Assembly: GCA_040755995.1 (NCBI GenBank) | Contig: JBFMAF010000037.1 | Location: forward strand, 192,001-256,000 | DNA from: Acidobacteriota bacterium | GTDB taxonomy: Bacteria > Acidobacteriota > CAIWXX01 | Direction: 5' to 3' | Length of the DNA: 64,000 bases | Shown: in pieces, positions 1 to 64,000 of the stretch | How the letters are laid out: each line of letters starts with the position of its first letter | Numbering within the stretch: the stretch's first letter is position 1 | The notes under the pieces: model-generated | What the model was told of the DNA's origin: nothing | The model's database searches: none | What the model saw: the letters and a program-made list of their open reading frames with translations, nothing else | Position numbers and translations under genes: made by a program

Positions 1-191
1 CCTTCGTCGAGCTCCTCGTCGGCGATCGTGAGAGGCATCAGAGTGCGGATGACGTTTCCGTAGGTGCCCGCCGTGATCGTGACAGTATGGGTAGGGCATC
101 CGGTAGATCTCCGGTGCGAACGGCCCGAAGCCCTCCTTGTACGGCGCCACCTTGCTCGTAAGGCTCATCGCCATCGCCAGCAGCGTGCGGC
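1..191 (-). pseudogene. Internally deleted duplicate fragment of the neighbouring gabT gene
   Basis: 1-82 is identical to 1731-1812. 82-191 matches 2462-2565 except for one substitution (121) and a 6-bp duplication (174-179). The 650-bp deletion shifts the frame. May extend left of the window. Confidence 0.85.
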
Positions 192-450
192 GCGGGACGA
201 GCGTTGCAGTATATAATGATGCGCTGGTTGAGAATCGGTTGAGAATCGAATGTATGATGCGCCTCAGCTCTCCACTGGCCGCAGACGCGGGTCTGTGAAG
301 GCTTGATGAAACAGGAAGCGTGGCCTCGGTTGGCAGTCTTCGGCGCGGGAGCAGCCGGCTGCTATTCTGGCGGTGTGTTGGCCCGGGCGGGTGCGCCCGT
401 TCGCCTGCCCTCGCCCGAAACGACGGCCCGAAGGCTGAAAGGGGATTCCC

Positions 451-1356
451 ATGCCATTTAGAGGTGCCGTGGCAACGGCGTTCGTCCGGCGAACCCTTCT
501 CGCGGGAATGTTGCTTCTTCCATGCTCGTGCGCGAGCCCGGACCGGGCCTGGCGCGAGGCTGAAGCCAAGTGTACGCGCGAGGCGTACGAGGAATTCATC
601 GTGCGCTTCCCGGATCACTCGCTCGTCGCGCAAGCGCGCGAGAGACTGGCTGCACTTGACTGGGAGGTCGCGAAGCAGAAGAACACGCGCGACGCCTACA
701 AGGCGTTCGCGGCACGCTACCCAAGGGATGGCCGCGTGGCAGAGGCCAGGGCTCGGATGGAGAGTCTGGGATGGGAGGCAGCCAGAGCACAAGGATCCGT
801 CGATGCCTTTCAGCTTTTCCTGCGGGACTTTCCCGAACCTTCCAACGCCTTTCGGCCCGGGACGGCTTTCGACATGGGCCAGGGAGTGGCGCTGACCCGG
901 CTGGATGTCGGCGCATGGAGCGCGGATAAGAAGCGACCCGCAAACGAATCGGAATTCCAACACTGGAAGAGCGGCGCGGGCTTCACCATGACCATCAGCC
1001 GCTTCATCCCCACGCCGGAGAAGGGGCGGAGATGCGTGGACCTGATTCTCTGGTTTGAGCAGACAGAGGACAAGGGTGGTGACTACTGGTTTGAGATGGA
1101 GGAGGAGCGAGGATTTGCACCCACGCTCGTGTTCGCCAATGCGCCACCCTCCGACTTGGGCGCCTTCATCATCCCGGGTCTGCCATTTGCCGGGGACACG
1201 ATGGTCACGAGCTCCAAGGGGAAGCTGGGCCTCGGACTGAAGAAGGGAACCAAGAGCTGGGCACAGCTGGTGTTCGAGGTGCCTGACGATGAGCGCGCGG
1301 CCGTCCTATTGTTCGGCCGAACTCCCGTGGTCTTTTCTCTGCCCGGAACCACCTGA
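451..1356 (+). CDS. Putative lipoprotein with three W-x2-A-x3-T/S-x2-AY/F-x2-F-x3-F/YP helical repeats and an unknown C-terminal domain
   Basis: Basic then hydrophobic N-terminus ending LLLPCSC; three ~37-aa repeats (WREAEAKCTREAYEEFIVRFP, WEVAKQKNTRDAYKAFAARYP, WEAARAQGSVDAFQLFLRDFP). Confidence 0.7.
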   Translation: MPFRGAVATAFVRRTLLAGMLLLPCSCASPDRAWREAEAKCTREAYEEFIVRFPDHSLVAQARERLAALDWEVAKQKNTRDAYKAFAARYPRDGRVAEARARMESLGWEAARAQGSVDAFQLFLRDFPEPSNAFRPGTAFDMGQGVALTRLDVGAWSADKKRPANESEFQHWKSGAGFTMTISRFIPTPEKGRRCVDLILWFEQTEDKGGDYWFEMEEERGFAPTLVFANAPPSDLGAFIIPGLPFAGDTMVTSSKGKLGLGLKKGTKSWAQLVFEVPDDERAAVLLFGRTPVVFSLPGTT

Positions 1357-1672
1357 GCGCCGGCCTGGGGTTGCGGTGCGTCGGATCCGAGTTTGTGATG
1401 CTGGGCTGGAAGACACCTCGCGATCACCATTCCTCCGCCCATCTCAGTCCTCTCCCAGTTGAGGTATCGGAGGAGGTGCCTGTTCGCGCTCAAGTCTCTA
1501 CAACGACTCATGTGACCTGTTGCAAGCATTCTGTCCGGCCGCATCCCGCGGCTGGGTACGTGGCGAGGGCTCAGGCCTTGCGCGGCCGAATGGCCGCAGA
1601 TGCAAGGGCTGAGGCTATGCCCGCGAATGCGGCGCGTCAGACGCCGTGCCGGCATGGTCAATCTGTTGTGGA

Positions 1673-3016
1673 CTACTTACTCGCCGTATGGCTGCGTGAG
1701 TGCGCCAGGCCGGCCTCCATGATAGCCAGTCCTTCGTCGAGCTCCTCGTCGGCGATCGTGAGAGGCATCAGAGTGCGGATGACGTTTCCGTAGGTGCCCG
1801 CCGTGATCGTGATCAGGCCGTGTTCATAGCAGAACCTGGTGAAGTTAGACGCGGCATCCCGGGCGGGTTCCTTGGTCTCGCGGTTCGCGACGAGCTCCAG
1901 AGCAGCCATGGGGCCGAGGCCCCTGGCGTCGCCTACCAGCGGATACCGCGCCTTGAAATCGTCGAACCGGGCCTTCAGGCGGCGTCCGAGGTCTTGCGCC
2001 CTGGGCAGGGTTTTCCCGAGCAGCTCGAGAACGGCAAGCGCCGCGGCGCACGCGACCGGGTTGCCTCCGAAGGTGCCTCCGATTCCGCCCTCCTTCGCCG
2101 AGTCCATGACGTCCGCGCGGCCAGTTATCGACGAAAGCGGGAGGCCTCCGGCCAGGGACTTGGCGGTGACCACGATGTCGGGCTCGAGGCCGAGTGCCGG
2201 CGACGCAAACATTTCACCGGTCCTGCCCATCCCGCACTGTACCTCGTCCGCGATGATCAGGATTCCTCTCTGGCGGCAGGCGTCCTGCAAGATCGGGAAG
2301 AAGCCGGCCGGCGGAACGACGAAGCCGCCTTCGCCCAGAACGGGCTCGACGATGACCGCCGCCACCTTGCTCGCCTCGACGTACCGTTTGAAGAAGTCGT
2401 CGATAGCCTTCGCGCAGTGGACACCGCACGTGGCGCCTTCGAGTCCGTACGGACAGCGGTAACAGTATGGGTAGGGCATCCGGTAGATCTCCGGTGCGAA
2501 AGGCCCGAAGCCCTCCTTGTACGGCGCCACCTTGCTCGTAAGGCTCATCGCCAGCAGCGTGCGGCCGTGGAAGGCGTCGGTGAAGCAGACCAGGGCAGGC
2601 CGCCCGGTATGAGCTCGTGCGACTTTGATCGCGTTCTCCACAGCCTCCGCTCCGCTGTTTGCGAAAAACGTCTTCTTCTCGAACTTCCCGGGTGTCAGGT
2701 CGTTGAGCCTCTCGGCCAGCGCCACGTAAGGTTCGTTCTGAGTCACGCTGAAACAGGTATGGACGAACCTCGCCAGCTGATCCTCCGCGGCTGCGATGAC
2801 CGCCGGCTGGGCGTGGCCAACGTTGGTGCAGCCGATCCCGCCCGCGAAATCTATATAGACGTTGCCGTCGACGTCCTCGATCAGCGCCCCTTCGCTCTTT
2901 GCCGTGAAGATCGGCGCTACATTGTAAACTCCACGCGGCACAGCCTTCTGCCGACGCGCGAGCAGCGCGATCGAGTTCGGGCCCGGTATCTCGGTTCGGA
3001 TTCGTACCACGCTCAT
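1673..3016 (-). CDS. gabT: 4-aminobutyrate aminotransferase (class III PLP aminotransferase)
   Basis: IDFAGGIG, NSGAEAVENAIK, AFHGRT, EPVLGEGGF, DEVQCGMGRTG, AKSLAGG and GGTFGGNP motifs; AAGGAGGT RBS before the ATG at 3016. Confidence 0.9.
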   Translation of the reverse strand: MSVVRIRTEIPGPNSIALLARRQKAVPRGVYNVAPIFTAKSEGALIEDVDGNVYIDFAGGIGCTNVGHAQPAVIAAAEDQLARFVHTCFSVTQNEPYVALAERLNDLTPGKFEKKTFFANSGAEAVENAIKVARAHTGRPALVCFTDAFHGRTLLAMSLTSKVAPYKEGFGPFAPEIYRMPYPYCYRCPYGLEGATCGVHCAKAIDDFFKRYVEASKVAAVIVEPVLGEGGFVVPPAGFFPILQDACRQRGILIIADEVQCGMGRTGEMFASPALGLEPDIVVTAKSLAGGLPLSSITGRADVMDSAKEGGIGGTFGGNPVACAAALAVLELLGKTLPRAQDLGRRLKARFDDFKARYPLVGDARGLGPMAALELVANRETKEPARDAASNFTRFCYEHGLITITAGTYGNVIRTLMPLTIADEELDEGLAIMEAGLAHSRSHTASK

Positions 3017-3305
3017 CTCTACCTCCTTCACCTGAAGCGTTGACTCCGCGCCCGGAGCGCCCCGCCGGGACTACAACAGCACGAGAGTCTAGGCAGCCGG
3101 CGAACATGAGTCAAGCTCGGCTTCACCGAGGCACCGAGGCGCGAATCTGGGGAAGGACCTGGTCGCCGCTGCCGAGTCGTACCCGATGCATGCTTGTCGG
3201 GTACCCGAGCGAGTACGGGCACTGTCCGTGAGCCCCTGACCACGCTTGACCCCGGCTCGACGGATGGTGGAGAATCGCACGAGGATCTGCACAGAGGGAG
3301 AACGT

Positions 3306-4763
3306 ATGGCGAACATGTGGATTGTGGGAGAAGAGAGGCAGGCGGTTTCTGGAGAGACATTCCGCGTTGTGAATCCGGCGACCGAGGAGATCCTCGGCAC
3401 TGTGCCGCGAGCTGGCGCGGCGGATGTGCGTCTGGCTTGTGACGCCGCGGCCGCGGCGTTTGACGACTGGCGCTTTGTTCCCGGAATCGAGAAGGCGGCG
3501 CTTCTCCATGGATCGGCGAGGTGGATGAGGGATCACCACGAGGAGCTGGCTACGCTGCTCACGAAGGAGGGCGGCAAGCCGCTTTGCGAGAACCGCGACG
3601 AGATCGAGTGGGTGGCCGCCGTGTTCGACTACTACGCCGAGGTGGGCCGGGACTGCGTCGGGCGCGTAATCGCGCCGACGCAGCGCGACCAGTTCAACAT
3701 GGTCGTCAAGGAACCGTACGGTGTGGTCGCCTGCATCGTGCCCTGGAACTACCCGCTGCTCCTCCTTGCATGGAAGATGGCCCCCGCCCTGGCCGCGGGC
3801 AACACCCTGGTGATCAAGCCTTCCGAGCTCACTCCGCTCTCGACGCTGCTGCTGATGCGCGCGTTCGACGGGTATCGACCGGGCGTGGTGAACGTCGTGA
3901 CCGGCTACGGGAAGGAAGCCGGCGAAGCGCTCGTTTCCGACGAGCGCGTCCGAGTAATCGCTTTCACGGGAAGTGTAGCCACTGGCAAGCGCATCGCGGC
4001 GCTTGCAGCAGACGGATTGAAGAAGACCAACCTCGAGCTCGGCGGCAACGATCCGTTCATAATCTGCGACGACGTGGACCTCGACGTAGCGGCGCGCGGC
4101 GCAGCCTGGGCGGCCTTTCTCAACATGGGGCAGGTCTGCACCTCAGCGGAGCGCATCTACATCTTCCGCTCGGTTCACGACGCATTCCTGGACAAACTGG
4201 TCGATTTCACGAGGCGGCTGCGACTCGGCAATCCACTCGACGCGGGCGTGGACCTGGGGCCGATGATTTCGGATGAACAGAGGCAGAAGGTCGAACGGAA
4301 GATCGCCCAGGCTGCGTCCATGGGCGCGCGCTGTCTCACGGGCGGCGAGCGGCCGGCGGAGAGGCCGAAGGGGTTCTTTCTGGAGCCGGCGGTCGTCGAC
4401 AGAGTCGACCACCGCATGGAACTTATGCGTGAGGAAGTATTCGGGCCCGTAGCACCCGTGATGGCAGTCGACGGCATCGACGAGGCGATACGCCTGGCCA
4501 ACGACAGCCGTTACGGCCTTGGGGCCAACATCTACACCAACAACTTCGAGCATGCCATGCGTGCCATGCAGGAGATCAAGGCCGGTACGTTCTGGATCAA
4601 CGACCCGCTCACGGACAACGACGCGGGCCCGTTCGGCGGCATGCGCCAGAGCGGCATTGGGCGCGAGCTGGGTGTCGAGGGTATCGAGGAGTTCCGAGAG
4701 ACGAAACACGTGCACATGGACTACAAGGTCGGCCCGAAGCCGTACTGGTTCCCGTACCGGTAG
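3306..4763 (+). CDS. Aldehyde dehydrogenase family protein (possibly an aminoaldehyde dehydrogenase)
   Basis: PWNYP, KPSELTP, FTGS, LELGGND, catalytic GQVCTS, EEVFGPV and PFGGMRQSGIGRE; divergent from gabT. Confidence 0.9.
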   Translation: MANMWIVGEERQAVSGETFRVVNPATEEILGTVPRAGAADVRLACDAAAAAFDDWRFVPGIEKAALLHGSARWMRDHHEELATLLTKEGGKPLCENRDEIEWVAAVFDYYAEVGRDCVGRVIAPTQRDQFNMVVKEPYGVVACIVPWNYPLLLLAWKMAPALAAGNTLVIKPSELTPLSTLLLMRAFDGYRPGVVNVVTGYGKEAGEALVSDERVRVIAFTGSVATGKRIAALAADGLKKTNLELGGNDPFIICDDVDLDVAARGAAWAAFLNMGQVCTSAERIYIFRSVHDAFLDKLVDFTRRLRLGNPLDAGVDLGPMISDEQRQKVERKIAQAASMGARCLTGGERPAERPKGFFLEPAVVDRVDHRMELMREEVFGPVAPVMAVDGIDEAIRLANDSRYGLGANIYTNNFEHAMRAMQEIKAGTFWINDPLTDNDAGPFGGMRQSGIGRELGVEGIEEFRETKHVHMDYKVGPKPYWFPYR

Positions 4764-4891
4764 ATCCATGCGCTGCAGCAGCGGGATCGGGCGCAGGTCC
4801 ACGATCGCGCGAAAGGAGAAGGATCGATGAGGATCGCCGAACAACTGAGATTGGATGGTCGCATTGAGGCAATGGTGCAGGGAGGGCTCTC

Positions 4892-6250
4892 ATGAAAGCG
4901 ATCAATCCGGCAACAGGGGAGCTGATCAGGGAGTACGCCGAGCACTCCAGCGGAGAGGTCGAGAGCCGCCTGCGGCGGGCCGAGGAGGCATTCCACCATT
5001 GGAAGCGGACGGCCTTTTCGGAGCGCGCGGCACTGATGAGGGACGCGGCCGCCATACTCCGCGAGGGGCTCGCCGCCTACGCTCGTCTGATGACAGACGA
5101 GATGGGGAAACCGATCACGGCGGCGGAAGCCGAGGCCGAGAAATGCGCTTCGGCGTGCGACTATTTCGCGGAGAACGCCGAACGACTCCTGGCGCCCGAG
5201 ACGATCGCCTCGGATGCGTCGCTGAGCTACGTCCGCTACGATCCGCTCGGTCCGATCCTGGCCGTCATGCCCTGGAACTTCCCTTTCTGGCAGGTCTTCC
5301 GGTTTGCCGCGCCGGGATTGATGGCCGGCAACGTCGGGCTTCTGAAGCACGCCTCGAACGTGCCCGGGTGCGCGCTCGCCATCGAGGAAATCTTTCGGAA
5401 GGCCGGCTTTCCAGACGGTGCTTTCACAACGCTGCTGGTGCCGTCTTCGGCGGTTGCCGAGATCATCCGCCACCCGGTCGTGCGAGCAGTCACGCTCACC
5501 GGGAGCGAGCCCGCGGGTGTCTCGGTTGCATCCGAAGCGGGCTCCGTTCTGAAGAAGACCGTGTTGGAGCTCGGCGGCTCCGACCCGTTCATCGTGCTTG
5601 CCGACGCCGACCCGGAGCAGATAGCCGTCACGGCCGCCGGCGCGCGCTGCATCAACAACGGCCAGAGCTGCATAGCCGCGAAGCGCTTCATAGTGGAGGA
5701 GCCCATTGCCGGCCGTTTCGAAGCCGCGATGGCGAAGAGCATGGCGGCCCTCAAGGTGGGCGACCCGGCTGATCGAACAACCCAAATCGGACCGCTGGCT
5801 CGTCCGGACCTCGTCGACGACCTCCACAGCCAGGTAGAACGCTCGGTTAGGGCCGGCGCCCGGCTCCTGACCGGCGGCAGAATGCTCGACCGGAAGGGAT
5901 ACTACTACGAGCCGACGGTGCTGGCGGGTGTCGAGCCCGGCATGCCCGCATTCGACGAAGAGACCTTCGGCCCCGTTGCCGCCGTCATACGCGCAAAGGA
6001 CGTCGACCACGCCGTGGCTCTCGCGAATCGATCCAGCTTTGGTCTCGGCGCCAGCATCTGGACCGGCGACGCCAAACGCGGGGACTCCCTCGCGCCCCAA
6101 ATCGAAGCCGGCTGCGTGTTCGTCAACGGAATCGTCAAGTCCGATCCCAGGCTCCCGTTCGGCGGCATCAAGCGGTCGGGCTACGGCCGCGAGCTCTCGA
6201 CCTTCGGCATCCGCGAGTTCGTCAACATCAAGACGGTGTGGGTCAAATAG
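4892..6250 (+). CDS. NAD(P)-dependent succinate-semialdehyde dehydrogenase (Sad/GabD1 type)
   Basis: AVMPWNFPFWQVFRF, LKHASNVP, ELGGSDPF, NNGQSCIAAKRF, EETFGPVA and SDPRLPFGGIKRSGYGRELS. Confidence 0.88.
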   Translation: MKAINPATGELIREYAEHSSGEVESRLRRAEEAFHHWKRTAFSERAALMRDAAAILREGLAAYARLMTDEMGKPITAAEAEAEKCASACDYFAENAERLLAPETIASDASLSYVRYDPLGPILAVMPWNFPFWQVFRFAAPGLMAGNVGLLKHASNVPGCALAIEEIFRKAGFPDGAFTTLLVPSSAVAEIIRHPVVRAVTLTGSEPAGVSVASEAGSVLKKTVLELGGSDPFIVLADADPEQIAVTAAGARCINNGQSCIAAKRFIVEEPIAGRFEAAMAKSMAALKVGDPADRTTQIGPLARPDLVDDLHSQVERSVRAGARLLTGGRMLDRKGYYYEPTVLAGVEPGMPAFDEETFGPVAAVIRAKDVDHAVALANRSSFGLGASIWTGDAKRGDSLAPQIEAGCVFVNGIVKSDPRLPFGGIKRSGYGRELSTFGIREFVNIKTVWVK

Positions 6251-6264
6251 ACAAGCTGTAGGCG

Positions 6265-6306
6265 CTGCTGCTGGGCGGAGGAAGGCGGTCGGACACCCAG
6301 CAGCAG
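6265..6306 (+). terminator. GC-rich inverted repeat after the SSADH gene
   Basis: ctgctgctggg (6265-6275) pairs with cccagcagcag (6296-6306); no U-tract. Confidence 0.4.
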
Positions 6307-6417
6307 TCGAGTAAACGCCTCGCTCACGCGGCTGTCCTCGCGAATACAGCGCGTCTCGCAGCGCCTCGACTGGTCGGATCTGTTGTGGACTCATGACGCG
6401 CTGTATAGAATGGCGTC

Positions 6418-7149
6418 ATGCGATCGCTCTACGCGATTCCGATCCTCATCCTCAACACCGTCGTCATGGGCTGTCTGTCCATGCTGGCGCTCCTGATCGA
6501 TCGTTCGGGCCGGCTTTCGCACCTGGTCGCGCGATACTGGTCGCGTTGCATACTGTACACGTGCGGAGTGCGCGTGAGGCTGCACGGGACGGTCTCCTCG
6601 GACCCCAAGGCGGCCTACATCGTAATGTCGAATCACCAGGGCATCCTGGACATCCCGTTGCTGTTCGCCTACCTGCCTCTGCAGTTTCGGATCATGGCCA
6701 AGCGTTCGCTGTTCCTGATCCCGTTTCTCGGATGGCACCTGTATCTATCCGGGCACATCCCGATCAATCGGAGGAGCATGAGGCAGAGTGCCAAGGCGCT
6801 GCTCAGGGCGGCCGGAAAGGTGAAGCGTGGGACCTCCATCGTGCTCTTCCCGGAAGGCACTCGCAGCCGGGATGGGCAGCCGGGGCAGTTCAAGCTGGGC
6901 GGGTTCCGGCTGGCCCAGGAGCACGAGCTCCCCATTCTGCCGGTGACGATCGACGGGAGCCTGCCGATTCTCCCAAAGGGCTCCGCATGGATTCGCAGCG
7001 CTCCTCCGGTCAACCTCACATTCCACCCGCCCGTGACCGCCGGTGGCTTGGCGGATCGCGCCGAGCTGGTCGAGAAGGTGCGATCGGCCATCGTCGGGGC
7101 GCTTCCGGGAGTCAAAGAGGCCAGCCCCCAGGCTGCAATGGCTGACTGA
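6418..7149 (+). CDS. plsC: 1-acyl-sn-glycerol-3-phosphate acyltransferase
   Basis: NHQGILD (NHxxxxD) and FPEGTRS motifs; N-terminal TM segment. Confidence 0.85.
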   Translation: MRSLYAIPILILNTVVMGCLSMLALLIDRSGRLSHLVARYWSRCILYTCGVRVRLHGTVSSDPKAAYIVMSNHQGILDIPLLFAYLPLQFRIMAKRSLFLIPFLGWHLYLSGHIPINRRSMRQSAKALLRAAGKVKRGTSIVLFPEGTRSRDGQPGQFKLGGFRLAQEHELPILPVTIDGSLPILPKGSAWIRSAPPVNLTFHPPVTAGGLADRAELVEKVRSAIVGALPGVKEASPQAAMAD

Positions 7150-7205
7150 TCGCACCGGCGAGATTCGAGCGTCGGAGCGTCTGCAGGTCGCTGGCGCCGC
7201 GAAAC

Positions 7206-7225
7206 ATTACTACATATGTAGTAAT
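7206..7225. promoter_or_regulatory. Perfect 20-bp palindrome, probable transcription factor site upstream of the HtrA-like gene
   Basis: ATTACTACATATGTAGTAAT is its own reverse complement; AT-rich in a GC-rich background. Confidence 0.6.
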
Positions 7226-7451
7226 CCAGCGGCCGGGCGGCGCCGCGCACAGGTCGGAAGTCAATCGAAAGAGCGAGACCTGCCGCTCTGGCAAAGTGTG
7301 GCGGGACCGGCTATGGTGAGTGTATGAGACGGAACGCAGGAGATCGCACGGGCAAGGCAGCGCCGCCGGGGTACGCGGCTGCTCCGGGCGCGCCCGCGCG
7401 ACGCGCCTCGCGCGGTACAGCATCCGCTGCTCAGGCGGGCCGGGGTGAATC

Positions 7452-8357
7452 GTGAGCCTGCTCGCGCAGTTCTCGCAGGACCTGGAGGCGCTGGTGGCAC
7501 AGACGTCGCCGGCGGTCGTGAGTGTAGAGACGCCGTCGGGCCAGGGATCCGGCGTCGTGCTGGCGCAGGACGGCTACATCCTGTCGAACGCTCACGTGGT
7601 GCCGAGGTCCGGAGGGCTCAGCATCGGTCTCTCGGATGGCAGCCACTTGAAAGGTGATGTGGTCGGCGTTGACGAGCGCACCGACATCGGGGTGGTGCGC
7701 GTCGATGCACACGACCTGCCGAGTCTGGCCGTTGCAGACAGCCGGCGCCTGCGCGTCGGCCAGGTAGTAGTCGCGATAGGGAATCCGCTGCGGTTCGAGC
7801 GCTCCGTAAGCCTGGGCGTCGTGAGCGCGCTGGACCGCAGCCTGCCTGGCCCGAAGGGCACGCTCTTCGAAGGCCTGATCCAGACGGATGCAGCGATCAA
7901 CCCGGGCAACTCGGGCGGCCCCTTGGTAGATTCCGAGGGGACCGTGGTGGGCATCAACACGGCCATTATTCCGTTCGCGCAAGGTCTGGGCTTCGCGATT
8001 CCGGCGCACACGGCGAGCTGGGTGGCGGCGGTGCTGATCCAGGCTGGAGAGGTCCGGCGGCCGTACCTCGGTGTGGCGGCCAGGGGTGTGGACCTATCCG
8101 TCTCCACGGCGCGCGCGGCGGGCCAGGTGCGGGCTGTGCGCGTCTTCGGCGTCAACGCGTCTACACCGGCTCACGAGGCCGGCCTGCGCGAAGGCGACCT
8201 GCTGCTCTCGGCCAACGGGAACCCGCTGGCCAGCGTCGACGACCTGCAGCGCACTCTGGTGCTCGGCCGCGCGGAGGAGCTCCGGCTGGTGCTCCTTCGC
8301 AACCACCAGCGCCTCGAAATCGTCCTGCGTCCGGCAGCGCACGCAGCCGCCGCCTGA
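7452..8357 (+). CDS. S1C (HtrA/DegP-like) serine protease with one PDZ domain and no signal peptide
   Basis: GSGVV, LSNAHVV, TDIGVV, IQTDAAINPGNSGGPL and RPYLGV PDZ entry. Confidence 0.9.
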   Translation: MSLLAQFSQDLEALVAQTSPAVVSVETPSGQGSGVVLAQDGYILSNAHVVPRSGGLSIGLSDGSHLKGDVVGVDERTDIGVVRVDAHDLPSLAVADSRRLRVGQVVVAIGNPLRFERSVSLGVVSALDRSLPGPKGTLFEGLIQTDAAINPGNSGGPLVDSEGTVVGINTAIIPFAQGLGFAIPAHTASWVAAVLIQAGEVRRPYLGVAARGVDLSVSTARAAGQVRAVRVFGVNASTPAHEAGLREGDLLLSANGNPLASVDDLQRTLVLGRAEELRLVLLRNHQRLEIVLRPAAHAAAA

Positions 8358-8451
8358 GACGCCCGTCCGCGTTCTCACACAAGCAGATTGACGCCTCCCG
8401 CCGCCATCGAAACGTCTGTTGCCTGCGCGCCCGTTGCGATAATATACCCGC

Positions 8452-9900
8452 GTGAGATCAGCCACCGCGGCCGTCGCGCTTCTAGGTCTGTTGGCCCTGG
8501 CCGCCGCGATCTTCGCTCTGGACCGGCTGCAGATCGTGCCCTGGGAGTACGTCCTGGGAATCCTCGCCGCGGCGGCTGTCTGCGCGGCTGTCATTTACGG
8601 GCTGGTGAAGGCGCTCGGCGTGACGCTCGCGAGGGCGCCGGCCCGCATCCCGAGGGAGAGGACCTTTTCGGTCCACTCGCCTGAGCGATTCAAGTCGGTC
8701 ATCGATGCATACAACAGCAGCTCCTCGACGGATGTGCCAGAGATGGTGGACTACGTCGTTCACCAGGCCGCCGGGTTGAACGCTTCGGACATTCATCTCG
8801 TTCCGTATCGCGACTTCCTGTCGGTGCGATACAGGATCGACGGAATCCTCACGGACATGGCCCATGTGGCTCCGCACCTGCGGGAATCCGTGACGAACCG
8901 GCTGAAGGTGCTCTCCGAGGTCGTGACCTACGTCCACGACAAGCCGCAAGACGGCCGATTTGGCGTAGACGTCGGGGGCCGCCGAATGGACATCCGAATC
9001 GCATTCATGCCGACGTTGCACGGCGAGCGCGTTGTGATGAGAATCCTGGACCGGGCCGAGGTGGAATTCGGGCTGGTCAACCTCGGTTTCACCGGCACCC
9101 AGCTCGACATTTTTGGCGAGATCATCTCCCGGCCCCAGGGCATGGTGATCCTCACGGGCCCGACCGGCTCGGGAAAAACCACTACCATCTACTGCGCGCT
9201 TAGAACGATCCTCACCAGAAACCAGATGGCCTGCTCGATCTACACACTGGAGGACCCGATCGAGTACGATCTGTTGAACATCAATCAGACCCAGATCGAC
9301 GAAGCGCAGGGATTCACCTTCGAACAGGGGCTGAAGACCATGCTTCGCCAGGACCCCGATGTCATCATGGTGGGCGAGATCAGGGATATCGAGACCGCAC
9401 GGATCGCCATCCAGGCCGGTATGACCGGACACCTGATCATAACGACTGTGCACGCGAAGGGCGCGGCAGGCGTATTCATGCGGCTCGTCGAGATGGGACT
9501 CGACCCGCACTCCGTGGCATCGGCCGTGACCGCAGTCGTGTCGCAGCGGCTGGTCCGAGTGCTCTGCCCGCACTGCAAGCGTGTCGAGCCGGCAACGCCC
9601 GGCCAGGAGGCGAAGCTGGGCCGCAACCTCGCCGGTGTTGAGTTCTACGGTCCTGCGGGCTGTCCCAAGTGCGGAATGAAAGGGTACCTGGGTCGCCACG
9701 GCGTGTTCGAAATCCTGGCGGTGAATGAACCCGTGCGCAAGCTGATCGTCGAGCGTGCATCTTCCGAGCGGATCCACCGCGAGTTCCTCGACCACGGAGT
9801 GCGCACCCTGCTCGAAAACGGAATCGATCTGGCCAGGCGGGGAGAAACATCGCTGGACGAAATCATCCGGACACTGCCTCTGAGGAGCGAATTCGATTGA
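8452..9900 (+). CDS. GspE/PilB-family secretion ATPase with two N-terminal hydrophobic helices
   Basis: ASDIH, RYRIDG, PQDGR, Walker A GPTGSGKTTT, EDPIEY, RQDPDVIMVGEIRD, TGH..TTVH, and tetracysteine CPHC...CPKC. Confidence 0.9.
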   Translation: MRSATAAVALLGLLALAAAIFALDRLQIVPWEYVLGILAAAAVCAAVIYGLVKALGVTLARAPARIPRERTFSVHSPERFKSVIDAYNSSSSTDVPEMVDYVVHQAAGLNASDIHLVPYRDFLSVRYRIDGILTDMAHVAPHLRESVTNRLKVLSEVVTYVHDKPQDGRFGVDVGGRRMDIRIAFMPTLHGERVVMRILDRAEVEFGLVNLGFTGTQLDIFGEIISRPQGMVILTGPTGSGKTTTIYCALRTILTRNQMACSIYTLEDPIEYDLLNINQTQIDEAQGFTFEQGLKTMLRQDPDVIMVGEIRDIETARIAIQAGMTGHLIITTVHAKGAAGVFMRLVEMGLDPHSVASAVTAVVSQRLVRVLCPHCKRVEPATPGQEAKLGRNLAGVEFYGPAGCPKCGMKGYLGRHGVFEILAVNEPVRKLIVERASSERIHREFLDHGVRTLLENGIDLARRGETSLDEIIRTLPLRSEFD

Positions 9901-11534
9901 GCGAGATTCCAGATTGGAGCGCCCTTCGCGAGCGGCTGGGTGAGGTGTCGCCTCACAAGCGAGTCCTCGTCCCTTTCGGAATCCTGTTGTTCAGCTGCCT
10001 CGCCGGATCCACCTTGCGGTCCCCGGCTCTGCGCGCTTTCCTCGCAATGGTCATGCTCGCCGTCGCGATCGGCTTCGCGTTCGTGCTGGGAAAAGTCGCG
10101 CGCGCGTTTCTGTTCGCGACCGCCGCCACCGGCTATATCCTCGCGTTCGGTCAGGTGAAGGACAGCATGTTCTTCTCCTTCATGAGCATGGTCGCCTCAT
10201 ACGGCGTCCCACCGCTGGTCGTACACTTGATGATGATGTTCTCCGAGACCCGGCCTCGCGTGATCGCAACACTCAGGGCGCTGCACCTCTACATCCCGAT
10301 GGCTGTCACGTACGCGGCGGGCTTCAGCGTACTGCTGATGGAGCAGCGCCAGGGGCTCGCCCTGACCGGCTTCACGACACCGCTCGTCCCGTTGATCTAC
10401 TGGGGCTACTACGCGGTCCTGATGTTCTTCGTCACACTCGGCTTCCTCTCCGGCATGCCCGCGCCCAGGCCTGCCCCACGACAATCCACCGACGCCGGGG
10501 ACCTTGAGCGAGAGGGCAAGTTCGGCATTGCAAGCCGCGTCTACGCCCGGTCGCAACAATTCGACAAGAGCGCAGAGGCCGCGCAGCGGGGCGGAGACTG
10601 GCTGCACGCGGCCGAGATGTACCGGCAGGCCGGCGACTCATTCAACGCCGGTGAGATGTACTACCGCGCGCAGAAGTGGGACGACGCGATCGCGATGTAC
10701 GAGCGCGCCAAGGCGTACGGCGCAGCCGCCCGCGTGCTCCTGCAAGTCGGCAGGCACGAAGAGGCCGCCAGGCTCTACGAGAAGGCCGGAGACGCTGCGC
10801 AGGCGGTGAGAGTGCTGGAAGAGGCTGAGAAAAAGCCGGGCCCCGACCTGTACCTGGCGGCTCGCCAGTACGACAAGGCCGCAGCCGCATACGCCGAGCG
10901 CGGAGACTGGATACGAGCGGCCGAGATCACCGAGATGCAGCTCAGAAAGATGGAAGACGCAGCCTCGCTATACGTGCGAGCCGGCAGCTTCGGCAAAGCA
11001 GGCGAGCTCTATGAGGCCGCCGGCAAGAAGGCCGATGCCGTCGAGGCCTACCTGAAATCGCCCGTCACGGCAGCCCGCGCCGCGCGGATGGCACTGGAAG
11101 CCGGCGACGTGGACCGCGCCGCCGGCATTCTCGAGAACCTCGCTGCAGCACAGAACGCAGAATGCGACGACGAGGATGCGCTGATGATGCTCGCGCGGAT
11201 ACATGTCGAGCGACAGAAGACCGACGACGCCATACGCATCCTGCAGCGCTTGAAGCGCTTCCCCGAGCCGGGTGCGTCGGTGTTCTTCCTTCTGGGCCGC
11301 TGCCTGCTCGCAAAGGGCTTGCCCGAAATGGCCGTAGAAGAGCTCCGCACCGCCGTCGAGATGCAGCTCGCCCCCGCCGAGGCACTCGAAGCCCAATACG
11401 ATCTCGCATGCGCCCTGGAAGCCACGAACCAGCCCGCCGAAGCCACTCAGATCTACCACGCCATCATGGCCAAGGACCTGTACTTCAAGGACGTGGAACA
11501 ACGGTACAGGCGGCTCAAGCGGGGCCCTTCATGA
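9897..11534 (+). CDS. Polytopic membrane protein with a C-terminal TPR/alpha-solenoid region
   Basis: About 5-6 hydrophobic segments in the first 185 aa, then repeated AAxxYxxAG units and TPR-like helices; overlaps the ATPase stop codon. Confidence 0.8.
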   Translation: MSEIPDWSALRERLGEVSPHKRVLVPFGILLFSCLAGSTLRSPALRAFLAMVMLAVAIGFAFVLGKVARAFLFATAATGYILAFGQVKDSMFFSFMSMVASYGVPPLVVHLMMMFSETRPRVIATLRALHLYIPMAVTYAAGFSVLLMEQRQGLALTGFTTPLVPLIYWGYYAVLMFFVTLGFLSGMPAPRPAPRQSTDAGDLEREGKFGIASRVYARSQQFDKSAEAAQRGGDWLHAAEMYRQAGDSFNAGEMYYRAQKWDDAIAMYERAKAYGAAARVLLQVGRHEEAARLYEKAGDAAQAVRVLEEAEKKPGPDLYLAARQYDKAAAAYAERGDWIRAAEITEMQLRKMEDAASLYVRAGSFGKAGELYEAAGKKADAVEAYLKSPVTAARAARMALEAGDVDRAAGILENLAAAQNAECDDEDALMMLARIHVERQKTDDAIRILQRLKRFPEPGASVFFLLGRCLLAKGLPEMAVEELRTAVEMQLAPAEALEAQYDLACALEATNQPAEATQIYHAIMAKDLYFKDVEQRYRRLKRGPS

Positions 11535-12571
11535 AGGTCCTCGTCATTACCTCGGACGTCCCGTTCATCCACGGCGGACATCGGATCATCGCATCCTGTC
11601 TGGTCAGGGCGTTGCAGGCGCGGGGTGTACAGGCCGAAGCGCTCTTCACGCCGCAGAACCGGTTCGGACGCCAGTTCGCGGCTTATCTCGCCACCTACCT
11701 TACCGACGTGGGACTGACCGGCACTAACGAGAAGGTTGACCAGATAGTCACGCTGCGCTTCCCAAGCTACGCGCTGCGCCACGACCGTCACGTCTGCTGG
11801 CTGCTGCACCGGATGCGCGAGTACTACGACCTGTGGCCCGAATGGCGCGCGCGGCTGAGCTGGAAAGGCGCCGTCAAGGAACGCGTACGCCGCGCGCTCA
11901 TCCAACGCGCCGATAGCTACTTTCTGCGCCGCGTAACGAAACTCTTCGCACTCTCCGCCACCGTGCAGCAGCGGCTCCGCCGCTGGGGCGGGATCGACTC
12001 CGAGGTGCTCCACCCGCCGCCGCCGCAACGCCCGTACCGGTGCGATTCATTCGGCGACTTCATCTTCGCGCCGTCGCGGCTGAACCCGCTCAAGCGCCAG
12101 CAGCTGCTGGTCGAGGCCATGGCCGCGGCGCGCGACCGCAGCATCCGCGCCGTCATATCGGGAGGGGGCGAGTCGCACGAGATGCTTGCCGCGCTGATAC
12201 GCGATCGGGGTCTCGAAGCGCGCTGCACGCTGGCAGGTCACCTCTCCGAAGACGCGCTGATCGAACACTACGCACAGTGCCGCGCCGTCTTTTTCGCGCC
12301 GAAGAGCGAAGACTACGGGTTCGTTACGGCCGAGGCATTCGCGTCAGGCAAGCCCGTCGTGACGTGCGTGGACAGCGGCGGGGCGGCCGAGCTGGTGGAG
12401 GACGGTGGCAACGGATTCGTTGTAGCGCCGGAGCCAGCCGCCGTGGCCGCGCGAATCGACGAGCTCGCGGGCGACCGGGAGCTGGCCGAGCGGCTCGGGG
12501 ATCGCGGACGCACGCGCGTGTCGGCCGTCACCTGGGAGAAAACGGCAGATCGCCTGCTTCTACAGGAGTAG
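11531..12571 (+). CDS. Glycosyltransferase family 4 protein
   Basis: MKVLVITSDVPF start with ATGA overlap; SRLNPLKR and EDYGFVTAEAFASGKPVV (EX7E) motifs. Confidence 0.88.
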   Translation: MKVLVITSDVPFIHGGHRIIASCLVRALQARGVQAEALFTPQNRFGRQFAAYLATYLTDVGLTGTNEKVDQIVTLRFPSYALRHDRHVCWLLHRMREYYDLWPEWRARLSWKGAVKERVRRALIQRADSYFLRRVTKLFALSATVQQRLRRWGGIDSEVLHPPPPQRPYRCDSFGDFIFAPSRLNPLKRQQLLVEAMAAARDRSIRAVISGGGESHEMLAALIRDRGLEARCTLAGHLSEDALIEHYAQCRAVFFAPKSEDYGFVTAEAFASGKPVVTCVDSGGAAELVEDGGNGFVVAPEPAAVAARIDELAGDRELAERLGDRGRTRVSAVTWEKTADRLLLQE

Positions 12572-12736
12572 AAGCACAAGATCTTGTGGTCCACCGCGGG
12601 ATCGCCCAACAAATGGTAGCATCGACTTTTCCACACACTTTTCAACGCTTGTGGAAATCGTGTTTCGGGCGTGGGGGTAATCCCCTTGGCCGGCGGACAG
12701 GGCGGGGACAGGGGCCCGCGGCGACAGGGCCCGCCG

Positions 12737-15256
12737 CTACGACCGCGACGCGCGCAGCACCTGCGCCAGGAAGCGGCCGGTGGCGGATGTCACGGCTCGC
12801 GCCACGGCCTCTGGCGTCCCCTCGGCGACGATCCATCCGCCTTCGTCGCCGCCCTCGGGCCCGAGGTCGATCACGTGGTCGGCGCACTTGATGACGTCCA
12901 TGTGATGTTCGATCACGATCACGGTGTTGCCGAGGTCGACGAGTCTGAGGAGAAGCTCGATGAGTCTCCTGACGTCCTCGAAATGCAGCCCTGTAGTGGG
13001 TTCGTCGAGGATGTAGAGCGTCTTGCCGGTGTCCTTGCGGCTGAGCTCCTTGGCGAGCTTGATGCGCTGGGCTTCGCCGCCTGAGAGGGTGACGGCGGAC
13101 TGGCCGAGCGTGATGTAGCCCAGACCGACTTCCTGGAGTGTGGCCAGCTTGCGCCGCATCGGGTGGATCGAGCCCAGGTAGCTCACTGCTTCGTCCACGG
13201 TCATCTCCAGGTAGTCGGCGATGCTCTTGCCGCGGAACCGCACTTCGAGAGTCTCGCGGTTGTACCGGCGGCCTCCGCAGAGATCGCACGTCACGTACAC
13301 GTCCGGCAGGAAATTCATCTCGATCTTCTTCTGGCCGTCGCCGCGGCACGCTTCGCATCGCCCGCCCTTGACGTTGAAGCTGAAGCGGCCGGGTGCGTAG
13401 CCGCGGATCTTGGACTCAGGGAGCATCGAGAAGAAGTTGCGGAGTATCGCAAAGAGCCCGGTGTAGGTTGCCGGGTTCGATCGTGGTGTGCGACCGATGG
13501 GGGACTGGTCGATCTCCACCACCTTGTCTATGTTCGAAGCTCCTTCGACAGACCGGTGCGCACCCGGAGCCTCCTTGGCGCGATACAGCTTGCGCGCCAG
13601 CACGCGATACAGAATCTCGTTCACCAGCGTGCTCTTGCCGGAGCCCGAGACACCTGTGACGGCGACGAAGAGGCCCAGCGGAAATCTGACGGTGATGTCT
13701 TTGAGGTTGTGTTCGGAGGCGTGGCGGACTGTGATGGCCCTGCCGTTGCCGCGCCTCCGTTCTGCCGGCACAGGGATGGTCTTCTCGCGTCGCAGATAGG
13801 CGCCGGTGAGAGAGTCCGCCTTCGCGGCGACTTCCGCCGGCGCTCCCTCGCAAATGAGATATCCGCCGCTGCGTCCTGCGCCCGGCCCCAGATCGATCAC
13901 CCAATCAGCGCTCCGGATGGTTTCCTCGTCATGCTCCACCACGATCACCGTGTTCCCTCGATCGCGGAGCTCGCAGAGCCACTCCAGCAGACTGCGGTTG
14001 TCTCGCTGGTGAAGGCCGATCGACGGCTCGTCCAGAACGTACAGGACGCCGGTCAGGTGGCTTCCAATCTGGCTGGCCAGCCGAATCCGCTGCGCCTCGC
14101 CGCCGGCAAGGCTTCGAGCGGGACGGTCGAGCGTCAGGTAGGACAGGCCCAGATGCAGCATGAACTCCATCCGCTCGCGGATCTCGCGGATCAGCCGGTC
14201 GCCGATCGCGTGCTGCCGCTCGTCGAGCTCCAGCCCGGCCAGCGTCCCGTGTGCTCTCTCTATCGGGGATCGGACGAGATCGTGTATGTTCATACCGCCC
14301 AGTGTGACGGCGAGCGACTCCGGCCGCAGCCTCCCGCCGTCGCACGCGGGGCACGGCCTTCTCGCCACGTGAGGTGTCGTGAGATCTTCCTCGTCATAGA
14401 GGACCGAGTGTTCGACTCCGAGTCCCCGGCAATTCGGGCACGCGCCGAACGGGCTGTTGAACGAGAAGTTGCGCGGGTGGAGCTCGGGGAGGCTGATACC
14501 GCAGTGCAGGCAGGCCATCCTGGTCGAGATGAGCTGCTCATCCTTGCCCGCGCGGATGAGGACCTGGCCCGCCGAGAGGCGCGCCGCGAGCTCGAGTGCC
14601 TCATCGACGCGCTGCGCGTTCTCCTTGCGCGCCGCCAGAGTGTCGAGCAGGAGATCGATATCGTGCTTGTGCCTCAAGCGCAAAGGCCCAGCGACACCCA
14701 GATCAACAATGCGCCCGTCGACGCGGGCGCGAACCAATCCCATTCGTGCCCAGGTCTGGAATTCTTTCTGAAAGGTGCCTTTCTTGCCGCGCGCCACCGG
14801 AGCGTAGATGGTGGTGGGCGTGCCTTCGGGCTGGGCCAGTATCCGCTCGCGGACCTTCGCGAGCGACTGCGAGCGAACCGCGCGTCGGCAGCGAGGGCAG
14901 TGCGACTGCCCGACCCGCGCGTACAGCAGGCGCAGGTAGTCGTAGATCTCGGTCACCGTCCCGACGGTCGACCTCGGGCTGTGTGAGATCGTCTTCTGGC
15001 TGATCGAAACGGTGGGGTAGAGGCCCTCGATAGAGTCCACATCCGGTTTCTCGAGCTGCTCCATGAACTGCCGCGCATACGACGAAAGGCTCTCGATGTA
15101 TCGCCGCTGCCCTTCTGCAAACAGAGTGTCGAACGCCAGCGATGACTTGCCGGACCCGGACAGCCCCGTAACTACGATCAGGCGGTGGTGAGGGATCGCC
15201 AGGCTGAGGTTCTTCAGGTTGTGTTGTCTGGCCCCTCTGACGACTATCTCATGCAT
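12737..15256 (-). CDS. uvrA: Excinuclease ABC subunit A (839 aa, insertion domain largely missing)
   Basis: GARQHNLK, GLSGSGKSSLAFDT, GGEAQRIRLA, GVSGSGKSTL, PIGRTPRSNPATYTG, zinc fingers and LSGGEAQRIKLA; extended -10 (TGaTATAAT, -10 hexamer at 15270-15275) upstream. Confidence 0.95.
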   Translation of the reverse strand: MHEIVVRGARQHNLKNLSLAIPHHRLIVVTGLSGSGKSSLAFDTLFAEGQRRYIESLSSYARQFMEQLEKPDVDSIEGLYPTVSISQKTISHSPRSTVGTVTEIYDYLRLLYARVGQSHCPRCRRAVRSQSLAKVRERILAQPEGTPTTIYAPVARGKKGTFQKEFQTWARMGLVRARVDGRIVDLGVAGPLRLRHKHDIDLLLDTLAARKENAQRVDEALELAARLSAGQVLIRAGKDEQLISTRMACLHCGISLPELHPRNFSFNSPFGACPNCRGLGVEHSVLYDEEDLTTPHVARRPCPACDGGRLRPESLAVTLGGMNIHDLVRSPIERAHGTLAGLELDERQHAIGDRLIREIRERMEFMLHLGLSYLTLDRPARSLAGGEAQRIRLASQIGSHLTGVLYVLDEPSIGLHQRDNRSLLEWLCELRDRGNTVIVVEHDEETIRSADWVIDLGPGAGRSGGYLICEGAPAEVAAKADSLTGAYLRREKTIPVPAERRRGNGRAITVRHASEHNLKDITVRFPLGLFVAVTGVSGSGKSTLVNEILYRVLARKLYRAKEAPGAHRSVEGASNIDKVVEIDQSPIGRTPRSNPATYTGLFAILRNFFSMLPESKIRGYAPGRFSFNVKGGRCEACRGDGQKKIEMNFLPDVYVTCDLCGGRRYNRETLEVRFRGKSIADYLEMTVDEAVSYLGSIHPMRRKLATLQEVGLGYITLGQSAVTLSGGEAQRIKLAKELSRKDTGKTLYILDEPTTGLHFEDVRRLIELLLRLVDLGNTVIVIEHHMDVIKCADHVIDLGPEGGDEGGWIVAEGTPEAVARAVTSATGRFLAQVLRASRS

Positions 15257-15384
15257 AGCGAAATCCCAAATTATATCAGACATGGGACCGAAGCTGGCGA
15301 AGCGAATGCTCCGCCCGACTGAGACTTCACGAATGCAAGGGCGGTACCGCCGGACTGCGGACCTACGGCCACCTTTGGCCAACA

Positions 15385-15413
15385 TTGACAGTCCCCGTTC
15401 CACGTGGTACATT
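15385..15413 (+). promoter_or_regulatory. Sigma70-type promoter for the DUF948/YtxH-like genes
   Basis: TTGACA-N17-TACATT with TG extension. Confidence 0.65.
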
Positions 15414-15435
15414 CCAGTTGCTTTCTTGGAGAACC

Positions 15436-15819
15436 ATGAGTCAACCATTGACACTCACGCAGTTTTGTTTGCTGATTCTGGTGATTGCGGCTGTGGTTGT
15501 TGTGCACCAGATCGTGCTGACCCTGGGGCAGTTCCGCCGTACGCTTTCGAAGACCGACGAGGTGCTTGGTGACCTGCGCGGAACATTGGTGGAGCTCCGG
15601 CAGATCATCGGCATCGTGAAGGCTCGAGCCCAGGCTCTTTCGGCGACTCTCGAAGGATTCGAGCGGACGGCGGCCAAGCTCTCCGCCACGCTGGAACAGG
15701 TGGCGACCTACATCTTGAAACCCTTTCTTATCATCAGCAGTTTGCTCGGAGGGGTGAAGACCGCTCTGGGCTTGTTCAGAAGGTCAAGAAAAGAAGGAGA
15801 CGAACATGTCCGAGAATAG
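15436..15819 (+). CDS. DUF948/YoxC-like membrane-anchored coiled-coil protein
   Basis: N-terminal TM helix, heptad coiled coil, adjacent to a YtxH-like gene. Confidence 0.65.
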   Translation: MSQPLTLTQFCLLILVIAAVVVVHQIVLTLGQFRRTLSKTDEVLGDLRGTLVELRQIIGIVKARAQALSATLEGFERTAAKLSATLEQVATYILKPFLIISSLLGGVKTALGLFRRSRKEGDEHVRE

Positions 15820-16132
15820 GGAATCAAACGCGCTGGAAGTGACGTTGGCGTTCTTGCTGGGAGGAGTGATTGGAGCGGGCCTGGCGCTGCTCTTCGCCCC
15901 AGCCACGGGGGCCGAGACGCGCAAGAGAATCCGCGAAACCGGAGATCGATACCGCACCAGGATCCGTGAGGGTGCCGAGGAGTTGCGCGGGACCGTGTCC
16001 GAGTCGTATGGGAAGGTCAGGGAGGGTGTCAAGACGTTCGTCGATGACACCAAGACCAGGGGCAAGGCCGCTGTGTCTGCGGCCAAGGAGGCCTGGAAGG
16101 AGCCGCCGGAGGGGGAGGGCGCCGGGAGCTAG
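15806..16132 (+). CDS. YtxH domain protein
   Basis: FLLGGVIGAGLALLFAPATGAETR signature; AAGGAG RBS. Confidence 0.85.
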   Translation: MSENRESNALEVTLAFLLGGVIGAGLALLFAPATGAETRKRIRETGDRYRTRIREGAEELRGTVSESYGKVREGVKTFVDDTKTRGKAAVSAAKEAWKEPPEGEGAGS

Positions 16133-16327
16133 CCCCTCCACCCGTTCGTTGATCGACCCCGGCGCAGGCCGGGGTCGCGGCCGAGGTTTTCACACATGGG
16201 AGCGGAGTGGGGAAACCGGGGAGGCCCGGCCCAAAGACACCCCGGGCGTCAAGCCCACGACTGGGCCGCCGTGGGTCCGATTCGGGTCTGTGCCACCCTG
16301 CGTGTGCGGGCCACCCGGGGATAGGCC

Positions 16328-17545
16328 ATGAAGGACTGCCTGGCCGTGCTTCTGGCGGGTGGGGCGGGAGAGCGCCTGTTTCCGCTCACGAAGAACCGTG
16401 CCAAGCCTGCGGTCTATTTTGGCGGCGTCTACCGGATCGTCGACTTCACGTTGTCGAACTGCATCAACAGCGACCTGCGAATGGTCTTCATACTCACGCA
16501 ATACAAGTCGCTTTCGCTGGAGCGCCACTTGCGGCTGGGATGGAGCTTGATGGCTGCGGAGCTCGGCGAGTTCATCGACGTGCTTTCGCCTCAGAAGCGC
16601 GTCAGCGAAAACTGGTACCTCGGGACGGCCGACGCCGTATATCAGAACCTCTACTCGATCCGCGGGGTGAATCCCAAGTACGTTTTCGTACTGTCGGGAG
16701 ACCACATCTACAAGATGGACTACTCGCTGATGCTCCAGTATCACCGCCGGACCCGTGCGGACGTGACGATTGCGGCCATCGAGTATCCGCTGTCGGTGGC
16801 GAGCCGGTTCGGAATCCTGAGGGTCGATTCGTCGTTCCAGGTCGTGGACTTCATGGAGAAGCCGGCGGATCCACCGCCAATGTCGCCTGGTTCGAATCTG
16901 GCTCTCGTGAACATGGGCGTATATCTCTTCAACCGTGACGTGCTTCTCAATACGCTCAGCCAGGATGCCGGCAACGCCGAGAGCACGCACGATTTCGGCC
17001 ACGACGTCTTTCCCGGCATGGTCGGCCGCTACAAGATCGTGGCATACAACTTCAAGGACGAGAACAAGAAGCAGGCCAAGTACTGGAGGGACATAGGGAC
17101 GATCGACGCCTACTACGAGGCCAACATGGATCTGGTTTCGGTGGACCCGGTCTTCAACCTGTACGATCCAGCCTGGCCGCTCCACACGTACCAGTGGCAG
17201 TACCCGCCGGCCAAGTTCGTCTTCGCCGACGAAGGCATACGAATGGGCGCGGCCCTGGATTCAATCGTGTCGATGGGCTGCATCATCAGCGGTGGAAAAG
17301 TCGTCAACAGCGTGCTCTGCCCGAACGTGCGAGTGAACAGCTACAGCCTGGTCGAGACGTCGATCCTCATGCGCAACGTAAGGATCGGCCGCTACGCGAA
17401 GATCCGCAATGCGATCATAGATACAGGGGTGCAGATCCCCGAAGGGACGCGAATCGGTTACGACCTCGACGCTGACCGCGAGCGTTACATGGTAACCCCA
17501 GGAGGCATCACCGTGGTTGCCTCGCCGGAATTGCCCGTGGAGTGA
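16328..17545 (+). CDS. glgC: Glucose-1-phosphate adenylyltransferase
   Basis: LAGGAGERLFPLT..RAKPAV, TQYKS, GTADAVYQN, GDHIYKMDY, DFGHDV and YWRDIGTIDAYYEAN. Confidence 0.95.
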   Translation: MKDCLAVLLAGGAGERLFPLTKNRAKPAVYFGGVYRIVDFTLSNCINSDLRMVFILTQYKSLSLERHLRLGWSLMAAELGEFIDVLSPQKRVSENWYLGTADAVYQNLYSIRGVNPKYVFVLSGDHIYKMDYSLMLQYHRRTRADVTIAAIEYPLSVASRFGILRVDSSFQVVDFMEKPADPPPMSPGSNLALVNMGVYLFNRDVLLNTLSQDAGNAESTHDFGHDVFPGMVGRYKIVAYNFKDENKKQAKYWRDIGTIDAYYEANMDLVSVDPVFNLYDPAWPLHTYQWQYPPAKFVFADEGIRMGAALDSIVSMGCIISGGKVVNSVLCPNVRVNSYSLVETSILMRNVRIGRYAKIRNAIIDTGVQIPEGTRIGYDLDADRERYMVTPGGITVVASPELPVE

Positions 17546-17549
17546 TCAA

Positions 17550-17662
17550 TCACGAATGCCTGGCGCGAAAGAGACTGTAGCGATCGAGCCGGAGTGCGTG
17601 CCCGTGAGGCGCGGCCGGAGCGGCCTCGCATGATTCATCGGCCAGAGGCCCCGCCTCGCTGA
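17550..17662 (+). repeat. Dispersed element, copy A (short; lacks the heptamer segment; left edge approximate)
   Basis: Degenerate box CTGTAGCGATCGAGC at 17575-17589; 56-bp palindrome at 17604-17659 aligns without gaps to four other copies. Confidence 0.7.
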
Positions 17663-17664
17663 AG

Positions 17665-19656
17665 ATGGACCCCCTGGATCAGCAGAAGGACCCGACCCCG
17701 CCTCTTCGCACCCCGCCGGTCATCGTCGGCAGCGAAGAGACCACACACGAGACGACCGCCACATGGCCGCGGCCGACGCTGAGACGCCCGCTGCAGGCGC
17801 TGCGTCTGAGCCTGACGGCCCGGCTGGTCGTCGCCGCTCTCCTGAGCGGACTCGCCGTCATGGCGCTCGTCTCGCTCGTGCCTTTGCATCGCGAGAGGGT
17901 GGTTCTTTTGGAGCAGTACAGCAGGCGAGCAACTTCGCTCGCGACGGTGGCGGCCTGGAGCGCCGGGGAGGCCCTGTCCGTCAACGACCTGACGTCCTTG
18001 CAGGCCCTCGTCGGGCACCTCAAGAACGAAGCTGACGTGGTGTATGCTCTGGTGCTCGGCCGGGACGAGAAACCGATCGCGTGGAGCGACCCGGCGGTGC
18101 TGGGCGGCAGGCTTCCGGCGGCGGAACCGCGGCCGGGCCTCGGGGTGTCGGGGTCAGAGATCAGGATGATCCAGTACCAGCCAGGCGGCGCGTCGGCGCC
18201 GGCTCCGGTCCTCGACATCAGCGTCACCGTACCGCCCGGTGACCAGCTGCCTGTGTCTTACGGTACGCTCAGGATCGGACTCTCGCTCGAGGGCATGAAC
18301 AGGGAGCTGTCCAAGACGCGGTTGATATTGCTGGCACAGGCCGAGCTTGCGGTAGGCCTGTGCGCCCTCGTCGCCTTTCTCGTGGCCAGAGGGATCACGA
18401 CACCCATTCGGCGGCTGGTCACCGCGGCCATGCGGGCCGCCAAGGGTGATCTGGCCGCGAGGATACGCATACAGCGAAAGGACGAGATCGGGGAGCTTGC
18501 GCGCAGTTTCAACTACATGGTGGAACAGATCAGGACCAATCAGAGGAAGATCGAGGAGCTGAACCGAAACCTCGAGCGGAAGGTCAAGATCCGCACCAAG
18601 GAGCTCGAGGACAGCAACCGCGCCTTGAAGAAGGCCTTCCTGGAGCTGAAGCACGCCGAGTCGCAGATCATCCATTCGGAAAAGATGGCCTCGCTCGGGC
18701 AGGTCGTGGCCGGTGTGGCCCACGAGATCAACACACCGACATCCGCCATCAATGCCGCCGCCGACAACATGCGTTACCACATGGAATGCGTGGGCCCGCA
18801 GCTCCAGGCGCTCTACGCCCTGCATCTGGACTCCGGCGCGATGCAGGTCCTGCACAGGGTCTTCGACAGGATCACACGAGTCGAAGGCGGCGGGCCGCAC
18901 GTCAGCTCGGGGGACCTCCGCATCCGCAGCCGCGCCATAGAGGAGTCGCTGGAAGCCCAGGGGCTGGATGACCAGCGCGACCTCGCCTATGCACTCGCGC
19001 GGCTCGACCTCGGTCAGGAGTTGGACGAGCTGCTGAGGCAGCTCGGCCGGGACCGTCTCGACGTGGTCGTGCCATTCCTGCGCAGCATCGCCGTGATGTC
19101 GAGCTCGATCCTCGACCTCAGGACCAGCGTGAATGCGATCATGCGCCTGGTGAAAGCCCTAAAGACGTACTCACACCTCGACCAGGCCGAGGTGACGGAT
19201 GTCAACATCCACGACGGCCTGGAGACCACGCTCACCATCCTGCACAACCAGCTGCGCTACGGGATCACGGTCGAACGGAACTACGGCAGTGTTCCCTTCA
19301 TCCGTGGAAACCCATCGGAGCTGAATCAGATATGGACAAATATCCTCGTTAATGCTATTCAAGCAATGAAAGGCAACGGCAAGATCACGATCGAGACCGG
19401 CACGAGGGACGGGTGGGTTTTCGCAAGAATCACGGACGACGGACCGGGCATACCATCCAGTATCCTGGGGCGGGTTTTCGATCCTTTCTTCACCACCAAG
19501 GCCCAGGGAGAAGGCACTGGGCTCGGGCTGTCGATCTGCCAGCAGCTTGCCATGCGCAACCGCGGCCGGATCTCAGTGCGGTCACATCCGGGGCAAACCT
19601 GTTTCGAGGTGATGTTCCCGACAGGTGTGGAGCGGGGGGCGAATGCCGAGACGTGA
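17665..19656 (+). CDS. Membrane sensor histidine kinase (two TM, HAMP, HisKA, HATPase_c)
   Basis: DEIGELARSFNYM HAMP; EKMASLGQVVAGVAHEINTP H-box; NAIQA, DDGPGI, FDPFFTTK and GTGLGL. Confidence 0.92.
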   Translation: MDPLDQQKDPTPPLRTPPVIVGSEETTHETTATWPRPTLRRPLQALRLSLTARLVVAALLSGLAVMALVSLVPLHRERVVLLEQYSRRATSLATVAAWSAGEALSVNDLTSLQALVGHLKNEADVVYALVLGRDEKPIAWSDPAVLGGRLPAAEPRPGLGVSGSEIRMIQYQPGGASAPAPVLDISVTVPPGDQLPVSYGTLRIGLSLEGMNRELSKTRLILLAQAELAVGLCALVAFLVARGITTPIRRLVTAAMRAAKGDLAARIRIQRKDEIGELARSFNYMVEQIRTNQRKIEELNRNLERKVKIRTKELEDSNRALKKAFLELKHAESQIIHSEKMASLGQVVAGVAHEINTPTSAINAAADNMRYHMECVGPQLQALYALHLDSGAMQVLHRVFDRITRVEGGGPHVSSGDLRIRSRAIEESLEAQGLDDQRDLAYALARLDLGQELDELLRQLGRDRLDVVVPFLRSIAVMSSSILDLRTSVNAIMRLVKALKTYSHLDQAEVTDVNIHDGLETTLTILHNQLRYGITVERNYGSVPFIRGNPSELNQIWTNILVNAIQAMKGNGKITIETGTRDGWVFARITDDGPGIPSSILGRVFDPFFTTKAQGEGTGLGLSICQQLAMRNRGRISVRSHPGQTCFEVMFPTGVERGANAET

Positions 19657-21322
19657 CGGTGTGAAGGCCGAGCGGACCACGCAGGCCCGTGTGCCTCCTC
19701 CAAGGCGGCTCACGCGATACATTCTCTGCGTCGATGACGAACAGGCAGTGCTGAACCAGCTCATCCACCAGCTCACTCGCAAGTTCGGCAGGACGCACAG
19801 GATCGAGGGAGCGGAGAGCGCCGAGGAGGCGCTGCGACTCATCGAGGAGCTCCATCGGGAAGGGGGCCGCGTCGAGCTGGTCATATGCGACCAGATCATG
19901 CCGGGCATGCGGGGCGATCACTTCCTCGAGGTGGTCAATCGCGCACATCCGGACATCATCAAGATCCTCCTGACAGGCCACGCAGGGCTTGACTCCGCTA
20001 TATACGCCATCAACCACGCCGGCCTGAACAAGTACATCGAGAAACCGTGGGAGATCGAAGACCTCAACCTGACCATCCAGAATCTGCTGATTCAGTACGC
20101 ACTCGGCCAGGAGGTCCGTGACCACCATCGGGAGCTGGAGCAGAAGAATGCCAGCCTCCATCTTCTGCAGGACCTTGGATTGCGGCTCGCGGGCCTCCAT
20201 CAAGTGGACGACGCCATGCCGGTCGTCGTCGAGTACGCTCGCAAACTCGCCTCCTGGGCCAATGTCGCTCTCTTCCTCTCCGGAAGGACCCGTCGCACGA
20301 ACGTGGATGTGTGGAGTTTCTCGCCGGAGTTCGACCTGGATGACGCTGCACGCCGCGCCATTGCAGCCGCAGCGCTCGCGCGGTGCGCGCCGCCTCATCA
20401 GAGCTACCTCGAAATGGAGCTGCCGGGGAGCCCGCCTGCTCACCCTGGCGGACACTCGGCCCAGCCCCCGCCGACACAATTCGCGCTCTTCCCCCTCCGC
20501 ACGAAAGAACGCACGTACGGTGCGTTGATATGCGCCCATTCGCACGACGACCCGATTGCCACCTCCGATGCGGAGCTGTTGAACATCCTCACCAGCCATG
20601 TGTCGATGACCGTCGAAAACCGCCTGCTCATCGAACAACGCATACTGTCGGAGAAGCTGGCCGCCATCGGCCACATGGTCTCGGCCATCACCCACGACTA
20701 CCGCACTCCGATGACCGTCATCCGTGGATACGCCGAGCTTCTGGAAGCGGATGACCTCCCGCCTGCAGACCGCAGGAAGCTGGGGTCGCGAATCGGCGCC
20801 GAGGTCGAACGTATGCAGCACATGATCGAAGAGCTGCTGGACTTTGTACGAGGGGCCAAAGGAGAGCCCAAGCTCGCGCCCTGCCTGCTCCGAAATCTGT
20901 TCGAGACCCTGCAATCGGAGTTCGGCGCAGATCTCGCGGCGGGTGGTATCACGCTCGAATACCGCTTCGCCGACACCGGCATGGTCCTCGCCGACTGTGA
21001 CAGGCTCAAGCGCGCCTTCGCGAACCTCATCAGGAACTCGATCGACGCCATGCCTGACGGGGGCATCATCCGCGTGAATCTCGAGCTCGACGGCGACAGC
21101 TACAACCTACGGATAGCTGACAACGGAGTCGGCATCCCAAAGGAGAACCTGAGTCGTGTGTTCGAGCCCTACTTCAGCAGCGGAAAGCGCCACGGCCTCG
21201 GCCTCGGCACCAGCATAGCCCGAAACATAATCGAAGAACACGGCGGATCGATCACGGCATGGAGCGAGCCTGGAACTGGAACCACCTTCACGATCTTGTT
21301 GCCGCGGGCGCAACCCACTTGA
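19643..21322 (+). CDS. Cytoplasmic hybrid kinase: receiver, GAF-like, histidine kinase
   Basis: [17 protein letters not shown] and KPW receiver motifs; HDYRTP H-box; NSIDA, DNGVGI and GLGLG; start uncertain. Confidence 0.88.
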
Positions 21323-21323
21323 T

Positions 21324-21344
21324 ATTTCAGATTGCAGATTGCAG
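21324..21344 (+). repeat. Heptamer tandem array ATT(T/G)CAG x3
   Basis: atttcag attgcag attgcag immediately after the kinase stop codon. Confidence 0.7.
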
Positions 21345-21380
21345 ACGGCCCTGGGCTGCTGCGATCGAAGGAGTTGCTTC

Positions 21381-22634
21381 ATGACTACATACCCGGATGC
21401 ACTACTTGACGATCAGGAACGCCGGCTGCGCGACGAGGTGCGCGACTTCGTCAGCTGGGTGCCGAAGCAGCTCATTCTCGACATGGACGCGGACAAGGTC
21501 CGCTTCCCCAGGGAATACCTGGAGGAAGCAGGCCGGCGCCGGTTGCTGGGCCTGCGGTTCTCCCCGGACTACGGCGGACGCGGACTGCCGTGGGGCAGCG
21601 AGATGATCGCCCTCGAGGAGATCGGAGTCCTCGGCACATCGCTCGCCTGCCTCTACTCGCTGGTCAGCATAGTAGGGGAGGCCGTCCATGTCTTCGGCAC
21701 GGAGGATCAGAAGCGGAAATACCTTGCGCCAATGGTTGCCGGAAAGCTCGGGCCCGCCGAGGCGCTGACGGAGCCACGAGGCGGCTCAGACTTCTTCGGC
21801 GCAGTCACCAAAGCCGTCCGCGACGGCCAGGAGTTCATTCTCAACGGCCAGAAGCGGTTCATCGTGGGCGCGGAAGGTGCCGACGTGTTCTTGGTCTACG
21901 CCAAGACCGATGCCACGGCCTCCCCCAGGAGGGCCATGACGGCGTTCCTTGTGGACAGGTCCGACCGCATCGCCGTCGAACACGTCTACGGCCTGATGGG
22001 GACGCGGGGCGGCGGCACCGGCCGGGTGCGGTTCCGCGATGCGCGCGTGCCCGGTGCGAATGTGCTGGGCGGCGAACCGGGCGTCGGGCGTGGCGCCGAG
22101 GTTTTCGACCAGATGATGATCCCCGAGCGCATGACGTCCGCCTGCGGCGCGTTGGGCATGGCGCGCGCCGCGCTGGAAGTGGCCGCCCGCTACGCGGCAA
22201 AGCGCAAGGCTTTCGGCCAGGAGATCCGCAAGTACGAGGCGGTGAGCTTCAAGATCGCCGACAGCCTCACCCAACTCGACGCCGCGCGCGGCCTCTGCCG
22301 CGAAACCTGCCGCGCGATCGACGGCAAGGTCGACCCAGGCCGCGTCCGCCGCATGGTCTCCGAGTCGAAGAAGTTCGCCACGGACATGGCGTGGAACGTG
22401 GTCAACGCGTCCATGCAGATCCTGGGCGGCATCGGCTACACGAATGTCTTCCCGGTCGAACGGCTGCTGCGCGACACCCGCCTGATCATGATCTGGACCG
22501 GCACCAACGAGATCATGGATCTGGTCATCCAGCACGAGTTTTACAAGGAGTTCGCCGGCGCAACGTCGAGCTGGCGCGACATCGAGCGCGACGCCGAAGG
22601 CGCCGATCTGCCGGAAGAGAAGGTGTACGAGTAG
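21381..22634 (+). CDS. Acyl-CoA dehydrogenase family protein
   Basis: [34 protein letters not shown] and [17 protein letters not shown]. Confidence 0.92.
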
Positions 22635-22657
22635 TGACGCAGTGAGGCGGAGAGGAG

Positions 22658-22694
22658 GAGCCGCGGAGACGAGACGCAGAGACGCGGAGAGATG
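22658..22694 (+). repeat. Degenerate octamer array (GAGACGCG-like)
   Basis: gagccgcg gagac gagacgca gagacgcg gagagatg. Confidence 0.6.
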
Positions 22695-22819
22695 GGTGAT
22701 GACGCTGTCGATCTACAAAATGATGGCAACGAGTGGAGCCAGGTCTTCACTCTTGATTGCGGCGGCTGCGGGAGGCCCGAGGTCGCGGTCGGGCCTATGT
22801 TGGCTCCGACGACGCCCGC

Positions 22820-23305
22820 TCAGGCTTCGCCGGCGAGCTTGAGGACGGCGGCGCGAGTGTGGGGTGCGAGGCGGAATCGGAGATCGTGGAGGCGATCCAG
22901 AAGCGGCTTCACTTCCTCGATCAGGCCTGCTTCCTTGGCATCGAGCAGCACTCCGAGCGTGCCCTTCAGTGGCAGTCGGTGTGAGGTCGCCAACTCCCGC
23001 GCGAGGGCATCGTCGAGCACGACGACGGCGCCCCGGGTTTCGAGCCCGAGCATCAGGACCTCGGCTTCGCCCGGGCCCAAGTCTGTCAGCAGCGGGAGAG
23101 CCTTCTCCGACACCGGTCGCCGGATGGTCACCCACTCGATCGCGGCGAGATCCGGCAGGCTCACACCAAGGCCTCTGCCGACTGCCAGCTCATCCACGAC
23201 TGCAGGCGGGACTACGATGGAACCGCAGAGTTGCTTGAGCAGATCCAGGAGGCCGAGCTGGTACAGGTACTGGATGGGAGACGTGTTGCAGATCGTCTCA
23301 GCCAA
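22820..23305 (-). CDS. DUF3368 PIN-like putative toxin
   Basis: ICNTSPI, VPPAVVDEL, LGPGEAE, LDDALAR and GTLGVLL..K..GLI. Confidence 0.85.
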   Translation of the reverse strand: MAETICNTSPIQYLYQLGLLDLLKQLCGSIVVPPAVVDELAVGRGLGVSLPDLAAIEWVTIRRPVSEKALPLLTDLGPGEAEVLMLGLETRGAVVVLDDALARELATSHRLPLKGTLGVLLDAKEAGLIEEVKPLLDRLHDLRFRLAPHTRAAVLKLAGEA

Positions 23306-23549
23306 GCCGTGCCTCGGCCTTCAGATCATCCTCAGTGAGCTGGAACGTATCGACGCCGTAGTCGGCGAGTTTCGAGAGAAACACGGTTCGAGGCATCCCC
23401 GCCAACTTGGCAGCCGCGCCCGATGACATTCTTCCCAGCTCGAACAGCTTCACAGCCGCAGCCATTCTCAGCTCAGAAGCGGCATCGCTTGGGGGCAGAC
23501 GCAACGCTAGCAACGTCTCTTCTGGAACCTCGATCGTGATCCGGCACAT
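23298..23549 (-). CDS. UPF0175 family putative antitoxin
   Basis: AAVKLFELGRMSSGAAAKLAGMPRTVFLSKL..YGV; overlaps the DUF3368 gene. Confidence 0.88.
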   Translation of the reverse strand: MCRITIEVPEETLLALRLPPSDAASELRMAAAVKLFELGRMSSGAAAKLAGMPRTVFLSKLADYGVDTFQLTEDDLKAEARLG

Positions 23550-23564
23550 GGTGGCCCTCCTTCT

Positions 23565-23927
23565 TCACCCACGCCCGTTTGCACGGGCATGTCGATCAAG
23601 AAGCCCATCAATCATCTTGAGGACGACGCGAATGTCGGCCGAAGGGAGTTGTTCTATCCTCTGGAGTCGCTTGAGGAGCCGCGCTGCACGCGGATCAGGC
23701 GTTTCCTTCTGGGCCTTGAGGCCGAGGAGCTGGTCGGTGGACACTCGTAGTGCACGAGCAAGGTCGATGAGCAGCGCGCCGCGTGACTGGGCGTCCGCTT
23801 GTTCATAATAGGCGATCACCCGTTTGGACACGCCCACGGCTTCGCCTAGCTCTGCTTGAGTCATGGCCCGGCTCCGCCGGATGTCGGCGAGTCGCCTGCC
23901 GAAGCCCTTTAGGGTTCGCTCTTTCAT
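23565..23927 (-). CDS. XRE-family HTH transcriptional regulator
   Basis: FGRRLADIRRSRAMTQAELGEAVGVSKRVIAYYE...LARALRVSTDQLLG; alternative start at 23954. Confidence 0.85.
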   Translation of the reverse strand: MKERTLKGFGRRLADIRRSRAMTQAELGEAVGVSKRVIAYYEQADAQSRGALLIDLARALRVSTDQLLGLKAQKETPDPRAARLLKRLQRIEQLPSADIRVVLKMIDGLLDRHARANGRG

Positions 23928-24045
23928 GTGCACCGCAAGACAGGTCAGCTTCATCTGACACTTCCTGAGTACAGGAGCGAATTCCATAAGCGACTTTCCC
24001 ACTTGACAAACATGATACCATTATCGTATCTCTCCTGATGAGAAT

Positions 24046-24225
24046 TTGCCAGGGTGCCTTTTCTATCTCAGGCATTTCGTCCACCGGCCGCTTGAACGCG
24101 CCGTGGATGACATCCGGCGCGTGAGTAGTGAGACGATCGCCGAGTACACACGAGAGCTCCGGGCGCAACGGTATCGCTCGCAGAATAGCGGTCTGTGGCG
24201 GCCGCTCACGGCGCACGGGTTTCCT
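24046..24225 (+). pseudogene. Probable fragment of a tyrosine recombinase N-terminal (SAM-like) domain
   Basis: YLRHFVH...ERAVDDIRRVSSETIAEYTRELR...PLT resembles XerD-like N-terminal domains; no catalytic domain follows. Confidence 0.4.
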
Positions 24226-24507
24226 ATAGGGACGCCCGCGTGGCTGGGGGAACTCCACGGCGTCTGGACCAGCTTGTGGGCTCTCCCCGCACTCGCGACT
24301 CGCCCTATGGACTGCTGGTAGAGCCGGCCGACATCTCCTTCGACACCGCCCCCGCTCCAGCACACGTCGTGTTCTCGGCTCGACGGGGTGATCCGCTGCC
24401 CGGCGGCGGGCGTCTCCTCCCCGTAATCAACCCCGTGTTCGTAAACGGCGCTAAGATCGCGTTCCTCGCGAGCGAAGGGCAAGCTAATTGGAACGGCATG
24501 TGTGGCC

Positions 24508-24536
24508 TTGACTAGCGCCGGGGGACCGTTTAGATT
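24508..24536 (+). promoter_or_regulatory. Sigma70-type promoter of the ACIII/oxidase operon (probably leaderless)
   Basis: TTGACT-N17-TAGATT, with the actA ATG 8 nt after the -10 and no SD. Confidence 0.6.
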
Positions 24537-24544
24537 TCGGATCT

Positions 24545-25213
24545 ATGCCGAGCGGTGAATCCAGGTCTGGGTTCCTGTTCCCCAGGTGGACGAACTCGGT
24601 TCGCCCGCTTGTTGGGGCCGCGTTGGTGATCACACCGGCTTACATCGTCGCGTTGTTCTACTTCGGGGCTTCGCCGCGAACTACGGACGTTGGCTACGAG
24701 CCCAGGCAGCCGGTGCCGTACAGCCACGCGCTGCACGCAGGCGACCTTGGCATTGACTGCCGGTATTGCCATTCGACAGTCGAGGTGGCGGCGCGGGCGG
24801 CGATCCCGCCGACCCAGACGTGCATGAACTGCCACAGCCGGATCCGCGCGCAGAGCGCCAAGCTGATCCCCGTGAGGGAGAGCTACGCGACCGGCATGCC
24901 GATCGAGTGGGTTCGAGTGCACGATCTTCCGGACTTCGTCTACTTCAACCACAGCGCCCACGTCCGTCGTGGTGTGGGGTGCGTCTCGTGCCACGGACGT
25001 ATTGACAAGATGGAGGTCGTCTATCAGGCGGAACCGCTCAGCATGGGCTGGTGTCTCAGCTGCCATCGAGACCCGGAGAAACGGTTGCGGCCGCAGGAGT
25101 ACGTGACGAGGATGGACTGGGTCCCGTTCGAGGATCAGACTGCGCTGGGCAAGAGGCTGCGCGAGGCAAACAACATCAATCCCTCCGTGGACTGTTCGAC
25201 ATGTCACCGATGA
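24545..25213 (+). CDS. actA: Alternative complex III pentaheme cytochrome c
   Basis: One TM helix; five CxxCH motifs (CRYCH, CMNCH, CVSCH, CLSCH, CSTCH); HDLPDFVYFNHSAH. Confidence 0.93.
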   Translation: MPSGESRSGFLFPRWTNSVRPLVGAALVITPAYIVALFYFGASPRTTDVGYEPRQPVPYSHALHAGDLGIDCRYCHSTVEVAARAAIPPTQTCMNCHSRIRAQSAKLIPVRESYATGMPIEWVRVHDLPDFVYFNHSAHVRRGVGCVSCHGRIDKMEVVYQAEPLSMGWCLSCHRDPEKRLRPQEYVTRMDWVPFEDQTALGKRLREANNINPSVDCSTCHR

Positions 25214-28208
25214 AACAAGCAGGTAAGAGATACTGGCGAAGTCTCGACGAGCTCGCCGACTCGCCCGAGCTCCGCCGGCGGGTGGAGCGCGAGAGCCCGT
25301 CGCTGGCCTCGCAGATCTGGACTGCGGCGTCGCGCAGGGACTTCCTGAAGGCAATGGGGGCCTCGCTCGCGCTGGGCAGCCTCACGGGGTGCCGTTGGCC
25401 GAAAGAGAAGATCGTGCCGTACGCGCACCGGCCGGAGGGTCGTGTGCCGGGCAAGCCCGAGCAGTTTGCGACGGCAATGGAGCTCGCAGGAGTGGCGCGG
25501 GCGCTGCTGGTTACGAGCTATGACGGGCGGCCGCTGAAGGTTGAGGGGAACCCGGAGCATCCCGAGAGTCGTGGCGCCAGCGATGCATACGCGCAGGCGA
25601 GTGTCCTCGAGCTCTACGATCCTGACCGTAGCAAGGACGTGGTTCTCCGCCAGAACCGGCAGCGGATCGTTCAAACGTGGGATCAGTTCGATGCGTTCGC
25701 GAAAGCGGCATTCTCGGAGCTGCGGCGGAGGGGAGGAGATGGCTTCAGCGTCCTGAGCGAAGCATCGTCATCACCGAGTCTTTACGACATGCGCGCGCGT
25801 CTGCAGCAGGCCTTGCCGATGATGACGTGGTACGAATACGAACCCGTTTCGCGCGACAACGAGCGGCTCGGAACCGCGATGGCCTTCGGCAGGCCGTGCC
25901 GAGCTCATCCGGCTCTGGACCAGGCGGATGTCATCTTGAGCCTCGACAGCGACCTCCTGATGAACAGTCCGGTCGCGGTCAAGCACGCGATGGCCTTCGC
26001 CAGCCGGCGGCGCGCTGAAGACTTCCGCATGAACCGGCTGTACGTCGTCGAGCCGGTGGTTTCCGTGACAGGCGCGATGGCGGATCACAGGTGCGCGACG
26101 CCGTCTCGTCTGGTCCCTCGATTCGCGTGTAAGCTTGCCGGTGAGCTGACAAGCGACCCCGCCCTCGGTACCGCCGCCGACAAGGCCGCGCTCGCGCCGC
26201 TCCTGCAGCAGACGCTGCCTGCCATGCCGCCGTTCTTCGCCGACATCGTGCGAGACCTGCGCGAGAACAGGGGTAGGAGCCTCGTAGTGGCGGGGCCGCG
26301 GCAGAACCCTGGAGTGCACGCGCTTGCGGCTTGGCTGAACCACGTTCTGGGCAACGCCGGCAAGACGATCACATATACGGCCGAGGTCGATCCCGACCGA
26401 CCCGCCCACGTCGATGCCATGAGGGCGCTCGTATCGGAGATGAAGGCAGGCCGTGTCGACACGCTTCTGGTGCTCGGCGGCAACCCGGTCTACAACGCCC
26501 CGGCGGACCTGGAATTCGCGCAACAGCTCGATAGAGTGAAGACCCTGATTCGCGTCGGCCTCTACGAAGACGAGACTTCACTGGCCTGTGACTGGCACCT
26601 GCCGCAGGCGCACTTCCTGGAGTCATGGGGCGACGCCCGTGCATATGACGGGACGATCAGCATCGTGCAGCCGTTGATCGATCCCCTCTACGACGGCAGG
26701 ACACCGATCGAGATCCTCGCAACGGCTCTGGACGAGGAGCCCAGGAGATGCTACGACATCGTCCGCCGGACATTCGGCCGGCTCAGCAGCGCGGCTGATG
26801 TCGAACCGGCGTGGCGCCGGGCGCTCCATGACGGGCTCGTCGAGGGCACTCGCTTCAAACCTGATGTGCCGATGCCGCTCGCCGATGCCTTGAGCAAGGC
26901 TATTGAAGGGATCGAAAAGGAGGGAGGCGGATCTGATGCGTCTCCCATCGAAGTCGTGTTCGTTCAGGACCACAGCGTCCATGACGGGCGATACGCCAAC
27001 AGTGGATGGCTTCAAGAGATGCCGGACCCGCTGACAAAGCTGACGTGGGACAACGCAGCGGCCGTGAGCCCCGCCCTGGCTCGTGAGCAGAACCTGACGG
27101 AAGGCGACGTCGTGAGAATCAGCTGCGATGGCACGTCGATCGAGGCCCCGGTCGTCCTGCTGCCCGGACAGGCAACCGGCTCGATCGCCCTGCCCCTGGG
27201 CTACGGCCGGCGCGCCGCCGGCCGCGTCGGCACCGGTGTCGGCGTCGATGCGTACAATTTGCGGCCTTCCACCGCGATGTACACGCGAAGGGCCGATCTG
27301 ATGAAGACCGGCCGCCGCTACCCGCTGGCCGCAACACAGGATCATTTCATCATCGACCCGGTGGGCCATGAGGAACGCGAGCGGCGTTCGCGCGAGCTGA
27401 TTCGGGAGCTGACGCTCGCCGAGTACAAGGCCGGCCCGCGTCAGCTCGCGACAGAATCGGCGCGCAAGCCGAGGTTTTCTCTCTGGAGGGAGCACGAGTA
27501 CGAGGGGCATCGCTGGGCAATGGCCATCGACTTGAGTGTATGCACGGGCTGTAGCGCATGCGTCGTTGCGTGCCAGGCGGAGAACAACGTCCCGGTAGTG
27601 GGCAAGGACCAGGTCAAGCGGGGGCGCGAGATGCATTGGATTCGTGTGGACAGGTACTTCTCAGGCGATCCCGACTCCCCCTCCATCTCCTTTCAGCCGC
27701 TGACCTGTCACCACTGCGAGGACGCTCCGTGCGAGCAGGTCTGCCCGGTGGGAGCGACGCAGCACAGCCATGAGGGTCTGAACGACATGGTTTACAATCG
27801 TTGTGTCGGAACGCGATACTGCTCGAACAACTGCCCCTACAAGGTACGCCGCTTCAACTGGTTCAACAACCTGAAGCGCCTTTCGGACTTCCAGAAGATG
27901 CAATTGAATCCCGAGGTTACGGTGCGCAGCCGCGGGGTCATGGAGAAATGCACGTTCTGTGTACAGCGGATCAATCTGGCGAAGATCGCGGCCAAGAACG
28001 ACAGGCGCGCTCTGGTCGACGGCGGGATCACGCCGGCATGCGCGCAGGCATGTCCGACCGGCGCGATCGTTTTCGGCGATCTCAACGATGCGGAAAGCCG
28101 CGTCGCGAAGCTCCACGCCAGCGGGCGCTCGTATGCGCTGCTCGAAGAGCTCAACATCAAGCCGCGCACGAAATACCTGGCCCGGTTGAGAAACCCTGCT
28201 GAGCGAAC

Positions 28209-28212
<4 letters not shown>
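25210..28212 (+). CDS. actB: Alternative complex III subunit B (molybdopterin oxidoreductase-like plus Fe-S domain)
   Basis: YWRSLDEL leader; Tat/lipo signal SRRDFLK...[39 protein letters not shown] and [14 protein letters not shown] coupling to actA. Confidence 0.93.
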
Positions 28213-29675
<1,463 letters not shown>

Positions 29676-29686
29676 GGAGTACGATC

Positions 29687-30253
29687 ATGGCGTCCATTGA
29701 GAATCACGAGTCGGCGGGCGGCCCCAAGCGCATCCGCTACCTGCTCGCAGAATTCGAAACGCCGGAGGAGTTGCTTTCAGCTGCAGAACGCGTCCGCGAC
29801 GCCGGCTACACGCGGTGGGACGCCCACTCACCATTCCCCGTGCACGGGCTCGACGAGGCCATGGGCATCAAGTCCACCGTGCTCCCGTGGTTCGTGCTCA
29901 TGTGTGGGCTACTGGGCGCCGCCGGCGGCCTGGGGCTGGAGTGGTGGACGAACGCCTTCGACTACCCCTACCTGGTAAGTGGCAAGCCGCTGTTCAGCCT
30001 GCCTGCGAACATTCCGGTGATGTTCGAGCTCACGGTGCTGCTGAGCGCGGCAGGCGCGCTTGTCGGCATGCTGGCGTTCAACGGCCTGCCCGAGCTCTAT
30101 CACACGCTGTTCACGAGCAAACGGTTTCACCGTGCCACAACCGACCGGTTCTTCATCAGCATCGACGCCGGTGACCCGAAGTTCGATGCCGCCGGGAGCG
30201 AAGCCTTCCTGCGCGGCCTGGGCGGGGTGGAAGTGGAGAGCCTGGAGGACTGA
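29687..30253 (+). CDS. actD: Alternative complex III subunit D (DUF3341)
   Basis: DAHSPFPVHGLDEAMG and GKPLFSLPANIPVMFELTVL; two TM helices. Confidence 0.9.
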   Translation: MASIENHESAGGPKRIRYLLAEFETPEELLSAAERVRDAGYTRWDAHSPFPVHGLDEAMGIKSTVLPWFVLMCGLLGAAGGLGLEWWTNAFDYPYLVSGKPLFSLPANIPVMFELTVLLSAAGALVGMLAFNGLPELYHTLFTSKRFHRATTDRFFISIDAGDPKFDAAGSEAFLRGLGGVEVESLED

Positions 30254-30257
30254 GCCG

Positions 30258-30899
30258 ATGCCACGCTGGATACACATGGTTGTGGCGGTTGTCACCGTGT
30301 CGGCGCTCGTTCCGCTGGCCTTCATCGCGCGCGCGCGTTTCGTCAAGTCCGAGACTCCGCGCATCCACCTGATCGGCGACATGGACCAGCAGCCGAAGTT
30401 CCGAGCGCAGTCGCCGAACGCGCTGTTTGCCGACGGGAGGGCCATGCGCCCGGCTATTCCGGGCACAGTCGCACGTGGCGCCCTGAACGCAGACGACCAC
30501 TTCTACCGAGGCGAGGTGGGTGGGCAATGGGCCGTCGAGCTGCCGATGGAGGTGGACGAGACGATGATGAAGCGCGGGCAGGAGCGCTTCGGCGTCTTCT
30601 GTTCGCCGTGCCACGGGCTGGCGGGCGCGGGTGACGGGATTGTGTCGAAGCGGGCCGACAGGCTGCAGGAAGGCACCTGGACGCCGCCGCCGTCGTATCA
30701 CACCGATGCGATCAGGTCCCGCCCTGTGGGCCAGATATTCAACACGATCACCAACGGCGTGAGGACAATGCCCGCATACGGCCCGCAGATTCCTGAAGCC
30801 GACCGGTGGGCGATAGTAGCATACGTGCGCGCGCTACAGCGCAGCCAGAACTCCCGCATGGAAGACGTGCCGCCCGAGCTTCGAGCCGCGATCCGGTGA
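30258..30899 (+). CDS. actE: Alternative complex III monoheme cytochrome c
   Basis: DMDQQPKF, GTVARG, CSPCHG, MPAYG and DRWAIVAYVRALQ. Confidence 0.9.
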   Translation: MPRWIHMVVAVVTVSALVPLAFIARARFVKSETPRIHLIGDMDQQPKFRAQSPNALFADGRAMRPAIPGTVARGALNADDHFYRGEVGGQWAVELPMEVDETMMKRGQERFGVFCSPCHGLAGAGDGIVSKRADRLQEGTWTPPPSYHTDAIRSRPVGQIFNTITNGVRTMPAYGPQIPEADRWAIVAYVRALQRSQNSRMEDVPPELRAAIR

Positions 30900-30908
30900 G
30901 GAGACACG

Positions 30909-32117
30909 ATGCACTCTGCGATTGATCTCTCCAAGGAGCGGCTCAGACTTCCGGCCGCCGCGAATGTGCTCGCGTGGGCTTTCGGCGTGCTCGGACTCCT
31001 GGGGCTTGCTGCAAGCTTCTGGCTGGGGTACCGTTCTCCTGAAGGGCCGTCGCACGTACTGCACTCCTATCTGGTGAGCCTGGCGTTCTTTCTCAGCATT
31101 GCCCTCGGGGCCCTGTTCTTCGTGATCCTGCAGCATGCAACGCGCGCCGGGTGGAGCGTCGTCTTGAGGCGGATCGCCGAGATCGTCGCCGCCAATATCC
31201 CAATCCTGGCGCTGCTGGCGATCCCCGTGGCAATCGGCATCCACCACCTCTATCACTGGGCGGACCCCGCTGCCGTGGCCGGAGACCAGCTGTTGCGGGA
31301 GAAGTCTCCGTATCTGAACCCGAGCTTCTTCGTGCTGCGTCTGCTCGCCTATTTCGCGCTCTGGAGCGCTCTCTCGACCTACTACCTTCGGGCTTCGCTC
31401 AAGCAGGACCAGTCCGGCGACGCGACCCTGACGCTGCGCATGCAGCGCCTGGGCGCTCCGGCCCTGTTGCTGTACGGCATTACGGTGACCTTCGCGTCGT
31501 TCGATCTGCTCATGTCGCTCGACCCGCACTGGTTCAGCACGATCTACGGCGTTTACTTCTTCGCAGGCGGAGTCGTGGGGTTCTTCGCCCTGCTGCCGCT
31601 CGTCATCTACGTCCTGCAGCGCTCCGGATACGCCGCACACGCTATCACGATCGAGCACTACCACGACATGGGAAAGCTGCTGTTCGCGTTCGTGGTCTTC
31701 TGGGCGTACATCGCTTTCTCACAGTATATGCTGATCTGGTACGGGAACATGCCGGAAGAGACCGACTGGTACTTCGATCGACAGGCGGGCGGTTGGGCCT
31801 GGGTGAGCCTGGCGCTGCTTTTCGGGCACTTCATCGTCCCCTTCCTGGCAGTGCTGTCACGCGTTCCAAAGCGCAGTAAGGCGCTTCTGGCAGGTGTCGC
31901 CCTGTGGGTACTGGCCATGCACTGGATCGACCTGTACTGGCTGGTCATGCCGGGAGCAGAGGGGCATCCGGTGCTGCCGGGGTTGGCTGACCTGGCGTGC
32001 ACGGTAGGCATCGGTGGACTGCTGGTCGCCGCCACTGTGTTGCGCATGCGCCGCCACGCGTTGATCCCGGTCGGAGATCCGCGACTCGACGAGTCGCGCC
32101 GCTTCGAGAATGCATAG
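30909..32117 (+). CDS. actF: Alternative complex III subunit F
   Basis: YLNPSFF..R, DLLMSLDPHWFSTIYG and WAYIAFSQYMLIWYGNMPEE; about 10 TM helices. Confidence 0.9.
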   Translation: MHSAIDLSKERLRLPAAANVLAWAFGVLGLLGLAASFWLGYRSPEGPSHVLHSYLVSLAFFLSIALGALFFVILQHATRAGWSVVLRRIAEIVAANIPILALLAIPVAIGIHHLYHWADPAAVAGDQLLREKSPYLNPSFFVLRLLAYFALWSALSTYYLRASLKQDQSGDATLTLRMQRLGAPALLLYGITVTFASFDLLMSLDPHWFSTIYGVYFFAGGVVGFFALLPLVIYVLQRSGYAAHAITIEHYHDMGKLLFAFVVFWAYIAFSQYMLIWYGNMPEETDWYFDRQAGGWAWVSLALLFGHFIVPFLAVLSRVPKRSKALLAGVALWVLAMHWIDLYWLVMPGAEGHPVLPGLADLACTVGIGGLLVAATVLRMRRHALIPVGDPRLDESRRFENA

Positions 32118-32125
32118 GGACATCG

Positions 32126-32443
32126 GTGAAGGATAGCGACATCGACACCTCGATGACCGTCGTCATCGGCATAGTCGGGACAATCCTGATCTTCGTTATC
32201 GTCATTGCCCTGCAAGCGGTGTACCACCGTGCAGAGGAGGCGGAAAACGTCCAGAAGGTGGTCTTGGTTGCGCCCGAGGAGCTCGGACGGCTCCGCGCCG
32301 ATCAGCTCGAGCTGCTCAACAGCTACCACTGGATCGATCAGAAGGGCGGGGTGGTGGCCATCCCGATCGATGAGGCGATGAAGCTCGAGGCACGGGAGTT
32401 GAATGCGGAGCGGTCTGCCGCTCGGGATGGAAGTGGTAGATGA
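32126..32443 (+). CDS. actG: Alternative complex III subunit G-like single-TM protein
   Basis: TM helix then LNSYHWIDQKGGVVAIPIDEAM; lies between actF and sco; GTG start inferred. Confidence 0.7.
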   Translation: MKDSDIDTSMTVVIGIVGTILIFVIVIALQAVYHRAEEAENVQKVVLVAPEELGRLRADQLELLNSYHWIDQKGGVVAIPIDEAMKLEARELNAERSAARDGSGR

Positions 32444-33285
32444 GCAGGCATCGCGCATTCGTACCTGCGTGGCTCCTTCTGCTCGGCTGCGCGGTGCCGG
32501 GCGCGTCGGCGCAGGCGCCGCGCGCCGAGCCGATGCCGAAGCAGTTGGAGGGTGTCGAGGTGACCGAGCGTCCGGACAGTCCGATCCCGCTGAAGCTCGA
32601 ATTCACCGATGAGGACGGGCGCGCCGTCCGTCTGGGGGACTACTTCAAGCGAGGCCGCCCGGTCATCCTGACGCTGGGGTACTACGAATGTCCCATGCTC
32701 TGCACGCTCGTGCTGAACGGACTGATCGAGACGTTGAAGACGATCGAGTGGACGCCGGGGCTCGAATACGAGATAGTAACGGTGACGATCAATCCGGCCG
32801 AAACCTACAGGCTCGCGAGGCTCAAGAAGGAGAACTACCTGACCGAGTACGGGCGGGCGGGCGCGGCAATGGGCTGGCACTTCCTTACGGGACGCGAGGA
32901 GAACATCAAGGCGCTGGCAGGTGCGGTCGGCTTCGGCTACAAGTACGACGAGAGGATCGAGCAGTATGCGCATCCGGCTGTCATCATCGTGACGACACCT
33001 GAAGGGCACGTGTCACGGTACCTGTACGGCATCAAGTACGAGCCGAAGACGCTGAGGCTGGCGCTGGTCGAGGCTTCCGAGGGCAAGATCGGCTCGACGG
33101 TGGACCAGGTCATTCTCTATTGCTATCACTACGACGCGGCTGCGGGGCGCTACGCGCCTGCGGCGATGAAGCTGATGCGCATCGGCGGGGTGGCGACCCT
33201 GGTCACGGTCGCCGGGCTGCTCGCCTACCTCTGGATAGGCAGATCCGGGCGGCGTGCGCCGCCGGCAGGAGGGTCTCAGTCGTGA
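32440..33285 (+). CDS. SCO1/SenC copper chaperone
   Basis: YYECPMLC (CxxxC), WHFLTG and YAHPA; signal peptide and C-terminal TM. Confidence 0.9.
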   Translation: MSRHRAFVPAWLLLLGCAVPGASAQAPRAEPMPKQLEGVEVTERPDSPIPLKLEFTDEDGRAVRLGDYFKRGRPVILTLGYYECPMLCTLVLNGLIETLKTIEWTPGLEYEIVTVTINPAETYRLARLKKENYLTEYGRAGAAMGWHFLTGREENIKALAGAVGFGYKYDERIEQYAHPAVIIVTTPEGHVSRYLYGIKYEPKTLRLALVEASEGKIGSTVDQVILYCYHYDAAAGRYAPAAMKLMRIGGVATLVTVAGLLAYLWIGRSGRRAPPAGGSQS

Positions 33286-34274
33286 GCTCGTTGCGCGATC
33301 TGCTCGATTGTTTCTCCTTGCACTTCAGTGCGCAGGCGGACGGTTCCTTCTGGATGCCGCCGGTGGGATCGACCGGAGCTCCCGAAGTCGACCGCGTTTT
33401 CTATTTCGTCTTCTGGATCTCGCTGTTCTTCTTCCTCCTGATCGCGGCGCTGATGGTGTTCTTCCTGGTGAGGTTTCGGCGCCGGCCCGGATACGCGCCT
33501 GGGAAGGCGCCTCACCAGCACATGGCGCTGGAGATCACGTGGAGCGTCATCCCGCTGATCATCGTGGGGGCCATTTTCTACATGGGGTTCCGGGGCTTCA
33601 TGAATCTGAGCACTCCGCCGGCCAACGCGTACGAGATCCAGGTTGCGGGCCAGAAATGGAAGTGGCTGTTCACGTACCCGAACGGGTACGTCGACGAGAA
33701 CCTGCACGTGCCTGTGGACGAGCCGATCCGCCTCGTGATGACTTCCGAGGACGTCATACATAGTCTTTTCGTGCCGTCGTTCCGGATCAAGAAGGACGTC
33801 GTCCCGGGACGCTACACGAAGGCGTGGTTTCAGGCGATCCAGCCGGGGGAGTATCAGATCCTGTGCGCGGAGTACTGCGGCAAGGGCCATTCGGACATGT
33901 CGGCGGCGGTGATCGTTCACGAACCCGGCGGATTCGAGAAGTGGCTCGAGAACGCGTCGAACTTCCTCGCCACAATGCCGCCTTCGGAAGCAGGCGAGCG
34001 GCTCTACAGGTCGCGAGGCTGCGCCCAGTGCCACTCGGCCGACGGCAGGCCCGGCACGGGGCCGTCGTTCAAAGGTGTATTCGGGAAGACGCAGCTCATG
34101 AAGGATGGCTCATCTGTGCTGGCCGACGAGAATTACATTCGGGAGTCGATCCTGGAACCGGAGGCCCGAGTGGTGGCGGGCTACGACCCGGTCATGCCCA
34201 CCTTCAAGGGGCGCATCAAGGACCAGGAGATCACGGCGATCATCGAGTATCTCAAGACGCTGAGAGAGCAATGA
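33282..34274 (+). CDS. coxB: Cytochrome c oxidase subunit II with fused cytochrome c (caa3 type)
   Basis: LEITWS, DVIHS, CuA motif CAEYCGKGHSDM and C-terminal CAQCH; GTG start overlaps the sco stop. Confidence 0.92.
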   Translation: MSSLRDLLDCFSLHFSAQADGSFWMPPVGSTGAPEVDRVFYFVFWISLFFFLLIAALMVFFLVRFRRRPGYAPGKAPHQHMALEITWSVIPLIIVGAIFYMGFRGFMNLSTPPANAYEIQVAGQKWKWLFTYPNGYVDENLHVPVDEPIRLVMTSEDVIHSLFVPSFRIKKDVVPGRYTKAWFQAIQPGEYQILCAEYCGKGHSDMSAAVIVHEPGGFEKWLENASNFLATMPPSEAGERLYRSRGCAQCHSADGRPGTGPSFKGVFGKTQLMKDGSSVLADENYIRESILEPEARVVAGYDPVMPTFKGRIKDQEITAIIEYLKTLREQ

Positions 34275-34377
34275 GATTTCAGATTTCAGACTGACGGGGA
34301 GGGGACTCTCCGTTCCCGGAATTGAAAGAGGCATTGATAGTGAGATTTCAGATTTCAGATTGCAGATGGCAGATTGA
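34272..34377 (+). repeat. Two heptamer arrays (AGATTTC/AGATTGC) forming a 19-bp direct repeat between coxB and coxA
   Basis: tgagatttcagatttcaga at 34272-34290 and 34341-34359; second array has 5 units (34343-34377). Confidence 0.8.
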
Positions 34378-36090
34378 ATGGGCGACATCGCTCGAGGCCC
34401 CGGATCAGAAGAGGCGTGGAAAGTGACCGGCGAAGTCAATTCAAGCAAAGAGGCGGCGTTCGCGGAGGACAACTACCTGACGCACGAGCACGGGCTGCGC
34501 TCGTGGATTTTCACTCTTGACCACAAGCGGATCGGCGTGATGTATCTCGTATGCATTCTCGCCTCGTTCCTGCTGGGCGGGGTTTTCGCGTTGCTCGTCC
34601 GGACCGAGCTTCTGACGCCGCATCGGACCGTCATGGACGCCGAGACCTACAATCGGATGTTCACGCTCCACGGGGCCGCGATGATCTTCCTGTTCATTAT
34701 TCCCGGCATCCCGGCGGCCATGGGCAACTTCGTTCTGCCGATCATGCTGGGCGCGAAGGATCTGGCGTTCCCGCGGTTGAACCTTTTCAGCTGGTATCTG
34801 TACGTGGTGGGGGCCGTCTTCTTCCTGATCGCCATAGCGGGGGGCGGCCTGGACACGGGTTGGACGTTTTACACGCCATACAGCACCACTACGCACAGCG
34901 CCGTCATCCCTGCCGTACTTGGGGCGTTCGTCCTGGGATTCAGCTCGATATTCACGGGCCTCAACTTCCTCGTGACGATTCACAAGCTGCGTCCGGCCGG
35001 GATGACCTGGTTCCGGATGCCGCTGTTCGTCTGGTCGCTCTACGGGACGTCCATCATCCAGATCCTCGCCACGCCGGTTCTCGGAATCACGCTGCTGCTG
35101 CTGGCCGTCGAGCGGCTGGCCGGCGTCGGTATCTTCGATCCGGCGCTCGGCGGCGATCCGGTTCTCTTCCAGCACTTCTTCTGGTTCTATTCGCACCCGG
35201 CTGTCTACATCATGATTCTCCCGGGCATGGGCATCATCAGCGAGCTGGTGTCGGTCTTCAGCCACAAGACGATCTTCGGCTACAAGTTCATCGCTTACAG
35301 CAGCATCGCCATCGCGGTGCTCGGGTTCCTCGTCTGGGGGCACCACATGTTCACGAGCGGCCAGTCCGGCCTTGCGAACATGATCTTCAGCGCGCTGACG
35401 TTCAGCGTGGCGATCCCATCCGCGATCAAGGTGTTCAACTGGCTGGCCACGATGTACAAGGGATCGATCAGCCTCGAAACGCCGATGCTCTATGCGCTGG
35501 CCTTCATTCTTCTTTTCGGGATCGGCGGATTGACAGGGCTCTTCTTGGGCGCGCTCGCCACCGACATCCACCTCCACGACACCTACTTCGTCGTAGCCCA
35601 CTTCCATTACACCATGATGGGCGGCACGCTCATGGCGTTTCTCGGGGGGCTCAACTACTGGTGGCCGAAGATGTTTGGACGGCGCTACAGCGAGAGGTGG
35701 GGCCGCGTAGCAGCGGTCCTGATCTTCCTCGGCTTCAATATCACCTTCTTCACGCAGTTCGTAATGGGCAGCCGCGGCATGCCGCGCCGGTACTACAACT
35801 ACCCCGAACAGTTCAGGCACGGGCACCAGCTATCGAGCCTCGGCGCCTACCTCATGGCCATAGGCTTCGTGATCATGGCGGTCTATTTGGTCCATTCGCT
35901 GTTCCGCGGCAAGCGGGCAGCGGCCAACCCCTGGGGCGGACCGACGCTCGAATGGCAGACCGCCTCGCCGCCGCCACACTACAACTTCGCTACTCCACCC
36001 ACGGTGGGCGATCCGTACGATTTCACGGGCATCGAGTATGATCCGAAGATCGACGGTTACGTGCGCGTCGTGCCGGAGAAGGGCCTGTGA
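34378..36090 (+). CDS. coxA: Cytochrome c oxidase subunit I, A2 type
   Basis: [15 protein letters not shown] (YS motif of the A2 family), VWGHH and [12 protein letters not shown]; alternative GTG start at 34423. Confidence 0.95.
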
Positions 36091-36187
36091 GAGACGCGGA
36101 GTCACCTTGCGAAAACGATCAGAAAAACCGGCCCGCGCGCCCTGGACATGCGTGGTTCAGGATGCTACTTATTGAGGGGAGACCAAC

Positions 36188-36457
36188 ATGACAGACGTTG
36201 CGATCGCTTTGCCGAAAGAGGTAGCACACCAGATCGAGTCCAGGTGGGGCAACTTGCCGCAGCGGGCACTTGAGTCGTTGGCGATCGAAGCCTACCGATC
36301 GGGAATCATCACCACAGCGGAAGTACAGAGGATGCTCGGCATGGACAGTGGTTGGGATGTCGATGACTTCTTGAAAAGGGCGCATGCTTACCTGGACTAT
36401 GCCGAGTCGGATCTCGACCGCGACGTTGCAGCGATGCGAATGGTTCGACGCAGCTGA
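36188..36457 (+). CDS. UPF0175 family protein (orphan antitoxin-like) inside the oxidase operon
   Basis: ALESLAIEAYRSGIITTAEVQRMLGMDS.W.VD.FLK...YLDY; GAGGGGAG RBS. Confidence 0.8.
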   Translation: MTDVAIALPKEVAHQIESRWGNLPQRALESLAIEAYRSGIITTAEVQRMLGMDSGWDVDDFLKRAHAYLDYAESDLDRDVAAMRMVRRS

Positions 36458-37335
36458 TGATCGGTAGCGAAACCGAACCGCCCGCCCCCGACGCTGCCGT
36501 ACACCCCCCGCACCTCGCGCACCATTTCTCCTCGCCGCAGCAGCAGTTCGAATCGGGCAAGCTGGGGATGTGGGTATTCCTCGCCACCGAGATCCTGTTC
36601 TTCAGCGGCCTGTTCTGCGCCTACGCGGTCTATCGCGCGAACCATCCTGATATCTTCGTTTACGCCCACCACTTCCTCGACAAGATCCTGGGCGGCGTCA
36701 ACACGCTCGTTCTGATCTGCAGCAGCCTCACGATGGCTTGGGCCGTGCGATGCGCCCAGCTCAGCCGGCGTCGCGGACTGATAGCTCTCCTGAGTCTCAC
36801 GCTCTGTTTCGCCTTCTGTTTCCTGGGGATCAAGTTCGTTGAGTACGATCACAAGTGGAAACACGGGCTGCTGTGGGGAAAGCATTTCCAACCGCAGGAG
36901 AGTGCCGGCGAGCCCGGGAGCGCCGCGAAGACACGGGAATCTCGGCAGAAGGCGGACAAGCAGGAGGCGGCCATCGGTCCAGCCACTCCGGCTCCGGCCG
37001 GGGCGGCCCCCGCTGGGAGCCGGGACGAGCGATCCCAGATCCCTCCGGCCGCTATCGGACCTCGCGGACTGGCAAGGACTCACCCGACGCAAAGCATCGA
37101 GAAGACGCCCCCGAAGAACGTACAGGTGTTTTTCGGCATATACTTCATGATGACGGGGCTTCACGCACTGCATGTCATCGCAGGGATGATCATGCTCGGC
37201 TGGCTTCTGGCCCGCTCAGTCCGTGGCGACTTCTCGAGCGCCTACTTCACGCCGGTCGACCTTGGCGGCCTCTACTGGCACCTCGTGGACCTGATCTGGA
37301 TATACCTCTTCCCATTGTTGTACCTTATCCATTAG
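36457..37335 (+). CDS. coxC: Cytochrome c oxidase subunit III with a low-complexity loop insertion
   Basis: GMWVFLATEILFF, NTLVLICSS, YFMMTGLHALHV and GLYWHLVDLIWI. Confidence 0.9.
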   Translation: MIGSETEPPAPDAAVHPPHLAHHFSSPQQQFESGKLGMWVFLATEILFFSGLFCAYAVYRANHPDIFVYAHHFLDKILGGVNTLVLICSSLTMAWAVRCAQLSRRRGLIALLSLTLCFAFCFLGIKFVEYDHKWKHGLLWGKHFQPQESAGEPGSAAKTRESRQKADKQEAAIGPATPAPAGAAPAGSRDERSQIPPAAIGPRGLARTHPTQSIEKTPPKNVQVFFGIYFMMTGLHALHVIAGMIMLGWLLARSVRGDFSSAYFTPVDLGGLYWHLVDLIWIYLFPLLYLIH

Positions 37336-37348
37336 GGAACGTGGGAGC

Positions 37349-37720
37349 ATGAGCACTGATTCGTCGGCGCGCGAAAGCGACGCCGCCGCGCCCACTCACG
37401 GTGTAGGCCACGTCATGAGCCTGCCGGTGCTCGTGGCCGTATGGGGAGCCCTGGCGGTCCTGACGGTCGTCACTGTGGCGGTCACAAAGGTCGATCTCGG
37501 GAACCTGAACCTCTATATCGCAATGGCCATCGCCACGGTCAAGGCTTCGCTGGTGCTCCTGTACTTCATGCATCTGCGCTACGAGAGACCGGTCAATGCG
37601 ATTGTCTTCGTGACCGCGCTGCTGTTTGTGCTTCTGTTCGTGAGCCTTGCGCTGATGGACACGGGCCAGTACCAGCCCGAGCTCATCCCCGGCTACTCGC
37701 CGGCGATGCCGCCACAATGA
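37349..37720 (+). CDS. Cytochrome c oxidase subunit IV family protein
   Basis: IATVKASLVLLYFMHLRYE; three TM helices. Confidence 0.88.
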   Translation: MSTDSSARESDAAAPTHGVGHVMSLPVLVAVWGALAVLTVVTVAVTKVDLGNLNLYIAMAIATVKASLVLLYFMHLRYERPVNAIVFVTALLFVLLFVSLALMDTGQYQPELIPGYSPAMPPQ

Positions 37721-38334
37721 CTACCAGCCGCCCCGCTACCGGCCCTCGCCCGCTCGGGAGCCCGCCCGGGGCCGCCCATCCGTACGATCCAGCGATGGGC
37801 CGGCTGGGGATGCGACTATTCCTGCTCACGCTCGCCGTGCTTTTCGCGGCCAGCATCGCCGGCTATCTCGTAGTCCGTTCGCGGGCCGCGGAGTGGCCGC
37901 CGCCGGGAATGCCGCGCCTTCCGTCGGGACTCTGGATCAGCACGCTGATCATCCTGCTCTGCAGCGTCTCGATCCAGTGGGCTTTGCGGAGCGTGAGGCG
38001 GGGACAGCAGGGGACGCTCCGCGCCGGGCTTCTGCTCACGCTCATGCTGGGCCTCGGCTTCCTCGTCAGCCAGACGGCGAATTGGCTCTGGCTTCTTTCT
38101 GCGCAGATTCAGGGGAAACCCAATCTCTACGCGTTCACGACCTACATGCTGACCGGTCTTCACGCTGCGCACGTGATCGGCGGGATCATCCTGCTCATCG
38201 TCGTCAGAATCCAGGCAGGCCGCGGGCGGTACTCCGGCGACTACCACCCGGGCGTCGAGTACTCCGCGATGTACTGGCATTTCCTCGACGCGGTCTGGCT
38301 CGTCATGTTCACCGTGATGTTCGTCTTCGCTTGA
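37717..38334 (+). CDS. Second heme-copper oxidase subunit III paralog
   Basis: YMLTGLHAAHVIGG and MYWHFLDAVW; ATGA overlap with the preceding gene. Confidence 0.85.
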   Translation: MTTSRPATGPRPLGSPPGAAHPYDPAMGRLGMRLFLLTLAVLFAASIAGYLVVRSRAAEWPPPGMPRLPSGLWISTLIILLCSVSIQWALRSVRRGQQGTLRAGLLLTLMLGLGFLVSQTANWLWLLSAQIQGKPNLYAFTTYMLTGLHAAHVIGGIILLIVVRIQAGRGRYSGDYHPGVEYSAMYWHFLDAVWLVMFTVMFVFA

Positions 38335-38418
38335 CGTCGTCGCCGGCGGTCTGGCTCGGAGCTGGCAGCAGGCGTGGGCCGTCCAGAAAGGCATCCGATG
38401 GCTTCGCCGGAGAGACCC

Positions 38419-40263
38419 ATGGAGCGCAAGGCGTTCAGGCTTGGCGAATGGCTCGCCCAACCAAACGACTGCACGCTTCGCTCCGCGGACTGTACTCGTC
38501 GGGTCGAGCCACAACTCATGGACCTCCTCGTCTTTCTGGCGTCCCGGGCCGGGCAGGTTGTGACCAGGCAGGATATCCTGGACGGTGTGTGGGGAGGCAC
38601 CGCGGTTTCCGAGGATTCAATCACCACTTCGATCTACCAGCTGCGGCGCGCTCTTGGCGACGACGCGCACAGCCCGCGCTTCATCGAAACGATCCCGAAA
38701 CGGGGCTACCGGCTGCTCGTGGCGGCGAGCGCGCACGACGAAGGCACGACATCAGAACCTGCTGTGCGGGCGATTCACCGCAAACGGCGCTACGCTTTCA
38801 TTGCGGTTGGCTGCCTGATTCCCGTCGCTCTGGCGGCGATCGGTTTCTGGATCGATGGCGCGCGCCGTACTCCGGGCGTCCGCTCGCTGGCCGTCCTCCC
38901 GCTCAAGAACCTCTCGGCAGAGCCGGGCGACGACTACCTGTCCGACGGCATCACTGCTGCGCTGATCACGGAGCTCGCGAAGATGGAACCGCTGCGAGTC
39001 ATTTCTCGCACGTCGGTGACGCTGTATCGTGACTCGCCGAAGAGCGTTGGCGAGATCGCACGCGAGCTTCAGGTCGATGCGATACTTGAAGGTTCGCTTC
39101 TGCGATCTGGTGAACGCGTACGAATCGACGCCAGGCTCATCGACGCGACACGGGACACGCCGTTGTGGGCCGAGAGCTACGAGCGGGACATCGGCGACCT
39201 GCTGCAGCTCCAGCAGTTGATCGCCCAGTCGATCGCGCACGGCATCCAGGTGCGCCTCGCCTCCGAGAGACCGGCAGCGGCCCGCGAGCCGGTACCGGAG
39301 GCCGCGATGGAGGCGTACCTCAAGGGCCGGTCGCTCCTCGATCAGCGCAATCCCGCGACTCTGATGCAGGTCAGGCTTTACTTCGAGCGTGCCCGTCAGA
39401 TTGCACCTGCCTTCGCCGAAGCCGCAGCGGGGCAGGCCGACGCCTATGCGCTGATGGGTTACTATGGCATCGGGGATCCCGTCGAAGTTTATCCTCTGTC
39501 ACGTACGGCAGCGATGGCAGCGCTCGATCTCGACCCCGACCTCGCCGAGGCCCACACAGCACTGGCGACCATTCTCTTCTTCCATGACTGGGACCTTGCC
39601 GGTGCCGAGAAGGAGATACGCCGGGCAATCCAACTACAGCCCAACCTCGCAATCGCTCACCGGCGATACGCTTATATTCTGGCCATCTCGGGGCGCCGCG
39701 CCGAATCGATCGCCGAGGCCCGGATAGCACTCGCGTTGGATCCCGTCTATCTGCCCTCCTACTGGGACCTGGCCGAGATCCTGATGATGGCCCGCGAGTA
39801 CGACGAGGTCATCCGGCTCATGAAGAAGGCTCTGGAGCTCGACTCCACGGCCGCGGAGGCCTATTCGAACATGCAGGTCGCCTACGCATTTCAAGGCAAG
39901 ACGAAAGAATCGTACGCGGCATTCCGCGCTGCCGCCCAGAGTGAAGGGATGACGCATGAGGTGCTGGAGCAACTCGAGGAGGTGTTCGCCAAGCAAGGCC
40001 TGCAGGGCATCTATCGCGTTGTGGCGAGACGCCTTGAAGGGGCGGAACGGAATCGCAGCACCTCTAACGCCCTGTGCATCATCTACGCGGCAATCGGCGA
40101 ACGGGACCGGGCGTTCGAGCTCCTGGAGGAGGCGTACCGGCGCCGCGACCCCGGTCTGCTCGCCCTACGGGTATCTCCGTACATGGACCCTCTGCGATCC
40201 GATCCGCGTTTCTCCAGCCTGGTGAGGCGCCTGGAACCCACGAGCCCACCCGCCGGTCCTTGA
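38419..40263 (+). CDS. CadC-like winged-helix / TM / TolB-like / TPR regulator
   Basis: LRRALGDDAHSPRFIETIPKRGYR, SLAVLPLKNLS, LRVISRTS and TPR repeats; alternative start at 38398. Confidence 0.88.
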   Translation: MERKAFRLGEWLAQPNDCTLRSADCTRRVEPQLMDLLVFLASRAGQVVTRQDILDGVWGGTAVSEDSITTSIYQLRRALGDDAHSPRFIETIPKRGYRLLVAASAHDEGTTSEPAVRAIHRKRRYAFIAVGCLIPVALAAIGFWIDGARRTPGVRSLAVLPLKNLSAEPGDDYLSDGITAALITELAKMEPLRVISRTSVTLYRDSPKSVGEIARELQVDAILEGSLLRSGERVRIDARLIDATRDTPLWAESYERDIGDLLQLQQLIAQSIAHGIQVRLASERPAAAREPVPEAAMEAYLKGRSLLDQRNPATLMQVRLYFERARQIAPAFAEAAAGQADAYALMGYYGIGDPVEVYPLSRTAAMAALDLDPDLAEAHTALATILFFHDWDLAGAEKEIRRAIQLQPNLAIAHRRYAYILAISGRRAESIAEARIALALDPVYLPSYWDLAEILMMAREYDEVIRLMKKALELDSTAAEAYSNMQVAYAFQGKTKESYAAFRAAAQSEGMTHEVLEQLEEVFAKQGLQGIYRVVARRLEGAERNRSTSNALCIIYAAIGERDRAFELLEEAYRRRDPGLLALRVSPYMDPLRSDPRFSSLVRRLEPTSPPAGP

Positions 40264-40381
40264 TTCCGTCCCCCTATCTTTTCCTCATCGCCTCTTCAGC
40301 AGGTCCCCAGGACTTCCAGACGAGTCTGCACGATATCCACATCGTGATTGTGGTGACGACACCTGCAATCAAGGAGGTCCA

Positions 40382-41299
40382 ATGAGTGCTGAGTTTCACA
40401 ACGAGGAGAATGCGCGGAAGCCCCCGGTATTCCTCGTCCGCGTATGGCGGCGCCTCCCGGTAATCGTCCAGGCCGTGCTGACGGCCTCACTGGTGAGTCT
40501 GCTGGGGAGTTCCGTCTGGTCGACAGTGGCATATCTGAATATTCTGCACTCGCCATCGATCCCGTGGTCCGTGGCGGGCATGGCGGGCTACCTGTGGCTC
40601 TACTGGCAGTATCTGCAAGGACGGTGGTGGCCGCGAGGCACCGCCGAGACGCGCCGGCGCAATCTCAGGGCGGTCTCGCTCCCGCGACAGACCTGGCGCT
40701 GGGCTCTGCTTGCAGGAGGATCGGCCATCGGCGCTACGACCGCCCTGATGCTGGTCTTGGCCAGGTTCTTTCCGACCGGGAACAGCCTTCCAGATTTCGC
40801 CCTGCGCCTCCCGCCACACACGCTGCTTCCGCTGATCCTCATGAGCTCGACTGTCGCCGGGATCGCAGAGGAGGCATCGTTTCGAGGATACTTGCAGGCG
40901 CCGATCGAGAGGAGGCACGGGCCGGTTGCGGCGATTCTGATCTCCAGTGCCCTCTTCAGCATCGCTCACCTGCCGGGCGGGCGATCGATCACTCCGGCAA
41001 GCTATGTGCTCTTCGCGCTGTACGGTGTGAACTACGGCATCCTCGCGCATGTGACACGATCGATCCTGCCGGGGGTCGTGCTCCATGCGAGCGGAAACGT
41101 CGCAGGCTTCGCACTCCTGTGGTGGCTGGGGGCGAGCGCGGGGGAGACGCAGTGGCGCGCGGTGGCTGTCACAGAGGCTCTCAAGGATCGCCTCTTCCTG
41201 GCCAATTGCGCGGAAGTGATACTGCTGGCCGCGGTGGCACTCTGGGCCTACAGGAAGCTCTGCGTGACGATGCGTGGCCAAACGTCGAACACGATGTGA
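40382..41299 (+). CDS. CPBP (CAAX/Abi) intramembrane metalloprotease
   Basis: EExxxR (EEASFR), FSIAH and HASGN motifs; AAGGAGG RBS. Confidence 0.88.
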   Translation: MSAEFHNEENARKPPVFLVRVWRRLPVIVQAVLTASLVSLLGSSVWSTVAYLNILHSPSIPWSVAGMAGYLWLYWQYLQGRWWPRGTAETRRRNLRAVSLPRQTWRWALLAGGSAIGATTALMLVLARFFPTGNSLPDFALRLPPHTLLPLILMSSTVAGIAEEASFRGYLQAPIERRHGPVAAILISSALFSIAHLPGGRSITPASYVLFALYGVNYGILAHVTRSILPGVVLHASGNVAGFALLWWLGASAGETQWRAVAVTEALKDRLFLANCAEVILLAAVALWAYRKLCVTMRGQTSNTM

Positions 41300-41370
41300 T
41301 AGACTCGGCGGCGGTACATGGCGGACTCATTATGCGCGGGATGCGCCGCATGTTGACCGGAGCAGAGGCG

Positions 41371-41434
41371 GAGACGCCGGGACACGGAGACACGGAAACG
41401 CGGCGACAAGGAGACGCGGGGACATGGGGACATG
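41371..41434 (+). repeat. Octamer tandem array (GRGACRYG-like x8) ending in the start codon of the next gene
   Basis: gagacgcc gggacacg gagacacg gaaacgcg gcgacaag gagacgcg gggacatg gggacATG. Confidence 0.8.
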
Positions 41435-42352
41435 AAGATCAGAGGGGTGCTGCCGCCGGTCACCACACCGTTCGACAACCGAGGCGAGGTCGACACAGCG
41501 GCTCTTCGCGCGAATCTGCGCCGCTATCTCGATTGCGCCGTGGCCGGAATCGTCGTACTCGGGACGAATGGTGAGGCCGCACTGCTCGATGAGGCCGAGA
41601 GCGACGCGATGGTCGCGGCAGCGCGTGAGTCGGTTCCAAGTGATCGCGTGCTGATCGCGGGGGCCGCCAGGGAATCGACGCGAGCGACCGTGGCCGCCGC
41701 GCGGCGCGCGGCATCGCTCGGAGCGGATGCCGTCCTCGTTCGGACTCCCTCGGCCTACAAGTCTCAGATGACGGCGGAGGCCCTGGTAGGCTACTACGCG
41801 GCCGTGGCCGACTCGTCCCCGGCGCCGGTGATCTTGTACGATTTCACGGCAGCCACCGGCGTGAACCTCGCCCCGGGGCTGGTTGAGCGGCTTGCACTGC
41901 ACCCGAACGTCGCCGGGATCAAGGATTCCAACGGCGACATGGCCCAGATCGCCGAACTGGTGGGCCTGGCAAGCGATCGCTTCAGCGTGCTGGTAGGCTC
42001 ACCGCAGACCTTCTACACGAGCCTCTGCCTCGGAGTCGACGGCGGCATCCTGGCCGCGGCATGTTTCGCTCCACGGGCCTGTGTCGCGATGTACGAGCTG
42101 GTGATGAATCGTCGTCACCAGGAGGCGCTGGCGTTGCAGCGCGAGTTGTTGCCGCTCATTCGAACGGCGTTCCTCGATTTCGGCGTTCCGGGCCTCAAGG
42201 TGGCAGTGGATGCCGCCGGCTACGCTGGCGGCCCTGCCCGACCGCCGCTCCCCACCGTCCCGCCGGAGGCAGCCACAAGGATCCGAGATGCCGTGACCGC
42301 GTTCCAGAAGAGCGTTGATCGGACCGCGCCGCCGCGCATGCCGGGCAGCTGA
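41432..42352 (+). CDS. DapA-like class I aldolase (resembles 4-hydroxy-2-oxoglutarate aldolase)
   Basis: PPVTTPF, GTNGE, VILY and Schiff-base GIKDS. Confidence 0.8.
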   Translation: MKIRGVLPPVTTPFDNRGEVDTAALRANLRRYLDCAVAGIVVLGTNGEAALLDEAESDAMVAAARESVPSDRVLIAGAARESTRATVAAARRAASLGADAVLVRTPSAYKSQMTAEALVGYYAAVADSSPAPVILYDFTAATGVNLAPGLVERLALHPNVAGIKDSNGDMAQIAELVGLASDRFSVLVGSPQTFYTSLCLGVDGGILAAACFAPRACVAMYELVMNRRHQEALALQRELLPLIRTAFLDFGVPGLKVAVDAAGYAGGPARPPLPTVPPEAATRIRDAVTAFQKSVDRTAPPRMPGS

Positions 42353-42489
42353 CGGCGCGCCGTGCCACCGGCCTGCGCACCGAGCAGGGCTGTCATCACG
42401 GCCGTATTGTGCGATAATCTGCGCTGGTCGCGACGAGTGGTCGCGGCTCAGGTTCGATGAGATGGGTCCCAATAGGAGGTTGCCCTGAG

Positions 42490-44115
42490 ATGAAGTTCCA
42501 CATCATGATCGTTCTGTTACTGTTCTCCTGCGCATCTGTACCGGCATTCTGCTGCACCAACTACCTGATCACCAAGGGGGCGTCGGCCGACGGATCAACC
42601 ATCATCACATACGTCGCCGATTCACATGAACTGTACGGCGATTTGCCGTACATTCCAGCGGGGGTCCACATCGAAGGCACGATGATCGACATCGTCGACG
42701 GCGACACCAAGGTCTACCACGGCCAGATCAGACAGGCGCGCGAGACCTACGCCGTCATAGGCCTCATGAACGAGCACCAGGTGGCGATCGGAGAGACCAC
42801 CTGGGGCGGCCGCAAGGAGCTGGAGGGGTCCAAGGGCGTGATGGACTACGTGAATCTCATGCAGGTTGCGCTGCAGAGGTCGAAGACCGCCGTGGAAGCC
42901 GTCACGACGATGGGCCGGCTCGTCAAGGAGTACGGCTACTGCAGTTCGGGCGAGTCCTTCTCGATTTCAGATCCGAATGAGGCATGGATCATGGACCTGA
43001 TCGGGAAGGGGCCCGATGAGAAGGGCGCAGTCTGGGTCGCGAGGAGGGTGCCCGACGGATATATCTCGGCCCACGCCAACGGGCCGCGCATAAGGCAGTT
43101 CCCGCTCAACGACAAGGTGAACTGCCTGTACGCCGAAGATGTGATCTCGTTCGCGCGGGCGAAGGGCTTCTACCAGGGCGCGGACAAAGACTTCACCTTC
43201 TCCGAGACCTACAATCCGCCCACATGGAAGTCGCTCAGAGCATGCGAAGCGCGAGTATACGCGATGTTCAACCGCGCAGCCCCGTCGCTCAAGCTCAGCA
43301 CCGACTACATCGACGGCGTCAAGGGAGCCGAACCGCTGCCCCTCTGGATCAGGCCCGACAAGAAGCTCTCGGTGCGCGACGTGATGGAGCTGATGAGGGA
43401 CCACTTCGAAGGCACCAAGTACGACATGACGAAAGACGTGGGCGCCGGGCCGTTCGTGCTGCCCTACCGGTGGCGTCCGATGAGCTGGAAGGTGGACGGC
43501 GTCGAGTACATCCATGAACGCGCAGCTTCGACGCAGCAGACCGGGTTCTCCTTCGTAGCACAGTCGCGATCCGGGATGCCCGATCCGATCGGCGGTGTGC
43601 TCTGGTTCGGCGTCGACGACACCTTCTCTACGGTATACGTCCCCATGTACTGCGGCATGACCAGCGTCCCGGTTGCCTACGCGCCCGGCACGGCCACTCT
43701 GCACCGGTTCTCCTGGGACTCCGCCTTCTGGGTTTTCAACTTCGTTGCGAACTGGGCCTACTCGCGCTACTGCGACATGATCAAGGACATCCAGGCAGTG
43801 CAGAGAGAGCTCGAGGGGAGATTCCTTGCCGAGCAGCCGAAAATCGAGTACGCAGCACAGGTGCTCTATCGTGAATCGCCGCAGAAGGCAAAGGAGTACC
43901 TCACCGAGTACAGCGTGAATACCGCACAGGCGGTCGTCGCGCGCTGGAAACAGCTCGGGGAATCGCTCATAGTCAAGTACATGGACGGGAACGTGAAGGA
44001 CTCGCAAGGCAAGGTGACGCATCCACCGTACCCTGAATCCTGGTACCGCCGCATCGTGAACGATGCAGGAGAGCGCCTGAAGGCGAAGAAGCTGGAGGGT
44101 GAGAAGGAGGAGTGA
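42490..44115 (+). CDS. C69 family dipeptidase (secreted Ntn-hydrolase)
   Basis: Signal peptide then CTNYLITKGASADGS; MNEHQVAIGETT, GESFSISDPNEAW and SAHAN. Confidence 0.88.
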   Translation: MKFHIMIVLLLFSCASVPAFCCTNYLITKGASADGSTIITYVADSHELYGDLPYIPAGVHIEGTMIDIVDGDTKVYHGQIRQARETYAVIGLMNEHQVAIGETTWGGRKELEGSKGVMDYVNLMQVALQRSKTAVEAVTTMGRLVKEYGYCSSGESFSISDPNEAWIMDLIGKGPDEKGAVWVARRVPDGYISAHANGPRIRQFPLNDKVNCLYAEDVISFARAKGFYQGADKDFTFSETYNPPTWKSLRACEARVYAMFNRAAPSLKLSTDYIDGVKGAEPLPLWIRPDKKLSVRDVMELMRDHFEGTKYDMTKDVGAGPFVLPYRWRPMSWKVDGVEYIHERAASTQQTGFSFVAQSRSGMPDPIGGVLWFGVDDTFSTVYVPMYCGMTSVPVAYAPGTATLHRFSWDSAFWVFNFVANWAYSRYCDMIKDIQAVQRELEGRFLAEQPKIEYAAQVLYRESPQKAKEYLTEYSVNTAQAVVARWKQLGESLIVKYMDGNVKDSQGKVTHPPYPESWYRRIVNDAGERLKAKKLEGEKEE

Positions 44116-44123
44116 CGCGGGCA

Positions 44124-44293
44124 CTGGCGAAACGCGGCCTCGGTCCGATGAAGCGTGCGAGGCCGCGCCGGCCGCACCTCGCGTAGAGAGTGGAGAGTCG
44201 AGAGTGGAGAGTGAACAGCTCCCCTGTGGCGATGACGCCGCGCTCCATGAACGTGACTCAGTCGCAACATGCTTTTCCCCTCAGGCCCCCTAG
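44124..44293 (-). repeat. Dispersed element, copy B
   Basis: Reverse strand reads CTAG...ATGTTGCGACTGAGT (44270-44256)...four CTCTCNA heptamers...56-bp palindrome (44182-44127)...CCAG. Confidence 0.85.
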
Positions 44294-45522
44294 CACGTCT
44301 ACGGGGCAACCTCTCGCTTCTCGGGCCTGGCATCGCCGTCGCAGCAACAGGTGTGGGTGCCGGCGACATGATCGCCGGCACATCGGCCGGCGCCCGATTC
44401 GGCACCACGCTGCTCTGGGCCGCGGCCTTCAGCGCCCTGCTCAAGTACGTGCTCAACGAGGGCATCGCGCGATGGCAGCTGGCCACGGGCACAACCCTGC
44501 TCGAGGGCTGGGTCGAACGCCTCGGCAGGCCGCTCCAGTATTACTTCCTCGCCTACCTCATCGGATGGGCGTTCATGGTGGGAGGCGGTCTCATTTCGGC
44601 ATGCGGGATCGCAGGGCATACGATCTTCCCGACGTTCTCGGTGAGTGTCTGGGGCATCCTGCATTCGATCACAGCAGTCGCCCTCGTGCTCCTGGGACGT
44701 TACAGCTTTTTCGAGCCGCTCATGAAGGGGCTGATCGGCGTAATGTTCGTCTCATTCCTGATCGGCGCCGTCGAGCTTCGTCCCGCCTTCCATGAGCTGC
44801 TGCGAGGCCTGGCCTTTCCGTCAGTGCCCGCCGGCTCCGTGAGGCCCATCTTGAGCGTCATAGGAGGTGTCGGCGGCAGCCTGACGATTCTTTGCTACGG
44901 CTACTGGATCAGAGAGTCCGGGCGCGATGGGACGAGCTGGATGCGTGGGACGCGCATCGACCTGGGCGTCGCCTACACACTCACCGGCTTCTTCGGCGTT
45001 GCGGTGATGATCCTCGCCGCGCGAGTCCATCCGGGGGCGGCTGGTGGATCGCGCATCGTCCTCGCGATGGCCGATCCACTCGCATCCGCGCTCGGCCCGG
45101 TCGGGCGATGGGGTCTCTACGCCGGGTTCTGGGCCGCCGTGTTCAGCTCGCTGCTCGGCGTCTGGCAAGGGGTCCCGTACATGTTCGCAGACTTCGTGGC
45201 GCTCCTGAAGCGCCTGCAACCGGCTGAGCGCGCAGAGCTCGTGAGCAGCCGCTCGGTCTACTATCGAGGCTTCCTGCTGTTCCTGGCCTTCCCGCCGATG
45301 CTCCTTCTGCTGTTCCAGAAGCCAGTAGCCGTGGTGCTGGCTTATGCGGCCGTCGGCGCGCTGTTCATGCCTTTCCTGGCCGGCACCCTGCTCTACATGA
45401 ACACGCGCCGCCAGTGGGTCGGAAACCTCAGGAACGGCTGGCCCACCACTCTCCTCCTCGCTCTGGCGTTGCTCGTGTTCCTGTATCTCGGCATCCACGG
45501 GGTCGTCGAGGGCGCGGACTGA
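44269..45522 (+). CDS. Nramp-family divalent metal transporter-like protein
   Basis: LGPGIAVAATGVGAGD, EGIARWQLATG and GGVGGS...YGYW; about 11 TM helices. Confidence 0.85.
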   Translation: MLFPSGPLARLRGNLSLLGPGIAVAATGVGAGDMIAGTSAGARFGTTLLWAAAFSALLKYVLNEGIARWQLATGTTLLEGWVERLGRPLQYYFLAYLIGWAFMVGGGLISACGIAGHTIFPTFSVSVWGILHSITAVALVLLGRYSFFEPLMKGLIGVMFVSFLIGAVELRPAFHELLRGLAFPSVPAGSVRPILSVIGGVGGSLTILCYGYWIRESGRDGTSWMRGTRIDLGVAYTLTGFFGVAVMILAARVHPGAAGGSRIVLAMADPLASALGPVGRWGLYAGFWAAVFSSLLGVWQGVPYMFADFVALLKRLQPAERAELVSSRSVYYRGFLLFLAFPPMLLLLFQKPVAVVLAYAAVGALFMPFLAGTLLYMNTRRQWVGNLRNGWPTTLLLALALLVFLYLGIHGVVEGAD

Positions 45523-45529
45523 AGGTCAT

Positions 45530-45553
45530 ACAGCGCGACATAAGTCGCGCTGT
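45530..45553. terminator. Hairpin between convergent genes
   Basis: acagcgcgac-ataa-gtcgcgctgt. Confidence 0.55.
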
Positions 45554-45567
45554 GCAGCCTGCGGCGG

Positions 45568-47337
45568 CTACCAACCCGCGATCGCCCGTTCGCCTCGCAC
45601 GTCGGCGCCGCCGAATAGCGTCTGATGCTCCAAGTCGATCCCCACTGCCGTGACTGCGGTAGGCATGCGGAACGGACCGACGATGCGCAGGTCGTGCCCT
45701 CTGCGCCTCAACTCCTCCAGCACCTCCCACGGCACGCGTCCCTCGATCGTCAGGACGCCGGGCTGATCCCTGTGGTCTCGGAACGAGTTGAACATGTGTT
45801 CGGAGTTGATGCGCGGCGCCTCGATCGCCTCCTGGATCGGCAGGCCGAAGTCGATGTGCGCAAGGATCACGTTGAGGTTCTGCTGATCCTGGCTGTCCCC
45901 GCCCGGCGTGGCAATGGCCATGTACGGGCGCCCGTCCTTGAGTATGATCGTCGGCGTGAGTGTGATGCGGGGGCGTTTCTTCGGAGCCACGACGTTGGGG
46001 CTTGCAGGATCGAGGCTGAACTGCTGCATGCGCTGTGACAGCGGGACACCCGTATCTCCCGCGATGAAAGCGCCATCGAGTATCCAGGCACCCGAGACGA
46101 CCGCGGAGAAGAGATTCCCCGTGGAATCGACGGCGTTCACGGCGGTGGTGTCGCCGGACTGCGAGGCGAGACCCGAGGCGGATTGCGGCTTCGAGGAGCT
46201 GGACGGCTTCGTCAATCCAGGACGATGGGTCGTGGAGGCGCGCCTGGGATCGATGAGCGCCCGCCGCTGGTCCGCATACGACTTCGAAAGCAGTACGTCG
46301 CTTGGGATTTTGGAGAAATCGGGATCGCCGTAGTATGCGTCGCGATCGTCGAACGCGAGCTTCATGGCCTCCGTCACCGTGTGCAAGTAGTCTGCCGACT
46401 GGAATCCCATCGACTTCAGATCGAAGCCGGAGAGGATGTTGAGCGTCTCGAGCAACGCCGGACCCTGAGTCCAGAAGCCCGCCTTGCAGACATCGTAGCC
46501 GCGATAGACAACGCGAAACGGGTCCTCGACACGTCCGCGAAAAGATGCGAGGTCCTCCTCGGTGAGCAGCCCGCCGGAGTCCCGCGCGGTCCTGACGAGT
46601 CGGCGAGCGATGTCACCCTTGTAGAAGGCGCTTCTCCCGGCTTCAATCGCCTTCAGCCGATCCTTCGTCTGCCGATACTCGACATCGTCCGCCGCGGCGA
46701 TGGCGCGGAGTGTTCTGGCAAGGTCTGGCTGGCGGAACATCTCGCCCACCTCGACCACGCGCCCGCCCGGATAATAGACCGCCATCGTCGACGGATATCG
46801 CTCGCATTTTTCGCGCTCGCGGATCATGATCTCACGCAGCACGTCATACATCGGGAACCCGTCGGCCAGGTCGATGGCGGGCTGAAGCACATCGGAGAGA
46901 CGTTTCGTGCCGAACTGCGAGAGAACGAGTGCCATCGAGTCCACCACCGCAGGCACGGTGGCGGCCCGAGGCCCGTGGAAGTCAATGTACGGCCGGCCCG
47001 CCCAGACTTCCGGCTCGGCCGCGGCCGGCGCAACGCCCTGGCCGTTCACTACGAGCACCTGCCTCCGCTGCGCGTCGTACAGCACGACAGGGGCCTCGCC
47101 ACCGAAGCCGAACAGGTGGATCTCCGTGACGCTTGCAGCAAACACCGCGGCCGCCCCGGCATCGAAAGCGTTCCCGCCCTCCCTGAACATTCGCATACCC
47201 GCTTCGACCGCGAAATGACGGCCTGCGGCCAGCACGTAACTCTTGGCGTTGATCTCGGCGCGCATGGTCTGCGCCGCATAGAGAGATACATTAAGCATCA
47301 TCAGGACCATCACTGGGAATCCAATTGCTCTCAGCAC
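45568..47337 (-). CDS. Gamma-glutamyltransferase family protein
   Basis: GGNAFDA, FGFGGE, FYKGDIA, nucleophile GDTTAVNAVD and TPGGDSQ; AGGAGG RBS before the GTG at 47337; signal peptide. Confidence 0.88.
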   Translation of the reverse strand: MLRAIGFPVMVLMMLNVSLYAAQTMRAEINAKSYVLAAGRHFAVEAGMRMFREGGNAFDAGAAAVFAASVTEIHLFGFGGEAPVVLYDAQRRQVLVVNGQGVAPAAAEPEVWAGRPYIDFHGPRAATVPAVVDSMALVLSQFGTKRLSDVLQPAIDLADGFPMYDVLREIMIREREKCERYPSTMAVYYPGGRVVEVGEMFRQPDLARTLRAIAAADDVEYRQTKDRLKAIEAGRSAFYKGDIARRLVRTARDSGGLLTEEDLASFRGRVEDPFRVVYRGYDVCKAGFWTQGPALLETLNILSGFDLKSMGFQSADYLHTVTEAMKLAFDDRDAYYGDPDFSKIPSDVLLSKSYADQRRALIDPRRASTTHRPGLTKPSSSSKPQSASGLASQSGDTTAVNAVDSTGNLFSAVVSGAWILDGAFIAGDTGVPLSQRMQQFSLDPASPNVVAPKKRPRITLTPTIILKDGRPYMAIATPGGDSQDQQNLNVILAHIDFGLPIQEAIEAPRINSEHMFNSFRDHRDQPGVLTIEGRVPWEVLEELRRRGHDLRIVGPFRMPTAVTAVGIDLEHQTLFGGADVRGERAIAGW

Positions 47338-47707
47338 GCTCGCCTCCTGTCCCCAGCCCAACAGTTTATCACGCGCCGCCGCAGACGACCCGTTCGCGTC
47401 GGCCGAGCCGCCGAGCCCGGGGCGACGGGACCCAGCCCAACCTGCTATCGCCGATCCACAGATCCCCCGCCTCTCTCGGCTCCCGCCGGGCCTTCGGTCC
47501 CTCCGCCAGGTCCTAATCATGGAGAGGCCGCCACCAAGGGAGGGCCTATCGGCCTTCATGTTCCACGGAGCTTCCAGCGCTGCGATCCGTCACCGCGAGC
47601 GCTAACGGAGCGGCGAAGAATCTGGACTCTGACAGGCTGCAAGGGGCCTCCCTGAGGTTCGAGGCTCGCGGGAGACGTGGCTCTGCGAGTGCCTGTCGAT
47701 GTCGTGA

Positions 47708-48067
47708 TCACTTTCTCGCGCCGCGTGTCTTCTCTCCACACGCCTCTGCCAAGACCGAGACCATAAGGTGGTTAAGCGACGTGTCCTCTACCTCAGCCAA
47801 ACGAGAAAGACGCGCATGAAGTGACCGCGGCATGCGAATCCTGATCTGTCCGGAATAGTCGCCCGTCAGATCCGCGGGCGGCAGCGGGTCCCCGTCCTCT
47901 TGGAGCACTTCCAGCATCGTCTCCGCTGCCTTTCGTGCTTCCGAAGCGGCCCTCTCGGGCGATGGTCCGTGAGCTGCGCATCCCGGCAGAGCCGGAACGC
48001 GGGCCACATAGGCGTCGTCTGCATCGCTCCACTCGACCACAATCCGGTACTTGAAAGCCTGCTTCAT
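47708..48067 (-). CDS. hicB: HicB-family antitoxin
   Basis: YVARVPALPGCAAHG, then YSGQIRIRMPRSLHARL..A..E..SLN (RHH). Confidence 0.9.
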   Translation of the reverse strand: MKQAFKYRIVVEWSDADDAYVARVPALPGCAAHGPSPERAASEARKAAETMLEVLQEDGDPLPPADLTGDYSGQIRIRMPRSLHARLSRLAEVEDTSLNHLMVSVLAEACGEKTRGARK

Positions 48068-48324
48068 TCTTCCACCTCCAAGCCGTGCCCATCGACGATG
48101 TCCACTACCTGTCTCACCTGGTACGGTTTCGCCTTTCCGGCCGATCCTCTCTGCAGATTGACCATCGGCACCTCCGATCGCCCTGCATGCCGGCAAATCC
48201 GATGGCTCCCTACTCGGCGTCTCTCCTTGAACCCCAACCGCACGACCAACCCGCACAGATCCTCGAATCTGACACTCCCGGGGTTTCGTCGAGCCTGATC
48301 GAGTAGCCTCTGCCACCGTCCCAT
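48064..48324 (-). CDS. hicA: HicA-family toxin
   Basis: VRFEDL...GF...GSH and KAKPYQVRQV; overlaps hicB. Confidence 0.88.
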   Translation of the reverse strand: MGRWQRLLDQARRNPGSVRFEDLCGLVVRLGFKERRRVGSHRICRHAGRSEVPMVNLQRGSAGKAKPYQVRQVVDIVDGHGLEVEE

Positions 48325-48328
48325 GAGG

Positions 48329-48354
48329 TGATGATACCATATATGGAACCATCA
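48329..48354. promoter_or_regulatory. Probable HicB operator overlapping an extended -10
   Basis: Imperfect palindrome TGATGATACCATATATGGAACCATCA; minus-strand TGgTATCAT lies 6 nt before the hicA ATG. Confidence 0.55.
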
Positions 48355-48390
48355 TGGAAAGACTGCTGGTGCATGCGCATGCACCACTGG

Positions 48391-48777
48391 TCAGTTGAAG
48401 TGCTGCCCGCAGAACTCTTCCATTGCGTGCCAGCTCCAACGTGTTCGCACGAATTCCAACACGCGCTCGCCCCCGGCAAAGGACGCGATCACTTCGTCGG
48501 GTGTGAAACGTAGAAGTGACGATACCACCAGGGGTCTTGTCGGCGGGCTCGTTCCCGCCAACATCTGCTCCATCGATTCTCGTGAGCCACCGATAGATGG
48601 TTGAACATGCAATGCCCTAGTAGTATCGGCCCCGCGCGGTGCGCCGGCCTTGAGCTGGCTCCGGAGGACCAGGACGAGTCCCTCGATCTCGGCGACTCTC
48701 AGGCGGAGGAGGAAGTTCTCGTTAGCGACCTGATCTGAGTCCGAGTTTAGGGTTCTCTGCAGCAAGTGTAATCTCAT
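48391..48777 (-). CDS. Hypothetical protein
   Basis: 128-codon ORF filling the gap, co-oriented with its neighbours; no motif recognised. Confidence 0.3.
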   Translation of the reverse strand: MRLHLLQRTLNSDSDQVANENFLLRLRVAEIEGLVLVLRSQLKAGAPRGADTTRALHVQPSIGGSRESMEQMLAGTSPPTRPLVVSSLLRFTPDEVIASFAGGERVLEFVRTRWSWHAMEEFCGQHFN

Positions 48778-48908
48778 TCAACCAGGTCTACAGCGTCACC
48801 GTGCACGAAAACCCACGGGCACGATCGCCCTCCAGGGGGGCGCGGTGTCGGTCAATGCTGCGAAACGCGCGCGGGACAGCCGCCGGAACTGGCCGACCGC
48901 CAGGCTTC

Positions 48909-49676
48909 CTATTCGGCTACGTTGTCGAGAAATCGGCGGAGCCGGTCTCGGAACGCACGTCCCACAGTGAGTTGCTTGCCATCCTTCAGCATCACGACCT
49001 GTTCGCCCTGGAACCAGGGGTGCATCTCCTTCACGCGGTCGAGGTTCACGATGGTGGAACGGTGGATTCGCACGAACTGGTCGGGGTTCAACTTGGGCTC
49101 GAGCCCGTTCATCGTCTCACGCAAGAGGTACTCGTCCTTGCCTACGTGCAGCGTGATGTAGTTGCCGGCGGCCTCGAACCAATCGACCTCAGTGGCCTTG
49201 AGGAATAGCACGCGGCCTCCGCTCTTGACCACCAGCCGCTGCAAATACTTGCGTTCGCTGCGCAGAGCGTCGAGGAGGGTGCGGAGGCTTCCCTGGGCCG
49301 CGAGAGCCCCTCCCTGCAACTCCTTGCGTGCCCGAGCCAACGCGCGCTGGAAACGATCTTCGTCAAACGGCTTCAACAGGTAGTCCACGGCGTGCGCATC
49401 GAACGCGCGGAGCGCATACTTGTCGTAGGCCGTCGCGAATATCACCAGGGGCATCTTCTCCGGACCAACCGCCTCTATCACGTCGAAGCCGTCCACGCCG
49501 GGCATCTGTACGTCCAGGAATACCAGGTCAGGCGAGAGCTCGGTGATCCTGGCGATGGCGTCCTCGCCGTCCGCGCACTCGCCGACGATCTCGATCGAGG
49601 GTTCGTCCTTGAGCAATCCCGCAATCCGCTTGCAGGCCCAGGGCTCGTCGTCGACGATCAGGACGCGGATGCTCAT
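48909..49676 (-). CDS. LytTR-family response regulator
   Basis: LIVDDEP, FLDVQMP, AVDYLLKP and FVRIHRSTIVN. Confidence 0.93.
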   Translation of the reverse strand: MSIRVLIVDDEPWACKRIAGLLKDEPSIEIVGECADGEDAIARITELSPDLVFLDVQMPGVDGFDVIEAVGPEKMPLVIFATAYDKYALRAFDAHAVDYLLKPFDEDRFQRALARARKELQGGALAAQGSLRTLLDALRSERKYLQRLVVKSGGRVLFLKATEVDWFEAAGNYITLHVGKDEYLLRETMNGLEPKLNPDQFVRIHRSTIVNLDRVKEMHPWFQGEQVVMLKDGKQLTVGRAFRDRLRRFLDNVAE

Positions 49677-50782
49677 GGTCGAGCGCCCCCGGCAGGTTCC
49701 GGACCTGCCATCTGAAGCGGCATCCGTAGCGACACGACGAGGCCGCCCTCCTGCGCGCTTTCCAACGTCAATCGATGCGCAGCAGGGTAGAGCTGTTCCA
49801 GACGCCGGCGCGTGTTGCCGAGCCCCAGGCCCTCGGGTGGAGGCTGTGTCGAGCCGGCTGGGAGCCCGCAGCCGTTGTCGGCAATCCTGAGGACCAGGAA
49901 GCCGTCGTCGCGCCGGCCCTCGATGGATATGGACCCGTGGTGCTTGCGTCCCGCGAAACCGTGGCGGATGCAGTTCTCCACGAGCGGCTGGAGCAGCATG
50001 CTCGGCACGCGCGCATCCAGCAGCGCAGGGTCAAGATCCACGATCAGAGCCAACTTGTCGCCGAAACGTATCCGCTCGATCTCGACGTACTTCTGCACAA
50101 ACTCTATCTCCTGCCTCAACGACGCTTCGTGGTGACCGATGTTGTCCAGGATCAGCCGCAGCAGGTCGCTCAGCCGGCTCACCATGCGGTCCGCAGCCTT
50201 GACGTCCTCGTGCATCATGGCGGATATCGTGTTCAGCGTGTTGAAGAGGAAATGCGGATGGAGCTGCGCCTTGAGGAGCTGCAGCTGCGCCTGCGCGAGC
50301 TGCCGCTCGCGTTCCTTGTACTTCTCGAAGTAGTTGATGGCCGTGGTGAATCCGACTATCGCCCAGTACGTGATGAGATTCGGATTGAAGCGCGCGAAGA
50401 GCATGTGGGAGAGCTCGGGCGACGCGTAGCAGATCATGGCGTAGAGCCAGGAGTGGCTGATGGTGAAGACGAGGCAGGCGGGGACGTGGACGATCAGGCT
50501 GCGCGGCCAGACGCGCCGTTCGAGGGGGAAGCGCCACGTGAGCCACACGATCAGAGGCGCATAGACGGCCGTGATTGCGGCGCTGGTGGCCGTAAGCTCG
50601 ATGATCTGGGCCCAGGGCATGTCCTGTCCTCGCAGGAGGAAATAGACGTAGACCTCGGGCGCGAGTACGAGCGAGAGAACTGCCCAACCCCCGAGAATGA
50701 GCGCCCACGTTTTCGAGCCACGCCATGGAGAGGATGTGGGCATCGATGTGTCCCTGCAGCCGGCGGGAAAGGAATCTGTCAC
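49673..50782 (-). CDS. LytS/YehU-type sensor histidine kinase
   Basis: LKAQLHPHFLFNTLNTI, LQPLVEN.I.HG and GLGLGNTRRRL; N-terminal TM helices. Confidence 0.92.
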   Translation of the reverse strand: MTDSFPAGCRDTSMPTSSPWRGSKTWALILGGWAVLSLVLAPEVYVYFLLRGQDMPWAQIIELTATSAAITAVYAPLIVWLTWRFPLERRVWPRSLIVHVPACLVFTISHSWLYAMICYASPELSHMLFARFNPNLITYWAIVGFTTAINYFEKYKERERQLAQAQLQLLKAQLHPHFLFNTLNTISAMMHEDVKAADRMVSRLSDLLRLILDNIGHHEASLRQEIEFVQKYVEIERIRFGDKLALIVDLDPALLDARVPSMLLQPLVENCIRHGFAGRKHHGSISIEGRRDDGFLVLRIADNGCGLPAGSTQPPPEGLGLGNTRRRLEQLYPAAHRLTLESAQEGGLVVSLRMPLQMAGPEPAGGARP

Positions 50783-50950
50783 GATGGAGCTCCAGCGGTC
50801 ATCTCGCCTATCTTACCATTCCTGCAAGACTTACATCGGATCCGGCGAAGGAGGGGGGCCGAATGTGACGAGTTGCATCCGGCCGTGACATACGCCGGAA
50901 TCGTTGAGATAATCGGATGGCGAGTCGCAGCCCCGAGCTGCAATGAGGAC

Positions 50951-51122
50951 CTGGGAATGACTTGAGGTGAGAATGATGTTGCGATTGAGTAGAGTCCTTG
51001 ACGCGGTGCGTCACCACCACGCCCAAGCCAGTCATTCTCAACTCCGCGCTCTTGACTTTCTACGCGAGGCGCAGCCGACGCTGCGGGGCATAGATCATGG
51101 GTCAGAGGCCGCGCCTCGCTGG
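50951..51122 (+). repeat. Dispersed element, copy C
   Basis: CTGG...ATGTTGCGATTGAGT (50976-50990)...degenerate heptamers...56-bp palindrome (51064-51119)...CTGG. Confidence 0.85.
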
Positions 51123-51136
51123 AGCAGGAGGCGCAG

Positions 51137-52555
51137 ATGGTAGAGGACGCACGGGATGTGGGACGGCGGGAGCGCGCTCCGAGTCTGCTCGTCGCGTTGA
51201 TACCCCTCCTGGCCATGGCGGTTCTTCTCGGGGTCGGCTACGGTGTTTATCGAATCAAGGCGCAGGTACTGCTCGTCGCTGCAGCGTTCCTCACCGGCGG
51301 CCTGTGTCGAATGCTCGGGTTTACGTGGAACGAGATGCAGGAGGGGATCATCGAGAGCATCAGGAAAGCGCTTCCTGCGATCCTCATCATGCTGTGCGTC
51401 GGCATCCTGATCGGATCCTGGATCGCGTGCGGGACGATCCCGATGCTGCTGTACTACGGGCTGAAGCTCATTTCGCCGAAATACTTTCTGGTGACGGCGT
51501 GTCTGGTGTGCAGCATTACGTCGCTGGCCACGGGTACCTCGTGGGGGACAATCGGGACGCTTGGAGTGGCTTTCGTCGGCATCGCGATCGGGCTCGGCAT
51601 CCCTCTCGGACCGGCCGCGGGCGCGATCGTGGCCGGAGCCTACTTCGGCGACAAGTTCTCTCCGCTTTCCGACATTCCCAATTTGGCCCCGGCCGCAACG
51701 GGGGCGAATCTGTATGAGCACATCAGGCACATGCTCTGGTCCGGGCTGCCCGCCTGGGTCATGGGACTCCTGATCTATCTACCGCTCGGCCTGCAATACG
51801 GCGGCCGCCCGATCGACTCGGAGAGTCTGCGGTTGATAATGACAACCCTGCAAGGCGCATTCAACTTCAACGTGGTGCTCGTCCTGCCGATGCTCATCGT
51901 ATTTTACTCGGCCGTCACGAAGAAACCTGTGGTGCCGGCCATGCTCGTCTCCTCGCTCACCGCCGGAGCTCTGGCGGTGTTCCTGCAGGGGGCCTCCACG
52001 ATCGGCATCGCCACCGCGATGAACTCGGGCTACCAGGCGCACACCGGCGTTGCGAGTGTCGATCGTCTGCTCTCTCGTGGCGGGCTGATGAGCATGATGG
52101 AAACGCTGCTCATTGCGTTCACGGCCTTCACCTTCGGCGGGATCATGCAGCGAACGGGACTGTTGCAGGTCATCCTCGACCATGTGATGAAGGTGGCGAG
52201 GCAGGTATGGAGCCTGGTGTTGGTCACAGTGGCGGCCACCGTCATGACGGCGCTCGTGACCGGCAGCTCGTACCTGTCGATGCTCGTCCCCGGCGAGCTG
52301 CTGGCTCCAATCTACAAGCGGAAGAACCTCGCTGCGAAGAATCTTTCGCGCATCGTCGAGGAATGCGGCGCGATCATCGTCCCGTTGATCCCGTGGAGCA
52401 TGGCCGGCGTGTACATCGCCGGTGTGCTCGGCGTTCCCACCGTCTCGTATCTCCCATGGGCCTTCATGAACTACATATCGGTCCTGCTGCTAGTCGTCTT
52501 CGGCCTGACCGGCTTCAGCATGGCGCCGCGGTCGCGGGAGGACGAGACGACCTGA
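51137..52555 (+). CDS. nhaC: NhaC-family Na+/H+ antiporter
   Basis: GTIPMLLYYGL, TGTSWGTIGT, GAYFGDKFSPLSD, LLSRGG and LIPWS. Confidence 0.9.
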   Translation: MVEDARDVGRRERAPSLLVALIPLLAMAVLLGVGYGVYRIKAQVLLVAAAFLTGGLCRMLGFTWNEMQEGIIESIRKALPAILIMLCVGILIGSWIACGTIPMLLYYGLKLISPKYFLVTACLVCSITSLATGTSWGTIGTLGVAFVGIAIGLGIPLGPAAGAIVAGAYFGDKFSPLSDIPNLAPAATGANLYEHIRHMLWSGLPAWVMGLLIYLPLGLQYGGRPIDSESLRLIMTTLQGAFNFNVVLVLPMLIVFYSAVTKKPVVPAMLVSSLTAGALAVFLQGASTIGIATAMNSGYQAHTGVASVDRLLSRGGLMSMMETLLIAFTAFTFGGIMQRTGLLQVILDHVMKVARQVWSLVLVTVAATVMTALVTGSSYLSMLVPGELLAPIYKRKNLAAKNLSRIVEECGAIIVPLIPWSMAGVYIAGVLGVPTVSYLPWAFMNYISVLLLVVFGLTGFSMAPRSREDETT

Positions 52556-52803
52556 AGTCCGGGCCATTGCTGCGTCCGGGAACCGAACATCACCAGGGTC
52601 CCGGTCCACCACGTCGCAAGCCGCTGGGTAGCAAGGCCTGCGCGATAGCTCGGAAGACCAAGAGCCGGAACGGGTCCGGGAATCGGACACCGAACGGGGC
52701 GCGTCCTTGCAGTTGCCACCCTGTAAAGGCTTGAATCCCAAGGCATTTCTCGGCTACCGCTGGTTGGCATACATCATGCCTTCTCCCGAAGCGGAGGCTG
52801 AAG

Positions 52804-53226
52804 ATGCTGAAGCGACTGGGGGCTCTGGTGATGGGCATGGCGGTTGTGGGATTCGCGTGGGGCGGCGATTCCGAATCCGCCCAGATCGGTGTGACGGCCT
52901 TCGTAGTCCCCGCCCTGGGAGTACATCTCGGCTACTCCGGCACCGCCGGCATACCCGATGTCGTCACCTCGCCGCGTCTGGTAGCTGATCGTTTGGTGAT
53001 GCGACGTGGATCGCGTGCCCCGGCCTCAAACACCGCCGCGCTCCGGCTCGACACCTCGTCCGAGACTGCGCTGCAGCGCGCCCAGTTGCTGCCGACCGCG
53101 GCTCAGCTCAGCCGGTTCGATACTCCCCGCCCGGCTCGGCTGGGGACCTCCTCTCCGCCCGGCTCGCTGACTGCCGCCTCCACCGGCAACGCAGAAGAGA
53201 TAACGGTCACCCTGGTCAGGCTTTGA
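52804..53226 (+). CDS. Secreted hypothetical protein, possibly a divergent pilin-like subunit
   Basis: Signal peptide; AQIGVTAFVVP N-terminal strand and ITVTLVRL C-terminal strand; GGAGG RBS. Confidence 0.5.
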   Translation: MLKRLGALVMGMAVVGFAWGGDSESAQIGVTAFVVPALGVHLGYSGTAGIPDVVTSPRLVADRLVMRRGSRAPASNTAALRLDTSSETALQRAQLLPTAAQLSRFDTPRPARLGTSSPPGSLTAASTGNAEEITVTLVRL

Positions 53227-53446
53227 AGTTACCAATTCCCGCGAATCCGGGATGTAGGTTCGAGAAGGGAGGGATGCATTCGAGGTAAGTGACGTATACC
53301 CTGTACCCACCACCGCCGGGGCTCACCCAAGTGCCGTCCCCAGAGAGAGGCCCCCAAGAGTCCCGACGGTGGAACCGTCTTCAACCATGTTCAGCAGCAG
53401 CGCGAGGCCACTGAAACAGGCGCATAATCCTATCTCTGGGGCACCC

Positions 53447-53475
53447 TTGACAAGTCTTAGGACGTGCCTTAGATT
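53447..53475 (+). promoter_or_regulatory. Sigma70-type promoter upstream of the major pilin-like gene
   Basis: TTGACA-N17-TAGATT. Confidence 0.6.
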
Positions 53476-53645
53476 TAGATCTGCGTGGCGACGGTACGGG
53501 TACAGGAGAATCCGATCGCACACGAGATAAATAGAGAATCACGAGGTTGAGGGTCTGGCGCGGCTTGTGGCTCAAGCCGTGTGGGGGCGGAGACATTTTT
53601 TTCGTATCCCGGCCAAGGGGCCGGGAGGTGAGGAGGAAGAAAAGC

Positions 53646-54206
53646 ATGATACGCAAGATTCTAGTTGTGGTAGTTGCGGCGCTCGCGATGGCCGCAGCTG
53701 CCCAGGCTCAGGTCACGGACAACGACACGATCACCGTTACTGCCACCGTCCAGGGCGTGTTCAACTTCACGATCGCTGCGGCATCATACGACTTCGGCAC
53801 GGTTGATGCGTCTGGAACGGGTGGCGGAGTGTACAATCCTGTGATCGGCGGAGCGGTATACACCGCGGACAATGCGACCACCTGGAACTGCGAAAGCGCA
53901 CCCAGGCGCGATGTGGACATCTACAACGACGCGACCAGCTCGTTCGTCGGGCCTGGTGCCACGACAGGTGACAACTTGGAGATCCAGCTTGACCTCACCG
54001 CCAACCCTCTGGGCGGCGGCGCGTCCACTGGCTGGATCAACGCCACGGACGAGGGGACGCCTGCAGGCGATCTCGTCACCGGCGCAACGACGGGGATGGG
54101 CAACAATGACTGCGACGGAAACGTCGACTTCAGACTGACAGTGCTGGATACCCATCCAATCGGCGCCTACACCTGGACCATCGTGCTGACGGCTAGCGGC
54201 ACATAG
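53646..54206 (+). CDS. Putative major fimbrial subunit (chaperone-usher/spore-coat-U-like Ig fold)
   Basis: Signal peptide ending AQA; TITVTATV N-terminal extension; YDFG; C-terminal GAYTWTIVLTAS; strong GAGGAGG RBS. Confidence 0.7.
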   Translation: MIRKILVVVVAALAMAAAAQAQVTDNDTITVTATVQGVFNFTIAAASYDFGTVDASGTGGGVYNPVIGGAVYTADNATTWNCESAPRRDVDIYNDATSSFVGPGATTGDNLEIQLDLTANPLGGGASTGWINATDEGTPAGDLVTGATTGMGNNDCDGNVDFRLTVLDTHPIGAYTWTIVLTASGT

Positions 54207-54231
54207 CGGCCGGCTGGCCGGCGGCACGCGG

Positions 54232-54257
54232 GGAGTCCCCGGCAACACGGGGACTCC
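54232..54257 (+). terminator. Stem-loop after the major pilin-like gene
   Basis: ggagtccccg-gcaaca-cggggactcc followed by tt. Confidence 0.65.
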
Positions 54258-54268
54258 TTCCGAAGGCC

Positions 54269-54970
54269 GTGGTGCTAATCATGTGCCGGAAATCAAAACG
54301 GCGCGCTGAGGCGACTTGCGATCGCCGATTGGGGGCTCCGACTGCGCCGCCGCGGGCGATAGCGGAGTGCGAAGCCAAAGCTCCTACATCAGCGATCGTA
54401 GCCGTCGTGGTGGCGCTAGTCTGCTCTGCAGGCATGCTGCAGGCAGGCAACGGTCGCGTACGCAGCGACGACGGTATGGCGCCGCAACATGCCCGCGAGG
54501 CGCGCTTGCTCGAAATGCGTGACCAGGGCCCGGACCGCCCCGATGACGTGATATCCGACCCCATGCAGCCTGGGATTCGCTGCGATCCGGCGAGATCGGT
54601 TTACTACATCGTGGAGTCGGCGCCGATCTCGTTCGAATCGCTGAATGCGGGCGAGTCGATCGAGAGGCACGGTGCCGTACTGATACGCGTCTTCAGCGAT
54701 CGAGACTGGATTCTGAAGTTGACTCCGGTCGGGCCGCTGAGGGTTGAGGAGACCGGCGGCATCGTTCCGTTCGAGAGGGTTGAGTGGAGGTCTCGTCTGA
54801 GCGGGGGCTACTCGATCTTTCGCGAAGGCGTTCAGGCGGTTGTCGGCCGCGGCGCGCGCACCGGCGCCGGCGGCGAGCTGGTTGTCCTGGATCTTCGAAT
54901 GCAGCTGCTGGACTCGGACCCAGCGGGCCACTACCAGACGTCGCTGCGGGTGACAGTGGAGGGCTATTGA
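54269..54970 (+). CDS. Putative minor fimbrial subunit
   Basis: Hydrophobic signal-like segment; ISFESL, VLIRVFSDRDW and C-terminal PAGHYQTSLRVTV; start uncertain. Confidence 0.6.
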   Translation: MVLIMCRKSKRRAEATCDRRLGAPTAPPRAIAECEAKAPTSAIVAVVVALVCSAGMLQAGNGRVRSDDGMAPQHAREARLLEMRDQGPDRPDDVISDPMQPGIRCDPARSVYYIVESAPISFESLNAGESIERHGAVLIRVFSDRDWILKLTPVGPLRVEETGGIVPFERVEWRSRLSGGYSIFREGVQAVVGRGARTGAGGELVVLDLRMQLLDSDPAGHYQTSLRVTVEGY

Positions 54971-55803
54971 GGCGGGATGGCCGAGGGCCCAGCCCGGACT
55001 TGGTAAGTAGATGGGCCTGCGCCACCGTCACCCTTCTCTTGGCCTGCTGCCAGCCGCTCGCCGCCCAGCTGTCGATCTCGATCTCCCCGGCGTTCGTTGA
55101 ACGAATCGTCAAGCCCGGGAGCCGGGTCACGGACACGATCTCGCTGACCAACCGCAGCAGAGTGCCCGTGTCGGTGCGCGTATCTACCGTCGATTTCGAT
55201 GCGTCGGAGACCAACGAAGTCCTGGAGAAGCCCTCTGGTACTGATCCCGCTTCCCTGGCCCGCTATCTTCGCGTTTCGCCGCTCCAGGTGGAGGTCGCCC
55301 CCGACCAGCAGGTCTTCTTCCGCTACACGATCACGGCTCCGAAGGATTTCACGCAGCTCCGCGCCATGCTCTATTTCGTCTCCCGCCCTGCGCTCGCCCC
55401 GCAAACCCAGGGCCAGCGGGTCGTGTTTGTTCCACGAATGGGTGTTCCGGTATATTTGGAAAACATCGACGCGAGCGCGGCTCGCTTGCGTGTAGAATCG
55501 GTCCAGTGGAAGCGTGCAGGAGAGAAGGGTGAGACACTGGAGCTCACGCTGCTGGTTGTCAACGAAGGAGAGCGAAACATCCGCCCTGACGGCTACCTGG
55601 ATGTTAACGCGAAAGACGGGTCATTCGCAAAGGTGTTCCCGTTCAACGAGGGGCATGAGCCGGTGCTCGCCTTGCACACGCGCAAGTGGACGGCGCAGTT
55701 CGGACCGGTTCCCGGAGGTGAGCTATCGTTGAAGCTGCGATTCGCCACCTCTTCACGGAGCTCGCACGAATCGGAGTCCGTCATCCCCGCCTTCGTTCCC
55801 TGA
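54967..55803 (+). CDS. Putative periplasmic pilus chaperone (PapD/DUF916-like, two Ig domains)
   Basis: Signal ending QPLAA; ISISP, ISLTNRS, LRVSP, PRMGVPVY and VVNEGERNIR; TTG start overlapping the upstream stop is inferred. Confidence 0.65.
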   Translation: MRRDGRGPSPDLVSRWACATVTLLLACCQPLAAQLSISISPAFVERIVKPGSRVTDTISLTNRSRVPVSVRVSTVDFDASETNEVLEKPSGTDPASLARYLRVSPLQVEVAPDQQVFFRYTITAPKDFTQLRAMLYFVSRPALAPQTQGQRVVFVPRMGVPVYLENIDASAARLRVESVQWKRAGEKGETLELTLLVVNEGERNIRPDGYLDVNAKDGSFAKVFPFNEGHEPVLALHTRKWTAQFGPVPGGELSLKLRFATSSRSSHESESVIPAFVP

Positions 55804-57851
55804 GTCTCCTGATCGCCGCGGCGTGCACTCTGTGCCACCCGCCCGCCCGCGCCCAGCAGACTTCGCCTTCGGTGATACCCACCCCGGGATACTACGACCT
55901 GTACTTTTCGAGCAGGATATTCGATCTGCCGCTTTTTGGCAGCGAGTCCCCGATCAGCTATCACTTGTTTGCGAGCCAGCTTCTGGGCTCGGGAGCCAGC
56001 GTGACCTCATGGCTCGACAGCGGTTTTCCAAACTATCGAACGGACGCCGGATTGGAAATCTCGCAGATCCGATTCCGCGAAGGCCTCTGTCGCGTCAACG
56101 CGGGTGATTTCCGTTTCTCGCCGCTCCAGCCGGCGACCTTCATCCCGTTCACGCGGGAGAGCTATCCGATGCAAGGGGGAGAGGTGCGCTATGCCGGAGA
56201 CCGCAAGCAGTGGAGTCTGTTCGCGGGACGCCCGAAGTACTTCATTCAGCTTCCGCGGGAGCCGACGGAAGAGCCGTGGCTTTTCGGAGCCAGGTACCTT
56301 GCGAAGCGTAGCCCCGGCTGGGTCGGGGTCTCAGTAATCGGCGTCGAGAATCCAACTTACGTGGAGCCTCTTGGAGGTGGCTCGAAGACAACGGGATTGC
56401 TCGCGGGCGATCTGATTCGTGAGATCTCCCCGCGATCCAGCGTCTTTGGGGAGGTGCTGTTGACTGCGGATGGAGGCGTCGGGGCGCGCGCAGGCGCTCA
56501 GCGGCAGCTCGACTACGGCGCAGTCAAGCTCACCGTCTACTCGTTCGACAGCTCCTTCCCATACGTGTATCCGCTCTATCGCCCCGGCGAGTGGGGCGCC
56601 GAGTTGTCCGGCCAGTTCCGGCCCTCTGAGTTCTCCAGCGTATCCGGATATCTCAATTTCTATGACGACACGCGCGTCGAGCAGAAGAAGGACTTTCGGC
56701 TTGCTCTGGGATACTCGAAGAGCTTCGGGAGCAATCGGCCGAGCATTGAGATCGGGTACGACCGCAACGACGTGGTCTACGATTCCCTCAGTGTGGCGAC
56801 CTCCGACATAGTCGCAAATCGCTTCACGTTCAGCGTGAACAAGAGCTCCAGCGTCGAGATGACCAGGCTGACCGCCGAGTACACCACGGGGTCCGAAGGG
56901 GGCCAGCCCGATCGCGCTCAGGTCTATTTCCTCTTCCAGCGCGTCGTTGGATTCGACTCGTTCCTGACGGGATCCGCCGTAGTGCACCGGGAAGTGGGCA
57001 CGGGATTCGGCTTCACTGCACTGACGACGATCGAGCGGCCGTGGCGGGGCCGGTACTACTACCTCGTGGGAGGGGGTGCCGAGTACCTGGATGATTCAGG
57101 GCGCAAGTCGGGCGAAGGCGTCCTCCGTCTGGGTCTGTCGCGGCGGGTGCTGGAGAGCGGATGGTGGGCTCGCATCGAGGCAGCCATACCCTTCTCCGTG
57201 GGCCTCTCCAGAAGCGGAATCACCAACAGGCAGATCGCCTTCGACTTCGGTCACAAGCTCAGATGGAAGGATATCCACGACCTTCGTGGGGTTTTCGGTT
57301 CCCTCCTCGCCAGAGACACCGGTACAATCGAGGGGCGGGTTGTTCGGGAGGGGCAGGGAGTCAGCGGGCTGAAGATCTTGGTGGCCGGCGTTCACCGCGA
57401 CACCACCGGCAGGGACGGCTCGTTTCGTGTCACACGAGTGGCGTCGGGACTGACCACCGTGTCCCTCGACGTTCGTCAGCTCGAACCTCGCTTGTCCGTC
57501 GTTGGGGGTCCTTCTCGGAGCGTGCTGGTGACGGCTCGCGAGACGACACGAGTCGAGCTGCAGCTGGCGGAGCTCAGCTACTTTCAGGGATCCGTGGTGA
57601 TCTGCGACGGGGAACAGGTCCGGCCGGTCGAAGGCGCCTCGATCACCATCCGCGGCGACCGACACGAGGCAAAGGCAGAGACGGACTACCTGGGAGGCTT
57701 CCAGTTCGAGAACATACCGCCGGGGGTTTACGAGGTCAGCATTGATCCGGCCACGTTGAACGGCGGAATCGCGCCAGCAACGCCGCTCGTCTGGCGGGTC
57801 GATCTGACCCAGGACCTCGCAGGATACGTAATCCGCATCAACTGCCCTTGA
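55800..57851 (+). CDS. Usher-like outer-membrane beta-barrel protein with two C-terminal carboxypeptidase-regulatory-like domains
   Basis: Amphipathic beta-strands; GDFRFS; GTIEGRV..G..TTGRDGSF and TDYLGGFQFENIPPGVYEV. The in-frame signal peptide lies upstream of the GTG at 55872, so the start is uncertain. Confidence 0.65.
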   Translation: MSLLIAAACTLCHPPARAQQTSPSVIPTPGYYDLYFSSRIFDLPLFGSESPISYHLFASQLLGSGASVTSWLDSGFPNYRTDAGLEISQIRFREGLCRVNAGDFRFSPLQPATFIPFTRESYPMQGGEVRYAGDRKQWSLFAGRPKYFIQLPREPTEEPWLFGARYLAKRSPGWVGVSVIGVENPTYVEPLGGGSKTTGLLAGDLIREISPRSSVFGEVLLTADGGVGARAGAQRQLDYGAVKLTVYSFDSSFPYVYPLYRPGEWGAELSGQFRPSEFSSVSGYLNFYDDTRVEQKKDFRLALGYSKSFGSNRPSIEIGYDRNDVVYDSLSVATSDIVANRFTFSVNKSSSVEMTRLTAEYTTGSEGGQPDRAQVYFLFQRVVGFDSFLTGSAVVHREVGTGFGFTALTTIERPWRGRYYYLVGGGAEYLDDSGRKSGEGVLRLGLSRRVLESGWWARIEAAIPFSVGLSRSGITNRQIAFDFGHKLRWKDIHDLRGVFGSLLARDTGTIEGRVVREGQGVSGLKILVAGVHRDTTGRDGSFRVTRVASGLTTVSLDVRQLEPRLSVVGGPSRSVLVTARETTRVELQLAELSYFQGSVVICDGEQVRPVEGASITIRGDRHEAKAETDYLGGFQFENIPPGVYEVSIDPATLNGGIAPATPLVWRVDLTQDLAGYVIRINCP

Positions 57852-58029
57852 CGGCGGCGTCAACCTCCGCAGCGGACCTCGGCCAAGGAACTCGTCGTCG
57901 GCGTGTGCGTAGAGGCACGGCACCTGATTCCTGCCCTTTCGTCACCCGGTGACACCCATTCATCCCCAGACGGTTGTCCAGAACCGGCGGCCGGTCTACC
58001 TTCTTGGATAAGCGGGCGGACGCCGAGCC

Positions 58030-58731
58030 ATGAGAGCTACTTACTTCGCATTCCTGCTCTCAGCGACCCTCTCAGTCCAACAGGCCGGCGCCGCCCGGCA
58101 TCCAGACATCGACCGCATCGGCGCCCGGAACATCAATCACGGAATCTACGGCTTCCCGAACTTCATCAGCCCGGAAGAGGAAGCCCGGCTGGGTGCGAAG
58201 CTCGATGAAGCGCTCCAGTTGACCGAACACCTGGTGGTTGAACGCGTGGCCCAAGCCCGCATCGAGTCGATCGCCGCTCGCGTGGCACTGTCAAGCGACT
58301 ATACAGGAGAGGTGCGCGTCCGTCTCACGACGAGCCGCCCACTCAAGGCCACTGCCATAATGGGGGGCTACCTCTACATCGACACTTCGGTCGTCGCCCT
58401 GACCAGCTCCGACGACGAGCTCGCCGCCGTACTCGCCCACGAGGTTGCACACCTGGCCGCCCGGCATGGCTCCGAGCTGATCTGCTACTACCAGTTCCTG
58501 GAACGCCGGTTCAAGACCCCACGCGTTATCGCCAACAACATCACAGATCGCATTCTTGCCAACGAGCTAGAGGCCGACGAGCTGGCCGCTCAGTACCTCC
58601 AGCTCGCTGGCTACGATCCAACGGCTCTTCCCCTGATACTGTGCAAGCTCGACGGCGGCCCGACCACCCGCCGCAGGATCGAGGAGCTCAGGAACAACCC
58701 GGCGCAGGCAGCGGGCTCGATCTCACGCTGA
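58030..58731 (+). CDS. M48 family metallopeptidase (short, BepA-like, secreted)
   Basis: DELAAVLAHEVAH, ELEADELA and AGYDP; signal peptide. Confidence 0.85.
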   Translation: MRATYFAFLLSATLSVQQAGAARHPDIDRIGARNINHGIYGFPNFISPEEEARLGAKLDEALQLTEHLVVERVAQARIESIAARVALSSDYTGEVRVRLTTSRPLKATAIMGGYLYIDTSVVALTSSDDELAAVLAHEVAHLAARHGSELICYYQFLERRFKTPRVIANNITDRILANELEADELAAQYLQLAGYDPTALPLILCKLDGGPTTRRRIEELRNNPAQAAGSISR

Positions 58732-58844
58732 GCCTCGTGGCCGTTCTCCGCGTCACCCCCTCTCTGGGACTGCATCCGTTGCGACATTGATCGGTTTCAC
58801 CGGCCCGCGGTGAGGCCGCTTCCTGCCGGACCCCGGATCGAGGC

Positions 58845-59747
58845 TCAGGACGCAGCGTAGGCCGGCGCAAACACGGTCCGTGCAAACTCCTCCAGAGTCG
58901 TTCGCGTCGTGTTCGAGGATGTCCTGGGCTCTGCAGAGCGCAGCACGCCGTCATTGAAGCTCCGGTACATCTCAACCATCGTCTCCGCAGCATTCCGCGA
59001 CATCCCCATCTTGAGCAGCGCGTCGAGCGTGCCCTCGTACGGAAACTGGACGTATGCAAGATCCGGCCGGCCGATGGCTGCGCCCAGTATCTTCGTGGAC
59101 TCCGCCTGATTCAAGTCGGCTGCTCCGAGCAGCTCCTCCACCCTCGATCCGGCGAAGTTCATTTCCAGCAGCCTTTGCGCCGCGCGTTCGGCGATATCCG
59201 CCGTGGCGATCTGGGAAACGGCGATGTCCGGGCGCATCGAGCCGCCATTGATCCCCTGCGCCTTGATCAGCGGGATATTCCAGAGGTGGTTCTCCATGAA
59301 GAAGGCCGGCCGCAGATTCAGGACCGCGATTCCGCTCAGCTTGTTCATGCGTTGCTCGTGATCGTGGAGCCCCGCTATGGGCCCCGTTCCTTCCGGCAGG
59401 TGTGCCCCGATGCTGCTGAGGTTCACCACCTTGCGAACGCCCGAATTGCGAGCGGCTTCGGTGAGCGATTCGCTTACCTGATTCTGGTAGGCACGGAAAT
59501 CGCTCACTTCGTAACGTGGAGGAATCATGGCGAAGACTCCTTCGGCCCCGGTGAAGGAACGCTCCAGGAAGGCACGATCACCGATGTCCCCGGCACTGGG
59601 CTCGGCTCCCCGGGCCGCAAACCGCTTCAGCCGCACCTCATCGCGGCCGACGACTCTAACCCTCACGCCCCTGGCGAGAAGGCGTTCAGCCAGCTTGCTC
59701 CCGACATTCCCCGTAGCTCCAGTGATGACGTACAGTGGCTTGTTCAT
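58845..59747 (-). CDS. NmrA-family NAD(P)-binding protein
   Basis: ITGATGNVGS, LSSIGA and LRPAFFMEN. Confidence 0.88.
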   Translation of the reverse strand: MNKPLYVITGATGNVGSKLAERLLARGVRVRVVGRDEVRLKRFAARGAEPSAGDIGDRAFLERSFTGAEGVFAMIPPRYEVSDFRAYQNQVSESLTEAARNSGVRKVVNLSSIGAHLPEGTGPIAGLHDHEQRMNKLSGIAVLNLRPAFFMENHLWNIPLIKAQGINGGSMRPDIAVSQIATADIAERAAQRLLEMNFAGSRVEELLGAADLNQAESTKILGAAIGRPDLAYVQFPYEGTLDALLKMGMSRNAAETMVEMYRSFNDGVLRSAEPRTSSNTTRTTLEEFARTVFAPAYAAS

Positions 59748-59773
59748 TTCCTTCTACTCCTTGTTGACTCTCG

Positions 59774-59801
59774 ATTATAACATGACCATCCGGATGGTCA
59801 A
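59774..59801 (-). promoter_or_regulatory. nmrA-like promoter with a perfect 18-bp TetR operator
   Basis: TTGACC-N16-TATAAT on the minus strand; palindrome TGACCATCCGGATGGTCA at 59783-59800. Confidence 0.8.
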
Positions 59802-59899
59802 GAAATATCATACGAAATACGACGCGACAAGGGCGAGCTCCAGGCAGAGCACGGGGCGCGAGATGAGAACGGCCAGGCAGGTGTGGGTTTCTCACTCTT

Positions 59900-60502
59900 T
59901 CATCTAACCTTATGCATTTCCAGGTATTTTCTTGCCATATCGCGCGCGCCTTCGACCGCGTCCGCCGATCGGCTGGCCTTCGAGACGAGTATGGCGCCTT
60001 CCAGAAGAGATACCAGGGACTGCGCTGCCCGGTTCGCGTCGAACTCAGCGCGGAAGTACCCGCGCTCCTTCCAGTTCCACAGGAAACCGGCTATCGTCAA
60101 GCGCCAAAAGCGGAAGTGCTGCGCGACTCGTCCTCGTATCTCCTCATCACGGTCGCTTACGGCCAGGGCAGTGTTGCCGACAAAGCACCCACCGCGACAC
60201 TTGGTTTGCGACATCCAGGCGGCTGTCTCGGCGAACATCTCGTCCACAGTCGCTACCGGGTCATTTCCTGTCGACCCGAAGCGGGCGAGCACCACCTCAC
60301 GCAACCCTTCGATGACACGATCGAGAACTGCTTGCATCAACGCGCGTTTACTTGGGAAGTAGTGGAACAGGTTGGCTTTCTTGATCTTGGCGGCCCGCGC
60401 CACGTCCTCCATACTCACGCCGTCAAACCCGTCCTGATGGTAGAGCCTGAGCGCCGTCTCCAGCAACCGCTCCCGCGCCACAGTGTCAGGCTTGCGCGCC
60501 AT
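59900..60502 (-). CDS. TetR/AcrR-family regulator
   Basis: GFDGVSMEDVARAAKIKKANLFHYFPSKRAL and GCFVGN. Confidence 0.92.
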   Translation of the reverse strand: MARKPDTVARERLLETALRLYHQDGFDGVSMEDVARAAKIKKANLFHYFPSKRALMQAVLDRVIEGLREVVLARFGSTGNDPVATVDEMFAETAAWMSQTKCRGGCFVGNTALAVSDRDEEIRGRVAQHFRFWRLTIAGFLWNWKERGYFRAEFDANRAAQSLVSLLEGAILVSKASRSADAVEGARDMARKYLEMHKVR

Positions 60503-60506
60503 ATGT

Positions 60507-60550
60507 TGACCAACCGGATGGTATTATATCAATCCGAGGAGCAGAGTCAA
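60507..60550 (-). promoter_or_regulatory. tetR promoter with a second operator copy
   Basis: TTGACT-N16-TATAAT on the minus strand; TGACCAACCGGATGGTAT at 60507-60524 is a 15/18 match to the nmrA operator. Confidence 0.75.
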
Positions 60551-60621
60551 GTCATTTCTGCCGGCGTGGAGCGTGTGGGCGATGATGAGGAGGCCGGATG
60601 GGCCCCCAGGGGTTTCAGCTC

Positions 60622-61002
60622 TCACCTCGGCTTGAAGACCAGCAATTTCAAATCCTTGATCGCCTTGAGGTGCCTGGCGTTGCTCGTACACAGCGGAAGC
60701 TTTAGCTCGGCCGCCGTCGCGGCCACGATGGCGTCGCCCGCGCGGAGCCCGTGGGAGAGGGCGTACTCCTCGATGTAGACACCCGCACGGTGGCCGATTT
60801 CCTCCGAAAGGGGAAGGACCTTGAACGCGAACTCCTTCAGGAAGCTCCTGGTGTGCTCGCGTTGTTGCTTGTTCTGTGCGCCCTGGAGCAACTCCATATA
60901 TGTTTGAACCGACAGCAGGCGCTCCGCCTCCGCCTCGACCAGATGGGCCGCGGCAGCATTCCCTCGCTCTATCCAGATGAAGATATCCGTGTCAAAGATC
61001 AC
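60622..61002 (-). CDS. VapC PIN-domain toxin
   Basis: IFDTDIFI, YMELLQG, GDAIVAATA and TSNARH. Confidence 0.88.
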   Translation of the reverse strand: MIFDTDIFIWIERGNAAAAHLVEAEAERLLSVQTYMELLQGAQNKQQREHTRSFLKEFAFKVLPLSEEIGHRAGVYIEEYALSHGLRAGDAIVAATAAELKLPLCTSNARHLKAIKDLKLLVFKPR

Positions 61003-61228
61003 GATATCTGCCTCCCCGCAAGACGTCCATCCGGCGAGTGACAGGTTCCTTGCTTTTGCGCATTCCAAAGAAAGGGTGCTCCGCCATACTTCGCACGGGA
61101 GCTGTCCGGGGGGCGGAGAGCACACCTTTCAGCTTGCCATGCGAGTGAACACTGACGTCTTCGTTCCGTTCCAGGGCCTTGAGGACGTCGTGCATCCGGT
61201 ATCTGAGATCGACCACACTTGCCTTCAT
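60992..61228 (-). CDS. Phd/YefM-like antitoxin
   Basis: MKASVVDLRYRMHDVLKALERNEDV..HGK; GGAGG RBS; overlaps vapC. Confidence 0.8.
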   Translation of the reverse strand: MKASVVDLRYRMHDVLKALERNEDVSVHSHGKLKGVLSAPRTAPVRSMAEHPFFGMRKSKEPVTRRMDVLRGGRYRDL

Positions 61229-61242
61229 CGCGGCCTCCCATA

Positions 61243-61261
61243 TGTATAACGGCACTATACA
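61243..61261. promoter_or_regulatory. Probable TA operator
   Basis: TGTATA-N7-TATACA inverted repeat just upstream of the antitoxin. Confidence 0.5.
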
Positions 61262-61293
61262 CAAGCAACGGGGGGGCACGTCAAGTGCCGGGG

Positions 61294-61349
61294 GACGCAA
61301 GACGGAAGACGCAAGACGGAAGACGGAAGACGGCAGAGGGAAGACGTCC
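61294..61349 (+). repeat. Heptamer array GACGGAA-like x8
   Basis: gacgcaa gacggaa gacgcaa gacggaa gacggaa gacggca gagggaa gacgtcc. Confidence 0.85.
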
Positions 61350-61577
61350 GAAAACCGGGCATCTCGCCTGGCTCCCGGTCCTATCGGTCGTTGCCACATC
61401 CAGCCCGGTCCGCGGAGAGGATCAACACAGATCACGAAGCCCGTGTGTCCGAAAGTCGAGCACGGAAGACATGACGCCTTGCCCCTGCATGTGGTCCTAT
61501 CTCTGTGAAAAACAAGTAGCTCTCCCGCGCTGCTTCCCTGGCATGGAAAACGCAGTCCGACCAGGTGGAGGTGTGAG

Positions 61578-63236
61578 ATGAGGAGAGCAGGCTGGTGGGT
61601 ATCGACAGCCAAGAATGCCATTGTAGACCTGGTCACTCCAGAGGCCGACCGGCTTCCAGGACGGGAGACGGGAGACGGAAGACGGAAGACGGGGAGGGAT
61701 AGAAGAACCTGCGGTCGGGAGCCGAGTAGGCACTGGATCACCGGATGCGTAGTTCTCTCCCTGCTCATGCCTGCAGTGTTTGCTCAAGCCCGGCCGAGGA
61801 ACGAGGGTCCGGGCGTGCCGGACAAGATTCGATACTTCGAGCTCGTCACGATGGCCGGTCGCGAGCCGGGACAGAGCCATGCGACGGACGCTGGCGTGTC
61901 GCGGCGCGAGGTGTCGTTCAGCGCCTTCGGCAGAAACTTCACCATGCAACTGGAGCCGAACGATCTGTTCGCACCAGACTCGAGGAACACCTGGATCGGG
62001 TCCAGTGGGCGCGATGTTGAGGCACCCGCCGCGGTTTTTTACAAAGGTGAACTGGCCGGTGAAGCCGGCTCGTGGGCTCGCGTGACGCTCACGGGCGGCT
62101 CGATAGACGGCATGATTTCGACGGCCGACGATGTCTACTTCGTCGAGCCGGCATCACGCTACTTCACGGGCGCACCCGCGACCGAGCTGGTTGTGTACCG
62201 GCTCTCCGATTGCGATCCCGACTGGGAGACGGGGACATGCGCTCTTGATGACCCGGAGATTGCAGCCGAGATGGGTGCCGATCCCTCGCCCAGCGTTCTG
62301 TCGAACTACGAGGCGATCAACGCCTTCCTGCCGGAGGCTCCGACCCGTCTCCTCAGGCGCTGCGAGATCGGCCTGGTTGCGGACCACGAGCTGTACCAGC
62401 GCCACGGGACGGCGACCGCGACGTACATACAGGGACTTGTCAATCAAATGGATGGGATCTTCAGGCGTGACCACGGCGTGGCCATCACGATCGCTCAAAC
62501 TGCCGTCTACACGACCGCGGACGACCCTTTCTCGAGCACCACGGACGCGGCGTCGCTGGTCAGGGAGATCGTGGCATGGAAGAGCTCCGCGCGCTGCCCA
62601 ATCAGCGGTGTGGACGTTACACATCTCTTTACAGGGCGCGATCTAAACGGATACACAGTCGGCATCTCCTATCTCGCCACGGTGTGCAACAGCGAGTACG
62701 GAGTGTCGCTGTCCCAGTCCTTCACCGACGACAACAAGTCTCTTGTCCTGGTCGTTTCGCATGAGATCGGCCACAACTTCGGCGCCTACCATGACAACCA
62801 GAGCGGCTCGCCCTGCGCGCCCGAGCCCTTCGGCTTCGTCATGAACCCGTACGTGAGCAGCCAGCTCAGCCTGAGTTTCTCTTCATGCACGAAAGGACTC
62901 ATCGCGAATCTCGTCGCCGGCGCCGGTTGTCTCGATTCGGTCGACTTCCCCAACAGGCCCCCGGTGGCGCTGGCCGGCGCCGATCAGTCCACCGTCACAA
63001 GTGCTCGCGTGTCGATCGATGGAAGCGGCAGCTACGATCCCGACGGCGACACGATCTCGTATGCCTGGAAGCAGATCAAGGGAGCCAAGGTCAAGCTGGC
63101 GAATATGAAAAGCAGCACACTCGCCTTCACGGCGCCCAGGACAGCAGCCAGACTCGTCTTCCGGCTCACCGTCAGCGATGGATCGTTGACCCGCTTCGAT
63201 GACGTGATCGTAGCCGTCAAGCTGGCGAGCCGATAG
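61578..63236 (+). CDS. M12B (reprolysin/ADAM-like) zinc metalloprotease with prodomain and C-terminal PKD-like domain
   Basis: HEIGHNFGAYHD, Met-turn VMNP, HLFTGR, prodomain AFGRNF.MQLEPN and DGSGSYDPDGD..Y.W.Q; true start uncertain. Confidence 0.85.
   Translation: MRRAGWWVSTAKNAIVDLVTPEADRLPGRETGDGRRKTGRDRRTCGREPSRHWITGCVVLSLLMPAVFAQARPRNEGPGVPDKIRYFELVTMAGREPGQSHATDAGVSRREVSFSAFGRNFTMQLEPNDLFAPDSRNTWIGSSGRDVEAPAAVFYKGELAGEAGSWARVTLTGGSIDGMISTADDVYFVEPASRYFTGAPATELVVYRLSDCDPDWETGTCALDDPEIAAEMGADPSPSVLSNYEAINAFLPEAPTRLLRRCEIGLVADHELYQRHGTATATYIQGLVNQMDGIFRRDHGVAITIAQTAVYTTADDPFSSTTDAASLVREIVAWKSSARCPISGVDVTHLFTGRDLNGYTVGISYLATVCNSEYGVSLSQSFTDDNKSLVLVVSHEIGHNFGAYHDNQSGSPCAPEPFGFVMNPYVSSQLSLSFSSCTKGLIANLVAGAGCLDSVDFPNRPPVALAGADQSTVTSARVSIDGSGSYDPDGDTISYAWKQIKGAKVKLANMKSSTLAFTAPRTAARLVFRLTVSDGSLTRFDDVIVAVKLASR
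61660..61694 (+). repeat. Heptamer array GACGGRA-like x5
   Basis: gacggga gacggga gacggaa gacggaa gacgggg. Confidence 0.8.
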
Positions 63237-63388
63237 GCGCGCTCATGCACCGCGAAACTGTGGGACACGCCCGTGAAGGGACAGGGCGCTGCATGGCCAA
63301 TCGCTTCGACCGGGATCTTCTGATAGATTGTAGTTGGGCGGATGCATTGGAGGGAAGATCGTATGCCCCGGCGTCAGTGGAGAGATCT

Positions 63389-63546
63389 CCAGGCGGCTTC
63401 AGGAGGCAAAGACATGTGGCGATTGAGTGAATGTTCCGAAGCGGTGCCTCGTCCCCACGCACGAGTCGTCCACTCTCCGCTCTCTTCCCGAGGCCCAGCC
63501 GGAGCGGCTTCGGATGTTTCATCGGTGTGAGGTCGCGCTTCGCTAG
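63389..63546 (+). repeat. Dispersed element, copy D
   Basis: CCAG...ATGTGGCGATTGAGT (63414-63428)...two heptamers...56-bp palindrome (63488-63543)...CTAG. Confidence 0.8.
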
Positions 63547-63558
63547 GCGCGTTAGCGC

Positions 63559-63731
63559 CTAGCGGGCTTCAGGGGAAGAAGATGTTGCGATTGAGTCAAG
63601 TTTGCCACGTCGCGTCATTCGCTCTGAATTCCCACGGTAGTCACTCCCAACTCTCGACTGTCGACTCTCGACGCGAGGCGGGGTCAAAGCGGCCTGGCAT
63701 GGTTCATCGGTCTGAGGCCCCGCCTCGCTAG
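63559..63731 (+). repeat. Dispersed element, copy E
   Basis: CTAG...ATGTTGCGATTGAGT (63582-63596)...four CTCTCGA-like heptamers...56-bp palindrome (63673-63728)...CTAG. Confidence 0.85.
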
Positions 63732-63761
63732 TTCCTTCAGCAGCGGGAGACGGCGCAGAAA

Positions 63762-64000
63762 ATGATTGAGTTCCTACGCGGTCAGGTCGACTACATCCAG
63801 TTTCTGACCGGCTCGGCGTTCCTCGTCCTCGCTGCCGTCTCTTTCAGGTTGCACCGGCTGAAATCCCCGTTGCCCTGGAACTACCTGGCCTGGTTCGGGC
63901 TGATTCACGGCGCAGGCAGATGGCTCAGCCTGCTGGTGTTCAGCCTCGGAGACAGCGCGTCCTTCGCGGCAGTCCGCCTGGCTACACTTGCCGCGTCCTG
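63762..64000 (+). CDS. N-terminus of a membrane protein, probably a sensor kinase or signalling protein (truncated by the window edge)
   Basis: MIEFLRGQVDYIQFLTGSAFLVLA...LPWNYLAWFGLIHGAGRWLSLL; GGAG RBS; open to the end of the window. Confidence 0.6.
   Translation, partial: MIEFLRGQVDYIQFLTGSAFLVLAAVSFRLHRLKSPLPWNYLAWFGLIHGAGRWLSLLVFSLGDSASFAAVRLATLAAS

What the first reader, a model, noticed from the sequence alone, without database searches (positions are those of the whole stretch)
17550..63731. Unrecognised ~170-bp dispersed composite element: 5 copies in 64 kb, bounded by CTAG-like tetramers
Seen: copies at ~17550-17662, 44124-44293 (minus), 50951-51122, 63389-63546 and 63559-63731. 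The four full copies share this order: CTAG/CTGG/CCAG, a purine-rich tract, ATGTTGCGA(T/C)TGAGT, usually GCGTCAY, 2-4 CTCTCNA heptamers, an exactly 56-bp imperfect palindrome (consensus GCGAGGCGCGGCCGGAGCGGCCTCGCATGNTTCATCGGTCNGAGGCCGCGCCTCGC), then a CTAG-like end. Copy A is shorter and lacks the heptamers. The palindromes align without gaps despite many substitutions. From the box to the right end, copy D is shorter than B and C by exactly two heptamers. D and E are tandem and joined by a perfect hairpin (63541-63564). Three copies end 2-30 nt before the start of a co-oriented gene (histidine kinase, nhaC, sensor at 63762). Established: CTAG target duplications occur in IS5-family elements and derived MITEs. 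Inference: a non-autonomous mobile element or structured RNA, possibly very abundant genome-wide; no transposase is present in the window.
Basis: partly seen in the sequence, partly recalled or inferred. Interest (0 to 1): 0.8.

Follow-up and report, generated by a model that had tools for sequence, protein, structure and literature searches.

The report
Gene-less copies of uncatalogued jumping gene
The ~170-bp repeat occurs about 180 times in this bacterium's genome and carries the two unlike ends of a widespread but uncatalogued 1.9-kb jumping gene, whose single unclassified protein likely moves these gene-less copies into TA sites inside the rare sequence CTAG.

Summary
All five copies, the 56-bp palindrome and the D-E hairpin lie where stated. 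A profile of the copies finds 178 matches in the 7.7-Mb genome. Thirteen copies are 97-100% identical.

The repeat is neither an IS5-type MITE nor an Rfam RNA. Read on the opposite strand, its palindrome arm is the left end, and its "purine tract + ATGTTGCGATTGAGT box" the right end, of a 1.8-1.9-kb insertion sequence. That element shows no terminal inverted repeats. I found it in other genomes: three identical copies in one, and copies on Burkholderia-group plasmids.

The element encodes one ~533-aa protein that has no Pfam or NCBIfam match and is annotated "hypothetical". Relatives number in the thousands. Short gene-less derivatives occur in many phyla.

One filled/empty site pair and the flank statistics point to insertion at TA within CTAG. 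They argue against a 4-bp CTAG duplication. This genome's contigs hold only fragments of the protein gene, so mobilisation in trans is inferred.

Unexplained: 72 copies keep only the left end, and 49 of 140 left ends abut a stop codon.

This scan had already noted the autonomous element in other genomes. The earlier "Rep_trans-like" reading was inconclusive in my fold tests.

The parts
17550..17665 (+). Copy A. It is short, with a degenerate box end (from about 17559) joined directly to the palindrome, and has no heptamers.
   Evidence: nhmmer hit at 17603-17665, model positions 114-176.
44122..44293 (-). Copy B, full length, lying between the stop of a C69 peptidase gene and an Nramp gene.
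   Evidence: score 159.3, model positions 4-175.
50951..51124 (+). Copy C, full length, ending 12-15 nt before the called start of an NhaC-type antiporter gene.
63389..63547 (+). Copy D, full length and two heptamers shorter than B and C.
63547..63560 (.). 14-bp palindrome GGCGCGTTAGCGCC between D and E, flanked by TA on both sides. It is the first 14 bp of a different, unassembled repeat and is not part of this element.
   Evidence: 18 genome occurrences. Nine continue with the same further sequence, on 8 contigs, each within about 300 bp of a contig end.
63559..63733 (+). Copy E, a member of the youngest subfamily.
   Evidence: 13 copies (E included) at 97-100% identity, 9 of them at contig ends; sharp right boundary ...CCTCGC|TAG.
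63559..63619 (+). Within E: the module derived from the parent element's right end. It runs CTAG, purine tract, ATGTTGCGATTGAGTCAAG box, GCGTCAT. Its reverse complement matches AAACTTGACTCA...TCAAGG..TCTAG.
   Evidence: Alignment A5.
63643..63672 (+). Within E: the heptamer (ACTCTCN) array. The copy number varies between copies.
   Evidence: Strict tandem runs of 2-9 units occur in 61 of the 141 copies counted.
63673..63731 (+). Within E: the 56-bp palindrome plus TAG. Its right arm, reverse-complemented, is the parent element's left end, CTAGCGAGGC-NNN-GCCTCAGACCGA.
   Evidence: Alignment A4; stem statistics; inverted-repeat scan (I1).

Best explanation
The five window copies carry the two different ends of a 1.8-1.9-kb insertion sequence in which no terminal inverted repeats were found, with the gene between them missing. 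They are likely moved in trans by that element's single ~533-aa protein into TA dinucleotides, preferably inside CTAG.

Shown directly:
- The ends match the parent element's two ends.
- The parent is a discrete multi-copy unit with one gene.
- Gene-less derivatives occur in many phyla.
- Near-identical copies sit at unrelated loci in this genome.
- TA lies on both sides of the element, and the one empty-site comparison has a single dinucleotide there.

Inferred:
- The ~533-aa protein is the transposase.
- It works by nicking and joining at CTA/TA next to the hairpins that lie just inside each end.
- An active copy exists or existed in this organism outside the assembled contigs.
- The left-end hairpin placed just after stop codons is tolerated or favoured, perhaps as a 3'-end structure for the upstream transcript.
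For: 1. Ends. The reverse complements of copies A-E align with the first ~33 nt of the parent's left end (CTAGCGAGGC-NNN-GCCTCAGACCGA) and with its right end (AAACTTGACTCA...TCAAGG..TCTAG). The parent copies come from three independent sources.

2. The parent is a discrete mobile unit.
- Three copies of 1872 bp at 99.9-100% identity, with different flanks, lie in genome G404.
- The same ~1.81-kb unit lies at 93-95% identity on plasmids of Burkholderia sp. YI23, Caballeronia sp. SBC2 and Paraburkholderia aromaticivorans, again with different flanks.
- It holds one ORF of about 533 aa.

3. Size of the protein family.
- All 8000 scored candidates reached E<=1e-5. The 120 listed carry no Pfam domain, and the only names given are 'hypothetical protein'.
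- 550 of 601 metagenome stretches were confirmed.
- Many copies lie on contigs of about 1.8-2.0 kb.

4. Gene-less derivatives elsewhere.
- Many of these have the right-end box within about 170 nt and lineage-specific short tandem repeats in between.
- The Thiosymbion genome holds both the short forms and 6 full-length gene copies.

5. Recent spread here. Thirteen copies are 97-100% identical and have unrelated flanks.

6. Target.
- Filled site..ATTC-TA-[element]-TA-GATTCG... Homologous empty site..ATTC-TC-GACTCG...
- The right-end flank reads TA in 109 of 140 copies, and the next base varies: G 93, A 28, C 11, T 8.

7. No terminal inverted pair appears among the 25 longest inverted repeats of two autonomous copies.
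Against: - The 56 contigs of this genome hold only fragments of the protein gene: C11:80795-81286 (42% identity over residues 89-252) and weak pieces on C12. Trans-mobilisation in this organism is therefore unproven.
- No empty site was found for any copy in this genome, and no sequencing run could be listed.
- The single empty-site pair is only 86% identical, and the empty site reads TC, not TA. A 2-bp duplication cannot be told apart from insertion after CTA by an element that itself ends in CTA.
- The protein's role rests on its being the only gene of the unit. No catalytic motif or known nuclease fold was recognised, and residues 263-382 fold with low confidence.
- 72 copies keep the left end and heptamers but lack the right end. 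The simple model does not predict this.
- Only the 25 longest inverted pairs were displayed, so very short terminal repeats are not excluded.
Confidence: 0.8

Rival explanations
1. It is mainly a host-serving structured RNA or regulatory module, such as a terminator, an RNA-stabilising hairpin or a leader, that has spread or been retained for that function.
For: - 49 of 140 left ends (the palindrome side) abut the stop codon of a gene reading into them, against 7 of 85 right ends (Fisher p=3e-6).
- The 13-bp stem is 85% Watson-Crick and has compensatory changes at three adjacent pairs.
- Several copies lie just upstream of co-oriented genes.
Against: - No Rfam match.
- G:U (54) against A:C (38) gives no clear strand bias.
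- Heptamer number and frame vary.
- Both ends are those of an insertion sequence.
- Copies occur in both orientations relative to their neighbours.
- Called distances to downstream gene starts are biased, because my gene caller prefers the most upstream start.
- A secondary, co-opted role for the hairpin is not excluded.
Confidence: 0.08
2. It is a classical DDE-type MITE, derived from IS5 or IS630/Tc1, that duplicates CTAG or TA.
For: - Small, non-coding, intergenic and flanked by CTAG-like tetramers.
- A TA repeat within CTAG is what I recall for IS630.
- Two DDE_Tnp_1 genes exist in the genome.
Against: - The two ends are unlike each other and match the parent element described above, in which no terminal inverted repeats were found.
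- The parent's protein has no DDE family hit in Pfam or NCBIfam.
- A 4-bp duplication is contradicted.
- No element copy lies within 5 kb of the DDE genes (coordinates compared).
Confidence: 0.05
3. It is a REP/BIME-like palindromic element spread by a RAYT or another Y1 (IS200/IS605-type) transposase of the host.
For: - A GC-rich palindrome is followed by a fixed short motif.
- The build is modular, and hairpins lie just inside the ends.
- Two Y1_Tnp matches exist in the genome.
Against: - The Y1_Tnp loci (C36:277154 and C17:22272) have no element copy within 5 kb.
- The ends belong to a unit whose own gene shows no Y1_Tnp match.
Confidence: 0.04

Closest known systems
MITEs, i.e. internally deleted non-autonomous derivatives of insertion sequences (for example the IS630-related and IS5-related MITEs listed in PMC11602168; passages read)
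   Same: Short, gene-less, intergenic and multi-copy. They share their ends with an autonomous element and are presumed to be moved in trans.
   Different: The two ends are not inverted repeats of each other. The parent element is uncatalogued. The interior is a variable short tandem repeat. A large class (72 copies) keeps only one end.
IS630/Tc1-mariner insertion (TA duplicated, CTAG preferred; recalled, from no call)
   Same: TA on both flanks, a strong CTAG context, and one dinucleotide in the empty-site comparison.
   Different: No terminal inverted repeats were found and there is no DDE_3 or any other Pfam match. The protein is ~533 aa and has a different predicted fold.
IS200/IS605 elements and their palindrome-associated derivatives; IS91 and Helitron rolling-circle elements (recalled)
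   Same: Unlike ends, hairpins just inside the ends, a short fixed motif at the junctions, and copies truncated from one side only.
   Different: No HUH/Y1 or Y2 domain was detected by Pfam. The junction motif is CTA/TA.
Rep_trans rolling-circle initiators (PF02486; RepSTK1 and RepDE, PMC4797284, passages read), proposed for this protein by earlier notes of this scan
   Different: None of the 34 members matched PF02486 at E<=5. No Rep_trans chain appeared among the rows returned by my four fold searches on the N-terminal part. No catalytic tyrosine was assigned.
BOX elements of pneumococci and the minisatellite-bearing MITE of Porphyromonas gingivalis (PMC4596501; search listing only)
   Same: A modular short repeat with an internal unit of variable copy number.
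   Different: Unrelated sequence, different hosts and a different parent element.

Membership tests
MITE (classical definition) | Short, non-coding, multi-copy and mostly intergenic | tested here: met
   120-203 bp for full copies; 178 profile hits; 167 of 178 overlap a called gene by 30 nt or less.
MITE (classical definition) | Terminal inverted repeats | tested here: not met
   The left and right ends are unlike each other. The inverted-repeat scan of copy E finds only the internal palindrome.
MITE (classical definition) | Ends shared with an autonomous element | tested here: met
   Alignments A4 and A5 against three autonomous copies.
   The left end reads CTAA and the right end CTAG in most of the 80 metagenome copies examined. 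The outer bases disagree in at least 5 full copies of this genome.
   Two DDE_Tnp_1 loci exist, and no element copy lies within 5 kb of either. The real parent has no DDE match.
IS630/Tc1-mariner | TA duplication, CTAG preferred | tested here: inconclusive
   One filled/empty pair at 86% identity plus the flank statistics. Insertion after CTA without duplication fits equally well.
IS630/Tc1-mariner | DDE transposase and terminal inverted repeats | tested here: not met
   Pfam and NCBIfam give 0 families. No terminal pair is among the 25 longest inverted repeats.
REP/RAYT | Y1 (RAYT) gene flanked by the palindromes | tested here: not met
   The Y1_Tnp hits at C36:277154 and C17:22272 have no copy within 5 kb.
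IS200/IS605 | HUH Y1 transposase | tested here: not met
   None of the 34 members matched Y1_Tnp at E<=5.
IS200/IS605 | Hairpins just inside the ends, and strand-specific insertion 3' of a short motif without duplication | tested here: inconclusive
   Hairpins are present: GAGGC-NNN-GCCTC at the left end and CTTGA..TCAAG at the right end. The junction data cannot separate the two models.
Rep_trans (PF02486) | Match to the family profile | tested here: not met
   None of the 34 members matched at E<=5. PDB profile searches returned no Rep chain.
Rep_trans (PF02486) | Crescent-shaped beta-sheet catalytic fold with a tyrosine and three carboxylates on its inner face | tested here: inconclusive
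Any Rfam family | Match at the gathering score | tested here: not met
   0 matches in the 64-kb window. At E<=0.1 in six autonomous loci there were 2 matches, both in a flank of L158 (tmRNA and a plastid 3'UTR model).

The most novel reading that the evidence does not exclude
These repeats are the gene-less derivatives of a cross-phylum insertion-sequence family whose ~533-aa protein is a new class of transposase. It combines a TBP-like curved beta-sheet domain, possibly akin to Rep_trans nickases, with a winged helix. It moves DNA by nicking at CTA next to the hairpins just inside each end, through a single-strand or rolling-circle route. That route would explain three things: the unlike ends, the TA/CTAG junctions, and the excess of copies that keep only the left end. 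In this Acidobacterium the left-end hairpin has also been co-opted as a 3'-end structure placed directly after stop codons.
Probability: 0.3. Interest if true: 0.85.

Novelty: new variant of a known kind. Interest (0 to 1): 0.7.

Why it matters
A repeat that fills roughly 25 kb of this genome and breaks its assembly at 9 or more contig ends now has an origin. It also points to a large family of mobile elements that standard annotation labels 'hypothetical'. That family has thousands of relatives and occurs in many phyla and on plasmids of cultured Burkholderia-group and Rhodococcus strains.

In the copies examined the elements show no inverted ends, sit at TA within the rare tetramer CTAG, and encode a protein with no recognised nuclease family. 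They could therefore reveal an undescribed transposition chemistry.

In practice, the end motifs allow these elements to be annotated, help explain fragmented metagenome assemblies, and flag stop-codon-adjacent insertions that may affect gene expression.

Tried and rejected
- **Rfam.** No match at gathering score in the window. Nothing relevant at E<=0.1 in six autonomous loci.
- **Small-ORF or leader-peptide reading of 'purine tract + ATG'.** In E the frame from the ATG at 63582 ends at the terminal TAG. D differs by 14 nt, so the frame is not kept. The related element in sister genome G002 lacks the ATG. Rejected.
- **Sigma-70 promoter reading of TTGnnn-17 nt-(A/T)TGAGT.** I saw the constant spacing, but the second hexamer is a poor -10 box. 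Not pursued.
- **Alternative pairings inside the palindrome (first arm with middle segment, middle segment with second arm).** These are not maintained when partners change; for example 130:160 is C:C in 29 of 96 sequences. Only the outer 13-bp stem is supported.
- **Genes lying between paired copies as possible transposases.** They are ordinary genes (a response regulator, kinases and others).
- **Y1_Tnp and DDE_Tnp_1 loci as partners.** Rejected by distance.
- **Public sequencing runs.** None was listed for window:60000-64000, so no read-level test of presence or absence was possible.
- **Fold searches.**
  - Foldseek against PDB gave no match at E<=0.001 for the full model or the N-terminal model.
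- **Sequence searches of the protein.** Pfam, NCBIfam, PHROGs, PDB and the ESM Atlas gave no named family.
- **Literature.** Searches by motif strings, by 'new IS family / no inverted repeats / CTAG', and by 'Acidobacteria MITE' found no description of this element. Only CC-licensed PMC papers and bioRxiv were searched, and ISfinder was not available.
- **Empty sites.** A search around the YI23 plasmid copy found none.
Full report
**1. Observation**

They align with 68% mean column identity, and the palindromes align without gaps. In copy E the palindrome is 63673-63728, exactly 56 bp. Positions 63541-63564 form a perfect 10-bp stem with a 4-nt loop. Pfam confirms the neighbouring genes: a HAMP/HATPase kinase after A, an NhaC-type antiporter after C and a PAS sensor after E. 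B lies between a C69 peptidase gene and an Nramp gene.

The window is G000:C37:192001-256000, in a 7,735,285-bp genome of 56 contigs at about 63% G+C. Earlier notes of this scan call it an uncultured, sulfate-reducing Acidobacterium.

**2. Abundance in the genome**

- An nhmmer profile of the five copies gives 153 hits at E<=1e-3 and 178 after one iteration.
- With a gene caller I wrote for this purpose (codon-usage log-odds; 5974 genes; 87% coding), the 178 hits split into 69 full copies, 72 with only heptamers plus palindrome, 26 with only the box end and 11 internal pieces.
- 11 of the 178 overlap a called gene by more than 30 nt.
- Thirteen copies, E included, are 97-100% identical over 125 nt or more. 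Nine of them sit at contig ends, so the repeat breaks the assembly.
- Their flanks are unrelated. The right boundary is sharp (...CCTCGC|TAG) and the left boundary is CTAG followed by 2-3 variable bases and GGCTT.

**3. Structure of the palindrome**

- Among 96 distinct palindromes, the outer 13-bp stem is Watson-Crick in 1061 of 1248 cells (85%).
- Three adjacent pairs show compensatory double changes: G:C 73 / T:A 11; C:G 58 / G:C 25; G:C 68 / C:G 11.
- G:U (54) and A:C (38) mismatches are similar in number. The stem is therefore required, but no transcribed strand stands out. This fits a DNA-level need in master copies followed by neutral decay.
- Two alternative inner pairings are not maintained.
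- Rfam has no match in the window.

**4. A second family and relatives**

- A second family in this genome has the same box end and the same last ~33 nt. Inside, it carries GTACCC-type repeats that form a hairpin instead of the heptamers. This shows that the two termini are the conserved, cis-acting parts.
- Of the 40 other genomes searched among relatives, only sister genome G002 matched, and weakly. Inspection shows a homologous element there with a diverged box that lacks the ATG.
- Among 401 Acidobacteriota genomes, 10 matched, G000 included. Apart from G000 and G002 the matches are short and weak, several of them only to the heptamer region.

**5. Finding the parent element**

A 25-nt pattern for the palindrome's right arm plus CTAG was scanned over one genome per species.

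Many of these loci show the same plan: CTAG..CTTGA.., about 17 nt, (A/T)TGAGTCAAGTTT, then lineage-specific short tandem repeats that often form a hairpin, then ..TCGGTCTGAGGC-NNN-GCCTCGCTAG.

A few loci lacked the box nearby. Fetching their surroundings showed a 1872-bp unit present three times at 99.9-100% identity in genome G404. It begins with the box end and finishes with the palindrome-arm end. It holds one ORF on the opposite strand (P0001).

In gene-sense orientation:
- the left end is CTA(G/A)CGAGGC-NNN-GCCTCAGACCGACGAG;
- the right end is AAACTTGACTCA, then about 17-22 nt, then TCAAGG..TCTAG.

The same unit lies on plasmids of Burkholderia sp. YI23, SFA1 and RPE67, Caballeronia sp. 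SBC2 and Paraburkholderia aromaticivorans, where its gene is annotated 'hypothetical protein'. The reverse complements of window copies A-E align to both ends of three autonomous copies. The window repeats are therefore internally deleted derivatives of this element.

No terminal inverted pair is among the 25 longest inverted repeats of two autonomous copies. Shorter pairs were not displayed. The G404 copy has an internal inverted copy of its left end 91 nt inside, which is the counterpart of the window's palindrome.

**6. The protein**

- Pfam and NCBIfam return 0 families. PHROGs returns nothing below E=0.04. PDB sequence and profile searches return nothing meaningful. ESM Atlas clusters are 'hypothetical protein' with no common Pfam family.
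- All 8000 scored candidates in the large protein collection reach E<=1e-5. 550 of 601 metagenome stretches are confirmed. 20 of 401 Acidobacteriota genomes match at E<=1e-10.
- Scanning 34 members at E<=5 gives only weak winged-helix families, each in at most 7 of the 34.
- AlphaFold2 on the full length gives pLDDT 65. Residues 1-260 are confident and 263-382 are poor. The N-terminal 268 residues folded alone give pLDDT 89.3 and pTM 0.84, with very long antiparallel strands.
- Foldseek finds nothing at E<=0.001.
- Earlier notes of this scan on other genomes describe the same 1.87-kb CTAG-targeting element and call its protein Rep_trans-like.

**7. Target and junctions**

- In this genome the three bases after ...CCTCG are CTA in 84 of 140 right ends. 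The decayed forms are CCA (14) and CTG (10).
- CTAG is strongly depleted (3416 sites, observed/expected 0.38), while CCAG and CTGG are slightly enriched.
- In the 80 metagenome copies examined, the gene-sense left end mostly reads CTAA and the right end CTAG. The flanks beyond these share nothing.
- In this genome the outermost bases of the two tetramers disagree in at least 5 full copies. A 3- or 4-bp duplication is therefore rejected.
- One filled/empty comparison was found. In Caballeronia SBC2 the site reads ..GGACATTC-TA-[ACGAGG...AAGGAATC]-TA-GATTCGC... The homologous site in Burkholderia sp. PAMC 26561 (86% identity) reads ..GGACATTC-TC-GACTCGC...
- This fits a 2-bp TA repeat within C-TA-G. 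It fits equally well insertion after CTA by an element that itself ends in CTA. These data cannot separate the two.

**8. This genome lacks an intact parent**

Only a 164-residue fragment (C11:80795-81286, 42% identity) and weak pieces on C12 are present. Of five other genomes that carry the short forms, one has 6 full-length gene copies (Thiosymbion), one has only fragments, and three have no match at E<=1e-10. Genomes with only the gene-less copies therefore seem common. Multi-copy 1.9-kb elements may also simply be missing from draft assemblies.

**9. Unexplained patterns**

- 49 of 140 left ends (the palindrome side) abut the stop codon of a gene reading into them, against 7 of 85 right ends (Fisher p=3e-6). 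Among full copies the counts are 17 against 5. The stop is always TAG, formed by the flank TA plus the element's first G. The next flank base varies: G 27, A 10, C 7, T 3.
- 72 copies keep the left end and heptamers but lack the right end.
- Full copies tend to point against both neighbouring genes in gene-sense terms (33 against 16), while left-end-only copies tend the other way (24 against 14).
- Possible explanations are selection for a hairpin just after stop codons, or a polar copying mechanism. Neither was tested.

**10. Verdict**

The 'non-autonomous mobile element' reading is right. The IS5/CTAG-duplication and structured-RNA readings are not supported. The repeat is a new variant of a known kind: a gene-less derivative whose ends are not inverted repeats of each other, from an insertion-sequence family that Pfam, NCBIfam and Rfam do not cover and that I found no paper on. 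The scan had already met the autonomous element in other genomes.

Noticed in passing
window 63547-63560; also G000 contig ends C2:~121, C6:~122, C10:~123, C13:~123, C18:145583/145626, C25:41444, C38:76230, C42:101690: The 14-bp palindrome that joins D and E (GGCGCGTTAGCGCC, flanked by TA) is the first 14 bp of another repeat. That repeat continues TAGTTTTGGACAACATGTTGTCGATACTGGG... and lies within about 300 bp of the ends of 8 contigs. It is probably a second, unassembled element that also lands in TA within CTAG, often right beside copies of the element studied here.
   Followed up: partly
whole genome G000 and element ends: CTAG is strongly depleted (observed/expected 0.38), while CCAG and CTGG are slightly enriched (1.11 and 1.13). 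The decayed element ends are mostly CCAG or CTGG. This is the pattern expected from very-short-patch (Vsr) repair, which I recall from the literature.
   Followed up: no
autonomous copies, e.g. L154:1419-1506, L147:1008-1114, and 38 metagenome loci: The ~100-nt leader just before the element's gene has a conserved long-range stem, GGCTCCGGTCG...CGACCGGAGCC. Its 3' strand holds the GGAG ribosome-binding site 2-5 nt before the ATG. The stem encloses three hairpins whose sequences differ between subfamilies while the pairing is kept. RNAalifold finds 10 outer pairs, 3 of them with compensatory changes. There is no Rfam match. It may gate translation of the protein.
   Followed up: partly
loci L023-L142 from many phyla: In other phyla the interior of the gene-less copies is a lineage-specific short tandem repeat, often arranged as an inverted pair. 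Examples are GGGATC or CGGTAT hexamers in Chromatiaceae, GGGTTCA-type heptamers in Planctomycetota and a 9-mer in Armatimonadota. The origin of these fillers is unknown.
   Followed up: no
G378:C1:199939, G363:C75:3138, G180:C16:25611 (loci L015-L017): Arrays of the heptamer ACTCTC(A/G) occur in other Acidobacteriota genomes without the rest of the element, in one case as an inverted pair of arrays.
   Followed up: no
G000 C37:273988 flank, C40:89851, and inside the copy at C49:199562: Another small palindromic repeat (TATACAGCGCGAC...GTCGCGCTGTATA-like) appears in several intergenic regions and once inside a copy's palindrome loop. This suggests a further miniature element family in this genome.
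   Followed up: no
G000 C11:80795-81286: An isolated 172-codon open frame is 42% identical to residues 89-252 of the element's protein. It lies in a region without recognisable element ends and is probably a decayed relic of an autonomous copy.
   Followed up: partly
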